Source of the DNA: Balanoglossus misakiensis
Taxonomy: Eukaryota; Animalia; Hemichordata
DNA length: 64,000 nt
Assembly (NCBI GenBank): GCA_040954595.2
Contig: CM082594.2
Location: 1,134,247 to 1,198,246 of the forward strand
Direction of reading: 5' to 3'
The notes under the pieces were generated by a model. The model saw nothing but the letters and a program-made list of their open reading frames with translations. It was not told where the DNA came from and made no database searches. Shown piece by piece: positions 1 through 64,000 of the stretch. The position numbers were made by a program, and so were the translations under genes. Position 1 is the stretch's first letter. Each line of letters begins with the position of its first letter.

Positions 1-3000
1 CGTGCCCATCAATTTTGAGTTTTTGTGGGGTCAACCTTTGCGTCAACATTGATTAACCAGGCCATGCAGAGCTAGTGGCCAGTGTCGTGCCCATCAATTT
101 TGAGTGTTTGGTGGGGTCAGCCTTTGCGTCAACATTGATTAACCAGGCCATGCAGAGCTAGTGGCCAGTGTCGTGCCCATCAATTTTGAGTGTTTGGTGG
201 GGTCAGCCTTTGCGTCAACATTGATTAACCAGGCCATGCAGAGCTAGTGGCCAGTGTCGTGCCCATCAATTTTGAGTGTTTGGTGGGGTCAGCCTTTGCG
301 TCAACATTGATTAACCAGGCCATGCAGAGCTAGTGGCCAGTGTCGTGCCCATCAATTTTGAGTGTTTGGTGGGGTCAGCCTTTGCGTCAACATTGATTAA
401 CCAGGCCATGCAGAGCTAGTGGCCAGTGTCGTGCCCATCAATTTTGAGTGTTTGGTGGGGTCAGCCTTTGCGTCAACATTGATTAACCAGGCCATGCAGA
501 GCTAGTGGCCAGTGTCGTGCCCATCAATTTTGAGTGTTTGGTGGGGTCAGCCTTTGCGTCAACATTGATTAACCAGGCCATGCAGAGCTAGTGGCCAGTG
601 TCGTGCCCATCAATTTTGAGTGTTTGGTGGGGTCAGCCTTTGCGTCAACATTGATTAACCAGGCCATGCAGAGCTAGTGGCCAGTGTCGTGCCCATCAAT
701 TTTGAGTGTTTGGTGGGGTCAGCCTTTGCGTCAACATTGATTAACCAGGCCATGCAGAGCTAGTGGCCAGTGTCGTGCCCATCAATTTTGAGTGTTTGGT
801 GGGGTCAGCCTTTGCGTCAACATTGATTAACCAGGCCATGCAGAGCTAGTGGCCAGTGTCGTGCCCATCAATTTTGAGTGTTTGGTGGGGTCAGCCTTTG
901 CGTCAACATTGATTAACCAGGCCATGCAGAGCTAGTGGCCAGTGTCGTGCCCATCAATTTTGAGTGTTTGGTGGGGTCAGCCTTTGCGTCAACATTGATT
1001 AACCAGGCCATGCAGAGCTAGTGGCCAGTGTCGTGCCCATCAATTTTGAGTGTTTGGTGGGGTCAGCCTTTGCGTCAACATTGATTAACCAGGCCATGCA
1101 GAGCTAGTGGCCAGTGTCGTGCCCATCAATTTTGAGTGTTTGGTGGGGTCAGCCTTTGCGTCAACATTGATTAACCAGGCCATGCAGAGCTAGTGGCCAG
1201 TGTCGTGCCCATCAATTTTGAGTGTTTGGTGGGGTCAGCCTTTGCGTCAACATTGATTAACCAGGCCATGCAGAGCTAGTGGCCAGTGTCGTGCCCATCA
1301 ATTTTGAGTGTTTGGTGGGGTCAGCCTTTGCGTCAACATTGATTAACCAGGCCATGCAGAGCTAGTGGCCAGTGTCGTGCCCATCAATTTTGAGTGTTTG
1401 GTGGGGTCAGCCTTTGCGTCAACATTGATTAACCAGGCCATGCAGAGCTAGTGGCCAGTGTCGTGCCCATCAATTTTGAGTGTTTGGTGGGGTCAGCCTT
1501 TGCGTCAACATTGATTAACCAGGCCATGCAGAGCTAGTGGCCAGTGTCGTGCCCATCAATTTTGAGTGTTTGGTGGGGTCAGCCTTTGCGTCAACATTGA
1601 TTAACCAGGCCATGCAGAGCTAGTGGCCAGTGTCGTGCCCATCAATTTTGAGTGTTTGGTGGGGTCAGCCTTTGCGTCAACATTGATTAACCAGGCCATG
1701 CAGAGCTAGTGGCCAGTGTCGTGCCCATCAATTTTGAGTGTTTGGTGGGGTCAGCCTTTGCGTCAACATTGATTAACCAGGCCATGCAGAGCTAGTGGCC
1801 AGTGTCGTGCCCATCAATTTTGAGTGTTTGGTGGGGTCAGCCTTTGCGTCAACATTGATTAACCAGGCCATGCAGAGCTAGTGGCCAGTGTCGTGCCCAT
1901 CAATTTTGAGTGTTTGGTGGGGTCAGCCTTTGCGTCAACATTGATTAACCAGGCCATGCAGAGCTAGTGGCCAGTGTCGTGCCCATCAATTTTGAGTGTT
2001 TGGTGGGGTCAGCCTTTGCGTCAACATTGATTAACCAGGCCATGCAGAGCTAGTGGCCAGTGTCGTGCCCATCAATTTTGAGTGTTTGGTGGGGTCAGCC
2101 TTTGCGTCAACATTGATTAACCAGGCCATGCAGAGCTAGTGGCCAGTGTCGTGCCCATCAATTTTGAGTGTTTGGTGGGGTCAGCCTTTGCGTCAACATT
2201 GATTAACCAGGCCATGCAGAGCTAGTGGCCAGTGTCGTGCCCATCAATTTTGAGTGTTTGGTGGGGTCAGCCTTTGCGTCAACATTGATTAACCAGGCCA
2301 TGCAGAGCTAGTGGCCAGTGTCGTGCCCATCAATTTTGAGTGTTTGGTGGGGTCAGCCTTTGCGTCAACATTGATTAACCAGGCCATGCAGAGCTAGTGG
2401 CCAGTGTCGTGCCCATCAATTTTGAGTGTTTGGTGGGGTCAGCCTTTGCGTCAACATTGATTAACCAGGCCATGCAGAGCTAGTGGCCAGTGTCGTGCCC
2501 ATCAATTTTGAGTGTTTGGTGGGGTCAGCCTTTGCGTCAACATTGATTAACCAGGCCATGCAGAGCTAGTGGCCAGTGTCGTGCCCATCAATTTTGAGTG
2601 TTTGGTGGGGTCAGCCTTTGCGTCAACATTGATTAACCAGGCCATGCAGAGCTAGTGGCCAGTGTCGTGCCCATCAATTTTGAGTGTTTGGTGGGGTCAG
2701 CCTTTGCGTCAACATTGATTAACCAGGCCATGCAGAGCTAGTGGCCAGTGTCGTGCCCATCAATTTTGAGTGTTTGGTGGGGTCAGCCTTTGCGTCAACA
2801 TTGATTAACCAGGCCATGCAGAGCTAGTGGCCAGTGTCGTGCCCATCAATTTTGAGTGTTTGGTGGGGTCAGCCTTTGCGTCAACATTGATTAACCAGGC
2901 CATGCAGAGCTAGTGGCCAGTGTCGTGCCCATCAATTTTGAGTGTTTGGTGGGGTCAGCCTTTGCGTCAACATTGATTAACCAGGCCATGCAGAGCTAGT

Positions 3001-6000
3001 GGCCAGTGTCGTGCCCATCAATTTTGAGTGTTTGGTGGGGTCAGCCTTTGCGTCAACATTGATTAACCAGGCCATGCAGAGCTAGTGGCCAGTGTCGTGC
3101 CCATCAATTTTGAGTGTTTGGTGGGGTCAGCCTTTGCGTCAACATTGATTAACCAGGCCATGCAGAGCTAGTGGCCAGTGTCGTGCCCATCAATTTTGAG
3201 TGTTTGGTGGGGTCAGCCTTTGCGTCAACATTGATTAACCAGGCCATGCAGAGCTAGTGGCCAGTGTCGTGCCCATCAATTTTGAGTGTTTGGTGGGGTC
3301 AGCCTTTGCGTCAACATTGATTAACCAGGCCATGCAGAGCTAGTGGCCAGTGTCGTGCCCATCAATTTTGAGTGTTTGGTGGGGTCAGCCTTTGCGTCAA
3401 CATTGATTAACCAGGCCATGCAGAGCTAGTGGCCAGTGTCGTGCCCATCAATTTTGAGTGTTTGGTGGGGTCAGCCTTTGCGTCAACATTGATTAACCAG
3501 GCCATGCAGAGCTAGTGGCCAGTGTCGTGCCCATCAATTTTGAGTGTTTGGTGGGGTCAGCCTTTGCGTCAACATTGATTAACCAGGCCATGCAGAGCTA
3601 GTGGCCAGTGTCGTGCCCATCAATTTTGAGTGTTTGGTGGGGTCAGCCTTTGCGTCAACATTGATTAACCAGGCCATGCAGAGCTAGTGGCCAGTGTCGT
3701 GCCCATCAATTTTGAGTGTTTGGTGGGGTCAGCCTTTGCGTCAACATTGATTAACCAGGCCATGCAGAGCTAGTGGCCAGTGTCGTGCCCATCAATTTTG
3801 AGTGTTTGGTGGGGTCAGCCTTTGCGTCAACATTGATTAACCAGGCCATGCAGAGCTAGTGGCCAGTGTCGTGCCCATCAATTTTGAGTGTTTGGTGGGG
3901 TCAGCCTTTGCGTCAACATTGATTAACCAGGCCATGCAGAGCTAGTGGCCAGTGTCGTGCCCATCAATTTTGAGTGTTTGGTGGGGTCAGCCTTTGCGTC
4001 AACATTGATTAACCAGGCCATGCAGAGCTAGTGGCCAGTGTCGTGCCCATCAATTTTGAGTGTTTGGTGGGGTCAGCCTTTGCGTCAACATTGATTAACC
4101 AGGCCATGCAGAGCTAGTGGCCAGTGTCGTGCCCATCAATTTTGAGTGTTTGGTGGGGTCAGCCTTTGCGTCAACATTGATTAACCAGGCCATGCAGAGC
4201 TAGTGGCCAGTGTCGTGCCCATCAATTTTGAGTGTTTGGTGGGGTCAGCCTTTGCGTCAACATTGATTAACCAGGCCATGCAGAGCTAGTGGCCAGTGTC
4301 GTGCCCATCAATTTTGAGTGTTTGGTGGGGTCAGCCTTTGCGTCAACATTGATTAACCAGGCCATGCAGAGCTAGTGGCCAGTGTCGTGCCCATCAATTT
4401 TGAGTGTTTGGTGGGGTCAGCCTTTGCGTCAACATTGATTAACCAGGCCATGCAGAGCTAGTGGCCAGTGTCGTGCCCATCAATTTTGAGTGTTTGGTGG
4501 GGTCAGCCTTTGCGTCAACATTGATTAACCAGGCCATGCAGAGCTAGTGGCCAGTGTCGTGCCCATCAATTTTGAGTGTTTGGTGGGGTCAGCCTTTGCG
4601 TCAACATTGATTAACCAGGCCATGCAGAGCTAGTGGCCAGTGTCGTGCCCATCAATTTTGAGTGTTTGGTGGGGTCAGCCTTTGCGTCAACATTGATTAA
4701 CCAGGCCATGCAGAGCTAGTGGCCAGTGTCGTGCCCATCAATTTTGAGTGTTTGGTGGGGTCAGCCTTTGCGTCAACATTGATTAACCAGGCCATGCAGA
4801 GCTAGTGGCCAGTGTCGTGCCCATCAATTTTGAGTGTTTGGTGGGGTCAGCCTTTGCGTCAACATTGATTAACCAGGCCATGCAGAGCTAGTGGCCAGTG
4901 TCGTGCCCATCAATTTTGAGTGTTTGGTGGGGTCAGCCTTTGCGTCAACATTGATTAACCAGGCCATGCAGAGCTAGTGGCCAGTGTCGTGCCCATCAAT
5001 TTTGAGTGTTTGGTGGGGTCAGCCTTTGCGTCAACATTGATTAACCAGGCCATGCAGAGCTAGTGGCCAGTGTCGTGCCCATCAATTTTGAGTGTTTGGT
5101 GGGGTCAGCCTTTGCGTCAACATTGATTAACCAGGCCATGCAGAGCTAGTGGCCAGTGTCGTGCCCATCAATTTTGAGTGTTTGGTGGGGTCAGCCTTTG
5201 CGTCAACATTGATTAACCAGGCCATGCAGAGCTAGTGGCCAGTGTCGTGCCCATCAATTTTGAGTGTTTGGTGGGGTCAGCCTTTGCGTCAACATTGATT
5301 AACCAGGCCATGCAGAGCTAGTGGCCAGTGTCGTGCCCATCAATTTTGAGTGTTTGGTGGGGTCAGCCTTTGCGTCAACATTGATTAACCAGGCCATGCA
5401 GAGCTAGTGGCCAGTGTCGTGCCCATCAATTTTGAGTGTTTGGTGGGGTCAGCCTTTGCGTCAACATTGATTAACCAGGCCATGCAGAGCTAGTGGCCAG
5501 TGTCGTGCCCATCAATTTTGAGTGTTTGGTGGGGTCAGCCTTTGCGTCAACATTGATTAACCAGGCCATGCAGAGCTAGTGGCCAGTGTCGTGCCCATCA
5601 ATTTTGAGTGTTTGGTGGGGTCAGCCTTTGCGTCAACATTGATTAACCAGGCCATGCAGAGCTAGTGGCCAGTGTCGTGCCCATCAATTTTGAGTGTTTG
5701 GTGGGGTCAGCCTTTGCGTCAACATTGATTAACCAGGCCATGCAGAGCTAGTGGCCAGTGTCGTGCCCATCAATTTTGAGTGTTTGGTGGGGTCAGCCTT
5801 TGCGTCAACATTGATTAACCAGGCCATGCAGAGCTAGTGGCCAGTGTCGTGCCCATCAATTTTGAGTGTTTGGTGGGGTCAGCCTTTGCGTCAACATTGA
5901 TTAACCAGGCCATGCAGAGCTAGTGGCCAGTGTCGTGCCCATCAATTTTGAGTGTTTGGTGGGGTCAGCCTTTGCGTCAACATTGATTAACCAGGCCATG

Positions 6001-9000
6001 CAGAGCTAGTGGCCAGTGTCGTGCCCATCAATTTTGAGTGTTTGGTGGGGTCAGCCTTTGCGTCAACATTGATTAACCAGGCCATGCAGAGCTAGTGGCC
6101 AGTGTCGTGCCCATCAATTTTGAGTGTTTGGTGGGGTCAGCCTTTGCGTCAACATTGATTAACCAGGCCATGCAGAGCTAGTGGCCAGTGTCGTGCCCAT
6201 CAATTTTGAGTGTTTGGTGGGGTCAGCCTTTGCGTCAACATTGATTAACCAGGCCATGCAGAGCTAGTGGCCAGTGTCGTGCCCATCAATTTTGAGTGTT
6301 TGGTGGGGTCAGCCTTTGCGTCAACATTGATTAACCAGGCCATGCAGAGCTAGTGGCCAGTGTCGTGCCCATCAATTTTGAGTGTTTGGTGGGGTCAGCC
6401 TTTGCGTCAACATTGATTAACCAGGCCATGCAGAGCTAGTGGCCAGTGTCGTGCCCATCAATTTTGAGTGTTTGGTGGGGTCAGCCTTTGCGTCAACATT
6501 GATTAACCAGGCCATGCAGAGCTAGTGGCCAGTGTCGTGCCCATCAATTTTGAGTGTTTGGTGGGGTCAGCCTTTGCGTCAACATTGATTAACCAGGCCA
6601 TGCAGAGCTAGTGGCCAGTGTCGTGCCCATCAATTTTGAGTGTTTGGTGGGGTCAGCCTTTGCGTCAACATTGATTAACCAGGCCATGCAGAGCTAGTGG
6701 CCAGTGTCGTGCCCATCAATTTTGAGTGTTTGGTGGGGTCAGCCTTTGCGTCAACATTGATTAACCAGGCCATGCAGAGCTAGTGGCCAGTGTCGTGCCC
6801 ATCAATTTTGAGTGTTTGGTGGGGTCAGCCTTTGCGTCAACATTGATTAACCAGGCCATGCAGAGCTAGTGGCCAGTGTCGTGCCCATCAATTTTGAGTG
6901 TTTGGTGGGGTCAGCCTTTGCGTCAACATTGATTAACCAGGCCATGCAGAGCTAGTGGCCAGTGTCGTGCCCATCAATTTTGAGTGTTTGGTGGGGTCAG
7001 CCTTTGCGTCAACATTGATTAACCAGGCCATGCAGAGCTAGTGGCCAGTGTCGTGCCCATCAATTTTGAGTGTTTGGTGGGGTCAGCCTTTGCGTCAACA
7101 TTGATTAACCAGGCCATGCAGAGCTAGTGGCCAGTGTCGTGCCCATCAATTTTGAGTGTTTGGTGGGGTCAGCCTTTGCGTCAACATTGATTAACCAGGC
7201 CATGCAGAGCTAGTGGCCAGTGTCGTGCCCATCAATTTTGAGTGTTTGGTGGGGTCAGCCTTTGCGTCAACATTGATTAACCAGGCCATGCAGAGCTAGT
7301 GGCCAGTGTCGTGCCCATCAATTTTGAGTGTTTGGTGGGGTCAGCCTTTGCGTCAACATTGATTAACCAGGCCATGCAGAGCTAGTGGCCAGTGTCGTGC
7401 CCATCAATTTTGAGTGTTTGGTGGGGTCAGCCTTTGCGTCAACATTGATTAACCAGGCCATGCAGAGCTAGTGGCCAGTGTCGTGCCCATCAATTTTGAG
7501 TGTTTGGTGGGGTCAGCCTTTGCGTCAACATTGATTAACCAGGCCATGCAGAGCTAGTGGCCAGTGTCGTGCCCATCAATTTTGAGTGTTTGGTGGGGTC
7601 AGCCTTTGCGTCAACATTGATTAACCAGGCCATGCAGAGCTAGTGGCCAGTGTCGTGCCCATCAATTTTGAGTGTTTGGTGGGGTCAGCCTTTGCGTCAA
7701 CATTGATTAACCAGGCCATGCAGAGCTAGTGGCCAGTGTCGTGCCCATCAATTTTGAGTGTTTGGTGGGGTCAGCCTTTGCGTCAACATTGATTAACCAG
7801 GCCATGCAGAGCTAGTGGCCAGTGTCGTGCCCATCAATTTTGAGTGTTTGGTGGGGTCAGCCTTTGCGTCAACATTGATTAACCAGGCCATGCAGAGCTA
7901 GTGGCCAGTGTCGTGCCCATCAATTTTGAGTGTTTGGTGGGGTCAGCCTTTGCGTCAACATTGATTAACCAGGCCATGCAGAGCTAGTGGCCAGTGTCGT
8001 GCCCATCAATTTTGAGTGTTTGGTGGGGTCAGCCTTTGCGTCAACATTGATTAACCAGGCCATGCAGAGCTAGTGGCCAGTGTCGTGCCCATCAATTTTG
8101 AGTGTTTGGTGGGGTCAGCCTTTGCGTCAACATTGATTAACCAGGCCATGCAGAGCTAGTGGCCAGTGTCGTGCCCATCAATTTTGAGTGTTTGGTGGGG
8201 TCAGCCTTTGCGTCAACATTGATTAACCAGGCCATGCAGAGCTAGTGGCCAGTGTCGTGCCCATCAATTTTGAGTGTTTGGTGGGGTCAGCCTTTGCGTC
8301 AACATTGATTAACCAGGCCATGCAGAGCTAGTGGCCAGTGTCGTGCCCATCAATTTTGAGTGTTTGGTGGGGTCAGCCTTTGCGTCAACATTGATTAACC
8401 AGGCCATGCAGAGCTAGTGGCCAGTGTCGTGCCCATCAATTTTGAGTGTTTGGTGGGGTCAGCCTTTGCGTCAACATTGATTAACCAGGCCATGCAGAGC
8501 TAGTGGCCAGTGTCGTGCCCATCAATTTTGAGTGTTTGGTGGGGTCAGCCTTTGCGTCAACATTGATTAACCAGGCCATGCAGAGCTAGTGGCCAGTGTC
8601 GTGCCCATCAATTTTGAGTGTTTGGTGGGGTCAGCCTTTGCGTCAACATTGATTAACCAGGCCATGCAGAGCTAGTGGCCAGTGTCGTGCCCATCAATTT
8701 TGAGTGTTTGGTGGGGTCAGCCTTTGCGTCAACATTGATTAACCAGGCCATGCAGAGCTAGTGGCCAGTGTCGTGCCCATCAATTTTGAGTGTTTGGTGG
8801 GGTCAGCCTTTGCGTCAACATTGATTAACCAGGCCATGCAGAGCTAGTGGCCAGTGTCGTGCCCATCAATTTTGAGTGTTTGGTGGGGTCAGCCTTTGCG
8901 TCAACATTGATTAACCAGGCCATGCAGAGCTAGTGGCCAGTGTCGTGCCCATCAATTTTGAGTGTTTGGTGGGGTCAGCCTTTGCGTCAACATTGATTAA

Positions 9001-12000
9001 CCAGGCCATGCAGAGCTAGTGGCCAGTGTCGTGCCCATCAATTTTGAGTGTTTGGTGGGGTCAGCCTTTGCGTCAACATTGATTAACCAGGCCATGCAGA
9101 GCTAGTGGCCAGTGTCGTGCCCATCAATTTTGAGTGTTTGGTGGGGTCAGCCTTTGCGTCAACATTGATTAACCAGGCCATGCAGAGCTAGTGGCCAGTG
9201 TCGTGCCCATCAATTTTGAGTGTTTGGTGGGGTCAGCCTTTGCGTCAACATTGATTAACCAGGCCATGCAGAGCTAGTGGCCAGTGTCGTGCCCATCAAT
9301 TTTGAGTGTTTGGTGGGGTCAGCCTTTGCGTCAACATTGATTAACCAGGCCATGCAGAGCTAGTGGCCAGTGTCGTGCCCATCAATTTTGAGTGTTTGGT
9401 GGGGTCAGCCTTTGCGTCAACATTGATTAACCAGGCCATGCAGAGCTAGTGGCCAGTGTCGTGCCCATCAATTTTGAGTGTTTGGTGGGGTCAGCCTTTG
9501 CGTCAACATTGATTAACCAGGCCATGCAGAGCTAGTGGCCAGTGTCGTGCCCATCAATTTTGAGTGTTTGGTGGGGTCAGCCTTTGCGTCAACATTGATT
9601 AACCAGGCCATGCAGAGCTAGTGGCCAGTGTCGTGCCCATCAATTTTGAGTGTTTGGTGGGGTCAGCCTTTGCGTCAACATTGATTAACCAGGCCATGCA
9701 GAGCTAGTGGCCAGTGTCGTGCCCATCAATTTTGAGTGTTTGGTGGGGTCAGCCTTTGCGTCAACATTGATTAACCAGGCCATGCAGAGCTAGTGGCCAG
9801 TGTCGTGCCCATCAATTTTGAGTGTTTGGTGGGGTCAGCCTTTGCGTCAACATTGATTAACCAGGCCATGCAGAGCTAGTGGCCAGTGTCGTGCCCATCA
9901 ATTTTGAGTGTTTGGTGGGGTCAGCCTTTGCGTCAACATTGATTAACCAGGCCATGCAGAGCTAGTGGCCAGTGTCGTGCCCATCAATTTTGAGTGTTTG
10001 GTGGGGTCAGCCTTTGCGTCAACATTGATTAACCAGGCCATGCAGAGCTAGTGGCCAGTGTCGTGCCCATCAATTTTGAGTGTTTGGTGGGGTCAGCCTT
10101 TGCGTCAACATTGATTAACCAGGCCATGCAGAGCTAGTGGCCAGTGTCGTGCCCATCAATTTTGAGTGTTTGGTGGGGTCAGCCTTTGCGTCAACATTGA
10201 TTAACCAGGCCATGCAGAGCTAGTGGCCAGTGTCGTGCCCATCAATTTTGAGTGTTTGGTGGGGTCAGCCTTTGCGTCAACATTGATTAACCAGGCCATG
10301 CAGAGCTAGTGGCCAGTGTCGTGCCCATCAATTTTGAGTGTTTGGTGGGGTCAGCCTTTGCGTCAACATTGATTAACCAGGCCATGCAGAGCTAGTGGCC
10401 AGTGTCGTGCCCATCAATTTTGAGTGTTTGGTGGGGTCAGCCTTTGCGTCAACATTGATTAACCAGGCCATGCAGAGCTAGTGGCCAGTGTCGTGCCCAT
10501 CAATTTTGAGTGTTTGGTGGGGTCAGCCTTTGCGTCAACATTGATTAACCAGGCCATGCAGAGCTAGTGGCCAGTGTCGTGCCCATCAATTTTGAGTGTT
10601 TGGTGGGGTCAGCCTTTGCGTCAACATTGATTAACCAGGCCATGCAGAGCTAGTGGCCAGTGTCGTGCCCATCAATTTTGAGTGTTTGGTGGGGTCAGCC
10701 TTTGCGTCAACATTGATTAACCAGGCCATGCAGAGCTAGTGGCCAGTGTCGTGCCCATCAATTTTGAGTGTTTGGTGGGGTCAGCCTTTGCGTCAACATT
10801 GATTAACCAGGCCATGCAGAGCTAGTGGCCAGTGTCGTGCCCATCAATTTTGAGTGTTTGGTGGGGTCAGCCTTTGCGTCAACATTGATTAACCAGGCCA
10901 TGCAGAGCTAGTGGCCAGTGTCGTGCCCATCAATTTTGAGTGTTTGGTGGGGTCAGCCTTTGCGTCAACATTGATTAACCAGGCCATGCAGAGCTAGTGG
11001 CCAGTGTCGTGCCCATCAATTTTGAGTGTTTGGTGGGGTCAGCCTTTGCGTCAACATTGATTAACCAGGCCATGCAGAGCTAGTGGCCAGTGTCGTGCCC
11101 ATCAATTTTGAGTGTTTGGTGGGGTCAGCCTTTGCGTCAACATTGATTAACCAGGCCATGCAGAGCTAGTGGCCAGTGTCGTGCCCATCAATTTTGAGTG
11201 TTTGGTGGGGTCAGCCTTTGCGTCAACATTGATTAACCAGGCCATGCAGAGCTAGTGGCCAGTGTCGTGCCCATCAATTTTGAGTGTTTGGTGGGGTCAG
11301 CCTTTGCGTCAACATTGATTAACCAGGCCATGCAGAGCTAGTGGCCAGTGTCGTGCCCATCAATTTTGAGTGTTTGGTGGGGTCAGCCTTTGCGTCAACA
11401 TTGATTAACCAGGCCATGCAGAGCTAGTGGCCAGTGTCGTGCCCATCAATTTTGAGTGTTTGGTGGGGTCAGCCTTTGCGTCAACATTGATTAACCAGGC
11501 CATGCAGAGCTAGTGGCCAGTGTCGTGCCCATCAATTTTGAGTGTTTGGTGGGGTCAGCCTTTGCGTCAACATTGATTAACCAGGCCATGCAGAGCTAGT
11601 GGCCAGTGTCGTGCCCATCAATTTTGAGTGTTTGGTGGGGTCAGCCTTTGCGTCAACATTGATTAACCAGGCCATGCAGAGCTAGTGGCCAGTGTCGTGC
11701 CCATCAATTTTGAGTGTTTGGTGGGGTCAGCCTTTGCGTCAACATTGATTAACCAGGCCATGCAGAGCTAGTGGCCAGTGTCGTGCCCATCAATTTTGAG
11801 TGTTTGGTGGGGTCAGCCTTTGCGTCAACATTGATTAACCAGGCCATGCAGAGCTAGTGGCCAGTGTCGTGCCCATCAATTTTGAGTGTTTGGTGGGGTC
11901 AGCCTTTGCGTCAACATTGATTAACCAGGCCATGCAGAGCTAGTGGCCAGTGTCGTGCCCATCAATTTTGAGTGTTTGGTGGGGTCAACCTTTGCGTCAA

Positions 12001-12200
12001 CATCGATTAACCAGGCCATGCAGAGCTAGTGGCCAGTGTCGTGCCCATCAATTTTGAGTGTTTGGTGGGGTCAACCTTTGCGTCAACATCGATTAACCAG
12101 GCCATGCAGAGCTAGTGGCCAGTGTCGTGCCCATCAATTTTGAGTGTTTGGTGGGGTCAACCTTTGCGTCAACATCGATTAACCAGGCCATGCAGAGCTA
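1..12200. repeat. Tandem satellite, 86-bp unit, ~142 copies, runs off the left edge
   Basis: Unit cgtgcccatcaattttgagtgtttggtggggtcagcctttgcgtcaacattgattaaccaggccatgcagagctagtggccagtgt. Line phase recurs every 2580 bp (30x86). The array ends abruptly at 12200. Confidence 0.98.
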
Positions 12201-12447
12201 CATGTATGTTGCCTGTAAGGCACACATCTCCAATTGGTACATTGGGCCTATCATACTGTACATGTACAACTAGGAAAATGTACTTCATCATATTTCCATA
12301 GTCAGCAGCTTCAAGAACATGTTGCCTTCTCTATATGAATGTTTAGACTAAAAAGAAGTATAAGTAGAATAAAGTTGTCCAATTATTGTTGGCAGGGGGT
12401 GGGGATGTGTGCTCCCATACAAATGTATATGGGTATGTACTCTTTAA

Positions 12448-13023
12448 AGGTCACATGTCATGCTTTGGAAAGTTTTCATTTTTCCACGTCAAAAGCTCAC
12501 CTAGGGTACCTGTCTATGCATTGCCTAATGTGTCGGTTCTGAAAAATGTGCACGAATGCCGGAATTTGCCACCTTTTTTCATGCCTGTGATCAGGGAGCC
12601 ACTTCGCACTCGAGCCAGGCGAAGGTATTTGCATATGGACAAACAAGTACACTACGTCCTAGTGTACCATTCTGCTAACAGTAAAGTGTAATTAGCAGTC
12701 CATGAGTAATTAAGTCCACAGACAAAGACAAGCTATATAAACAGTGTTCAAAGCAAATGAAGCCCTTGCCTCACATTACAGGCAGAGGATTTACGAAGGT
12801 GTGAAAGACTATTTGTCCACATCAAGATAAGTCTTCGACTGAACTTCGAAAAGCCGAAAAAACTCGACTGAGTTGGGTTAGGGGTACACGCCCACCCGCC
12901 ACTTTTACTTGCTTGTTATCTAAGCACAAGGGGCAAAACGCATTGCAAGATAGTAACATACGTTAACTTCAAGACCCAAATAGTGATTTTACGCGTGGTT
13001 GTATAGGGCATGGCAGGTGACCT
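12448..13023. mobile_element. Non-autonomous Kolobok-like MITE (TTAA TSD)
   Basis: ttaa|aggtcacatgtcatgc ... gcatggcaggtgacct|ttaa: imperfect TIR with TTAA on both sides. Confidence 0.7.
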
Positions 13024-13390
13024 TTAAGAAAAACCTTCATATGCAAGAGAAAAATGGTAAATGACAAAGAAAATTTGACTGGTATTACAATAGGTCGGGT
13101 TTTTGGCATTTACACATATTGATGTTATCAACCGGGAAGCACACTACGTGCTGAAAATAATTGGAGACCTCTCGCCCGGGGTGTCGGCCAGTGGCCACAT
13201 ACATTTCCAGTCCTAAACCTTGCATCAGTTCTGTGGTGCGGATTAAGAAATAAGATTGGCGCTACAATATGCCCACTTAGTTTGAAATGGATTCTGCATA
13301 TATACATGTAAACACATTGAAAATGAGATATTACACATATAATCATGGGACAAGAAGGGCAAAAATTAAATTATCCAGCAGGTGTTTGAA

Positions 13391-14045
13391 TTATGCAAAT
13401 TAGAACAGTTGTCTAATATTGCCATGTCAACCACGTTGAAATTGTTTTAGGTACCCATATTAATTAAAACCGTGAAAATGCGATATTACACACCATATAA
13501 GACAAACCAGGGAAATTTACATGTTAGAGAAGTTTGTCGGCCATTTTGGATTATGCAAATTAGAACAGTTGTCTAATATTGCCATGTCAACCATGCTGAA
13601 ATTGTTTTAGTTACCCATATTGATGAAAACCCTGCAAATGCGATTTTAGGCACCATATAAGACAAAACAGGGAAATTTACATTTAAGAAGAGTTTGGTGG
13701 CCATTTTGGATTATGCAAATTAGAACAGCTGTCTAATATTGCCATGTCAACGACGTTGAAATTGTTTTAGGTACCCATATTGATGAAAACCCTGCAAATG
13801 CGATATTACACACTATTAAAGACAACCATAGTAAATTTACATGTTAGAGAAGTTTGTCGGCCATTCTAGATTATGCAAATTAGAACAGCTGTCTAACATT
13901 GCAATGTCAACCACGTTGAAATTGTTTTAGGTACCCATATTGATGAAAACCCTTCAAATGCGATACTACACGCTATTTAAGACGACCATAGGAAATTTAC
14001 ATGTTAGAGGAGTTTGGCGGCCATTTTGGACTATGCAAATGAGAA
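13391..14045. repeat. Diverged 160-bp tandem repeat, ~4 copies
   Basis: ttatgcaaat recurs at 13391, 13551, 13711, 13871 and (as ctatgcaaat) 14031, with similar intervening sequence. Confidence 0.9.
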
Positions 14046-14446
14046 GAGTTGAACAAAAAATGCCATATTTGCAATGCTGTTGTCTTGTTTTGGGTGCCTA
14101 TGTTAAGGCTTGAAAATGAAAGCTTATTCACCATTTTGGCACAAACAGTGGCGAGAAGGTGTTCCAATGTAACTTAGAAGAGTTGCCATATTTGCAATAC
14201 AGTTATATTGTTTAAGGTATGAATGCAAATCCTGAATATTAGATTTATAACAATTTCATTGGAAAGAACATTTGTAGGTTCATCATTGACCCCATAGGAC
14301 TGTCAACTGGACTACAGACAGTCTCGATGAACACAAGACATGATCCCAATTTGCAAGCTGAGTTGAAACTGACTGCTGCAGTAACTTTAGCTCTGGGAAT
14401 GTCTTGTATGATTTAAAGCAATTGATGACCAAATTTAACACAGTTT

Positions 14447-15340
14447 CTCTGAGGTAACCACTTAGCTTTCGTGACTGGTTGTTTAAGAATCCAAAAAACA
14501 TGAATTCTACCCAATGAATTCAACCCTTAGAATTTCACAACTGTAACAGAGTTTGCAGTCATGCACAAAAGTGTGTATCATACACATAAGAAATTTCTCA
14601 CATGTATTTTTATAAGGGCAATGCATTTGACTGTAAACAAACATTGACATCAGTCAGTAGCGCTATTTTGTCAGTGAAATGGCTTCATCATCATCCCTCC
14701 AACCAAAGTTGAAACAGAGTTGCAAATATTGCACAGCTTGAAATCATAAAATGTTGCAAAATTGAACCAACAGTTCGGTCAATGATCAAGTTCTTACAGC
14801 TATTATTAGAACCAGACAATCTCAGCGAACAAGAGACATGGGCCTTATTTGCAAGTCGAGTTAGAACTGCCTTTGCCTGCCCACGGACGCCCCAGTTTCA
14901 GCAAAAGTTATTGCATTAAAATGTGAGTATGGAGAACTATGCTCTGTGTTCCTTTTGTTAGCTTACATAGCTGTTGTCATTCTAGTTTTTCCTCTGTCCT
15001 GTGAACAGAGTTTCAGTTGCGAAAACTGACAGTTCTCAAAGTACAAAAGTACACCTAAATTGCCTCGGTGATGAGCATGCAGAATTTATCTGATGCTTTT
15101 TACTTGCAGAAGGACCCCACCAGTTGCAGATTGTCAATTCCATGGCACAAGGGAATTTACGCTTTGCATTCAAATATAAATAATTAAAACCTGTTTAATT
15201 TTTCTATATGTTCTTTAGTGATGATTCAAAAATATTATGACTGCTAGTGTGATTAATATTCTATTTTCAAAATGTGTTTCTCTTAATGATTATGAATACA
15301 TCAAAATTTATGCTTTAAAATTATATCATTTTACCTGAAA
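14447..15340 (+). repeat. Interspersed repeat family copy A (inverted relative to copy B, same orientation as copy C)
   Basis: For example, ggcttcatcatcatccctccaaccaaagttgaaacagagttgcaaatattgcacagc at ~14681 matches ~62851 directly and ~21410-21465 in reverse complement. Confidence 0.85.
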
Positions 15341-16501
15341 TATTGCAAATATTTGGAGGGTTGCATTTAATTTGAAGTTCTCGATCAAAGTTTTAGGCAT
15401 AAAAAAGGTGCTACACCCCCAATAAATTGGTAGCTATGAATTCAATTCAAAGAGTGTTGTAATGTCTGTTTTCCAACAGGGAGCCAGTTCAACAAAGCGC
15501 ATGAGGATAGTAAATCACCTTTGTGAATTTTGTGCACCACAGTAAGAATTCCCTAGAAACTGCAAACTAAATTGCAAAGCAATCAGACAAAAATGGCAGA
15601 AATTGCCAACAAAAAAAAAACAATATTGTCACTTCCATCACTGGGTTTGTTAAATTGTCATAAAATCACACCTAAGAACATGCAAACCAAATTTTAAAAA
15701 AAATGTGGGTAGAGGTTTCTGAGTATATGACGACCAAAATCACCCCAAAAATATACTTCAAAAATGAAAAACAAAATCTGTATAAAGTCTCAATAACATA
15801 AATACACACCAATTTCTAAAGCAATCTGACCAGTACCTTCTTGAGTTTCTGAGTTTAGAACAATTTCACATTGGTCCCAATGGTATATTGACATATACAA
15901 AATTGGACCTAAAGAGTAAAACACATTTCAAAGATTTTACAATTAAAGCCTCACAAGCTGCCAAATTTTACACATCTTTTACCACAATAACATTTTTCAA
16001 ATCATCCACCTATCCTTTAAAATCAGCACCATTGAGCCATATTACTTGAATTTGCATGGGGTTTGTCATCTCTCTGCGATGTGTACCCTCCATATGGAGG
16101 CTGATTAAAACAGGTGTGACTTCTTTAAATTGCAACATACAGGCACATTCATTAGTCAATAAAATGTTCATGTATACCTATCAGTCAGTTTGTTTAGATG
16201 AACAAATCTAAGATGGAAAGTAATATCATGAAAATACTGTAAGATTGGAAACTCTGAGTTTGAGTCTAAGGATAACAAGGGAACCTCTCTACTATTTGAA
16301 GCACCAAAGCTATGAAAAACTTCCTTCTTTCCCTCAAATATTTTTTATGAATATGTTCTACTCCGTGATTAAAATTTCCCTTTTACCAAATGTACATATG
16401 TAAGAGACGAGATTTTTTCAGCAAAATTTCAAATGGCCTAGGGTGACTTTTTACCTACTTACCCATATTGGGTAGCATGAAACACAGAATGGCATACCAG
16501 T

Positions 16502-17677
16502 GGGTTAGAGATACAGCGTTTTATATTAACATGAATTAACATGAAACTAAAAATTTGATGGTTTACTTAGGACTGCCTTGATCCATGGTAACCTCATTAA
16601 ATATGTACATATCTAATTCTAGGCTATCCAGTTGCGGTAGAAACCTGGACATGGACAACTTTGGGGTCAAAATCTTTTGACAAAATGTTGGGTGATCTTG
16701 GGTAAACTTTGACCTACATTCCTATATCTTGGCATCCGGCACAGATACATTCTTGACACTTGGAGTGATGGAACTGCATAATGGAGTATTATGTCTCAGC
16801 TAGTCACAGTGCTTTTGCTGTGTCTTTTATTCAGCCAAATTAGATGTTTTTCATTACACATTGGCTGTGTTTGCCAGTACATTTTAGCTGGTCACACTGC
16901 CTTAACACAATGTATTCTCAAAATACTCTGCAATCTTTATGAAGCATATACAGCAGACAAAGTTGTGGTAAGACTGAACTTGCCCTTCTTTGTGATTAAA
17001 GCATGACCGGCCTGTCTTAGGTGGCCCCTACCTAGAGGCTTTACCTGTCATTGGCTCACAGTCTGAGAAATCAGCTCTGCAGGGAAGTTAACGATGTAAC
17101 CCACCATTAAAGCTTGGATTTCCGCTTTTTGTATTTGATGCCTGGCTGAGGCCTTCTTAGGATCTACCCAACGCTGAGTAGGCTATCCCGTCATTGGCAC
17201 ACAGTCTCAGGGAGGGAGTCAAAAGTTCAGTATACCATCAAAGCCTTTATATTGTCCATTCTTTTTAGGAGAAGGCTGGCTGCTGTAGAAAAATGTTGAT
17301 CTCAAATTTATCATGTCCAAAAAGCCAGACTTCCAGCCCTATTGGTTAGGCTGGCATTAGGTAAGTACATAATTAATGAGGCAAGACATAATACTCAATC
17401 AAATAGTTCCATCACTCCAAGTGTCAAGGTTGTATCTGCTCCGGATGCTAAAATATAGGAATGTAGGTCAAAGTTTACCCAAGATCACACAAATGTTTGT
17501 CAAAAGATTTTGACCCCGAAGTTGTCCATGTCCAGGTTTCTACTTCAGCTGAATAGCCTAGAATTAGATATGCACATATTTAACGAGGTTACCATTGCTC
17601 AGGGGGGTCTTAAATTAACCATCAAATTTTAGTTTCATATTAATGCATATTAATATAAAATACTGTATCTCTAACCC
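16502..17677. mobile_element. Foldback-type element with ~290-bp diverged inverted arms (16502-16790 / 17390-17677)
   Basis: gggttagagatacag...ggggtcaaaatcttttgacaaa...acttggagtgatggaact is mirrored by agttccatcactccaagt...tttgtcaaaagattttgacccc...ctgtatctctaaccc. Confidence 0.7.
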
Positions 17678-19327
17678 TACAGGTAAGCCTAGAATTAGGT
17701 ACATGTACATGCGTAAGTTTTTGACAAGACAGTTAAGCTGTAATATATGTACATGAACCTTGACAATTGACTTAAAATAACATAAAGGCAGAACTGATAC
17801 TGATTGGAGATAGATATTACTAATGACAGTGATGTTAATTACACCAGGAATGTTTGTCTTAGTATACGGTAGCTAACCGACTGCTTGAGGTTAAGTAATG
17901 AAAGTGCCCACTTGCGATTCACCTTCAAATAGCTACTTAGTCTTTGGTACATGTACATTGTTTTTCCAATGATTAGACAAAGGATATACATACGTGTAAT
18001 TAAGGTTGTGTAGCATTTTCAATGTAATAAGCCCTGCCTTCACTATAATCTTACACCAAATCAACACTGTTCAGTAATGTGATAGGCTTCAAAGCGACGC
18101 TAGTTACATCATAATTCCCAGCAAGGGGTATTAGTTTATTGGGCAAGTGGCATGAGTGAGGCCAGACATTAGTTTTGGAAGCAAAGCGGACAGAACACTG
18201 CCGGGCATAGACTAGGTAGTTCTGAATGTGACCATGGACGTTACCACATTAGACTCTGTATTGTAAGTTTCTGAAGAATCGCAAAAAATCATCAACAGTC
18301 TACATGTACTTCAACCTTGTGAGAAGTACTGTATAACACACAGGATATACTAGTCACTGTTGGTCAGGTTATTACACACTGTGGTCCCATCTGGGGATTA
18401 CACAAAATTAGGTATGTCTGTGTTCATGGGAAAAATCATGTGACATTGGCAAGCAGATATGACCTACTGTAAGAACATTTCAAAGGAACCAGACAAGTAT
18501 TTTAGGGAAAACAACATTCAACAATGACAAAAACTGCCTCAAACCACATCTATCCAACTATCAACAAATTGTATAATATCTACTTCAATCACCACGCCTA
18601 CCAAAGTTGAAAGCAATCTGACTAGTAGTTTCAAAGAATACAAATTGCAAAAATTGCCCCAAGACCACAATATGTAAATTTCACCAAAATGATATACAAC
18701 ATTACTTGGGTTACCTCTTGGAACAAGCATACCAAAATTTAAAAGCAATCTAAGGAGTTTCTCAGAAAATGAATTTTGACCAAAAATGACAGATTACAAA
18801 TTCTGCGACAATTTAAACAAAACCAACTAAGATCACCTACCGGAAGTGTCATACTAAATTCTAAAGAAATCAGCCAATCTCTTTAAGAGGAAAAGATTTT
18901 TTTTCAAATGGTAAAACAAGACAAAATAATTGCATAAAAAATAGACAATTCACGATATAAACTCAAAGTATATCAGGTATAAGGACATTACCTACATGCA
19001 TACAAATGTTCAAAGCAGTCTAACCAGTTGTTGAGTTTTGATCAATTCCACATATTTCACAGGTTATTTGCGTATTTTTGCAATGACAACTTCATTTAAG
19101 CAAAATCCCATCTACACACCAAATATCAAGGTGATACGCGAAGTGGTTTCATGTTTTGGATCAGGGCAGACATACATCCATATATACATGTAACATGCAT
19201 ACACACATGTACACACACACACAAACACATGCATACATGCATACATACATACATACGTACATACATACATACATACAGAGGGAAACGGTCTGGTAATCAA
19301 TGTTGTGACACTAGCATTAGGCCTTAA

Positions 19328-19767
19328 ACCCCGGTGCGGAAAGTACTGGGGTTCGGATTAACGTGTGTTTGTACAGTTGTTTATTTGGGAGTGGTCGTCG
19401 TGCATAATAACTGTGTAATTGATCTCATGTACATAGAAAATAATTGAACACTTTACACCTCTATGCGATTGACAGCTGTTTGAATGGCGTGGTTATTGTT
19501 TCCCAGGGATGCTTCTGAAAAGCACTGAAACCAGATTTCTCCCAAAATCATCGTTGTTTCAAAAGCTCGTGTACTTTTTCATCGATAACTTTATGTTGTG
19601 TGTGTTTATAAAGCCAACCACTGTCGTTGTGTGGTGTAATTCTTTATGCTTGGATCTGTTTGGGCCGATTTTCATAGAGCCAAGATCGTTGGTGTTGTCT
19701 GTTGTCAGTCAAACGGCATTAAGATTCGCCACTGATTTGGGGGGTCTTTTATACCACGCATCGGGGT
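19328..19767. mobile_element. Kolobok-like MITE (TTAA TSD)
   Basis: ttaa|accccggtgcg ... cgcatcggggt|ttaa. Confidence 0.75.
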
Positions 19768-19771
19768 TTAA

Positions 19772-20750
19772 GGTAGTTGGAAAGGCTATTTTTGAAGCAA
19801 ATTCTCTCAATGTTTGTGAATTTATTTTCACAAGTTAGAATAAAGATAATGACTTGAAATTTGCAGCATGTGTTCTTAACAAACTAAAAAGTGAGGGAAA
19901 AATATGACTGTAAAAATATCTGCTAAAATTATGAAATTTGATACGCCTAAATATAAATATTCATAATTTTACAAAATATTGATTGAATCTTGACATGTTT
20001 TCACAAATTATTGAATAATTTGTATTCATTTTAATATGAAGCAACCCCTCCAGCAATGTATGGGACACTTTCAGCAAAAACTTATTTTTTTCAAAGTTAT
20101 CACTCAGGAAAACACAGTTTTTGTTGATTTTTTGTATACAACTTTAACGTGCTGCCAAAACACAACGGGAAAACTTATGAAAAAACTGTCCCGTAAAATT
20201 GTTCTTTGGGATGTCCCGAGCCTTTCCTGAAAGTTTCATGATAAAAAAAATATCTGGCATACCTATTCAATCACAAATAAAAACCATTACATTATGGCGA
20301 AGGGCAGAAAAGTAGCGAAATACGCAAAGTTTAGCGGCAGTTCACGGCGAAGGATCGCATTTATCTGGGTCAAACGCTTTTCCGCTGGCTTTTCGGGATC
20401 CCTAGAAATGCAAAAATGTCCATAATTTGGCAGCCTTTAATAAACAAGCAAGGTTATCTATCGTTGAAAATTGCAAGAATCAGTGTTTGCAAGTTACATT
20501 TAAATGCCCTTGGCTAGGGGAACCCGTCCTTGTGCGCATAGCCTAGGAGAAGTCTTTCCCTAGAGGGCGCTCAAATAAGGCTCCCTAGCTTCCTTGCCAG
20601 ATGAATGAAATTAGGTATCATAAAACCAGCCATATCTTGTTACACGTTTATTGCCCCGAATGAGTTTAATTTTTCTCTAATACATTTCTAGATATAAATT
20701 CAGTGTTTTTAAATGAAATTTTAACTGACGCCCTAGTCTGTCCAACTACC
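19772..20750. mobile_element. Second Kolobok-like non-autonomous element sharing the same TTAA
   Basis: ttaa|ggtagttgga ... tccaactacc|ttaa. The empty site is visible in the paralogous copy near 63543. Confidence 0.8.
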
Positions 20751-22547
20751 TTAATGTTTACGATATCAGGACAATTTATATCATATGAAGTTTTATGTAT
20801 TCATAATTATTCAGAGAAGCAAATTTTTAAAAATGTGAAATTGTTATCAATCGGATGTGCACTGACAGCATGCTTATATGGAATACAGGTACTTTAACAC
20901 AATCAGTCATAACACTTTTGAATCATCAATAAATAACATATAGAATAATTTTACAGGATTTAATTATTTATATTTGAACGCAAAGCGTAAATTCCCTTGT
21001 GCCATGGAATTCACAATCTGCAACTGGTGGGGTCCTTCTGCCAGTAAGAAGCATCAGATAAATTCTGCATGCTCATCACCGAGGCAATTTAGGTGTACTT
21101 TTGTACTTTGAGAACTGTCGGTTTTCGCAACTGAAACTCTGCTCACAGGACGGAGGAAAAACTAGAATGACAACAGCTATGTAAGCTAACAAAAGAAACA
21201 CAGAGCATAGTTCTCCATACTCATATTTTAATGCAATAATTTTTGCTGAAATTGGGGCGTCCGTGGGCAGGCAAAGGCAGTTCTAACTCAACTTGCAAAT
21301 CAGGCCCATGTCTCTTGTTCCCTGAGACTGTCTGGTTCTAATAATAGCTGTAAGAACATAATCGTTGACCAAACGGTTGGTTCAATTTTGCAACATTTTA
21401 TGATTTCAAGCTGTGCAATATTTGCAACTCTGTTTCAACTTTGGTTGGAGGGATGATGATGAAGCCATTTCACTGACAAAATAGCACTACTAACTGACAT
21501 CCATATTTGTTTACAGTCAAATGCATTGCCATCAGATAAATGCATACGAAAAAATTCTTATGTGAATAATACACACTATCTTGCACAACTGCAAACTCTG
21601 TCACATTTGTGACATTTTAAGGAAATTCATTCATTGGGTAGCTTTATGAATTCTTAAACAAACTTAGTCATGAAACCTAAATGGTTACCTTACACATCTG
21701 GCGGCTCGACTTCTGTGATATAATAGTCTTCAATTAATGTGTATGTGATTCCATACAAATCCATATGATTACCTGAACGTACAAAATCAATTAAAAATAA
21801 AAAATAAATTAAAAATAAATAAGTATCTCATACATATGCATAAGTGCTTGTGATAAATATATCCTGTATTTAAATAAACCTGTCATTTATTGACCTCGTT
21901 TTCCTATTAACCCAAAGGACTAGATTGCACTGTAGTATTATTACAGCTTCATTTCAATGCAACAGGTACACTACATCATATTGGAGCAAATATGCCAGCT
22001 CAACATTGATATAAAGAGTGTCAAAATATTGGTGGCTACAAAAGCTTGTGTCCCTTCAATCCATCCTCGCACTCAGGTGAAAACGAACGTCATTAGTTTT
22101 TGGGAAAAAACCTCTGAAATCAATTTCGGTGAGGCCAAATGTGTTCCAAAGGCAAACCGTTTCTGGTAAACAAATCAATGGCAAATAATTACTTCGGCGA
22201 CATACCAATCAGTCAACATGGCTGCCTAATCGTTGGATAGCCCGGTTTCACCTCGCGATCATTCTATCTTCCGATATGGCGTTGCATGGTTAAATTCGTC
22301 TCTTCTTTGCCGACATAGTCGGGCGACAGCGGTCCAGAAGCATAGGCAGCGACGCCATCTTGTTTACAATGTGAAGTATCGACTGCGCATGCTCAATAAT
22401 TTTCCGCGGTTTTTTTTTGCCAACGGCGCGCGCGCGGTGTCTGGTATAGAGAAAATAACATGCAAGTGCGCGATTATTCATTTGTAAAAAATCAGTTATA
22501 CATTTGTCATCAACGTTTGAAAACTTTCAATGATCTTACCTCGGTAA

Positions 22548-23352
22548 GGCTACATTCACAAACACCTCTGGAGGGGGGGGGGCAGGAGAATTGAGGGGGG
22601 GATTTGAAAAAATTGAGGGTATGTAAGGGGGGGATTTGAAATAATTTAGGGACTGAAAGGGGGGGACTTGAAAACTTTGACGACTAAATATTTATTTTGA
22701 GTCCACAAAAATGCAGTTTCGCGCCCTTTATTTTACAAAATTTTCTAATGTGGGAGGGGGACACCCCCTCCCACACCCACCCCCTACATTCATCGACACC
22801 TTTCAATCTTTGACTGGTTTATCTAGTGTCCCAGGTCAGGGGACTTGCCCCCAGCCCATGATAACTTTGAGCCCCGACGGTTAAATTTGTCCTCCCTAAC
22901 ATACTGGTCGTTGAGTTAATTTGCTTTTGCCGGGTTCATTTAAATGCAGCTTTGAGCTCTGTATTTTATAAAATTTTCTTACGTGGGAGGGGGACACCCC
23001 CTCCCAAACCCACCCCCTTCAATTCTCGGTTTACAATGTCTCCCAACACAGAATACACATTCTTAAAAATTAAAAACAATGTTCAGTTTTAATACCCACT
23101 GATGAGAGGAAACATCAATTTCAAATTATTTTCATGGGAGCGCTGTTTTTCTTTTTTACAAGATATTAGATAGATAGGTGATGTGTTTCGCTGTGTGAAA
23201 GAAAATGGGGGGGGGGATTTCAAATTTTTAGCAGTTCGGAAGGGGGGTATTTGAAAATATTTCGGGTTGTGTAGGGGGGCATGTGAAAATTAACGGTAAA
23301 AAAAATTGAATTCTCACCCCCCCCCCCTCCAGAGGTGTTTGTGAATGCAGCC
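22548..23352. mobile_element. PIF/Harbinger-type MITE (~805 bp, TAA TSD)
   Basis: taa|ggctacattcacaaacacctctggagggg ... cccctccagaggtgtttgtgaatgcagcc|taa. A near-identical copy lies at 46887-47695. Confidence 0.88.
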
Positions 23353-23865
23353 TAAGCATTTCAAATAGGTACAGTTTTATTTAGAACCATCGTATGTGGA
23401 AAATAATAAAACACAGAGTGGGGATTTGCCCTATGTTTGACTTGATCATACCCAGCTCGGTTTGCGTTTTGTCATTGACGAGGGTGTCAGACTTTTGCTG
23501 AGAGAGTGAGTTTCTATAGCGTAAACGTTTATCGACTGGACTTTCTGTGCGCCAACAATTACATTATTTGTGGCCGGGGAACACGTGCAACTTTTGATGA
23601 CTGTTTTTCTAGCGCCGTGTTTTTATCTTACGACCTAGAATACCTGCTTGCGTCACTATGGTCTGCTCTGCACGTACTATGCTTTCCAGTTTATGTAGCT
23701 TGAAGTTGTACCACATTTTGGTTTCCGAGCTGTAGCGAACATAAAACCGAAACTAATAGCTACGTGTTGACCTCAGCGACTGCGTGTTTTTTTTGTTGAG
23801 CTCGCTAAATTCCAAGTATTCCCAACCTACAGTTTATTCTCATGCAGCTCAGACTGAGGTCGCTT

Positions 23866-24198
23866 CTAAGAGAAAAAACAACAACATATTTTGGCTGCTG
23901 CCAGACCAGGAATGGAAAATCTTGAGTGGCGCTGGGCTGCATTTCTCTGTAGGACTGTAGTTCTATTGTGCAAGGGTTCGCCAGCATCGCCTTCAGACTT
24001 GTTGTCATAGTCACTGGTGGCGGTTTGTCCTGCACTACTCGTCGTTCTATTTGATGTGGTGGTATTATTCCCAGATGTCTGTGCCGAGGATCCTGCCCGT
24101 TTTCCGATTCTCTTCGTTTTGTCGGCCATTTGCTTCACTTTTTCTGTCATTGTTGAGACGTCAGTCTCTGTTGTTGTTCGAAGGAGGCGAAAGTCCAT
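23866..24198 (-). CDS. Possible small 110-aa S/T-rich protein ending in CCCFFS; function unknown
   Basis: ATG-started ORF in non-repetitive sequence with higher GC than its surroundings. No recognisable domain. Confidence 0.25.
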   Translation of the reverse strand: MDFRLLRTTTETDVSTMTEKVKQMADKTKRIGKRAGSSAQTSGNNTTTSNRTTSSAGQTATSDYDNKSEGDAGEPLHNRTTVLQRNAAQRHSRFSIPGLAAAKICCCFFS

Positions 24199-24293
24199 TC
24201 ACCATTAATAGCCGAATTTCCAAGATCGTCCGTTAATTACAATGCGACGTCACGCTATCATGTCCTAAGAAAGACTACAGGGCACATTTTTTT

Positions 24294-24450
24294 ATCTCGT
24301 GCGCACGACTTACGTGTGCATGTGATATTTTCTCGTGAACACGAGTGCGCTCGCAATTTTCTCGTGCGCACGAGATATGCACGAGATAGCATGTTTCTCG
24401 TGCACACGAGAAAACATCTCGCTGGAACAAGATACTATCTCTTGCTCAAG
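24294..24450. repeat. Cluster of palindromic ctcgtgcgcacgag motifs (probable MITE remnant)
   Basis: Repeated tctcgtg(c/a)(g/a)cacga motifs. Confidence 0.55.
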
Positions 24451-26277
24451 AAATAGAATAACTGGCAGCCACTATGATGTCTGCCACAGGCAAATTTAAA
24501 TATTCCACTCTGGATCTTCTTTCAGCCCTTCGGAAAACATGAGCATTTATGAAATCCGGCTCTCAATTTTTCGAGAAGTTCCAGCAGTTGTGGTGTCGCC
24601 AAAAACGAATGTATGCCATTCCTGGCGGAAAAAAATATGCAAGAGACGCTTGCAATACACTGCCATCTACCTGACCGCCCTACATGCCTTAATGTAAGGT
24701 AGAAGGTCGGGCGGTAGGAAGAGTTCACCAAAAGAGGGCGCATTTTATCATCCATTGATTTATACTGTGTACGAGCAGAGAAGCCTCAGTGTTCGCGGTT
24801 AGAACCGTATCGGTAAGACAAAGACAGAAGAGTTGACAGACAACAAACTTATTCAGTTTATATCATATAATTCTTACTGTAAAACGTTCCCTGAATAAAG
24901 CCTTGTGCTCATAAGAACATTGAAGATTGTCGCATACAGACCGACACCCTTTTATCTATTGTAGGTATTGAATGGAACGCTAAATACCTGTGTATTTCTT
25001 ATTCATTAAGCAATGATGTAACACAACAAGTTTCGGACAGTGTGAAGAAAGGGCCAAAGCACTCTTGCAAGTTAGTGTGGTGTACTCTTTTCCAACACTG
25101 CTGCAAGCTGTTCAGCACCTGATGCTGCTTGTATCTCCGATGACAAATGGACAGTCTGTGTGCTGTCAAAGTAAATCCATCAATTTTGCGGAGCTGAAAG
25201 GAAAATGACAGCTTGTCAAACTCAAATCTGCCAGACGAAATAGGGAAAGAAATGCATAACAGGTAATCCACCATACTATGAATTTTAGCCAGCATCCTAT
25301 GAAATGCGGTGAAACGGAACTGCAATTAATTTTAAATGAATTCTGCTCAAATAGTTTTCTTAGTTCTCAACATTGGATTGGAACCGTTAAATATAATGTA
25401 CTGTATAACATTATCATACAGGTTAGTATGTCAAATATTTTTCCATTTGGCATTTTCTTCTTGAGGTCATTTCAACAGTATGCACACCACAGTTTGTGAG
25501 ATATGGACAGAAACAAACTGGAATCTATGCAATGTTATAATAGTATATTATTGTTAACAAGAAAGCGGCAACTCTCTACCTGGCAGAGAATAATGATAGT
25601 CTTTTTGAAAAAAAGGGCGTGCTGAGGATATGGTCAGTCAAAAACATACATGTATAAGGTATGCCTGAACTAATTTTTAACATGGTGCACAAGCGTTTGC
25701 CCCATAGTAACTTAGTTAGATTCAAAATGGCCGCCATTTATGTAAGTGCGCCCTCAACAACTACCTTTGTGCGCATTCCCTGTAATGGGGAGGGCATTAT
25801 ATGCGCCTTGTTTGCATGATTTAAACATCACTTAAAATGCACTTTCATGTATAGACTACCGATGAATTTCACTGTAATCGAACACTATATTATTTGTATT
25901 TCTATTTTGATCTTACAGTGAATAAAAATGACCATTTGAAGCCAATCATTTACAATCACCACGTACCTGGCCTGAATGTTTGCTTTTATTATGTTCACAA
26001 ACTTAACACACCATTGTTCTGGTTGTAAAGGCGGGTACAGGTTGGCTAGTAGTGAGGGGAACATGTACATTCAGTCTAGTTACTCGCTAAATTTTCAAGT
26101 ACTTGGTACATTATCTGAAAGTCACACAATTATTCACACAAGAGGCAATATGCAGGTTAAAGAGTTTTTATTATTAACATTTTACACATCAAATATATAT
26201 GTACAAAATTGGCATGGTAACAATCACAAAAATACTTTAAATCTTGCATTGTGATCTATTTACATTCACATTTACAT

Positions 26278-29200
26278 TTACTTTTTATAGGGGCCTCTTG
26301 ACTTGATTTCAGGTTTTGTATGTGTCGGGCTAGTCCTAATATGGTGGTCTTTCACTAGTTGCTCAAGTTTGTTCAGGCGGTCACCAGGCATACATGCATA
26401 GCTCACTGAAGCCTGGTTAAAGGCGTGGTGGATTGACTCTATCCTCTGCTCGCCGAAGAACCCTAGCCCTCGTTTAAATAATCTGATCTTCTCCATTATG
26501 TGACACTCAAGCATGTGCAATTTTGGAAACACACTTTCCTCTGGAAAATGTGTCCTATTCAGGTTCATGAACCTGGATACGGCAGTATCTGAAATAAATT
26601 ATATTTGAAAATGTCAATATTTTTTACTTCAAAGTTATAATTTAGTTATTCAATGTTACAATAGTGATGTGCCATAAATGATAAGCATTATGTATTGTAC
26701 GGCATACACTTTGGGAAAGGTATGGGTGGTGGAGAGGGGCGAATGGCCGGGAAGTGAGATGAGATGCGCGTGGTGTTGATACCAAATTCAAGTCTGATTT
26801 ATTGTAACTTTACGCAAGCTATATATACATGTTGGTGAACCTTGACTTTTGTTCACACCTGATACCGGGAGATTCACACTTGACAGTGGGCTCAAGTTTG
26901 GTGACTGACTTATTCCCTGCTTGCTGTGTGCAAGTGGAAGAGGGGGTGGGGGTGCCTGCATGCATGCTGTACTTACCCAATTCTTCAATTTCAATGTGTG
27001 TCAATTTTCTGCTGTGGGAATACTTGTTGTGGCAGTTTGCAAACTCCGTGAACAGTGGTTGGTGTTTGTGTACTATTTTCCGGGCTTTTGGGAGCAACTC
27101 TGGGCATACCTGCTCAGTCACATTTACAACACTGTTGCATAGTAGATTCACATTTTGTGGCTGAAAAATAGGCAGTCCAATCATTAATCTTTTCATTTAC
27201 AGGGCAAGTATAATGTTTGTTTTTTTCACTATGAATTAAGCCTGTATTTCAAGACTGTAACTGATTAACTATATCAAATACTAAACACTTACATTTAACT
27301 AAAATCAAAGAATGTTATAAATGTTCTGTGAATTAAAATTTGATTAATGTATTTTTTAATTCAACCTTCGGTTACTCACCAACTAGAAAAATATTGTTAA
27401 ACATCCAACCTAAAAATAAAAAAAAACTAACAGAAAAATGAAAAATAAAGATAAAATGTCCAAGGGAACTTGGCTATATATAAACTTTCAGTACAATTTA
27501 TTACACAATTAGGGCAAACAAACTTCAACAACTTCATGCATGGCAATTAAGTAACCATAACAATTATTCTTACACAGACCTTGCAGCATCGGTTTACATG
27601 ATTGCCTATGAATGACTGACTATGGTAGGCTTGCAAATAGACATTGATAGAAGCAAGTGCTACTTCAAGTCCCCTATGCAAGTATCCAGCTTGATGGGGA
27701 AGCCTTTTCTGCAATATTACAATTCCTGCAGCCTAAAAGTTAAACACACCCAATGATTACATTCAAATGAAAAATTAGTCATGTTATACCTGAAAAGAAG
27801 ACAAATCACATTTTTTTTTATAAATCAGTACCAAATATGATAATGCATTCACCTTTTTGTCTGCAATATCAGAGAGTTTCTTTCTTTTACGTTCCATATG
27901 TTTTACTTGTCCAAGTGTTGGTGGCCAGTCCTCATCATCACTATCATCATCACTAGTATCAGTGAAGGCAGCTTCAATGTGGGATGTCAGTAAATCATAC
28001 TCAACATGTATTTCATTAATCTCTGAATTGAGGTGAGATATCTTCGAAATGTGACTGACATATTCATCAAAGTGGGCAGGTTTCATGACTGGCACATCTA
28101 TTTCCTCCCCCGCCCCCACTAAACGAGTGAAGATTTCGGCATCAAGTAGATGACAAGAATTCTGCAGGAGACGAAAGAGCCTCTGAAATATGCCCAGGGA
28201 GATGTGCAAAACTGGAATCGAAACCTATGAGAGAAATTAAGCATAACACATTAATTATGACTTCTTGTTTTTATCTGAAATGAAGATAGAGAAAAATGAA
28301 ATTGATACATCTATGAAGAACATACCCTACACAGTGGAATTCTAAACATTTGATCCCTGACGCAATTGTAATACTCTTTAGCTTGAGTAAGGACCTTCCC
28401 TGCACTGACAAAATTATTGTGTGCATCTCTGATTGACTCTAGTGTTCTTGGTGGAATATCCGGCCGCTCTTCTGGTGGTAGCTTTGCTTGCTCTTTTGTG
28501 GTCAGACACCACAGGCAAAGTATCGTCCTGTTGATGAAACAAGGAAAAAAGCCTGGGATGTAAAATGAGGGGACAGACAGATAGAAAATAAGGTAGAAAG
28601 GTAACATTGATACTCATTTGTTTTTATGTATTTATTTTTTGTCCACAGAGATGCACAAGTTCTTGTTTGGCTTGCAGGTGACTATGAATTTCTGGTGAAG
28701 ATGTACGGATTGTCTGGTCCAAGTGGTATGTGCTGCATGCTGATTCTTTTGATTGTAACATGTTTCTAAATATTTGCATGTCATTTTTTTAATAGAAATA
28801 TTTAGAAACATGTTACAATCAAAAGAATCAGCATGCAGCACATACCACTTGGACCAGACAATCCGTACATCTTCACCAGAAATTCATAGTCACCTGCAAG
28901 CCAAACAAGAACTTGTGCATCTCTGTGGACAAAAAATAAATACATAAAAACAAATGAGTATCAATGTTACCTTTCTACCTTATTTTCTCTCTGTCTGTCC
29001 CCTCATTTTACATCCCAGGCTTTTCTTTCTGCCCCCGTCTCTTTGTTTCACTTTGATCTGTTTGTCAGTGTATCCAATTGTGTTCTATTTTAATTTCAGT
29101 CTCTTTGTGTCTGTCTTCCTTCAGTTCCATTTGTCTGTTGTGTCAGTCTCTCTCTTTTTGCTAACAGAGATACATGTACTATGATTAATGCTTACTTCCA

Positions 29201-31916
29201 CCTTAGACCATTTAGTGAGTCAACTTGCCCACTGTTTAACTTCATGGCAGTGTTTAGGTTGGTCAATTTATCCGGAGCTTCAAAAACACTCCAACACACA
29301 GTGTTGTTGATGCTGTTGAGGTGATCCACATTCATTATCTCAAATGCCCATTTCATGGAACCACCACCATGGTCACCTCCAACCTTTACCCAGACTTCAG
29401 AAGATGGAATAAGACCATCATGCCAGGTCAGTTTCTGTAGTCTAAAGAGAGAAAAACTGGCTCAACCCTTAAATCAAAACCATGCAGCTTTACCAAGGAT
29501 GTACCTCCAGGCGATACATGTGACCTTACATATTACAATGAAAAAAAAAAAATTAAGGTGTGCTAATGCATGTTTTCCTATTCAACAAGAAAAATTTGTG
29601 AAAACTCACCACAGTGATAAGGAGATAGAAATACAAGTCTTAAAAGGCAAGCTGCTATTGTACAAAGCCAGCCAGTTATGAAACACACAATCAACTATCT
29701 ATAAAGTCAATAGCAGTAAAACAAAACAAATCTTACCTGTCTAGGGTATCAAGTCTACCTATTACTGTTTCAACAAGATTAGATACAGCTACACATGGTG
29801 CCAGCCGTATTTCACTAAGTTTACCACTACCCGTACCATTTACTGTAAATGTGAAGGGTAGGTTCTTCATTTGGAGCTGAATCTCAAGTGACTTCATTCT
29901 CTCACGGTCTTTGTTTTCTCCTTCAAGTCGAATATTCCACATTCTTAGCCATCTGCATTTGAAATGAAACTTCATATTTGATGAAACCTACAATCAGTGA
30001 CCTAAGTGATTAATGTAGCACAGCTAGGTGACAGTTTAAGAAGTTTGAAATTTAACAACATAAAACCTCATTCTTTAAGCATAGAGATTATAATAAAATG
30101 TGATAATTTTTAGTTAATCATGCAGAATATCTCAGACAGCTATTGTAATTGCTAATAGGTATATATCATATTGTTGTTAAAACATCAATAAAACATGACA
30201 ATTATTGCATAAAGAACAGATAGAAATTAAAGCTGCAAGCAGCATTGTCGGGCCCAAGCGCTGATCTCGAATTATATATGCACAGTATGAATGAGAAGAA
30301 ACAGAATTTTCTATCGGGTGTATTATCTCATGACATAACAAGGACGTGTGCGCTTGGGCCCTAACAACTTACCTTCTTATTTTCCGCATGGTTGACCAGG
30401 TGACCCCAACATCACTCTTTAAGAGAAGTCCAGCACCAGGTGGAATATCTGGACTGAGGCCGAGAGAAGATAGCGGGGATTCTTTTTCCTCCTTCTTCAT
30501 CCTTTTAATTTCATTTCCTGTCTGAATGTGTGCTGATTTACCACCACCGCTTACTTGGTGCCTCACTTCAGATAAGCATTTTGATCTTAAGACCAGAGTT
30601 TGCTTTGAACACTCAGAACTTTCCTTTCTTGGCTTCCGAATTTTGGACAGCATAATTGGCTGCAAGTACAAAAAATATCTTAAGTTTCTACAAGTATCGT
30701 CTACGCATCAATTTAAGTTATATTACACTGATGTAGCAGTACGGTTATAACTAACAAAATCAATAATTGTTCCCCCTAGTCAAATCAAAAGTAAATACTC
30801 AAGGGTGAATTATTTTTAAGACAAGAATAAAGGAAGAAGTATACTCACTTGACCACCTGTTTTGAATTTAATTAAACCACTTGATTCAAATTCCAGCTTC
30901 TTCTTGACAATAGTTGTGGCGAGTTGTTCAAACATTGGCAGAGTGTGGATATCGGCTGATGTCTGCAGTAACGTTTTAGCGGCTTGAACAGGGGTTACTT
31001 CAGGTTTGCCAATCTCTTCATTTATTTGTGATTGTTGGGGACTGGGATTATCAATACTGACCTGTCCCTTGTTGACACGCATGTTGAAGGGGCATGGTGA
31101 GGCATAATTATGTTCCTTGGCGATAGTTTTGAAGGCACATTGATTTGTGTGAGAGCAAAGGTCTTGTAGTGGCACAACTTCTGAAAAACCAGCATTTGCA
31201 ATGTCACACACAATATTTAGAGACGACAGCATATTTGACAATACTAATGGGACACTGACAATATCACCTGGCATAATACGTAGGCGACAGATGGGGCATG
31301 TGGTTGATTCTTCAAACCACTTACATAAACAAGTAGAACAAAAAACATGGGGCCCACTACACAGAAGTTGAACTGGCTCGTCAACAACATCTCGGCAAAC
31401 TGGACATTCAAAATCTTGACTCGCAGAGGAAAAGCGTGACCTTGACAAGTTTAATGCAGACCTTAGCTTCTTGCCAGCTTTCTGCTGTACAGCAAGGATA
31501 ATGTTTTCTGATTGTATATGTCCTTGGTCTCCATCAAGTTTTTTGGTTTGTGTCATTGGAGGTCTTCCCCGGTTTTTTGCTGCTTTCCGCTTTCGTCCAC
31601 TTTTGCAAAGAGTACACACACTGCATTCACCAATTCTCGGATGTTTTTTCCAACCAGTTAACTGTACCCCATGATTGTACTGTTTACCTGTTTCTTTTGC
31701 CTTTGTAATAGATGTTATAAGCCGCTTGCAGTTACTACAGAAATGGGTTGGGTGAATGCCAGGGTCATCCGTTGAAATATCTATTCCAAAACATTCACCT
31801 AAAGCGTCTCCAATATTTGCGCACAGAAATGGCTTCTCTGCAAATTTACGGCTGCAAATCCGACATCTATTCAGCAATATGTTATTGTGGAACTCGAGAG
31901 ATTTCCGCCCGGTCAT
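26278..31916 (-). pseudogene. Chapaev-type transposase (~1040 aa) with RAG1-like N-terminal zinc-binding region and RING finger; 10 exons, one apparent 1-nt frameshift
   Basis: Exons: 31916-30849, 30659-30373, 29952-29737, 29441-29196, 28922-28846, 28527-28326, 28224-27853, 27732-27580, 27160-26977, 26588-26278. All junctions are GT-AG and phase-consistent except entry into exon 6, where one T is missing near 28518 (expected RYFCLWC). Motifs: CRIC..HPTHFCSNC, RING CPVC..HVFCSTC..CPIC, KTGGQP, KVGGDHGGGS (D1), AGDYEFL (D2), QAYHSQSFIGNHV, PKLHMLE, GEQRIESIH (E). Confidence 0.85.
28547..29024. repeat. Near-perfect inverted duplication (229-bp arms, 20-bp spacer) containing transposase exon 5
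   Basis: 28547-28775 is the reverse complement of 28796-29024; I saw one mismatch. Confidence 0.93.
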
Positions 31917-33824
31917 CGTACTGGCTGCAGCACCCGACAAATGTGCAGACGACAACGTAGTTCGATCAAATTTGGCGCCAGTGTACACGTAAACAATACA
32001 GTAACCAGCTTAAGGGGTCATCGAAGCATCGAACCACACAACACATGCCGTTCAAAAAAAAAAAAAACCCAAAGCAAGGAAAAAACACCCCGACAAAATC
32101 ATCACACTCAAAACACAAAATATTCGACAACGAACACATAAAAATCGGTTTGATTAAAATATAATTCGATTTTCGATGTTATCTTAGCTGTAAATTACAG
32201 TTCACAAAAACGGGATTCCATGCTGTTCACTCGCCATTGTTTACATGTAGATTGCAAACGTACCTGCGTCATGATCCAAATGTCTTCCAAATCACGCGGC
32301 AAGATCCATATAAACTCCAAAAAATTACAGTTTATGCGATAAAAAAGCATATTTCTCGAGTACGAACTCGCAAAAATATCGGAAACGGCTATATTCAGTG
32401 ATGTTTTTCACCGATGGCCATGCATTCGCATGGGCGCGCACATGTTGATCTTGCAAAGTCTCGCCATATCACGCAATGGAACGTGAAGAAAATGGCTGTT
32501 GCTTTGTTATTTATTTCCTCCAACTAAGTAGGGCCTGCCGCTATGGCTAAAACGCTTGTGGGTGTACATAAATATTTATGCATTGTCACAATGACTGGAG
32601 GTCTTTAAATGACCAAGCTGTATGGACACCTCATTCAATGTTACATATATTTGTTATTACATGTTTTATTGAAATTGCCAGTTGTCTGTTTTAATTCTGG
32701 CAGTTCTGCTGTGTCTTTTGTCTTGCCCTGACAGAATGCAGTAATATTTGCAGTACAAGAGGAGTGTCAGTAAATAGTGGAGCAATATCTTTCTACGACG
32801 AATGTACTCATGCATTGCTCCAAAGTGAAGTACATTCGCAAAACCAGTTTGGGAAATCGGGACTCTTTTCAAGATTATACCACATTTTTGTGGATGTCAC
32901 ATGACATGGAAACACTCTAGAATCACGATTGAGATAAGGTTTCGGTTTGATATACCACTTCCTTGTTATTTCAATCTGTATGTTTTCTTAACCCCCTCCC
33001 TCGAAAAAAGGTAATTGAGGTAATTGTAAAATTACCTGAAAACAAACAGGCTACTCTAGCCTCCATTTTATGAGGTTTGTGATGTAACATATTTTGAATT
33101 TCGTGAATCGATCAAAAGTTTCCGTGCACCAACTATCAAAACTACACCAAAAAATAATTTGGGCAATTCATAAGGAGAATCTAGTGGGTCGGCGGCTATA
33201 GAACTGACGTAAGTGTAAGTATCAGAGGATTGTGGGTACGAGGCTGGGAAGAGCAACACTCGAACACTCATGAAATCTACACGTGACGCCAAATTCTTTG
33301 TAATATGAACAGTGGAAAACTGCCATGCCATCCCTCTAAGTGCAAACTTCCAAAGATTTCAATCTGGTGATATTTAATGAAAATATTTTATTCAAATTCA
33401 TGTGGTGATATTTAAAAAAAAATATTTTATTCAAATTCATGTTATAAATTAAACTTGCATCTATGATATAGAAATGACTCTGTCTTATATAACAAAAATA
33501 CAAATAACTTGGTTAGATGACCAAAGATTTCCCATCTCGAAAAGTTTCTACCAAAATGACTAACTCCAAATCTGCTAAGAGAGCCCTAGCAAATTTAATC
33601 ACTGCACATTACTCTCGATAAAACGAAATATTGCGCATTCATTTTGTCCTTGAATTGAAATGCATGGCCAGTGTTCATAGACTTCACACACACAGGATGT
33701 TTAAGGAGTTGAATTGTTATTGACAGCGACCAGGTCGGTAGATTCTATAGGATGAAGAAAAAATGAAAAGACAGTCAGTACATAGCTAAATTCTCCTATA
33801 CAAGGGCGTCTTCAATTGGTACAG

Positions 33825-33915
33825 TGACTGACTGACTGACTGAATGGATGAATGAATGAATGAATGAATGAATGAATGAATGAATGAATGAATGAATGAA
33901 TGAATGAATGATGAA
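33825..33915. repeat. (TGAC)n/(TGAA)n microsatellite
   Basis: Direct reading of the sequence. Confidence 0.95.
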
Positions 33916-34984
33916 CGGATGAGTCGTAATAATATGCTTCAATCACAGGGGCTTTGAAAATTATTAAAAAAAATAAAAAATAATGTACTCACAACCGACA
34001 TTTATACAACATACAGCTCAAGAAACTCCTCCATGTGTACAATACTTTGCCAATTTAGTGACAACATCAGCTTGCAGAGCACGTGAGCACCGCTTTCGCC
34101 AGCCTGTGGTGCCCGCATATCTTTTTTGTTCAGCAGTAACATGCACGACACATGCAGAGACACAAACGTCCATGTTGCAAATTGTAGATGAAAGCATCAG
34201 CTGCGCTGGTTTTATGGTCAGCATCACTGGCTGTTACATGAAAACTGTTTGTCACATACCTTAACCAACATATACGTGTATCTGTATGGAAAGAAAGTAG
34301 GCTCACCCCCGGTACAGTATTATTTTTTTGCATGCACGCAATGGCCTGAATTTGCTAAACTGGGATCATCTGCGCGCATTTCAAAACGTGCTCGTTGCTT
34401 AACTTCGCGTGCTTTACTACTCACAATTATTCCACTTGTGAACGAACACGTCACCCAATTTTACAGTGTAGCCATGTGGAAAACTGGTGACAAGGTAATA
34501 TTTCATTCGAAGATCAACCTACGTTCAGAAAGTTTGCATTGTGGTGAATTCTCACTGCTCTCGCAATGCGGTCTGTGGCTCACTGCCGCAGACCGCATTA
34601 CACGTAGAAATAAATTCTGTACGTCACAGTTCGTAGGTCGCATAGGTCATGGAGTTAATCCATTATACATTGCGGCTTACAATTTCTCGTGACCCTCTTA
34701 TCATGCAGCTTGTGTGTTACTGACCACTGACGCATGTCAAAACACTCAATATTTTTTTTTAATTTGCAAAATCTTTCATTTTAAAGTCGTGATACTCACT
34801 GCAGATAGCATTCTTTTCAGTAGGAACTATTTCTGCTGCCATTTCAATATTGTCTGTATTCCATGTAAATATATTTCCTCCAATTGAACAGTCCCCCGCC
34901 ACAGCTGCAACCTCTTCTGCAGTCAGAACTTTTGACCACATGTATGTCATTTAGTCAAGACAATTTGGGAGAACTGTAGTTTAA

Positions 34985-35340
34985 AGCTGCCACTTTTTGC
35001 ATTATTTTCATGATTTTATTTTCCAACTTAAATTGGTTCATCAAAATAAGCTTACTGATAGGTATACATAAACATCTTATCGATGCCCGATTGTGACTGC
35101 ATGTTGCAATTGGAACATGCTATGTATTAAAACGGTGCCTCACCGATTTAATCAGCCTTCATACAAACAATAGCAGCTAAGCAGCTATCGTGAAATGCGA
35201 CGCCAAGTGATGACAAACCAATGCAAATGCAAGTAATATGGCTTAATGGTCACGGGTGAAGATTTTAGGGAATAGGGAATATACATATGAAGTATTTTAC
35301 TCTGGAAAAAAATATGCCAATTTTAGCAGCTATAGGGTTT
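34985..35340. mobile_element. Diverged Kolobok-like MITE copy (relative of 39891-40230; a further partial copy lies near 15945)
   Basis: agctgccactttttgcattattttcatga is the reverse complement of ~40191-40221. The other end reads gcagctatagggtttttaa. Confidence 0.6.
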
Positions 35341-35633
35341 TTAAAGCGCGGGCGAAGTATGAAAAGATGCAGTAAATATCGATACATTGTATTTTGGAGG
35401 TTTCTCATAACCATGATTGGTTGGCTAATTATGCGGCGTTTTCTAAATAAAAGGAACAATATTAATTTATTGTTGGGGCTCACCTCCGTTAACATCTTGC
35501 CGTCTCTGCTGAGTGTTGGCCTCTTCCAGCGGCACGTGTTTGTCCTTTACGGCATGCTGTAAAATATTTAGAATAGCGCTGCCATTTGATCAAAGGATAA
35601 GCTGGCTTCGCGTGTTAGGGATGTGTGTCTGAC

Positions 35634-36929
35634 TACGGCGCGCCAAGTGTTTCAAAATTATTTATCATTATTTTATAGAAAATTAATGTCTTTTTTTAAA
35701 AAAATACGTAAAAAACACACAAAAAACTGATTGGTGGTTCAAAAAACAACGAGTGTAAAAAGTAATCCGTCGTGGAGTAAAAAAACAAAAAAACAAAAAA
35801 AAAAACCTAACACACACAGAAGAAAATGTCACCTGTTGTCAAAAAAAACCCACCAAGCTTACCGAAAAAAATACGTCCACAAGGCAGTTGCTCAAAAAAT
35901 CACTAATTTGTCACAAAAAAACCACGCGCACATTTTTCACGAAAAACGCACACTTCACCCCCACAAAAAATACACACAAAGTATTAAAAAGAACACTCTT
36001 TGAAAAAAAAGAGAGACTACAACTTAAAAAAATGCACACCCCCAGAACAAGCAACACAGGCAAACATAGAAAAAACACGAACATGTTAGCCATAAAAAAA
36101 CGGAGATATTTGTCACCGAAAAAAAAAACCCGCACTCATGTCACCCCAAAACTAACGGGCCACTTTTAAAAAACGCAGATGCACTGAGGTTGCAAAAATA
36201 AGCACATTTTTAATCCCCCGAAAAAAAACCAGGCAATTTGAAAAAAACGCACAGCAATTTGCAAAAAAAAAAAAAATATGAACATTTGTCACCCCAAAAA
36301 ACCAGGCAATTTGAAAAAAAAACGCAGAGCAATTTGCAAAAAAAAAATATATAGGAACATTTGTCACCCCCCCAAAAAAACAGGCAATTTGAACAAAAAA
36401 ACGCAGAGCAATTTGCAAAAAAAAAATATAGGAACATTTGTCACCCAAAAAAAAAACGCAGAGCAATTTGCAAAAAAAAAAAATAATAGGAACATTTGTC
36501 ACCCAAAAAACAGGCAATTTGAAAAAAATAAAACACGATATAAAATTTGAAAAAAAAATATATAGGCACATTTGTCACCCAAAATATTCAGGCAGATCCA
36601 AGTTGTAAAAAATGGTATATTTGTCATCCAAAAAATAAAACAAGCGTGTTTAAAAAAACGAACATTCAGTTGTAAAAATAAATAATAGTCTTTAACAACT
36701 TGAAAAAAACCCGGACGCATTTGAAAGAATAGCGTATGCGCATGCGCCGAAAAAAAAATTGAGTGAGAAATCCTGGGGAATAAATGCGCATGCGCAAAAA
36801 AAAAAAAAAGTGAACAATCCTGGCTGAAAAAAAAAAGTGAGAGATTTCGGTAGAGGAGTCTGGGTAATATTTGAAAAAAAAAACGGAGTCTGAAAATAAG
36901 TTGAGAAAAGAAAGGGGAAACACACAAAC
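35634..36929 (+). repeat. Left TIR (~1.3 kb), A-rich, with internal ~70-bp tandem subrepeats
   Basis: Reverse complement of 55642-57116. Repeated aggaacatttgtcacccaaaa..caggcaatttg..cgcagagcaatttgc. Confidence 0.95.
36739..36796. promoter_or_regulatory. Two NRF1-type GCGCATGCGC palindromes at the inner TIR end (mirrored at ~55788-55846)
   Basis: tgcgcatgcgcc at ~36737 and a perfect tgcgcatgcgca at 36785-36796, about 160 bp upstream of the transposase ATG. Confidence 0.45.
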
Positions 36930-36954
36930 CGATAAGGGTCGAAGATAAGCAAAC

Positions 36955-39675
36955 ATGGCGCCGTTATGGGATTCCTTCGTGAAGGAAGTGAAGATACTTG
37001 TTCGAGACCACAGAAACAGGTTACCGTCTGGTCTAAATGACCGGCGAGTGGTGTGTAACATGGTCGAGAGAACTGTCTCTATGATACGTTACACACTGAA
37101 CATAAGAGAAGCGGTGCAGCACCATGTAATGGCCGTTTCTGTGCAGGACATTCATTTGTTACTGGATTGCTTGAACTCTGTACATATTGCGTTGCAATCT
37201 GTTTTGGAAATATGGAGCTCTAACTCTGGAAACAGTCCTCGCTCTTGTGTTACGATTGGGAATGTTAATACGTCTCGTGATGTGAACTGTGGACTATCTG
37301 AGACTGAAACTATTCGAACTGGTGAACCTGGACGTCCACCATATGATATTGATGACAAGGTACAATTATTTATCGAATACGGGTTCAAAATGAAAGATAT
37401 CTCAGAAATGCTCCAAATATCTCGTCAAACATTATGGAGAAGATTGAAATCATTAGGGTATGATTTCACAGATAAGTACAATCCCATTAGTGATGCAGAT
37501 CTTGACATGCACATACGCAGAATCAAGGAATCGACTTTTAAGCATTGCGGAGAAAGAATCGTGGAAGGTATTCTGAGATCTATGAAAGTTTCCGTTCAAA
37601 GACAGCGAATAAGAGAAAGTCTCCAGAGGATTGAACCTCTTGAACGAGCCCTGCGTTGGCCACTCTTGAGAATGAAAAGTAAAAGGCATGGTGTGTACAA
37701 TGTGGCGGCAGCACAAAGTTTATGGCATATTGGTAAGAGTTTACATTACACAAAGTTATTATGATAGATAGTATGTACGTACATGCATGTAATGTATGTA
37801 TGTATGTATGTATGTATGTATGTATGTATGTATGTATGTATGTATGTATGCATGCATGCATGCATGCATGTAAATATGTATGTATCATGTATCTATTTAT
37901 GTATTTATCTATCTATGTAGGTGTATGCGTGTCAGTGAAATCTTAAAACCACTGCATGTTTTCAAATGGAATTATATATACGCACGAACTGGTCAAAATC
38001 TCGTGGTATACCATGGCTGGGGGTGTTTTATTGCTATTATATTATGCCAGTATATTGAAACTTTGCATAAAACATTTTAAAAAGGCATTTTCTTTGACTA
38101 TGATATATGACTGTGGTATATGGCTAATATACCATGGTCACGTGTCGTGTCTCGACCAATCAAATAGCGTGATTTACACCATCAATATACTGGTATAATA
38201 TAATACTCAATATTGAACAGTTGTCATAAAGATGCTTAAGTTAGACTCAGTCTGATACAGATACATCTTCGGTTTCGAGTAACTGAGAGTAATTGTGCAT
38301 CAAGAGCTGATTTGTATAGTTGTAGTTTAGGAAACCCTATTTAGAATGAAAAATATTTTGATCACATTTGGCCGTGTTCATATTTAATTTACATTCCAAT
38401 CAATTATGCACTTCTGAGGTACATATTTGATGTGATAAAAAAAATAATTTTCCACATCTAAATATAACTTTAAAGTGCTAAAATGTTGTACATGTCATAC
38501 ATTGAGCAATTGATCATGTGTACTCGTCTTTCAGCATATTCTTTTTATACTTAAGACTAATTTGGGTGAGGAAGCTGGAAATGCAGTTTTATGAAGTGGG
38601 CCTGCATCCCACGAAACCAAAACTGAATGCCAAACTAAATCTGAAGCTAGCTTAAGCATCATTGCCATGATGCTGTTTTTCCATGTTGATTTTATTTCTT
38701 AGTGAAACATTTACCATAATTATGTATGTGGATTGCTGCTTTTCTGAATATTGAACTTAATTAATAAGTGTGTGATATATAGTCCTCCTTGCCAATAGAA
38801 TTGATCTACGTGTACATTTATCAAGAGTTTCATAAGGCTTAATACATATTTCATTTTTTGCAGATGGCCTGGAAAAATTACAAAGATGGGGACTATATGT
38901 TCATGGTGGAATAGATGGGTATTCTAGAGTAGTTGTCTACCTCATTGCTGCCAACAACAAGATGGCATCAACTGTTTTAGATGGTTTCCTTGGTGCAGTG
39001 CAAGAATATGGCATTCCGTCCCGTGTCAGATCTGATTATGGGATGGAAAATACAACGGTTGCAGCTTTCATGCTGGCACACCGTGGAGACAACAGAGGTT
39101 CACACATTGTTGGATCATCAATTTATAATCAAAGAATTGAACGATTACATCAAGATACATTTAAATGTTGTTTGGAATACTATCGTGATGTTTTTCTACA
39201 GATGGAATGCCAGGGTCTTTTAAATCCTGATAATCCTATAGAGATACTGTGTCTTCATTTTGTTTTTCTTCCTCGTATAAATTATTCACTGACAGTTTTT
39301 AGGAAAGGCTGGAATGAACATAGATTGCAAACAGAACACAATTTGAGTCCGAATCAGCTGTGGCTGCAAAGTGTTACTGCATTCAAAAATTCTGATAAAA
39401 CTGCTATCAGAGAACTGTTAGATCCAGAGAACATAGATTATGCCACTTATGGAGTGGAAACTGACATCACTGTCAACAGTGATGAAGAATACATCACTGT
39501 CAACAGTGATGAAGAATCAAATAATGAAATGCTATCACCAACATTTGAATTGTCAAATTATGAGCAATGTTTTCAGACTCTACAGGAAAGGATAGATCCA
39601 TTAGCAGCAAGTGATGAAAAGGGTATTGATATTTACACTAGAGCATGTTCCTTAATCAGACAAATGTCATTGTAA
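36955..39675 (+). CDS. IS3EU-type integrase-core DDE transposase, 2 exons (36955-37732, 38864-39675), 529 aa, intact frame
   Basis: Spliced product: HTH region (GRPPY..KDISEMLQISRQTLWRR), then LWHI|DG..HGGIDGYSR, PSRVRSDYGMEN, NQRIERL. GT-AG intron in phase 1; 778+812 nt = 530 codons including the stop. Confidence 0.92.
37790..37885. repeat. (TATG)n/(CATG)n microsatellite in the transposase intron
   Basis: Direct reading of the sequence. Confidence 0.95.
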
Positions 39676-39890
39676 TATCCATAAAGAAATACAATCACCT
39701 CCAATTTACACATACCGGTTACCCATGTATGGTTACAAGGGTGTGTATAAATCTTTTGATAACCATGATGAAGTGGCACACTTCTTTTCACATGGCTACC
39801 TACTGAAAACAAGAGATATTAGTGGCTAAATTTCCACTTTCCATGCTGGTAACTGTGGCTTAATTTGCATCGGAGACTGTATACCTTTAA

Positions 39891-40230
39891 AGCCCCTATA
39901 GCTGCCAAATTTTGCATATTTTTTCCACAGTAAAATACTTCAAATATATTCCCTATCCTCTAAAATCCTCACCATTAAGCCATATTACTTGCATTTGCAT
40001 CAGTTTGTCATCTCTTGGCGACATATACAAATATAGCCTCGTACTGTTTGTATGGAAGCTGATTAAATCGGTGCGGCACCGTTTTCATACATGGCGTTTT
40101 CAGATCGCTACATACAGCCATGATCAGGCATCGATAAGATGTTTGTTTATACCTAACAGCAAGCTTATTTTGATGGACCAATTTAAATTAATTCATGAAA
40201 ATAATGCAAAAAGTGGCAGCTCCAGAGGCT
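39891..40230. mobile_element. Kolobok-like MITE (TTAA TSD)
   Basis: ttaa|agcccctatagctgcca ... tggcagctccagaggct|ttaa. Confidence 0.7.
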
Positions 40231-41238
40231 TTAACATGTAATGTACTTTGGCCATTTATCAAAGAGATAAGAAGAAATGAAAATGTTTGCGACATTGTTA
40301 TTATTCATTGACATTTTAATGTATCTTTTTAACTGGCAATGCTGAACTGAAGAATGTGCTCTGATTACAGCAACAAGACATCATTGCAAAAAAAAAAACA
40401 CACACTTTATTAATGGCTCAATACACCATAGAAAAAAACTTGTAAACATTTATTGATGTCAGACTTGGTATTCCACAAAATCATATAGGTAGCAGTTACT
40501 TTGTTTTCTTGTACATAAAAAAATAACAGGGACAGTGTTTAGATTGACACCTACATTTTGACCTGGTTTGAAGATTTTTGTCAATAAATGGAAATACTAA
40601 AGTCTACTGGTGTGTACAAGTAGTGCTTATATCAATCCATTTACACCAAGGTTTCAGAAAATGCCAATTTTTTCCCCTACCACAGGTCAGTACTTTATGC
40701 CATTTTAAAGCAACATTAGTAGTAACATTTTACTGTTTTATCTGTATTCTGCTTCTGTGTATTAACAGATTCTTGTTCTACTACATATGGCCGTGTTCTG
40801 GTTGTCAACATAGCCAGTGCATGTGTAATGACCGATGTTATTTTTGATAAATGCTTTTGTGTCCCAAGTTGAATGCAATTTATAATAATAATGCTTCTGT
40901 ATACACGTCAATGTTGCATTGGTAAGCTAAATAATTTAAAAAAAAAAAACGTCAAAAGTTACAGCTATTCAAGTAACCAAAGAAAAACCTTTTTCTGAGT
41001 CAGAACCATGTGGTGCTTTAATCAACAAAATTACATCCACATTAAAATGATCACCTATTTCTAGCATGATTTAAGGAATAATAAAACAGCTTTGAAACAA
41101 AAAACGAGTGAAAAAGATCACTAAAACGGCTGTGATAGGAGCTATAATAGTATAGAGCTATTTTTGCATATAAGAATAATACTCATTTTCATATAAGAAT
41201 ATTTAAATGCTTGTAAGTGAATTACAATATGACCTTAA

Positions 41239-41321
41239 CCCTTTCACCCCCAGTTCCCTCTAGAGGTCCAACCTTACCATAGAGAACAATGGATTTGGAC
41301 GGCACCAGAGAGGTGAAAGGG
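41239..41321. mobile_element. Tiny piggyBac-like MITE
   Basis: ttaa|ccctttcacc ... ggtgaaaggg|ataa. Confidence 0.55.
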
Positions 41322-41716
41322 ATAATTGTTCACCACCTCTCTGCTCTTGATGCAATCTGGTTAAAATCAGATAAGTTTGGCATTGTCTTTGGCTGTTCTG
41401 TTCTCTGTCTTTGACTTGGCTGTTCTGTTCTCTGCCGTGGCTGTTCTTGGTGTACGTGCCACACTACATCATTCTGAACCTATGCCATAGAACATCTAGT
41501 TTTGGCAAATGGATCCATTCGACCAATCACAGAGCGGCTTTCCTACCGCTTCGGAACTGGCCACGCGCTGGAAACTAACTTCTATTGTTCAAGTTTGTTT
41601 GTTTTTCCACACCTCCAGTTTTCTAAACAACCGCTCTGATAGTCTCGGTTACCCAGACGCCTTTGCTCTTCCGATGCTCTCCAGAAAAGGGTCTGGGGAA
41701 ATACTATTGAAAGCTT

Positions 41717-43792
41717 CCCTTACCAAAATCGGGTGCACCCGAAAGGCACCCAAAAGAACACACCCCGGGTGCACCTTAGGTGGCACCCGAAACACACCCC
41801 TCAGAACACACCCGAAACCACCTTAAATTGGTCACTTTAGGTGTGTTTCGGGTGTACAAAACAGGTGCATTATAGGTGCACCCGAAAGGCACCCGAAATA
41901 GAGCACACCCGAGGTGCACCTTAGGTGGCACCCGAAACACACCCGTATGATATGGTATGGATGCACCCGAAACGCACCCGGAACAACATACTCCGGGTGC
42001 ACTTTAGGTGGCACCTAAAACACACCTGAATGATATTATGGATGTATTATGCAGTTGCTGCAGTGGCTCATACACACACACACACACAATGTGAAAAAAA
42101 CAGCCAATACAATTTTTGTTAATAAAACTAAAAGTCAATATATTGCTAATTGTAAACTTAATAAAGTTCTTTTGTACAGTACAGTAAAAATAAAATGATG
42201 GATAAAATGATAGAGCTACATAGTACAGTTCGACTAGCTATGTACAAACACTTGTAATCTACACTAAGTTCGATGGAAATGTGGTCACCGTGATCAGAAT
42301 ATAGTCAGTGGTTTCACAGCAATAATTAAGTTATCCGAGGCATGCTGCTTCACATTTCTGTCCGGGAACGATATTATGCAACGTACATGCAATGTCCACG
42401 CCATTTTGAATGAACCATTCTCGCGGATGCTCGTCCATGCATCATCGTCCTTAAATGGCGATCGAGATTTCTTGTAATGAGTACGGTCAAATCAACAGCT
42501 ATCAATGGACACACCACAGGAGTAGGTGTTCGTTCAAAACGCGTTTGGTACTTACAATCGTCCGAGTCGTATCAAAACGCGATGTGTTTGAATGCGACTG
42601 TTTACTGACATCGAGAATGGCGGCCACATTGTTATGACCGCGTCGACCGATGCGCCTGATGAACGTACGTGACTGACCTCCCTTGTCATGATCTTACGTG
42701 TTTTGATATCCGCACGTCATCTCTGACGCCTAAAGTAGTCGGAACAACGAAACGATTTCACAAATTTTGCTAAAACTGCGTCGAAATGGCTTTCCGACAT
42801 TGACTTCCGTGTCTACGATGTGGACTTGCCAGTATGACTGTTTAATGACGTTATTATGAATGGACCAATCCGGTTACGTATGTTAATGACGTCCCGGGTC
42901 AAAAGTCAAGTATTGTACTTCGGCCAGTACAACTTGCAAGGGTTGTAGTTTGTGGTGAATAAATCGTGGAAAACTTTTATTAAAATCGTGATCTCCAAAA
43001 TAAAGAGACAGAACTTGATTTTGTGCGATATTCCAGTACATATAAATGGACAAAAAAAATGTTTTTTATTCCTTGGAGCTGTTAATTATTTAATAAAATG
43101 TATTCAGAAATTTTCCAACTTCAACAGATGATATAATTTTTCATCAACTAACTGATGTGAAAAAGTTGCTAAGTCTAAAGCGGGTGTGTTTTGGGTGCCT
43201 TCTCGATGTGAAAAAGTTGCAAAGTCGAAAGCGGGTGTGTTTTGAGTGCCTTCCCTATGTGAAAAAGTTGCAAAGTCTAAAGCGGGTGTGTTTTGGGTGC
43301 CTTCTCGATGTGAAAAAGTTGCAAAGTCGAAAGCGGGTGTGTTTTGGGTGCCTTCCCGATGTGAAAAAGTTGCAAAGTCGAAAGCGGGTGTGTTTTGAGT
43401 GCCTTCCCTATGTGAAAAAGTTGCAAAGTCGAAAGCGGGTGTGTTTTGGGTGCCTTCCCGATGTGAAAAAGTTGCAAAGTCGAAAGCGGGTGTGTTTTGA
43501 GTGTCTTCCCTATGTGAAAAAGTTGCAAAGTCGAAAGCGGGTGTGTTTTGGGTGCCTTAACGGCCAGTGCTGATATCAGAAGGTGTATTTCGGGTGCACC
43601 CGTAAGACACCTTTACAGTTTATGTTGTAGGGGTGGATTTCGGGTGGGTTAGACCACCCACCCAAAACCCACCTCATCTTACAGTGGTGTGTTTTAGGTA
43701 GGTTACGGGTGGGTCTAAGTGCTATTGGTGTGTTTTGGGTGTATTTTAGGTGCACCCGAGGTGCACCCGAGCACTCGGAAATTTGGTAAGGG
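41717..43792. mobile_element. Non-autonomous EnSpm/CACTA-like element C (CCC..GGG termini, 2-bp TSD TT, subterminal ggtgcacccg repeats)
   Basis: tt|cccttaccaaa ... tttggtaaggg|tt. Removing it restores gaaagctttgtaaaac, which matches the opposite TIR of element B. Confidence 0.85.
43154..43558. repeat. 51-bp minisatellite, ~8 copies, inside element C
   Basis: Unit gatgtgaaaaagttgcaaagtcgaaagcgggtgtgttttgggtgccttccc. Confidence 0.93.
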
Positions 43793-44377
43793 TTTGTAAA
43801 ACAAAATGGCCGATGTCAGGATTTTGATCATCGCCTGATTGGCTGAGCTGTCAGTATGACCCGGGTCACTGCAATAGTTTCGACAATCGTCTACTAAAGA
43901 TATTTCGTATAATTTCTCCAACAATGCTAACAGAGGACGCCTTTTGCCTTTCGCATCAACCAACAAGTACCGGTCTCTTGATATGAAGATATGACAAATA
44001 ATCACACATTGTCGAGAATCAGTGACCAAGGTCATACTGACAGCTCAGCCAATCAGGCGATGATCAAAATCCTGACATCGGCCATTTTGTTTTACAAAGC
44101 TTTCAATAGTATTTCCCCAGACCCTTTTCTGGAGAGCATCGGAAGAGCAAAGGCGTCTGGGTAACCGAGACTACCGCTCTGATTGAGATCTTCTATGGCA
44201 TAGGTTTAGATGTAGTGTGGGCGTCTCTTTTTAACAGAACAGCCAAGAATCAGCAAAAGTAAAGATGGCGCCCAACACTACATCTAATTTTAATCAGATT
44301 GCTCTTGATAATTGTACCTGTCTGGTGAGACATAATAGAAAGTCAAACTAGTCTCTGTCCCATTGTTGACCTCAGTT

Positions 44378-47300
44378 TTACATGATATGTCTGTGTCCCT
44401 TGATCATCAGTTTTGCCAGTCGGTCAGTCTGCGTCTCTTTGTTCAGAGAACCCAACATCACAGTCTGTGCATGTGTATGTGCAGTTTCCACATGGCCAGT
44501 TGTCTGTGTATTGACATTCACGCATTTCATAGATATCATCTCTGTAGTACTATCTGTCAGTTCCACATGATCAGTCTGTATCCCAATGGTTGTGTGTGTT
44601 TTGGGATCATCAACCCACTGCCCACTCAGCTGTTCTTTGACACTGTGTATGTCTTCTAGCTTTACAAGTAACAGTTCTGTCGTGTTGGATGGATTACAAA
44701 CCCGATCATCGATGCTATCCTTCATGTAGTCGATAATGCGACCACAAAGTCCTGCATTTAACTTCACACGCAATCCAGGCGGTACAGCCTCTATCAGGGC
44801 CAGGATCTCACCATCAGTACCACTTTCAAACTGGAACCCCTGCATTAGCAACTTGTTGCACACTATTTGTTTCAGATCTTCAGATGTGTATGGCTGGAAG
44901 ATCCATGGTTCCCTGAACCTTCTTAAGAGACCCTCATTAGCTGACAGCAACTTCTCCATTTCCATCTTATATCCTGCAAGAACAAATACTGGGGTATCTC
45001 TCATACAGTCACCAGTGAGATAGTGCATAAGGGTGTTTATTATGTCAACTCCAAAGTCCTTCGTAGATTTGCCTTTATATAGTGAGTATGCCTCATCAAT
45101 AAACAGCAATCCACCAGCTGCCTCTTCGATCTTTTTCTTCATTTTCTTCTCTGATTCTCCCAGATACTGAGCAACAACATTATCTCTCTGTACTTCAACA
45201 ACTTTCTCTTCCTTTAATATACCAACATCATATAAGCATCCTGAAATGGCAAAGCACAAAGTAGAACCATGACTAAAAATGCTTTTGAATTTACTGCACT
45301 GATTGCTGTATCTAGAATATAGAAATTACCAGAATAGGTTTTGACTTACATGATATGGAAATACCCCCCTCACCACTTCACTGTGTACATTTCATCTAGT
45401 TATATGACAATTGTGCGTGTGTATTCAAAGACAAACATGGAAATTATTGGAGAAGCAATGGTAATTTTAGCGACAATTTTATGACCCCCCAAAAAAAGGA
45501 AATTGCTGAGTCATCCCTTCTCCCCACTTTAGATCTTCATGGTAGAAGTTTTTAGATGAGCTGACTCCAAGACTCAAGCCGGTCTGACATAAATTTTATT
45601 TTTGCAGATATTGATTTTGATTCTCATTCTGAATTATTTCTGACAATTTCAAGAAAATGACAATATTTTATGGTGGTTTCTTGCATTTTTACACACAATC
45701 CTATGGTATAAGATAACCATGTACAGCCTATGCAAAGTGGAAAGAAACTAGGAATACTCCCTAAACTCTCTATTTATACATTGAATAAAACTTGATTTCC
45801 TATTATGGTATCATCCTTTATATTGCACCTGGAACAAAATATTAAGTAATAAAAATGAAGGTAAAACTAATTTTCTCACAGTTCTGTGAAAGTGGTACTC
45901 TGTGAAATGAAAACTGTACCATTAAATTACGAAGGGTGTTGACTTTTGCATTGTGTTTTTTGAAACATTTGAGAATTATAGGTTAAAGCCCCAGTATTTC
46001 TCGTGTGTATCCATTTTTCATCATCGAAAAATGCCCGTTTTTCCTGTACATTCATCATGGAATACTACATAATGAAGATATAAGAAAGTTTTGGGCAACT
46101 GTAGCTATATGCAAGCTGTAAATATTGCCCGTAACACTTGCCCGTAACACGGGTTTGTTTACAACGGAAATGTTGTACATCTCGATCAGCAAACGTGCCA
46201 CTTTGATATTTGATGTCAGACCATTTTCAGATTTGATCTGGTTCCATCGACTGATTTCTCCCATATAGTTATCTTCCCAGAATTTCGCCGATTTAGTGCG
46301 CATTTCTTCGCTGAGGTGCTAGATTTGGGGCGACCAAACCTCTTCCGCATAGATTCACATTTGAGTGCGCATGCGCAGTAGTCACGTGTGTCAACAGAGC
46401 CTGACTTTCTGTCCGGACAGAAAGTCATTCTTCACTCGTTATATTGTAAATTGTATGTGTTTATGAACAGAGCTGGGCATGATAACTGTTAGATTCAGAA
46501 TCAATTATCATGTACTTTTAGAAATTGAAGATGCCGTTTCAAACAAAATTTATGCGAAAACGAGAAATACTGAAGCTTTAATATTGAAAACAAATTTACA
46601 GCTTTAAAGTTTAATGAGTTCTATACATTGTAACAGATTGAATGGACACAAAAAGAAACATACCTGCCAGCAACCTAGCAAACATAGTTTTGCCTGTGCC
46701 TGGTGGCCCATAAAATAATAAATTTAGGGGCTCCTCTTCTTGTTTCTTAATTGTACTTCGGGCTTTGTTGTTTATTGCGCGGATGGCTAGCTTTTCTACT
46801 TTCTTCTTAATATCCTCCATCCCAACAACAGATTTTAGTCTTCTCCCAACTCGTCTTCTGACCAATTCTCTATTCAACTCTTTTAAGGCTGCATTCACAA
46901 ACACCTCTGGAGGGGGGGGCAGGAGAATTGAGGGGGGGGATTTGAAAAAATTGAGGGTATGTAAGGGGGGGATTTGAAATAATTTAGGGACTGAAAGGGG
47001 GGGACTTGAAAACTTTAACAACTAAATATTTATTTTGAGTCCACAAAAATGCAGTTTCGCACCCTTTAATTTACAAAATTTTCTAATGTGGGAGGGAGAC
47101 ACCCCCTCCCACACCCACCCCCTCCATTCATCAACACCTTTCAATCATTGACTGGTTTATCTAGTGACCCAGGTCAGGGGACTTGCCCCACCCCATGATA
47201 ACTTTGAGCGGCGACGGTTAAATTTGTCCTCCCCAACATACCGGTAGTTGAGTTAATTTGCTTTTGCCGGGTTCATTAAAATGCAGCTTTGAGCTCTGTA

Positions 47301-50300
47301 TTTTAGAAAATTTTCTTACGTGGGAGGGGGACACCCCCTCCCAAACCCACCCCCTTCAATTCTCGGTGTACAATGTCTCCCAACACAGAATACAAATATA
47401 TGTACTTAAAAAATAAAAACAATAAAAACAATGTTCAGTTTTAAACCCACTGATGAGGGGAAACATCAGTTTCAAATTCTTTTCATGGGAGCGCTGTTTT
47501 TCTTTTTACAAGATAGATAGGTGATGTGTTTTGCTCTGTGAAAGAAAATGGGGGGGGGGATTTCAAAATTTTGGCAGTTCGGAAGGGGGGGATTTGAAAA
47601 TATTGGCAGTTCGGAAGGGGGGCATGTGAAAATTAGCGGTAAAAAAAATTGAATTCTCCCGCCCCCCCCCTCCAGAGGTGTTTGTGAATGCAGCCTAAAA
47701 GGAAAAAAAAACACGTCCTGTCATATCAACTCTGTCCCTAAGCAGTACAGAAGGGAAATCTTCTAAATTAACAACATCAAATATAGAAGTCACATATTAT
47801 CATTTTTCCATGAGAAACAAGCCATTTATCCCTCCATTTTCAACAGCAAGGACAAAAATGGTTTGTTATCATATGATAAATATTTACCTAATCCACAACT
47901 TATTTGTCTCAAGTCAACAGAATCCTGAAGTCTGCAGGGAAAATAAAAGAAAAAAGTGGTAAAATAGTACATGTACACACTCAGTGACATTATGAAGCTT
48001 TGATTACGACAATAACCTTTACCTCTTGCCAGAATGAAGAAAAACATTGGACATATCATGAAAAGTCTTCACACATACAGATCTGTGGTAACATATTAGA
48101 ATGCTAGACAATGTCGAATGAGAATATTTGATACAGTAAACACATATTGCCTGATTACATGGAATGTGCAAAAAAATGAAAGATGTTATGTTCTGTCCTT
48201 TTACATACAACTAAAACTTTTGTTTGGATGTTTTGTCACCAGGAAAATACCTTTCTTTAGCAGATATCCTCACAGCATCACTCAGCTTTGAAGGGTAAGG
48301 ACTGAACATTTCGGCCTTTGAGTACACAGCTATTAGTGAGTAATTAAGGAAGACAAACAAAACTCTATTTTCCATTTTAGAATGACTACATGTTCATCAC
48401 TTTTACAGCCTTTAAAGTTTTCTTTGAAAGTACTGATATTCTATTTATTTTCAAAGTGTACGGTAGTTTAATGTTTACACAAGGACTGTGTAATAGTGAT
48501 CACCTACAAACAGACATTAACTGCAGAGCTTGTATCAATTTCTAAAATGGACTGCACTGAGACACTTGTGAAATACATCAAAAAATTATTGTGTACTGAT
48601 CACTTTATCCACTATAAAATCAACAGTTTTTTGTAACATGTTACATGAAGTAACAAGAAACGTGCGTCTGTTCTGGTTTCAAGAGAAAAAGGATATTGAC
48701 ACTGTCTTGTTGATTGCCTCCTTGTAGATACTTCAGAATGGCAGAAGTCATGATAAATTCAGTTACATGGTCATCATCATACATGACCCCGAACAGACAA
48801 AAACAAATGAGATGTGTTAACAATAGCAGGGAATTTGATAAGTTTTAACACATTAATATAACATGCATAGAGACTCAAACTTTATCTTTAATTGTAATTT
48901 GTCAAAGAAAGAAATTGTAAAATTATATCAATTATCACTTTTCTGCAGTCAATTACATACATGTTCTCATGAGCACCATCAATTAAGAGGCTTCACAGAC
49001 TAAATTTCACTAAAACTGATCTGTTATTGATTATTCATTCTTTTCAGTATTTAACAGCTTTACACACGAAATGATGACAAAGAAGAACATAGCAAACAGA
49101 CTATATTTACCATGTATCTGCCTCCTTCTTTACTAACAACATTATATGGCCCCTTATTTCAGAATGCACAACTATGGCAGTGACTTCCATATCAGGGGGT
49201 GACCAGAATGCAGGGAAATCTTGTGGAGACAACAGTGCTTCAGCAGTCATCGACCTCGGAATTTTTATACTCCTATTGTCCTGTAATATCACAAAAGCAT
49301 CAAACTTTTCAAAGACTAATAGTATACAATTTAAATTTATCCTAAATCATTTGCTCTACCTAGGATAAAAGAAGCTACTTATTCTTTTGGTTGACTGTAT
49401 TTAGAAAAATGTAGAAGACAATACTGCACTGGCCCCAGCTACTGTATGTGCATTGATAAGCATCCTTGTGTCTCATCTCAGTTGTCAAATCATTCATGAC
49501 CTAAAGCTTATGCCCTATAGCAACTACAGCAAAAGTCACATGTTGTGGTGCAATGAATTATACTTCACTTTCTCTTGATAATTAACATTTTTATGATCAG
49601 TCTACAGAAAGTATGAAACCTACCTTATTGCCATAACCATCATTTCTGTGAATCCCCAAACATATTAAATTGGGTTCTGTTACCCAGAAGTCAACATGCT
49701 TTACGCTGTCATCTATAATGAAGAAAACAAACAAAATGATGTTCCTTTTCCTCCCTTCTCCCTAAAGTAGAGTAAATGACAATCACTTTTTCATTTAAGG
49801 GTTTCTACTTCTGTAGTATCTCTGGGGGTAAATTGATACCGTGACAATGTCAATATTTATACAGTGACCCCTCAAAGAGAAATTATGAAAATTAACTATA
49901 TTTTCAGTTCTATATTTGTAACAGTGAAACATATAGCAAAGTAACTAAGTGTACATGTATAATCAAATAAATAAAAAACATACGTTCAGAAGGTTCAGGT
50001 GCTCCGTCTATGCTGTCTTTGATTTGGACTTTCACATTAGAAGGAATGTCTCGCCAACAATAAATCATTCTCTCTGTGAGAAAATGATTTAGCATACTGT
50101 CAATTGATGATCCTGGGTTTAGTTGAAGAACGTACCAGGGGTGTATCAAGGTAATGTATAGGAAAACTGAATATTAAATTGACAATCATCAGCAAAATCA
50201 ATGATGTCAGTATCATTTGTTATATTTTTCCCTATAAAATGATCACACCCTGAAAAGGTCTGCCCAATTTAGTTTCAAATTAATGCCCACCCCTACTTCT

Positions 50301-53300
50301 TGAAAACACATTATCTCACCATCTGTTAGTTACTACCACAGGGCAGCAACCTTTTTACTTTATATATGCGTGATAAAATCACCATACAACCATTCATAGT
50401 TTCTGAGTTTGTGTACAACAGTATTTATGGATATATATGCACTTGAACACTGGTCTCGTCAACATGAAGAATCTAGTTTGTTACAAAAATATATACTTAA
50501 GTCAGGAAATTAGCTGTAACTTTTCGATGTTTTCAGTACAGGTACTTTTGGTTTGTTTATCTCCTGCAGTTTTTTGTTCAAATCCTTATAGTATGAAGAA
50601 ATGCCCCACATTCAAAAATTTAATTAAAGTCTGGACAAGAATTTATTTGTCAACAATAACAATGGTCAATGTTACGTTACACACATACAGCCTATGTTGA
50701 TTAGTGCAGTACTAGAAATGGCATGCTGTTGTTAGAGGACCACAAAACTGCAATTGATTCACTGATCAAAAATACTGAAAATAGAGCAAACAGTTACAGC
50801 TTAAATCCCTTATAACAGCAGGGTCAAACAAAGGATATGACGATAACTGTCGTCTTCAAATTCCTCATCCTCGTAAATCCAGATCCGTCTCCGTGTACCT
50901 GCCAAAGTTGTCTGGATTACCTGTGCTAAATGCTATAAAACATGAAACGAATGAAAAAATCTATCAATTGGAAGAAAAAAAATCGCGTCAAGGACACGGT
51001 GGTCCCATTGAGGGATTACACAGGAAAATGTCTACACCAGAGTACATGGCCATATACAGACAGACAGACAGACACACACACACATAGAGAAAGAGAGAGA
51101 TCAAAGAGCAAACACTGACTGACCCATAAGCTGCCAATGGCATATGTACTGTACATACACTAAATAGAACAGCTGGCCTCTTTAAAACTTAGCCAGTTAT
51201 GTTATCATGCAGGAATTTGCTGTGTGTATAAATATCAGGAGGGGGTTCCTGCCAAATTACAAAGAACTCAATAAAGTAAATACACACACTTTGCAAAGCA
51301 ATCTGACCAGTAGTTCTTGAGTCACTGAGTTTTGACCAAATTCAAATTTTTCATTTGAACAAACTCCCATTTCAGCCCAGCCTGCATCTGCACACCAAAT
51401 ATCAAGGTGATACACGCAGCGGTTTTCAAGTTTTTTATGTGGACAGACATACAGACATCCATCCATACATACATACATACATACAGACGCAACCAATCCC
51501 ATAAGGTCCCATGGTATATATGTACATATAAATCAAATTGGACCTAAAATCTAAATCTACAGGCATGGTTTGTGGGGCCCAAGTGGTTCCCACGGAATTC
51601 CAAAGCTGTATCTGAGCCAGATAATGAGATATCAGAAAGATGGTCAAGGTCACCTAAGGTCACCAAAAACTTTTTAAATAAATTTTTGCTGGTTCATGTC
51701 CGACAAACTTGACACAGTTACATTATCAGAACAAATGTAAGACTGACCTAAAATCAATTAACACAGACAAGATTGAAAATACTGTACCTCATTTTCTGTA
51801 CACAACACTTTCAAGGTTTCGTCCAACACTTCTGCAGGGTCATACCCACCGCCAGCCATATCCCGTGGCATACACTTGAGGAAATGGCTTACTGCTGTTT
51901 CGTATTCTGCCAAACAATCCTCTTCACCAATCAAAGATATCATCTAGATTTAAATGGGAATGATAGATGAAAAAGTGTTTTATGAAAATTCCTGATATTA
52001 TATTTTTGGCTTAATAATGTTGACACTACCGTATACTGATATCAAGTATATAACCCATCCTATGGCATAGAAGAAGGTAAATTGTTATATGCTGTGAGAG
52101 ACAACTTTGCTCACTTCAGTAAAATTAGAAGTGAGAAGCTATGACTGCACACAATAACTATTTTTTAAAGAATACAGTCATAAGCTTTAATCTTTTGTAA
52201 TGGAGAGTATTTGTTAAGTTAATTTTGTAATTGTAATTATATGAAAAAAAGTATAATACATCAAAATACCTGTCAAAGGTGACATATTACCTTGAATGAA
52301 TACAAACCAATTCACTGCATGTACTGACAGAAACATAACGTCAAGAATAATAACAAATAATGAATTATCATGAAAATTGCGAAAACAATTAAAAAATCAT
52401 ATGTCACTCAGTAGGTCATCGTAATGCCCATTTAGTCTGCAATACCTAAAGACAATTTGCATAACTTGAAATGAAAAGTTTGACATACCTCAATGACAGC
52501 TTCAATACATGGACCACCAGAAACCACCTCAGATAAACATTCCATAATTGGTTTTATGCATGCAAGAAGGTGTATCACCGCATTGACTGCACAGTAATTG
52601 CCAGGGTTTGGTAGACCTGTTGTGAGAAACACACTACATATAGTGGAAGCTAGTAATTTGTTTCAATTATCAACAAGGCAATATCCCCGTCACCATCCTT
52701 TTAAAGTTTCTTGTTTTCTTGGAAAGAAGGGCACAGACATTTCTAACAAGCCAAGAGTGCATGATTGAAATTACATGTAATGGCAGAATGGTTAAAGGTC
52801 AGAAGTTGAGGGGTCATAATCTGGTAAGTATTAAGGATTTGATCACACTGAGATCAACTGATTTATGCTGGAACATAAGAAATTAGGGGATCACAGAGTG
52901 CTATCAAACCTTAGGTTTTATTTTATTGAAGATCAGCACAGCTAAACTACTATTTGGATTCTAGTACATAATGGACATTTGAACAATATATGCATGTGCA
53001 CCAACTGATCTTATCTTGCAAATTCAAGTAAACTTTACTGAGGGCAAGAACGTCATTTTTTTATATTCAAAAGTCATGACTCAATCTACATCAGACTACA
53101 TCTCCCTTGATCATGCATGTTTACTTTTTCTGACAAGGATGAATGTGTCTTTGCTGAATAAGTACTTAGGTTCACATTACCGTAATCTACAAGCTGCTCT
53201 GCACCATCAGTACAAATCATGTCTCTCAGTGTGCACTCCTACAAATAAGAAAATCATGGCATTAATTGTCTTTATGTGACTTTTGTCAATGTCACTTGTA

Positions 53301-54703
53301 TGTTAACACAATTCGACCAAAGGGGTTCACCTGTTGACATGTTAGCACCCCCTAGGAATTTGTCAGGGGGGGGGGGGCAGGACAATATTCAAAGAAATAG
53401 TTTCCATATTTTCATTTTTATCTTTCATAAATTTTGAATTGAAGCAGCTGTATTAAAAAATTGTGATGCGTACAGTTGATCAAACATAAACATACTCACT
53501 CACTCACTCACTCACAAGCACGTCATCAGCCTGAGCACAGCTCTCTTATTGAAACTAAACAACATGAGAAGACTTATTGAGCAGGATACTTACATTCTTT
53601 GGATTTCCTTTATGTCTCTTGGCAGTACTTTCCATTTGGTGGTGTTGTCTACCAATTGGACTCTGTCCAGTGGTTGATTGAGGTCCATTGCATAGGGTGT
53701 CATGAGTTGTACTTGTTAATCCCATTGGTTCACTTGATGGAGATGGCCTGTCTTCACTCGCCTGATTGGATACACTGTCTGGGAAACTTAATGGCACTAG
53801 CTGCATTGTTGTATCATCATGTATTGTACTTGTTAATCTCATTGATTCACTTGTTGGAGATGGCACAGTGTCTTCAATGGCCCGATTAGATGTGAAACTT
53901 AAAGGCTGTATAGTTGTATCATTTTCTGTTTGAAGAGGTTGGACAACGGTAGTGCATGCATATCTTTCATCCTCATGGCTTTGCAAAGTAGTAGTATTTC
54001 CTTCAATCTCAGTGGTGACTTCATCAAGTACCATGGATGGGGACTGGAGGGACGTGTCTGCAGTCACTGTACTGTTATATGTATCTACAACATTTGAACA
54101 CCTCTGATAATGCTGAATGCTGGCAGTTTCCTGGGTGTGGTCATGTTCTGAATCAAGCATGACATAGATGGTTTTATTCAAACTCCTTGTATCCCATACT
54201 GCTTTTGCCGTATATTTGAATGAGCGGGAAACGATTCGTAACTGGACTGAACCCTTGCGTGGAACATCCACAAACTTGAATTTTCCCATATAGTTTGGAT
54301 ATGCAAGGCTTATCATGTTCTGTATTTCTCGCTCCACCTGTATATCATTCCATTTACTTTCTAAGCAAATGTCACCTTTGAAAAGCCAGTCTCCATCACA
54401 GTTATGTACAGTTCCTGTTGTGTCCATCATGACTGCTTCGTCATATTTTAGCACACACAGTTTCATATGGTACATTCTTGATTTGGGTAAATATACAGCT
54501 GTGGATCGAGGAAATACAGCAGTTTTTCTTGATGTGTCCCTAGGATTTTGTGCGCGGCTGGTGTTATGTGGTGTGTTCTGTAATTGTTGTACTTGAGCTG
54601 GCTGCCTTCTTCCCCTAAATAAATTGTTTACGGCTGTTCTTACTTCAAGTGTGTCCATTGAGTCCAATGTTCTTTGTATTTCTGACCTTTGTGTATTATC
54701 CAT
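44378..54703 (-). CDS. Transposon cargo gene (~1100 aa predicted): N-terminal unknown domain + S/T-rich linker + USP (peptidase C19) deubiquitinase + CbxX/CfxQ/SpoVK-type AAA+ ATPase; this copy is probably damaged
   Basis: Exons: 54703-53594, 53238-~53125, 52616-52489 (GLPNPGNYCAVNAVIHLL), 51943-51788 (YDPAEVL), 50920-50848, 50166-49984, 49712-49624 (PNLICLGIHR), 49280-49111 (AIVVHSEIRGHIML..W), 48788-~48660 (YDDDHV), 48329-48251, 47931-47888, 46879-46664 (GPPGTGKT), 45240-44378 (AQYLGES, LLFIDEAY, AGY, NEGLLRRF). Most junctions are phase-consistent; those near 52.7-53.1 kb and 48.66 kb are unresolved. Confidence 0.78.
45987..46577. mobile_element. Kolobok-like deletion derivative in the last intron of the cargo gene
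   Basis: ttaa|agccccagtatttctcg ... cgagaaatactgaagct|ttaa. Contains an ORF remnant (MGEISRWNQIKSENGLTSNIKVARLLIE). Confidence 0.75.
46887..47695. mobile_element. PIF/Harbinger-type MITE (second copy), inserted at a 3' splice site of the cargo gene
   Basis: taa|ggctgcattcacaaacacctctgg ... ccagaggtgtttgtgaatgcagcc|taa. Confidence 0.9.
51285..51550. repeat. Short interspersed repeat ending in a (CATA)n tract (relatives at ~19010-19280 and, inverted, ~63620-63950)
   Basis: Shared cacaccaaatatcaaggtgatac ... cagacatacat motif. Confidence 0.65.
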
Positions 54704-54929
54704 TCTGATGACTTTTGGAAAGAAGATATGAAAAATATATGAAACATTATTTCACAAAGACCATAATGAGGAATAACTGTATGTTAAAATGTAACACATG
54801 AAAATATGCCATGCATCTCTATGTGAAATACTACATACAATTCAAGAATGTAAGTTAATTGTCTTGGTAAACTATCATCAACCGCTGGCGGTTGGCAGCA
54901 AGCCGCAAAGCAACACATTGCCCTGTTAC

Positions 54930-55160
54930 CACAGGGGACTCTCCCTCCGCAATTTTGTTTGTTTGTTTGTTGTTGTTGTTGATGATGATGATGATGATGA
55001 TGATTTTTGGCATAATAAACAAATACATATTTCTTTATTAATAAATATGGTTTGTTGACATGTAAGTGTTAGGGTATTATCATCATCAACAACAACAACA
55101 ACAACAAACAAACAAATAAACAAACAAACAAACAGAATCGCGGAGGGAGAGTCCCCTGTG
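54930..55160. mobile_element. P-element-like MITE (CA..TG termini, 7-bp TSD ctgttac) with inverted microsatellite arms
   Basis: ctgttac|cacaggggactctccctccgc ... gcggagggagagtcccctgtg|ctgttac. Confidence 0.85.
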
Positions 55161-55641
55161 CTGTTACATCACTCCAGCGGCGGGAATTTAGCTACCAGGG
55201 CTGTGTGTTGTTAACGGCTACGCCTCCAATCACAGCCCTGCTAAGCTACATAGCCAAACCTGGCGAAACTCAACGGATTTGTTGCGGTATGGTTTCCTTA
55301 CCAAAAACGGCCGATTTCGAACTCAAAACGTGCGTCGATCTTCGTCACACAGCCCTGTCACGCAGAGCTAACTATATGCGAAAACGATGCGAAAAGACAC
55401 AACTGAACTTTTATACTTCGGAAATAGTAGAATAAGAAAGTTCACTCGAAAACATGATTTTTTAAACATGATGCAATCCATGCAAAATAACGACTTGTCA
55501 TGCACTGCAGCTAGCCACGGTTAAAATAAACTTAAATATAACATACAGATGATACACACCTTTTGTGGATGTCGATTGATAACGATGATGCCCAAAAGAT
55601 GCTTCGGAGTTCAGTCCCACGTATCTCGACGCCTAGCAGTT

Positions 55642-57116
55642 GTTTGTGCGTTTCCCCTTTCTTTTCTCTTCTTCAATTCAACTTATTTTCAGACTCTGTT
55701 TTTTTTTTTCAAATATTACCCAGACTCCTCTACCGAAATCTCTCACTTTTTTTTTTCAGCCAGGATTGTTCACTTTTTTTTTTTTTTTGCGCATGCGCAT
55801 TTATTCCCCAGGATTTCTCACTCATTTTTTTTTCGGCGCATGCGCATACGCTATTCTTTCAAATGCGTCCGGGTTTTTTTCAAGTTGTTAAAGACTATTA
55901 TTTATTTTTACAACTGAATGCTCGTTTTTTTAAACACGCTTGTTTTATTTTTTGGATGACAAATATACCATTTTTTACAACTTGGATCTGCCTGAATATT
56001 TTGGGAGACAAATGTGCCTATATATTTTTTTTTCAAATTTTATATCGTGTTTTTTTTTCTCAAATTGCCTGTTTTTCTGGGTGACAAATGTTCCTATATT
56101 TTTTTTTTTTTTGCAAATTGCTCTGCGTTTTTTTTTTCAAATTGCCTGTTTTTTGGGGGGTGACAACTGTTCCTATATTTTTTTTTTGCAAATTGCTCTG
56201 CGTTTTTTTTGTTTTTTTTTTCAAATTGCCTGTTTTTTTGGGTGACAAATGTTCGTATTATTTTTTTTGCAAATTGCTCTGCGTTTTTTTTTTCAAATTG
56301 CCTGTTTTTTTGGGTGACAAATGTTCCTATTTTTTTTTTTTTTTGCAAATTGCTCTGCGTTTTTTTTTTAAATTGCCTGGTTCTATTTTTTTTTTTTTTT
56401 TTGCAAATTGCTCTGCGTTTTTTTTAATTGCCTGCTTTTTTGGGTGACAAATGTTCTTATTATTTTTTTTTTTTGCAAATGCTGTGCGTTTTTTTTTTCA
56501 AATTGCCTGTGTTTTTTTTTTCGGTGGATTATAAATTTGCTTATTTTTGCAACCTCAATGCATCTGCGTTTTTTTTAAGTGGCCCGTTAGTTTTGGGGTG
56601 ACATGAGTGCGGGTTTTATCGGTGACAAATATCTCCGTTTTTTTATGGCTAACATGTTCGTGTTTTTTCTATGTTTGCCTGTGTTGTTTGTTCTGGGGGT
56701 GTGCATTTTTTTCAAGTTGTAGTCTCTCTCTCTCTCTCTTTTTTTTTACAAAGAGTGTTCTTTTTAATACTTTGTGTGTATTTTTTGTGGGGGTGAAGTG
56801 TGCGTTTTTCGTGAAAAATGTGCGCCTCTTTTTTTGTCACAAATGAGTGATTTTTTGAGCAACTGCCTTGTGGACGTATTTTTTTCGGTAAGCTTGGTGG
56901 GGTTTTTTTGACAACAGGTGACATTTTCTTCTGTGTGTGTTAGGTTTTTTTTTTTGTTTTTTTGTTTTTTTACTCCACGACGGATTACTTTTTACACTCG
57001 TTGTTTTTTGAACCACCAATCAGTTTTTTGTGTGTTTTTTACGTATTTTTTTAAAAAAAGACATTAATTTTCTATAAAATAATGATAAATAATTTTGAAA
57101 CACTTGGCGCGCCGTA
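55642..57116 (-). repeat. Right TIR (~1.47 kb) of the giant element
   Basis: Reverse complement of 35634-36929 with extra subrepeat copies. ORFs 35731(+) and 57019(-) translate identically at their starts. Confidence 0.95.
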
Positions 57117-57155
57117 GTCTGACGACTATGCCTCGAAGCAAAAGACACAGCCGAC

Positions 57156-60100
57156 TAGGGCGCGCCAAGTGTTTCAAAATTATTTATCATTATTTTATAG
57201 AAAATTGATGTTTTTTAACAAAAAAAATACGTAAAAACACAAAAAACTGATTGGTGGTTTAAAAAACAACGAGTGTAAAAAGTAATCCATCGTGGAGTAA
57301 AAAAAACAACAACAACAACAAAAAACCTAACACATACAGAAGAAAATCTCACCTGTTGTTAAAAAAAAACCACCAAGCTTACCAAAAAAAACGTCCACAA
57401 GGCAGTTGCAAAAAAAAAATCACTTATTTGTCACAAAAAAACCACGCGCACATTTTCCACGAAAAACGCACACTTCACCCCCACAAAAAACACACACAAA
57501 GTAGTAAAAAGAACACTCTTTGAAAAAAAAAAGAGAGACTACAACTTGAAAAAAATGCACACCCCCAGAACAAACAACACAGGCAAACATGAAAAAACAC
57601 GAACATGTTAGCCATAAAAAACGGAGATATTTGTCACCGAAAAAAACCCCCGCACTCATGTCACCCCAAAACTAACGGGCCACTTTAAAAAAACGCAGAT
57701 GCACTGAGGTTGCAAAAATAAGCACATTTTTAATCCCCCGAAAAAAAACAGGCAATTTGAAAAAAAAAACCACAGCAATTTGCAAAAAAAAAAAAAAAAA
57801 TAGGAACATTTGTCACCCAAAAAACAGGCAATTTGCAAAAAAAACGCAGAGCAATTTGCAAAAAAAAAATATATAGGAACATTTGTCACCCAAAAAAACA
57901 GGCAATTTGAAAAAAAAAACGCAGAGCAATTTGCAAAAAAAATATATATAGGAACATTTGTCACCCAAAAAAAACCAGGCAATTTGAAAAAAAAAACGCA
58001 GAGCAATTTGCAAAAAAAAAATATATATAGCAACATTTGTCACCCAAAAAAAACCAGGCAATTTGAAAAAAAAAAACGCAGAGCAATTTGCAAAAAAAAA
58101 ATATAGGAACATTTGTCACCCAAAAAAAACAGGCAATTTGAAAAAAAAAAAACAGAGCAATTTGCAAAAAAAAAATAATAGGAACATTTGTCACCCAAAA
58201 AACAGGCAATTTGAAAAAAAAAAACACGATATAAAATTTGAAAAAAAAATATATAGGCACATTTGTCACCCAAAATATTCAGGCAGATCCAAGTTGTAAA
58301 AAATGGTATATTTGTCATCCAAAAAATAAAACAAGCGTGTTTAAAAAAAACGAGCATTCAGTTGTAAAAATAAATAATAGTCTTTAACAACTTGAAAAAA
58401 AACCCGGACGCAATTGAAAGAATATCGTATGCGCATGCGCCGAAAAAAAAAATGAGTGAGAAATGCGCTCCAAAAAAAAAAAGTGAGAGATTTTGCTAGA
58501 GGAGTCTGGGTAATCTTAAAAAAAAAAACAGAGTGTGAAAATAAGTTGACTCGAAGAAGAGAAAAGAAAGGGGAAACACACAAACCGTCACACAGGACAA
58601 ACAACAGTCTCCTCATCGCCGAGGCGTACGTGTGATGATATGACAAGTGTTTACGTCTGTGAGGTGGTGTGTATGTGTCGGATAGAACGCGAGTCGACTA
58701 GAATCCGAGTCGACTGACGGTTACTGTGGTGGACGCGAATATATTGTCGCCATTGTGGGATTCCTTCGTGAAGGAAGTGAAGCCACTTGTTCGGGACCAC
58801 ATATGACCGGAGCGTTGCGTTTAACATGGTCGAACGAACTGTCATTATGAACAACTCCTGCTGTAACCTGTGATGCTGAAACGTACAATAACTTTCCATA
58901 TTCTTTTGTACAGTACACAGAGTTTCAACGCGGATGACGCGGAAACGATCAACTATAAATTATGGACTGAGCGACTCCTTTGGGGTATTTGACCTTTTAC
59001 CAGCCAAATGTAAACAAACGATTTGCGGTGAATTCATACACATGACAACGATTTCCCGAAGGTCATTCATACCTCACTTTGAAAAATACAACAAATAACA
59101 AACAGTTTCTAAATAAAATATTTTTTTCCAATATTTATAAGTTGTCAATACTGAGCTGATTTTTTGTATAGTTCGCTAGTACTGCACAGAAGACAGTATT
59201 AGTTGTGGGCACCATGCCAACTCTTGGGCAACTTTCAGTTCTGCCGTTTGGGGTTTAGATTTGTCTTACATCACAGATGATTATGCTACAAATTTCACGA
59301 TTTCTGTAGACCAAATCTAGAATAGCAAACCGCGGACGTAGTGCCAGTGGTGTCATGTTTGACTGTGTGGTATCATGACGGTATCATGTTTATGTGGTCC
59401 CGAACAAGTGGCTTCTCTTCCTTCACGAAGGAATCCCACAATGGCGACCACATATTCGCGTCCACCACAGTAACCTTCAGTCGACTCGGATTCTAGTCGA
59501 CTCGCGTTCTATCCGACACATACACACACCATCTCACAGACGTAAACACTTATCATATCATCACGCGTACGCCTCGGCGATGAGGAGACTGTTGTTTGTC
59601 CTGTGTGACGGTTTGTGTGTTTCCCCTTTCTTTTCTCTTCTTCGAGTCAACTTATTTTCACACTCTGTTTTTTTTTAAGATTACCCAGACTCCTCTAGCA
59701 AAATCTCTCTTTTTTTTTTGGAGCGCATTTCTCACTCATTTTTTTTCGGCGCATGCGCATACGCTATTCTTTCAAATGCATCCGTTTTTTTTTTCAAGTT
59801 GTTAAAGACTATTATTTATTTTTACAACTGAATGCTCGTTTTTTTAAACACGCTTGTTTTATTTTTTGGATGACAAATATACCATTTTTTACAACTTGGA
59901 TCTGCCTGAATATTTTGGGTGACAAATGTGCCTATATATTTTTTTTTCAAATTTTATATCGTGTTTTTTTTTTTTCAAATTGCCTGTTTTTTGGGTGACA
60001 AATGTTCCTATTATTTTTTTTTTTTTGCAAATTGCTCTGCGGTTTTTTTTTTCAAATTGCCTGTTTTTTGGGGTGACAAATGTTCCTATATTTTTTTTTT

Positions 60101-60943
60101 GCAAATTGCTCTGCGTTTTTTTTTTCAAATTGCCTGGTTTTTTTTGGGTGACAAATGTTCCTATATTTTTTTTTTTCAAATTGCTCTGCGTTTTATTTTT
60201 TCAAATTGCATGTTTTTTTTGGGGTGACAAATGTTCCTATTTTTTTTTGCAAATTGCTCTGCGTTTTTTTTTCAAATTGCCTGGTTTTTTTGGGGTGACA
60301 AATGTTCCTATTTTTTTTTTGCAAATTGCTGTGCGTTTTTTTCAAATTGCCTGGTTTTTTTTTTCGGGGGATTAAAAATGTGCTTATTTTTGCAACCTCA
60401 GTGCATCTGCGTTTTTTAAAGCGGTCCGTTAGTTTTGGGGTGACATGAGTGCGGGTTTTTTTCGGTGACAAATATCTCAGTTTTTTATGGCTAACATGTT
60501 CGTGTTTTTTCTATGTTTGCCTGTGTTGTTTGTTCTGGGGGTGTGCATTTTTTTCAAGTTGTAGTCTCTCTTTTTTTTCAAAGAGTGTTCTTTTTAATAC
60601 TTTGTGTGTATTTTTTGTGGGGATGAAGTGTGCGTTTTTCGTGAAAAATGTGCGCGTGGTTTTTTGTGACAAATAAGTGATTTTTTTTTCAACTGCCTTG
60701 TGGGCGTATTTTTTGGTGAGCTTGGTGGTTTTTTTTACAATAGGTGAGATTTTCTTCTGTGTGTGTTAGTGTTTTTTTGTTTTTTTTGTTGTTTTTTTGA
60801 CTCCACGGTGGATTACTTTTTACACTCGTTGTTTTTTAAACCACCAATCAGTTTTTTGTGTTTTTTACGTATTTTTTTTGTTAAAAGACATCAATTTTCT
60901 ATAAAATAATGATAAATAATTTTGAAACACTTGGCGCGCCGTA
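57156..60943. mobile_element. Non-autonomous 3.8-kb derivative of the same IS3EU-type family; arms 57156-58803 / 59391-60943
   Basis: Termini tagggcgcgccaagtg ... cacttggcgcgccgta. Flanks gccgac / cccgac (6 bp, 1 mismatch). Confidence 0.9.
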
Positions 60944-61218
60944 CCCGACCCTGCCACGCAGATTCATTTGTTGTGTCACACATTTTCGATCCAAGAAGAG
61001 AATATCAACCTTGACGTTGCGAAAATGACAAGAAACTTTCACTCATATAGGTTGTGTGATTACTTACCCGCAACTTGTTGGGAATTGCTGTCACCAGAGG
61101 TGCCCACAGCGTGAAAGCCAGAATGACTGCGACGCCTGCATTGGAGTTCGTCATGAATGGAAACATCGATGAACACGTTCGGTCTTCGATGAGGCTAGTG
61201 TCCACAGAATAGGCATTC

Positions 61219-61225
61219 TTTTATA
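61219..61225 (-). promoter_or_regulatory. Candidate TATA box of the host secreted-protein gene
   Basis: TATAAAA on the minus strand, ~65 bp upstream of the ATG at 61154. Confidence 0.4.
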
Positions 61226-61697
61226 ACGCAGCTGGGAGGTGGTAAATCCATTGTGATCACCATGCTATTAGTAGCCCAAGCAGTCAAAATTTGCGAAAAA
61301 TATATAAATATGGAAAAATATATCAATGGGATCAATAGTTATTAAGCACTTTTTAAAAACAAATGACACCGTAAGATCAATTATCTTGTTTTCCGCGACA
61401 AGTTTCAACATGGTATGTCAGCGCTACCAGTGAATAATATTATTAGAAACTATGACAGCTGTAACCGTGCGATTAATGATTTGATCAAGTTTAATCATAT
61501 ACTTGTAAATATTTGCGCGGGTGCTAGTTTAATAAACTGTGTTGATATATAGGTGGAAGACTGTTTAGTTTTCCAGTCAATTATGTGATGTATTACGCCT
61601 GACGCTTAAATGATTTGGTCCAGGGAGAATAACCGTGTTTGGCCGGTCAAGCGAACCCTGGATCTTGCAGGCTCTGCCCACTTTCCAATCAACAACC

Positions 61698-63960
61698 ATT
61701 GAGCATGCGCAGTTGATACTTCACATTGTAAACAAGATGGCGTCGCTGTATATGCTTCTGGACCGCTGTCGCCCGACTATGTCGGCAAAGAAGAGACGAA
61801 TTTAACCAAGCAACGCCATATCGGAAGATAGAATGATCGCGAGATGAAACCGGGATATCCAACGATTTGGCAGCCATGTTGATTGAATGGTAAGTCGCCG
61901 AAGTAACTATTTGCCATTGATTTGTTTACCAGAAACGGTTTGCCTTTGGAACACATTTGACCTCACCGAAATTGATTTCAGAGTTTTTTCCCAAGAACTA
62001 ATGACGTTCGTTTTCACCTTTCTGTCCCGAAGTTGCAAACGTGTTGTCTCTGAGAAAATAAATGTGATTTGTACCCGCGATAATCATAGTTCGGATTTCA
62101 ACCCACAACATCAACGCCAGCCATTCACCAACATGTGCCAGATAATGTTTATCAGTCATATTTTCTCAGTCTGAATTTACAAAAGACTAATTGTATTGTA
62201 TGCACATTGCAATTTTAATATGTAACACGTTTGACCTGAGTGGGAGGATGGATTGAAGGGACACAAGCTTTTGTAGCCACTTAAATTTTGACACTGTTTA
62301 TATAAATGTTGAGCTGGCATATTTGTTCCCTTATGATGTAGTGTACCTGTTGCATTGAAATGAAGCTGTAATATTAAAGTGCAATTTAGTCCTTTGGTTT
62401 ACTGGGAAAATGAGGTCAATAAATGACAGGTTTATTTAGATATATGATATATTTCTCGCAAGCACTTATGCATATGTATGAGATACTTATTTATTTTTAA
62501 CTTATGTATTTATTTTTAATTTATTTTGTACGTTCAGGTAATCATATGGATTTGTATGGAATCACATACACATTAATTGAAGACTATCATATCACAGAAG
62601 TCGAGCCTCCACATGTGTAAGGTAACCATTTAGGTTTCATGACTAAGTTTGTTTAAGAATTCATAAAGCACGAATTCTACCTAATGAATGAATTTTCTTA
62701 GAATTTCACAACTGTGACAGGGTTTGCAGTTATGCGAAAAAGTGTTATTATTCACATACGAAACTTTTCGTATACATTTTTCTGATGGCAATGCATTTAA
62801 CTTTGAACAAATATTGACGTCAGTTAGTAGTGCTATTTTGTCAGTGAAATTGCTTCATCATCATCCCTCCAATCAAAGTTGAAACTGAGTTGCAAATATT
62901 GCACAGCTTGAAATCATAAAATGTTGCAAAATTGAACCAACCGTTCGGTCAACGATTATGTTCTTACAGCTATTATTAGAAGCAGACAGTCTCAGGGAAC
63001 AAGATACATGGGCCTGATTTGCAAACTGAGTTGGAACTAACCTTGCCTGCCCATGGATGCGCCAATTCAGTGAATCTTATCGTATTAAAAATGAATATGG
63101 AGAACTATTCTCTGTGTTGTGATTCAATTGTTAGCCTACATGTATACATATGTACCTTGAGTGATTCCACTTTCTTCACTGTCCTGTGAATTCAGTTGCC
63201 ATAACTTGCGCTTCACACAGCGCATACATGTAGGTCTAATCAATTGGGCAACTGGGTCTTACAATATTATCTGATGCCTCTTACTGGCCGAAGGACCACA
63301 AGTTGCATTTTCACATCGCATATAAATAGAAAACCCATTAATTTCTACTGTATGATTTTATTGACGATTCAGTAGTTTCATGACTGTTAGTGTTAATTAC
63401 AATACCTAAATTTCCAAATGAAAGCATGCTGTCAGTTTTCATGTGATTGATATTAATTTTACAATTTCAAAATATGCTTAGCTCTGAATGATTATCAACA
63501 TATCAAACTTCATGTTAAATAAACTGTCTTGATATTGTATACATTAAGGCCTACTACCAGTGTCACAACATTGATTTCCTGCATTTTTGCTCATGCCTTC
63601 TGACCAGTCAGTTGCCTCTGTATGTGTGTATGTAGTATGTATGGATGTATGTATGTCTGTCCACATCAAAAACTTGAAAACCCCTTCGCGTATCCCCTTG
63701 ATATTTGGTGTGTAGATGCAGGCCAGCCTGTAAATAGGATTTTGTTCATATTAAGAAGGTTGAAGTATTTTCATGATTGGTTTTATTTGATTACTCCAGA
63801 AACATACAATACAGAGTCTGTGTGGTAAGTCTTGATATTGGGTTTTTAGATGCAGGCACGCCTGTTCAAATGAAATATGCTAATTACCTGGAGCAATGTG
63901 AAATTGATCAAAACTCAGAAACTCAACAACTGGTCAGATTGCTTTGAACATTTGTATGCA
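61698..63960 (+). repeat. Interspersed repeat family copy C (lacks the two TTAA insertions seen in copy B)
   Basis: Long reverse-complement similarity to 19000-22397 and direct similarity to 14447-15340. Confidence 0.85.
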
Positions 63961-64000
63961 TGTAGCTTATGTCACGCCTGATATACTTTCAGCTAATATC

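Follow-up and report, generated by a model that had tools for sequence, protein, structure and literature searches.

An IS3EU-group transposon of Balanoglossus misakiensis with a convergent gene predicted to encode a USP-like protease joined to an AAA+ motor

A 64,000-nucleotide stretch of the Balanoglossus misakiensis genome (the window) raises the question of whether a large gene facing the transposase of a DNA transposon is a standing part of that transposon and, if so, on what its product would act. The reading that we favor, at a probability of roughly 60%, is that of an IS3EU transposon with a standing USP-AAA+ gene, whose product most likely acts on the element's own transposase.

The element, a cut-and-paste transposon of the IS3EU group, occupies positions 35634-57116 (21,483 bp); its first letters are TAC and its last GTA. 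The two terminal inverted repeats (TIRs) are 96.0% identical over 1320 aligned columns, and the sequence gtctgac directly abuts both ends of the element (p ~1e-4 for a chance repeat of a 7-mer). The empty site is represented by two contigs of the public run X1, which depart from the window after position 35633 and then run on with 11 letters identical to 57124-57134, so that the 7-mer is present once. The 7-mer is nearly palindromic, and a shorter target site duplication (TSD; 5 or 6 bp), which would lengthen the termini, was therefore considered; it was rejected, as the empty site fits 7 bp and TAC..GTA. The original prediction had named TIRs of ~1.3-1.5 kb ending in TAC..GTA and a flanking gtctgac duplication, and had proposed looking for a site with a single gtctgac; all three were borne out. 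The insertion is recent, and the element is almost certainly a genuine IS3EU transposon.

The 7-bp TSD differs from the 6 bp usual for IS3EU/GingerRoot, lies inside the 6-8 bp range and has a parallel in 5 of 77 GingerRoot copies reported in one section of PMC6839031. As far as the portions of PMC10045372 and PMC6839031 used here describe them, IS3EU/GingerRoot elements share with this one the TA..TA termini, TIRs, integrase-like DDE core motifs, TSD range, GC-rich target and occurrence in aquatic animals. The TIRs (1.3-1.5 kb) and the whole element (21.5 kb) are larger than the values given for Selaginella GingerRoot in those portions of PMC6839031 (100-150 bp and 3.9-12.9 kb, respectively). 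About 4 kb of the length consists of nested repeats, and much of the remainder of introns. The nested high-copy block (Table 1) comprises an outer MITE-like repeat, an inner element whose inverted ends measure 77 bp (41640-41716/44097-44173) and a 51-bp tandem array; run contigs have loose ends at 41235 and 44301, and joints from 41411/41450 to 44233.

Table 1. Coordinates of the transposon, its two genes and associated repeats (positions within the window)
Feature	Position	Strand	Remarks
Left TSD	35627-35633	+	gtctgac, 7 bp; single at empty site
Left TIR	35634-~36929	+	~1.3 kb, begins TAC, internal A-rich subrepeats
Transposase exon 1	36955-37732	+	N-terminal extension, HTH region; ends at first catalytic Asp codon
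Transposase exon 2	38864-39675	+	Integrase core; D260, D317, E352 (DD34E)
Nested high-copy repeats	41235-44301	.	Between the two genes, outside two-gene core
Cargo exon 14	44378-45240	-	AAA+ core (pore loop, Walker B, Arg-finger region, lid), low-complexity tail
Cargo exon 13	46664-46879	-	Start of AAA+ domain with Walker A
Harbinger-like MITE	46884-47695	.	812 bp, inverted ends, TAA duplication; just upstream of exon-13 acceptor
Cargo exons 10-12	47888-48329	-	Protease-ATPase linker; 48329-48251, 48082-48023, 47931-47888
Cargo exon 9	48655-48788	-	Asp662 region, end of USP-like domain; weak donor
Cargo exons 3-8, USP-like protease domain	49111-52616	-	
Cargo exon 8	49280-49111	-	His box
Cargo exon 7	49712-49624	-	
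Cargo exon 6	50166-49984	-	
Cargo exon 5	50920-50842 or 50830	-	Weak donor, two candidate places
Cargo exon 4	51943-51788	-	
Cargo exon 3	52616-52489	-	Cys box
Cargo exon 2	53181-53238	-	Matched by P. flava P0121
Cargo exon 1	53594-54703	-	370 aa: conserved N-terminal helix, predicted beta-grasp/ubiquitin-like domain (aa ~72-185), Ser/Thr-rich linker
Right TIR	~55642-57116	-	~1.47 kb, ends GTA
Right TSD	57117-57123	+	gtctgac, 7 bp
Non-autonomous derivative, same family	57157-60943	.	34 bp from element

The neighboring derivative has two long arms which are 92-94% identical to the TIRs of the element, and each arm continues into 5′-terminal sequence of the transposase gene; the flanks of the derivative fit a 6-bp TSD with one mismatch (5 of 6 bp identical). 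A larger element bounded by inverted repeats 20749-22397 and 61698-63549 was also considered, but these look like copies of a dispersed repeat.

The transposase gene starts at an ATG (36955) that lies 25 bp inward from the inner boundary of the left TIR, and its two exons form an open frame of 529 aa with no internal stops, in agreement with the intact spliced DDE transposase originally proposed. The splice junction is matched by protein P0271 of the acorn worm Ptychodera flava. The core matches Pfam rva_4 (E 8.8e-67), and its motifs agree with two Repbase IS3EU rows in the part of the PMC10045372 supplement that was compared. IS3EU/GingerRoot transposases are recognized by a first catalytic Asp located 100-300 residues from the N-terminus and by having no HHCC zinc domain of the integrase kind ahead of the core; here, no such zinc domain was found in exon 1 by Pfam, which up to E 0.1 matched HTH families only (E 3e-4 to 0.06, below the significance cut-off), and the first Asp is residue 260. 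Together, the termini, the core motifs and the rva_4 match uphold the assignment to IS3EU.

The second gene (the cargo) is convergent to the transposase and begins at an ATG (54703) located 0.94 kb interior to the right TIR, close to the predicted ~0.9 kb. Our model has 14 exons and ~1122 aa, and each of the four donor variants compared kept an open frame (1106-1126 aa); the model requires one non-AG acceptor (exon 9) and two weak donors (exons 5 and 9). At the exon-9 acceptor (position 48790) the window copy has no AG, nor is there one within 72 nt upstream, and contigs of runs X1 and X2 carry a different letter at this position. The Harbinger-like MITE, of which the window holds a second copy (22545-23355), splits the exon-13 pyrimidine tract from its AG; it is missing from the contigs of both runs, where 46883 is joined directly to 47696. 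With two damaged splice acceptors, the window copy is unlikely to produce the cargo protein at full length. The X1 and X2 contigs show that there are sister copies or alleles free of both lesions. This probable splicing defect had been overlooked by the original prediction. Read depth could not serve as a measure of copy number: it was 308-340 in the interior of the element in X1, yet 307 for a contig outside it (32372-32590). Runs X3 and X4 (organism B) gave matches to short repeats only, and none to the two genes.

The cargo is predicted to unite in one chain a domain of ubiquitin-like fold, a USP-type protease and an AAA+ motor of the CbbX/EccA1 type. All four catalytic positions of the protease (N393 and C398 in exon 3, H646 and D662) are present in the window model, and their spacing fits that of USPs such as USP7. 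Exon 3 alone matched Pfam UCH at model positions 1-30 (E 0.086, below the cut-off); Pfam had no match on the window His-box exon, which is divergent, and no USP was found when exon 3 and the protease ORF of the homologous locus L002 (see below) were compared with PDB sequences. We consider it somewhat more likely than not that the protease of this family is catalytically active.

The AAA+ module retains Walker A and B, the pore-loop Tyr and the Arg-finger region, and its motifs are intact in the window model (821-828, 859-863, 882-887 and 938-944). With the 80%-identical homologue P0123 as the query, the best PDB matches of the module were EccA1 (E 1.1e-32) and CbbX (E 6e-30), compared with E 1e-14 for p97. 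A search of long proteins with the AAA exon returned, among the matches listed (120 of 360), mostly multi-AAA proteins of the SpoVK type. Judged by these similarities, the cargo ATPase belongs to the CbbX/EccA1/SpoVK clade and is not of the ClpX type. The proposed deubiquitinase-AAA+ cargo stands in its two parts, USP-like and AAA+, with a CbbX/EccA1-type motor in place of a ClpX-type one.

For the N-terminal domain, the top Foldseek rows were ubiquitin-like, PB1 and related folds, none with E <0.001; the model itself (pLDDT 52) reached a VIA Z of 5.3 at most, with an rmsd of 3.4-4.6 Å over 81-87 residues. The ESM Atlas placed the domain weakly, in unnamed eukaryotic clusters (0.90, recognition 2202). 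These models hint at a ubiquitin-like (beta-grasp, beta-beta-alpha-beta-beta) fold.

The layout recurs outside this locus. The first case is the metagenome contig L002, on which an IS3EU transposase 43-46% identical to that of the window is accompanied by a convergent USP-like/AAA gene. The L002 ORF pair is collinear with cargo aa 461-984 (tblastn E 6e-39). Its protease part alone scored 80 (shuffle maximum 55) and the part after the His box 64 (shuffle maximum 48), and in both cases none of 1000 shuffles reached the score. The ESM Atlas placed the protease part in UCH/USP clusters (0.95, recognition 2803), with all ten best named matches in one family or clan; Pfam found nothing on this ORF, and its AlphaFold model (pLDDT 38) was too poor to use. 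The gene lacks introns over the shared stretch, compared with 13 introns in the window cargo; it lacks the catalytic His at the His box and has one frameshift, and its AAA+ module is intact. The contig reaches neither the Cys box nor a TIR. The Atlas matches for L002 had a giant-virus flavour; a scan of viral contigs with its AAA ORF gave 50 pattern matches and no relatives, so this is a lead only. A metagenome scan with a single transposase sequence likewise gave 130 pattern matches and no relatives.

The second case is P. flava. A homologue of the cargo N-terminus (XP_070533300, 63% identity) and the best transposase homologue (XP_070533302, 80% identity) lie on one chromosome sequence of 40,314,384 bp, and their adjacency is inferred from their accession numbers, which are two apart; another transposase on this chromosome is ~1400 numbers away. 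AAA homologues (80% and 40% identity) are located on two other chromosomes. Among the 270 proteins compared, P0121 of P. flava, which is frameshifted at the Cys-box exon, alone matches cargo aa 1-775, and no stand-alone host homologue spanning protease and ATPase was found. Between the window and P. flava, the domains are conserved (63-80%) and the linker is not, which fits the expectation under selection.

The transposases of the window, P0271 and L002 fall into one clade of 11 rows (SH-aLRT 97) in trees built from the collected relatives, without Repbase IS3EU reference rows; the same 11 rows were recovered on 169 core columns (FastTree 0.887). The recurrence of the USP-AAA pairing in a distant relative, and likely in P. 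flava, makes it a likely marker of a sub-lineage: the cargo is not a one-off capture, and is very probably a standing part of one IS3EU sub-lineage. The two-gene mobile unit originally proposed is thus upheld by L002 and, through accession adjacency, by P. flava, which does not agree with a single-copy syntenic host gene. The pairing was seen directly in one of the 80 related loci (L002); in L001 and L003, which belong to this clade, the sequence stops 1303 and 864 bp beyond the transposase, and no partner is present in it.

A convergent partner from the ubiquitin system is common in IS3EU, which the original prediction had overlooked: 38 of the 80 loci have a HECT-like ORF (28 of 38 with ≥2 kb downstream). 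The novelty therefore lies in a swap of partner and not in the two-gene layout. The HECT partners, too, have at their start a small domain that resembles the cargo N-terminus in size and pattern; hhalign scored the two at 18.75, compared with a 95th percentile of 15.35 and a maximum of 21.14 for shuffles, and profile A2 has three rows, one of them probably spurious. This is at most suggestive of homology between the N-terminal domains.

As for function, the transposase would bind the long TIRs, excise the element and insert it with a 6-7 bp stagger, and would also mobilize non-autonomous derivatives. The accessory protein would, as its family suggests, assemble as a ring via the AAA+ module, and its N-terminal domain may recruit it, either to the transposase itself or to proteins at the transposition complex that carry ubiquitin; a complex prediction for cargo aa 1-200 with two transposase halves gave a median of 0.01. 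The protease would then trim ubiquitin, so that the transposase is spared degradation, and, by traction through the pore-loop Tyr, the motor would loosen the highly stable complex left after insertion, in the way that CbbX acts on inhibited Rubisco. That the main target is the element's own transposase or transpososome is a possibility to which we give somewhat less than even odds. More tentative still is the full scenario, in which an IS3EU lineage exchanged the ubiquitin ligase usual in the group for an element-encoded "deubiquitinating segregase", a USP fused to a CbbX motor of bacterial type. Distant animals would have retained this enzyme, which would first rescue the transpososome of its own element and later take it apart.

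The same standing cargo could instead be an anti-silencing factor, which would remove ubiquitin marks from, or evict, host chromatin or a repressor at the TIRs. Transposase and cargo both start beside a copy of the same long TIR, so they would share a promoter that needs an open state, and other IS3EU lineages carry TET/JBP dioxygenases that are interpreted as anti-silencing cargo in the relevant part of PMC12730594. We nevertheless consider this role rather unlikely: the Pfam scan of the cargo exons found no chromatin-reader or DNA-binding domain, and CbbX-type motors appear in the material drawn from PMC5437159 as remodellers of one tight protein complex. Less likely again is a segregase that merely reads ubiquitin, with the USP fold as a pseudo-DUB adaptor, dispensable catalysis and an ATPase that extracts ubiquitinated transposase or host protein in the manner of Cdc48/p97. 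It would account for L002, which has no His although its fold signature is preserved and its AAA+ module intact, and for the window His box being too divergent for Pfam; however, none of the four catalytic positions has been lost in the window copy, and the frameshifted L002 gene may be decaying. Finally, a passenger host gene, captured Pack-MULE-style with no role in transposition, is very improbable, for although GingerRoot elements often bear host gene fragments (a point taken from part of PMC6839031) and the window gene is intron-rich, host-like and damaged, the same gene recurs on the same side and in the same orientation beside a transposase as distant as that of L002, differs there in intron content, has its carriers in one transposase clade and has no stand-alone counterpart among the proteins compared.

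The favored reading, a standing gene acting on the transposase, has several partial precedents. Ulp1/OTU proteases occur in MuDR, EnSpm, Zisupton, Ginger1 and Dada transposons, ClpX disassembles the phage Mu transpososome, and Cdc48/p97 works with associated DUBs. The cargo would work like the latter two, through ATP-driven release of a stable nucleoprotein complex and ubiquitin trimming coupled to extraction, but these are host machines of other AAA+ clades, whereas here motor and protease are encoded by the element in one chain. The ClpX analogy drawn originally thus holds for the manner of working, and not for the motor, which is of the CbbX/EccA1/SpoVK clade. With CbbX (red-type Rubisco activase, PDB 3syk/3zuh), EccA1 (PDB 9lur) and SpoVK the module shares Walker A/B, pore-loop Tyr, Arg-finger region and lid, and CbbX is described in a section of PMC5437159 as threading its substrate by means of this Tyr; it differs from CbbX and EccA1 as a single AAA+ module behind a protease in an animal transposon, with no Rubisco or ESX context.

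Among transposons, Helitrons and Helentrons also carry ubiquitin-system cysteine proteases, namely VTD and OTU deubiquitinase domains, for which shielding of transposition proteins from the proteasome has been proposed (PMC9741609, in part); the present protease is of a USP/C19-like family, in a separate gene and fused to an AAA+ motor. Within IS3EU, the fungal elements carry alpha-kinase and TET/JBP cargo, again a signalling enzyme opposite to the transposase, as outlined in part of PMC12730594. The HECT-bearing relatives likewise have a ubiquitin-system enzyme in this position, with a ubiquitin writer where the present element has a predicted eraser and an ATP-driven motor.

Our literature survey, carried out without Repbase/Dfam IS3EU entries or bioRxiv supplements, found no paper describing a USP-AAA+ fusion in a transposon, tying CbbX to a metazoan transposon or reporting IS3EU with HECT, and the consulted part of PMC6839031 has no mention of ubiquitin, ATPase, protease or a USP-like/AAA+ second gene in GingerRoot. 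The superfamily is known, and the accessory USP-AAA+ enzyme is apparently undescribed; the supposed novelty of the cargo thus survives for the fusion, and not for a convergent ubiquitin-system partner.

If the full scenario were true, a eukaryotic transposon would encode its own ClpX-equivalent, with a new AAA+/DUB enzyme architecture. How a eukaryotic transposase escapes ubiquitin-dependent destruction and how product complexes are disassembled are open questions, and an eraser and motor within a two-gene system would allow direct tests. The second gene of IS3EU looks like a swappable slot, which HECT ligase, kinase/TET and, in the present lineage, USP-AAA have filled; this points to the control of protein fate as a constant requirement of the superfamily. 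Motors of the CbbX type are known mostly from bacteria and algae, and one is here placed in animal genomes as transposon cargo. Automated annotation leaves such cargo as "uncharacterized" fragments.

The predicted architecture, an element with two terminal inverted repeats (TIRs), TAC..GTA termini and a gtctgac duplication, was borne out: the TIRs are 96.0% identical (1320 aligned columns), and the 7-mer directly flanks the element on each side in the window sequence.

Coordinates of the element, its genes and other features of the window
Feature	Position	Strand	Remarks
Element	35634-57116		first letters TAC, last letters GTA
Left TIR	35634-~36929
Right TIR	~55642-57116
Transposase exons	36955-37732 + 38864-39675	+	529 aa, stop-free
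Cargo gene	54703 to 44378	-	14 exons
Non-autonomous derivative	57157-60943		arms 92-94% identical to the element's TIRs
High-copy dispersed repeat (insertion site)	32561-35633; 57124-57156; probably again from 60944		left flank, resuming right of the element
Harbinger-like MITE, two copies	22545-23355; 46884-47695		92% identical, TAA duplication
RAG1-like/Chapaev-type transposase gene	26278-32009	-	spliced
86-bp satellite	1-~12200		~140 copies, 99% identity
Separate dispersed repeat, three partial copies	14452-15250; 20749-22397; 61698-63549		81-96% alike

An empty site, proposed as a check of the insertion, was found in two contigs of X1 (X1 and X2 being public sequencing runs of one sample). 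These contigs depart from the window past position 35633 and then carry the 11 letters lying directly 3′ of the right duplication, so that the 7-mer is present once. The left flank is part of a high-copy repeat (X1 depth approx. 12 times that of the element interior), so the contigs with the empty site may represent a paralogue of this repeat and not an allele; in either case the site fixes the ends of the element and the 7-bp duplication. Since a non-autonomous derivative lies only 34 bp to the right, the family must have moved at least twice at this locus. The derivative is assembled from two left ends, each arm reaching the transposase gene at its 5′ end, and its left terminus is TAG, not TAC. 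The target sites of both elements end in GAC, which, together with the 34-bp spacing, hints at local hopping or target preference.

The expectation of an intact, spliced IS3EU-type DDE transposase also held. The protein matches Pfam rva_4 (E 8.8e-67), carries the catalytic triad D260/D317/E352, and agrees in its motifs with two Repbase IS3EU rows from the supplement of PMC10045372. Excerpts of the literature give as criteria of IS3EU/GingerRoot TA..TA ends, target-site duplications (TSDs) usually of 6 bp and no HHCC domain (PMC10045372), and for GingerRoot accept TSDs of 6–8 bp, with 7 bp in 5 of 77 copies (PMC6839031). On each feature examined the element agrees with this group, to which it is assigned by those features.

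The convergent cargo gene is modelled as a single open frame of about 1122 aa, which stays open in all four donor variants tried; the donors of exons 5 and 9 are weak and their placement is tentative. A conserved N-terminal helix is followed by a domain (aa ~72-185) modelled, with low confidence (pLDDT 52), in a beta-grasp topology and weakly resembling ubiquitin-like and PB1 folds (no Foldseek E under 0.001; VIA Z 5.3). A Ser/Thr-rich linker leads to a USP-like protease region (aa ~390-695) with N393, C398, H646 and D662, whose spacing we take to be that of USP proteases, and then to an AAA+ module (aa ~775-1040), in which Walker A, the pore-loop Tyr, Walker B and the Arg-finger region are all intact. 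With the 80% identical homologue of the acorn worm Ptychodera flava as query, EccA1 (E 1.1e-32) and CbbX (E 6e-30) come out closest among solved structures, far beyond the p97-like proteins that come next (1e-14 to 1e-15), and the motor is accordingly of CbbX/EccA1/SpoVK type. The original prediction of a combined deubiquitinase and AAA+ protein is supported as a USP-like/AAA+ architecture; the motor is not of the ClpX type to which it had been likened.

The copy in the window is damaged. The exon-9 acceptor lacks AG, as do the nearest 72 nt upstream, and an 812-bp Harbinger-like MITE lies between the pyrimidine tract and the AG of the exon-13 acceptor. Contigs of both X1 and X2 carry an alternative letter at 48790 that restores the exon-9 AG and join 46883 to 47696 with the MITE absent, otherwise differing from the window by ~0.3%. 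These contigs, which may come from sister copies or from a second allele, are free of both lesions. X1 contig depth, which does not equal copy number, is 308–340 in the element interior, 25–130 in many single variant contigs and 307 in a contig outside the element (32372-32590).

Among 80 metagenome loci retrieved with a transposase alignment (the best 80 of at least 506 confirmed), one, L002, carries a USP-like/AAA partner. Here an intronless ORF pair, convergent to a transposase 43–46% identical to that of the window, is collinear with cargo aa 461-984 (E 6e-39), evidence for the order of the exons and for the fusion that does not depend on the splice model. Its protease part alone scores 80 (shuffle maximum 55) and the stretch past the His box 64 (shuffle maximum 48), each beating 1000 of 1000 shuffles; by ESM Atlas features the protease part groups with UCH/USP clusters (0.95). 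The catalytic His is absent and there is one frameshift. The convergent layout anticipated for further copies recurs in this pair; its sequence stops short of the Cys box and of any TIR. The ESM Atlas clusters closest to the USP-like part (L002:3714-4475, minus strand) are from Nucleocytoviricota. No relative of the adjacent AAA ORF turned up in a scan of viral contigs, and a giant-virus origin of the cargo is a lead only.

The L002 transposase falls into a clade of 11 rows (the window, the P. flava homologue P0271, three other hemichordate proteins, L001–L003 and three unnamed proteins), which a quick tree built from 92 rows supports with an SH-aLRT of 97; the identical 11 rows were recovered on 169 core columns (FastTree 0.887). 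HECT ubiquitin ligases were not seen in this clade, L001 and L003 showing no partner within just 1303 and 864 bp downstream. In P. flava, XP_070533300 (63%) is the sole match of the cargo N-terminal domain among 84 candidates, tracking exons 1-2-3 before shifting frame, and XP_070533302 (80%) is the top transposase match of 410. Both lie on the same 40,314,384-bp sequence, with accessions two numbers apart (a second transposase on that chromosome is ~1400 numbers off), from which we infer that they adjoin. Cargo AAA homologues at 80% and 40% occur on two other P. flava chromosomes, so the gene is dispersed and is not the single-copy syntenic host gene that would have spoken against a mobile cargo. 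By these comparisons the cargo appears to travel with its IS3EU lineage, and the P. flava matches point to a hemichordate as the probable host of the window.

The usual partner is different. Of 122 ORFs on the minus strand of the 80 loci with a length of 130 aa or more, 8 have a HECT domain in Pfam; a profile built from these eight marks a HECT-like partner, nearly always convergent, in 38 of the 80, and in 28 of the 38 loci having at least 2 kb downstream. Fungal IS3EU elements bear alpha-kinase and TET/JBP genes (PMC12730594, in excerpt). Because HECT, alpha-kinase/TET/JBP and USP-like/AAA partners all occur, the second gene looks like a swappable slot. The small N-terminal domain of HECT partners resembles that of the cargo in pattern, with a profile score within shuffle reach, and common descent of the slot is a lead only. 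These domains are of two distinct types without Pfam match (L013, L023, L028, L055, L061 and L080; L033 and L073), both of which resemble ubiquitin in pattern and may form a conserved docking module of the second gene. Opposite another IS3EU transposase, the ORF L021:13778-14683 (minus strand; no Pfam match) shows by eye an Ulp1-like His...Gln/Cys pattern and then a PHD-like Cys-rich stretch, and may represent a third type of partner from the ubiquitin/SUMO system.

The anatomy and mobility of the element, the cargo domain order and the recurrence of the layout are directly observed; the function can be proposed by analogy. ClpX releases the Mu complex, and the cargo motor might likewise free the post-insertion complex. 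The protein would form a ring via its AAA+ module and thread its substrate by the pore Tyr, in the way that a locked complex is freed by red-type Rubisco activase (PMC5437159, in excerpt), while the USP domain would trim ubiquitin. The element's own transposase, which would thereby be shielded from the proteasome (a role proposed for Helitron VTD deubiquitinases in excerpts of PMC9741609), is the simplest substrate because it accounts for long co-inheritance, and we put the chance that it is the main target at roughly 40%. Action against host silencing seems unlikely, and a non-catalytic, ubiquitin-reading segregase slightly more so. That the cargo is simply a passenger is improbable.

The original prediction knew of no described element with this cargo, and no publication on a USP/AAA transposon cargo was found in the literature searched; excerpts of PMC9587614 and 10.1101/2021.09.26.461848 mention none. 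Most subscription literature, Repbase, Dfam and bioRxiv supplements lay outside this scope and may hold a description. Transposon-borne ubiquitin proteases (in other superfamilies) and two-gene IS3EU elements are already known; what is apparently undescribed is the joining of a USP-like protease to a CbbX-type motor, together with the restriction of this fusion to a single clade of IS3EU.

Elsewhere in the window, the RAG1-like gene includes an ORF (30816-32009) with RAG1_imp_bd (E 1.1e-9) and a RING finger, DUF1280 (E 3e-11) at 29192-29461, and more core-like exons down to 26278. The ends of its element were sought in the window and not found; a 229-bp perfect hairpin insert lies within the gene (28547-29024). 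The satellite at the start of the window is very homogeneous.

Follow-up and report, generated by a model that had tools for sequence, protein, structure and literature searches.

Element A and its transposase

The window analysed here, a stretch of 64,000 nucleotides from Balanoglossus misakiensis, contains a cut-and-paste DNA transposon, Element A (35634–57116; 21,483 bp), that carries two convergent genes: a transposase on the plus strand and a 13-exon cargo gene on the minus strand. The element begins with TACGG at 35634 and ends with CCGTA at 57116, and is flanked by a 7-bp target-site duplication whose two copies (35627–35633 and 57117–57123) agree at all seven positions. The chance of such a match is about 4e-5 at a fixed place, a value that a target preference would raise, since GAC is present in all four element flanks. 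Terminal inverted repeats of 1.3–1.5 kb lie inside both ends and match at 1284 of 1312 aligned bases (97.9% identity). The left repeat (35634–36947, plus strand) contains internal tandem repeats of about 75 bp and stops 7 nt 5' of the transposase ATG; the right repeat (55622–57116, minus strand) lies upstream of the cargo gene, about 0.9 kb from its ATG. Two other pairs of ends were considered and rejected. A 360-bp inverted pair (34985–35346 and 39885–40221) straddles the true left end and has related pieces near 16 kb, and pairing the left end with 60943 gives 2 mismatches in 6 bp versus 0 in 7 for the chosen pairing. For the neighbouring element B, the flanks are identical at five of six positions at a duplication length of 6 bp.

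The transposase is encoded by two exons (36955–37732 and 38864–39675) and comprises 529 amino acids without a stop. Exon 1 contains a helix-turn-helix (HTH) region, the intron interrupts the first catalytic Asp (D260), and exon 2 encodes the integrase core with D317 and E352, 35 residues apart, giving a DD35E signature. In a profile search the protein matches PF24764 (rva_4) with an E value of 8.8e-67.

IS3EU/GingerRoot elements are described, in the excerpts from which we took our criteria, as having TA..TA ends with TAYGG..CCRTA, an integrase-like DDE transposase and a second gene in the opposite orientation (PMC10045372, PMC6839031, PMC12730594). On its ends, 7-bp duplication, inverted repeats and integrase-related DDE transposase, Element A is of the IS3EU/GingerRoot type, and we annotate the cargo gene, which lies opposite the transposase, as its second gene. 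The 7-bp duplication is longer than usual: duplications in the group are usually 6 bp, with 6–8 bp accepted, and 7 bp occurs in 5 of 77 GingerRoot elements (PMC6839031). Element A also differs in its size (21.5 kb versus 3.9–12.9 kb for GingerRoot), in the length of its inverted repeats (versus 100–150 bp) and in its second gene, which encodes USP and AAA parts where IS3EU/GingerRoot elements have alpha-kinase, TET/JBP or HECT; in fungal IS3EU, an alpha-kinase gene is described opposite the transposase (PMC12730594). The first host list given for IS3EU includes an acorn worm (PMC11934779).

Exon chain of the cargo gene and its splice sites

The cargo gene starts with an ATG at 54703 and encodes 1056 amino acids. 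Of its splice sites, 11 of 12 acceptors are AG and 11 of 12 donors are GTA. Three gene models from the acorn worm Ptychodera flava together cover 12 of the 13 exons: P0271 joins exons 1–4, P0270 joins exons 6–13 and P0122 consists of exons 12–13. These models are computed, and P0270 starts in what is an intron in the window and ends inside the AAA domain.

Exon 1 (53594–54703; aa 1–370) encodes a folded domain at about aa 73–185, then a linker rich in Ser and Thr. Exon 2 (53181–53238; aa 371–389) is identical to P0271 at 10 of 19 residues. The preliminary description had the gene start at 52616, which is instead the edge of the third exon, the gene beginning two exons further up. That description also missed the resulting 389-aa part before the Cys-box exon, the transposon setting, the acceptor of exon 9 and the insertion before exon 12. 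Exon 3 (52489–52616), with the USP Cys box, is identical to P0271 at 34 of 43 residues and matches Pfam UCH positions 2–30 with an E value of 0.076; exon 4 (51788–51943), a USP box with D467 and E470, is identical at 26 of 52. Exon 5 (50899–50932; 34 nt) joins the two halves of the gene. It is canonical and in phase, and is the only exon without homologue support (1 of 11 residues identical).

The following exons were compared with P0270: exon 6 (49984–50073; 14 of 29 identical), exon 7 (49624–49712; 23 of 30), exon 8 with the His box (49111–49280; 42 of 56), exon 9 with D616 and the end of the USP (48655–48788; 22 of 33), exon 10 with the USP end and linker (48251–48329; 17 of 26), exon 11 in the linker (47888–47931; 8 of 15) and exon 12 with the N-terminal part of the AAA domain and Walker A (46664–46879; 59 of 72). 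Exon 13 (44378–45240) encodes the pore loop, Walker B, sensor 1 region, Arg finger, lid, an 81-aa tail and the stop, and is identical to P0122 at 163 of 206 residues. Exons 10 and 11, already proposed as small exons leading towards the AAA domain, proved canonical and phase-matched, and for neither did any of 1000 shuffles reach the score against P0270. Because P0270 connects the USP palm and His box with the AAA domain in one frame, all 13 exons, USP-like and CbxX-like, likely belong to one gene, in line with the fusion first suggested. The whole chain was found in no single database protein.

In the window's copy, exon 9 has GG instead of AG as its acceptor (48790–48789) and lacks a good donor. 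A linking junction near 48660 had been left unsettled in the preliminary description; several in-frame positions, 48655 among them, could be the 3' end of exon 9, and the window lacks a GT at the place of the P0270 junction. Exon 9, and with it the catalytic Asp, can therefore probably not be spliced. The triad that earlier looked intact is so in the DNA (C398, H600, D616) but probably not in any product of this copy. With the acceptor AG of exon 9 lost and no good donor at hand, a full-length product is unlikely.

A second change lies upstream of exon 12, where a MITE of 809 bp (46887–47695) with a TAA duplication has inserted 7 nt from the exon; a second copy lies near 22548–23352 (91.8% identical). 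The MITE displaces the pyrimidine tract of exon 12 but provides an in-frame acceptor at 46906, and we did not count it as a certain lesion since it supplies in-frame acceptors.

The window's copy might nevertheless be intact and make the full fusion, if the GG is confined to one allele or stems from misassembly, exon 9 ends at a weak donor in frame and exon 12 uses the MITE acceptor. Consistent with this, all 3171 coding bases are free of stops and frameshifts, the transposase is intact, the inverted repeats differ by only 2%, and the in-frame acceptor in the MITE end has pyrimidines at 17 of 18 positions. However, exon 9 is abnormal at both ends, the other 11 donors are all GTA where this one has no GT at the P0270 junction, and skipping introduces stops: loss of exon 9 leads to a stop at codon 629, and loss of exons 9–10 or 9–11 to a stop at codon 612. 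We consider an intact copy rather improbable.

Predicted domains of the cargo protein

In order, the protein has an N-terminal domain and a linker, then a minimal protease of the USP fold and an AAA+ domain of the CbxX/SpoVK/EccA clade. All the motifs reported earlier (Cys box, His box, YDD, Walker A, pore loop, Walker B, AGY and Arg finger) were recovered on the minus strand, and the 13 motif residues checked are all the same in P. flava. The Cys box has N393 as oxyanion Asn, 5 residues before the catalytic C398 (codon 52593–52591), as in P0271. H600 (codon 49148–49146) lies in the His box and D616 (codon 48778–48776) in the YDD of the next exon, both shared with P0270. The His box is present, with a wider spacing than the VVH..RGHI..W first given, the Trp lying 11 residues after GHI.

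The pieces of the protease, scanned separately, score 13.0 and 15.6 bits against Pfam UCH, for which the gathering cut-off is 23.9, and UCH positions 148–239 match P0270 with an E value of 0.013. P0271 gave no UCH match in Pfam, and neither the Cys-box exon nor P0271 found a USP among PDB sequences. For the ESM Atlas model of P0270 residues 8–165, all six listed structural neighbours are PF00443 USPs with TM scores of 0.72–0.76, a comparison that covers the C-terminal half and sets predicted models against predicted models. These neighbours support a USP fold for the protease part, as the preliminary description had predicted. A single-sequence AlphaFold model of P0270 reached a pLDDT of 33, and Foldseek on it was uninformative. 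Like USP/C19 proteases (PF00443), the cargo protease has an N-x4-C Cys box followed by His and Asp in that order; unlike them, it is minimal (about 270 aa), with divergent motifs, pieces below the Pfam cut-off and no close relative outside P. flava.

The protease may not be a strict deubiquitinase; it could remove SUMO or another ubiquitin-like tag, or cleave its own polyprotein to free the AAA ring. Its motifs depart from the usual USP pattern, with His for Gln after the Cys box, Ile for Tyr after the catalytic His and only one Cys in the finger region, and the nearest named clusters by language-model features are short viral USPs. Ulp1 SUMO proteases are, moreover, described as common transposon cargo (PMC2836005, in part). 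The structural neighbours, by contrast, are ordinary eukaryotic USPs, and no cleavage site was identified. We regard activity outside ubiquitin removal as doubtful.

The USP domain lies about 45 residues upstream of the predicted AAA ring. In the AAA domain, Walker A (K761, 46691), the pore Tyr (Y795, 45166), the FIDEAY Walker B (D818/E819, 45097–45092), AGY (44974) and N.GL..RF with the Arg finger (R877, 44920) all fall at match columns conserved in 80 relatives; the lid position is Gly, found in 25 of the 80 relatives, 55 having Arg. The best PDB matches of exon 13 are EccA1 and CbbX (E values 3e-21 to 4e-20), and its profile matches are TIGR03922, TIGR02881 and TIGR02880. Motifs and matches support membership in the CbxX/CfxQ/SpoVK/EccA clade, which agrees with the initial assignment. 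The domain stays far below the NCBIfam CbbX/SpoVK/EccA equivalog cut-offs, exon 13 reaching 108.7 bits for a cut-off of 466.65, 98.2 for 422.95 and 90 for 459.25 (90–109 versus 423–467 bits), and exon 12 adds at most 38 bits. The cargo shares the clade motifs and pore-loop Tyr with the red-type Rubisco activase CbbX/CfxQ, SpoVK and EccA1 (PDB 3syk, 3zuh, 9lur), and differs from them in its animal host, its introns and its long branch. Around the cargo gene there is no Rubisco operon or type VII locus, its neighbours being the transposase and repeats, and a profile scan of exon 1 gave no TPR match.

For the N-terminal domain, a single-sequence model (pLDDT 47) had several beta-grasp chains among its top rows, the best with a Z score of only 4.6, and Foldseek gave no match at an E value of 0.001. 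This hints weakly at a beta-grasp-like domain at about aa 73–185.

Relatives, origin and possible role

The Cys-box, His-box and AAA exons are 75–82% identical to P. flava, the remaining USP and linker exons 48–77% and the N-terminal linker 32%, a difference among exon classes that is significant even without the N-terminal linker (chi-square p 4e-5). We count this far stronger conservation of the catalytic exons as a probable sign of selection, one that rests on a single comparison because homologues were found in only one other species. Furthermore, P0270 and P0122 share a stretch of 104 aa with 100% identity and lie on different contigs (40.3 and 48.2 Mb), which we take as a likely sign of mobility.

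Searches with the USP exons returned one protein each, both from P. flava, and none of the 268 other AAA proteins fetched carries a related USP. The AAA searches covered, among the matches listed, 120 of 324 hits in longer proteins and 150 of 16,224 in representatives; because both lists are dominated by bacterial proteins with several AAA domains, distant fusions could be hidden. The only AAA genes met in contigs from viruses, metagenomes and prokaryotes were distant ones (4 loci), several further scans of such contigs gave nothing, and phages had only distant AAA matches (7 records). A tree made by a quick method from 70 of 184 non-redundant AAA domains, the window and two loci leaves the window/P. 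flava pair alone on a long branch. The tree gives no supported placement for the pair. We do not claim a viral origin: giant-virus USPs are Atlas feature neighbours, but such proximity is no sign of transfer, and 12 spliceosomal introns interrupt the gene.

The gene could be a passive passenger, captured by the element from the host as one USP-AAA gene or as a pair of adjacent genes, now decaying and without a role in transposition. GingerRoots often capture pieces of host genes with introns (22 of 77 elements), and all copies seen here are incomplete or damaged; the captures in the excerpted survey, however, are fragments of 84–1654 bp, not whole 13-exon genes (PMC6839031). No parent gene appeared in the searches or the tree, the conservation of catalytic exons over linker is at odds with decay, and the layout is the same as that of other IS3EU second genes. 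A passenger thus seems a poor bet; if correct, it would still be an unusual domain architecture, of modest interest. That USP and AAA are two separate genes or products, their fusion an artefact of exon joining, is very unlikely: NCBI does split the P. flava copy on the other contig into P0271 (exons 1–4) and P0122 (exons 12–13, with a Met start), exon 9 has failing splice sites in the window and exon 5 has no support, but P0270 joins exons 6–13, the protein sequence of linker exons 10 and 11 is conserved, the spliced frame has no stop at the USP end, and the window's AAA part lacks a start at the place where P0122 has its Met, which is Leu in the window.

We favour, with a probability of about 0.55, a transposon gene of 13 exons whose predicted product, a protease-bearing ring motor, would strip ubiquitin-type tags from a protein complex and dismantle it for the transposon, the window's copy being probably splice-damaged. 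Because transposase and cargo each start just inside a copy of the same repeat, each inverted repeat would drive the gene next to it. The AAA domain would form a hexamer and thread its substrate by the pore Tyr, as described for CbbX (PMC5437159). Six USP domains would then cut ubiquitin or a ubiquitin-like tag off the threaded substrate, the target being picked by the N-terminal domain. As target we tentatively place first the transposase-DNA complex of the element itself once insertion is complete; proteins of host silencing or repair that act where the element inserts are a somewhat weaker candidate.

Tag removal is paired with AAA+ threading in p97/Cdc48 with its deubiquitinases and in the proteasome ATPases with Ubp6/USP14, and ClpX is the unfoldase that takes the Mu transpososome apart. 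In these systems the partners are encoded separately by the host and the AAA proteins belong to other clades, whereas the cargo would unite both activities in one transposon gene. It is conceivable, if speculative, that IS3EU elements have an exchangeable slot for a second gene, filled in this lineage with a single-chain, p97/ClpX-like deubiquitinase-unfoldase that removes a host ubiquitin mark from the transposase-DNA complex and dismantles the complex after insertion.

Second genes in IS3EU elements and ubiquitin proteases on transposons are both known already. In the excerpts of PMC2836005, OTU and Ulp1 proteases are carried by Ginger1, Mutator and Helitron, a Trichomonas transposase is fused to a C19 domain, and such ubiquitin/SUMO proteases were proposed in 2010 to help transposition. 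Element A resembles these as a DNA transposon with a ubiquitin-system cysteine protease, and differs in that its protease is of the USP fold, is encoded by a multi-exon gene of its own and has an AAA+ motor attached. We found no report of a USP-AAA fusion or of such cargo in the open-access literature; Repbase acorn-worm IS3EU entries may describe it. Two questions are open: how eukaryotic transposase-DNA complexes are disassembled after insertion, and why ubiquitin-system enzymes are found on so many transposons. A USP-fold protease with a CbbX-type motor in one gene beside an intact transposase would make both testable with one element. The cargo would also be an animal member of an AAA clade whose known members are mainly bacterial or plastid, and would add a USP that is minimal and divergent. 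Contig scans gave, besides one 19-residue match treated as chance (locus L005), one decayed related transposase with a HECT ligase facing it (locus L006).

The cargo gene and its two predicted enzymatic halves

The USP-AAA cargo gene is a real feature of the window. It is an animal gene, rich in introns and read from the minus strand, in which 13 exons joined by coordinates give 3171 coding bases and a 1056-residue protein with no internal stops. AG acceptors are present at 11 of the 12 introns and GTA donors likewise at 11 of 12; both non-canonical sites flank exon 9 (its acceptor and its donor). The preliminary description had reported an apparent USP (C19) protease fused to a CbxX/SpoVK-family AAA+ ATPase. 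Every motif that it named was found in this gene, and the gene start had to be moved two exons farther upstream, to 54703. The N-terminal domain (residues 73-185) is similar to unnamed eukaryotic clusters (score 0.90-0.91) and may conceivably adopt a beta-grasp fold. At the other end, the tail (residues 985-1045; 44381-44620, minus strand) carries four spaced QT motifs, which resemble binding sites for the dynein light chain LC8; this tail is absent from P0122, a related Ptychodera flava gene model.

Exons 12 and 13 match the EccA (TIGR03922, E 2.9e-31), SpoVK (TIGR02881, E 4.1e-28) and CbbX (TIGR02880, E 1.5e-25) profiles, each with a score far under the family cut-off. Compared with 80 relatives, the cargo AAA retains Walker A, the pore tyrosine, Walker B, AGY and the Arg finger, and carries Gly at a lid position occupied by Arg in 55 and Gly in 25 of these relatives. 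With these motifs kept and EccA1 and CbbX as the top PDB matches, the earlier placement in the CbxX/SpoVK/EccA clade stands. Judged from its sequence, the cargo AAA is a member of this clade, yet not an orthologue of any named member; in a quick tree (73 rows) its sole partner is the P. flava protein, and the long branch that holds the two is not grouped with any other row with support.

For the protease half, the Cys-box exon matches positions 2-30 of the UCH profile (E 0.076) and P0270, a second P. flava model, matches positions 148-239 (E 0.013), both under cut-off; these matches are weak, but in the correct order. For residues 8-165 of P0270, the structural matches listed for the ESM Atlas model are USPs in six of six rows (TM 0.72-0.76); among named clusters, those closest to it by features are short viral USPs. 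N393, C398, H600 and D616 are identical between the cargo gene and P. flava. The USP claim is upheld for the fold, through the modelled homologue, and the pieces scanned with the UCH profile stay under its cut-off; the cargo protease is predicted to have a USP fold, in a minimal and divergent form.

A single gene or separate genes

Three P. flava models related to the cargo gene were found: P0271 (XP_070556665) spans the end of exon 1 and exons 2-4, P0270 (XP_070533303) exons 6-12 and the beginning of exon 13 in a single frame, and P0122 (XP_070556525) exons 12-13. Their exon junctions agree with those assigned to the cargo gene save after exon 4, where the end of P0271 differs, and at the 3' end of exon 9. 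Against a fusion stand the facts that these are computed models of partial extent, that two of them divide one copy between them, and that no homologue of exon 5 was found. The fusion claim is carried by P0270 and by the linker exons, which are conserved at protein level (0 of 1000 shuffles), and we put the probability that USP and AAA are fused in one gene, for the family, at roughly 80%. A related USP occurs in none of 268 other AAA proteins among the matches listed.

Transposon setting and proposed role

The preliminary description had overlooked that the cargo gene sits inside a 21,483-bp transposon, element A (35634-57116). The inverted repeats of this element (1.3-1.5 kb) are identical at 1284 of 1312 aligned bases, and its termini, TACGG..CCGTA, are flanked by a perfect 7-bp repeat. 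A two-exon, 529-residue transposase (PF24764, E 8.8e-67; catalytic residues D260, D317 and E352) begins just internal to the left repeat and points towards the cargo gene, with no further long ORF between them. Because termini, duplication, transposase and facing second gene match the marks of the group, element A is of the IS3EU/GingerRoot type. IS3EU, described as little studied and first listed from acorn worm among other hosts (PMC11934779), is reported to have TA..TA ends, with duplications that usually measure 6 bp (PMC10045372); element A shares such ends and differs in its 7-bp duplication, a length given for 5 of 77 GingerRoot elements (PMC6839031). TAYGG..CCRTA ends with an alpha-kinase opposite the transposase are described in fungi (PMC12730594), and Styx, a fungal element, has been proposed to descend from a two-gene IS3EU (PMC10853768). 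The closest relatives found for the window sequence are hemichordate, and P0270 and P0122 share 100% identity over 104 residues on different P. flava contigs, as expected for recent mobile copies.

Second genes in IS3EU elements, and ubiquitin proteases on transposons, are already known. In the open-access literature, our search found no report in which a USP is fused to an AAA of the CbxX clade, nor any in which IS3EU elements carry one or the other; Repbase entries or paper supplements may already describe such a case.

Compared with P. flava, the Cys-box, His-box and AAA exons are 75-82% identical, the remaining USP and linker exons 48-77% and the N-terminal linker 32%, a pattern that points to selection on both enzymes. 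Other DNA transposons bear OTU, Ulp1 and, once, C19 proteases, a proposed aid to transposition (PMC2836005). At a further locus, L006 (10001-11679), a decayed IS3EU-type transposase, related to that of element A, is faced by a HECT ligase remnant (PF00632, E 1.3e-5), in the same position as the cargo gene opposite its transposase. From the conservation, these proteases and the L006 layout, we read the cargo gene by analogy as a working second gene of element A. The L006 record is titled as a bacterial MAG and holds animal-like DNA with introns and a retroelement piece.

The CbbX hexamer pulls a substrate tail through by its pore tyrosine (PMC5437159). By analogy, the cargo product would be an AAA ring carrying six proteases next to its entry, coupling tag removal with pulling. 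The p97 and proteasome systems couple these steps through separate proteins, whereas here both would lie on one predicted chain. The favoured target would be the transposase-DNA complex, followed by host silencing or repair proteins; that the cargo is a machine with which the transposon itself untags its insertion complex and disassembles it is a speculative and rather unlikely proposal.

State of the window copy and neighbouring elements

Exon 9 has probably killed the window copy, because the acceptor there reads GG, the donor is abnormal and a transcript that skips the exon meets a stop at codon 629 or 612. The sole in-frame AG alternative, 48701, loses the catalytic Asp; at the point where P0270 exits the exon, the window lacks a GT, and donor candidates that keep the frame are weak or cost conserved residues. 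Were the GG an error or one allele, this conclusion would not hold. An 809-bp MITE (46887-47695), presumably PIF/Harbinger-like, lies 7 nt upstream of exon 12; its insertion lowers the acceptor pyrimidines from 15/18 to 8/18, and it brings an in-frame acceptor of its own (17/18). A second copy at 22548-23352 is 91.8% identical, and both have TAA duplications.

Only 39 bp from the right end of element A lies a 3.8-kb non-autonomous sister with the same ends (57156-60943), consisting of 1.6-kb inverted repeats (97.7%) around a 587-bp middle, with a 6-bp duplication (5/6 matching) and a piece of the transposase start in both arms. Within element A, a 2.5-kb insertion (41640-44173), which we take to be Academ-like, is bounded by identical inverted repeats of 77 bp with TAG..CTA ends, is flanked by a 9-bp duplication and is packed with 83-bp and 51-bp tandem repeats. 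The interval that separates the cargo ATG from the right repeat contains a small foldback element (54930-55160; 42-bp arms, microsatellite stems). Elsewhere, a very homogeneous satellite (86-bp unit, 142 copies, 99% matches) fills 1-12200, and a multi-exon RAG1-like transposase gene occupies 26278-32009 (minus strand), with a RAG1 importin-binding domain (E 1.1e-9), a RING finger, a DUF1280 core (E 3e-11) and C-terminal motifs that we assume to be RAG1/Transib-like.
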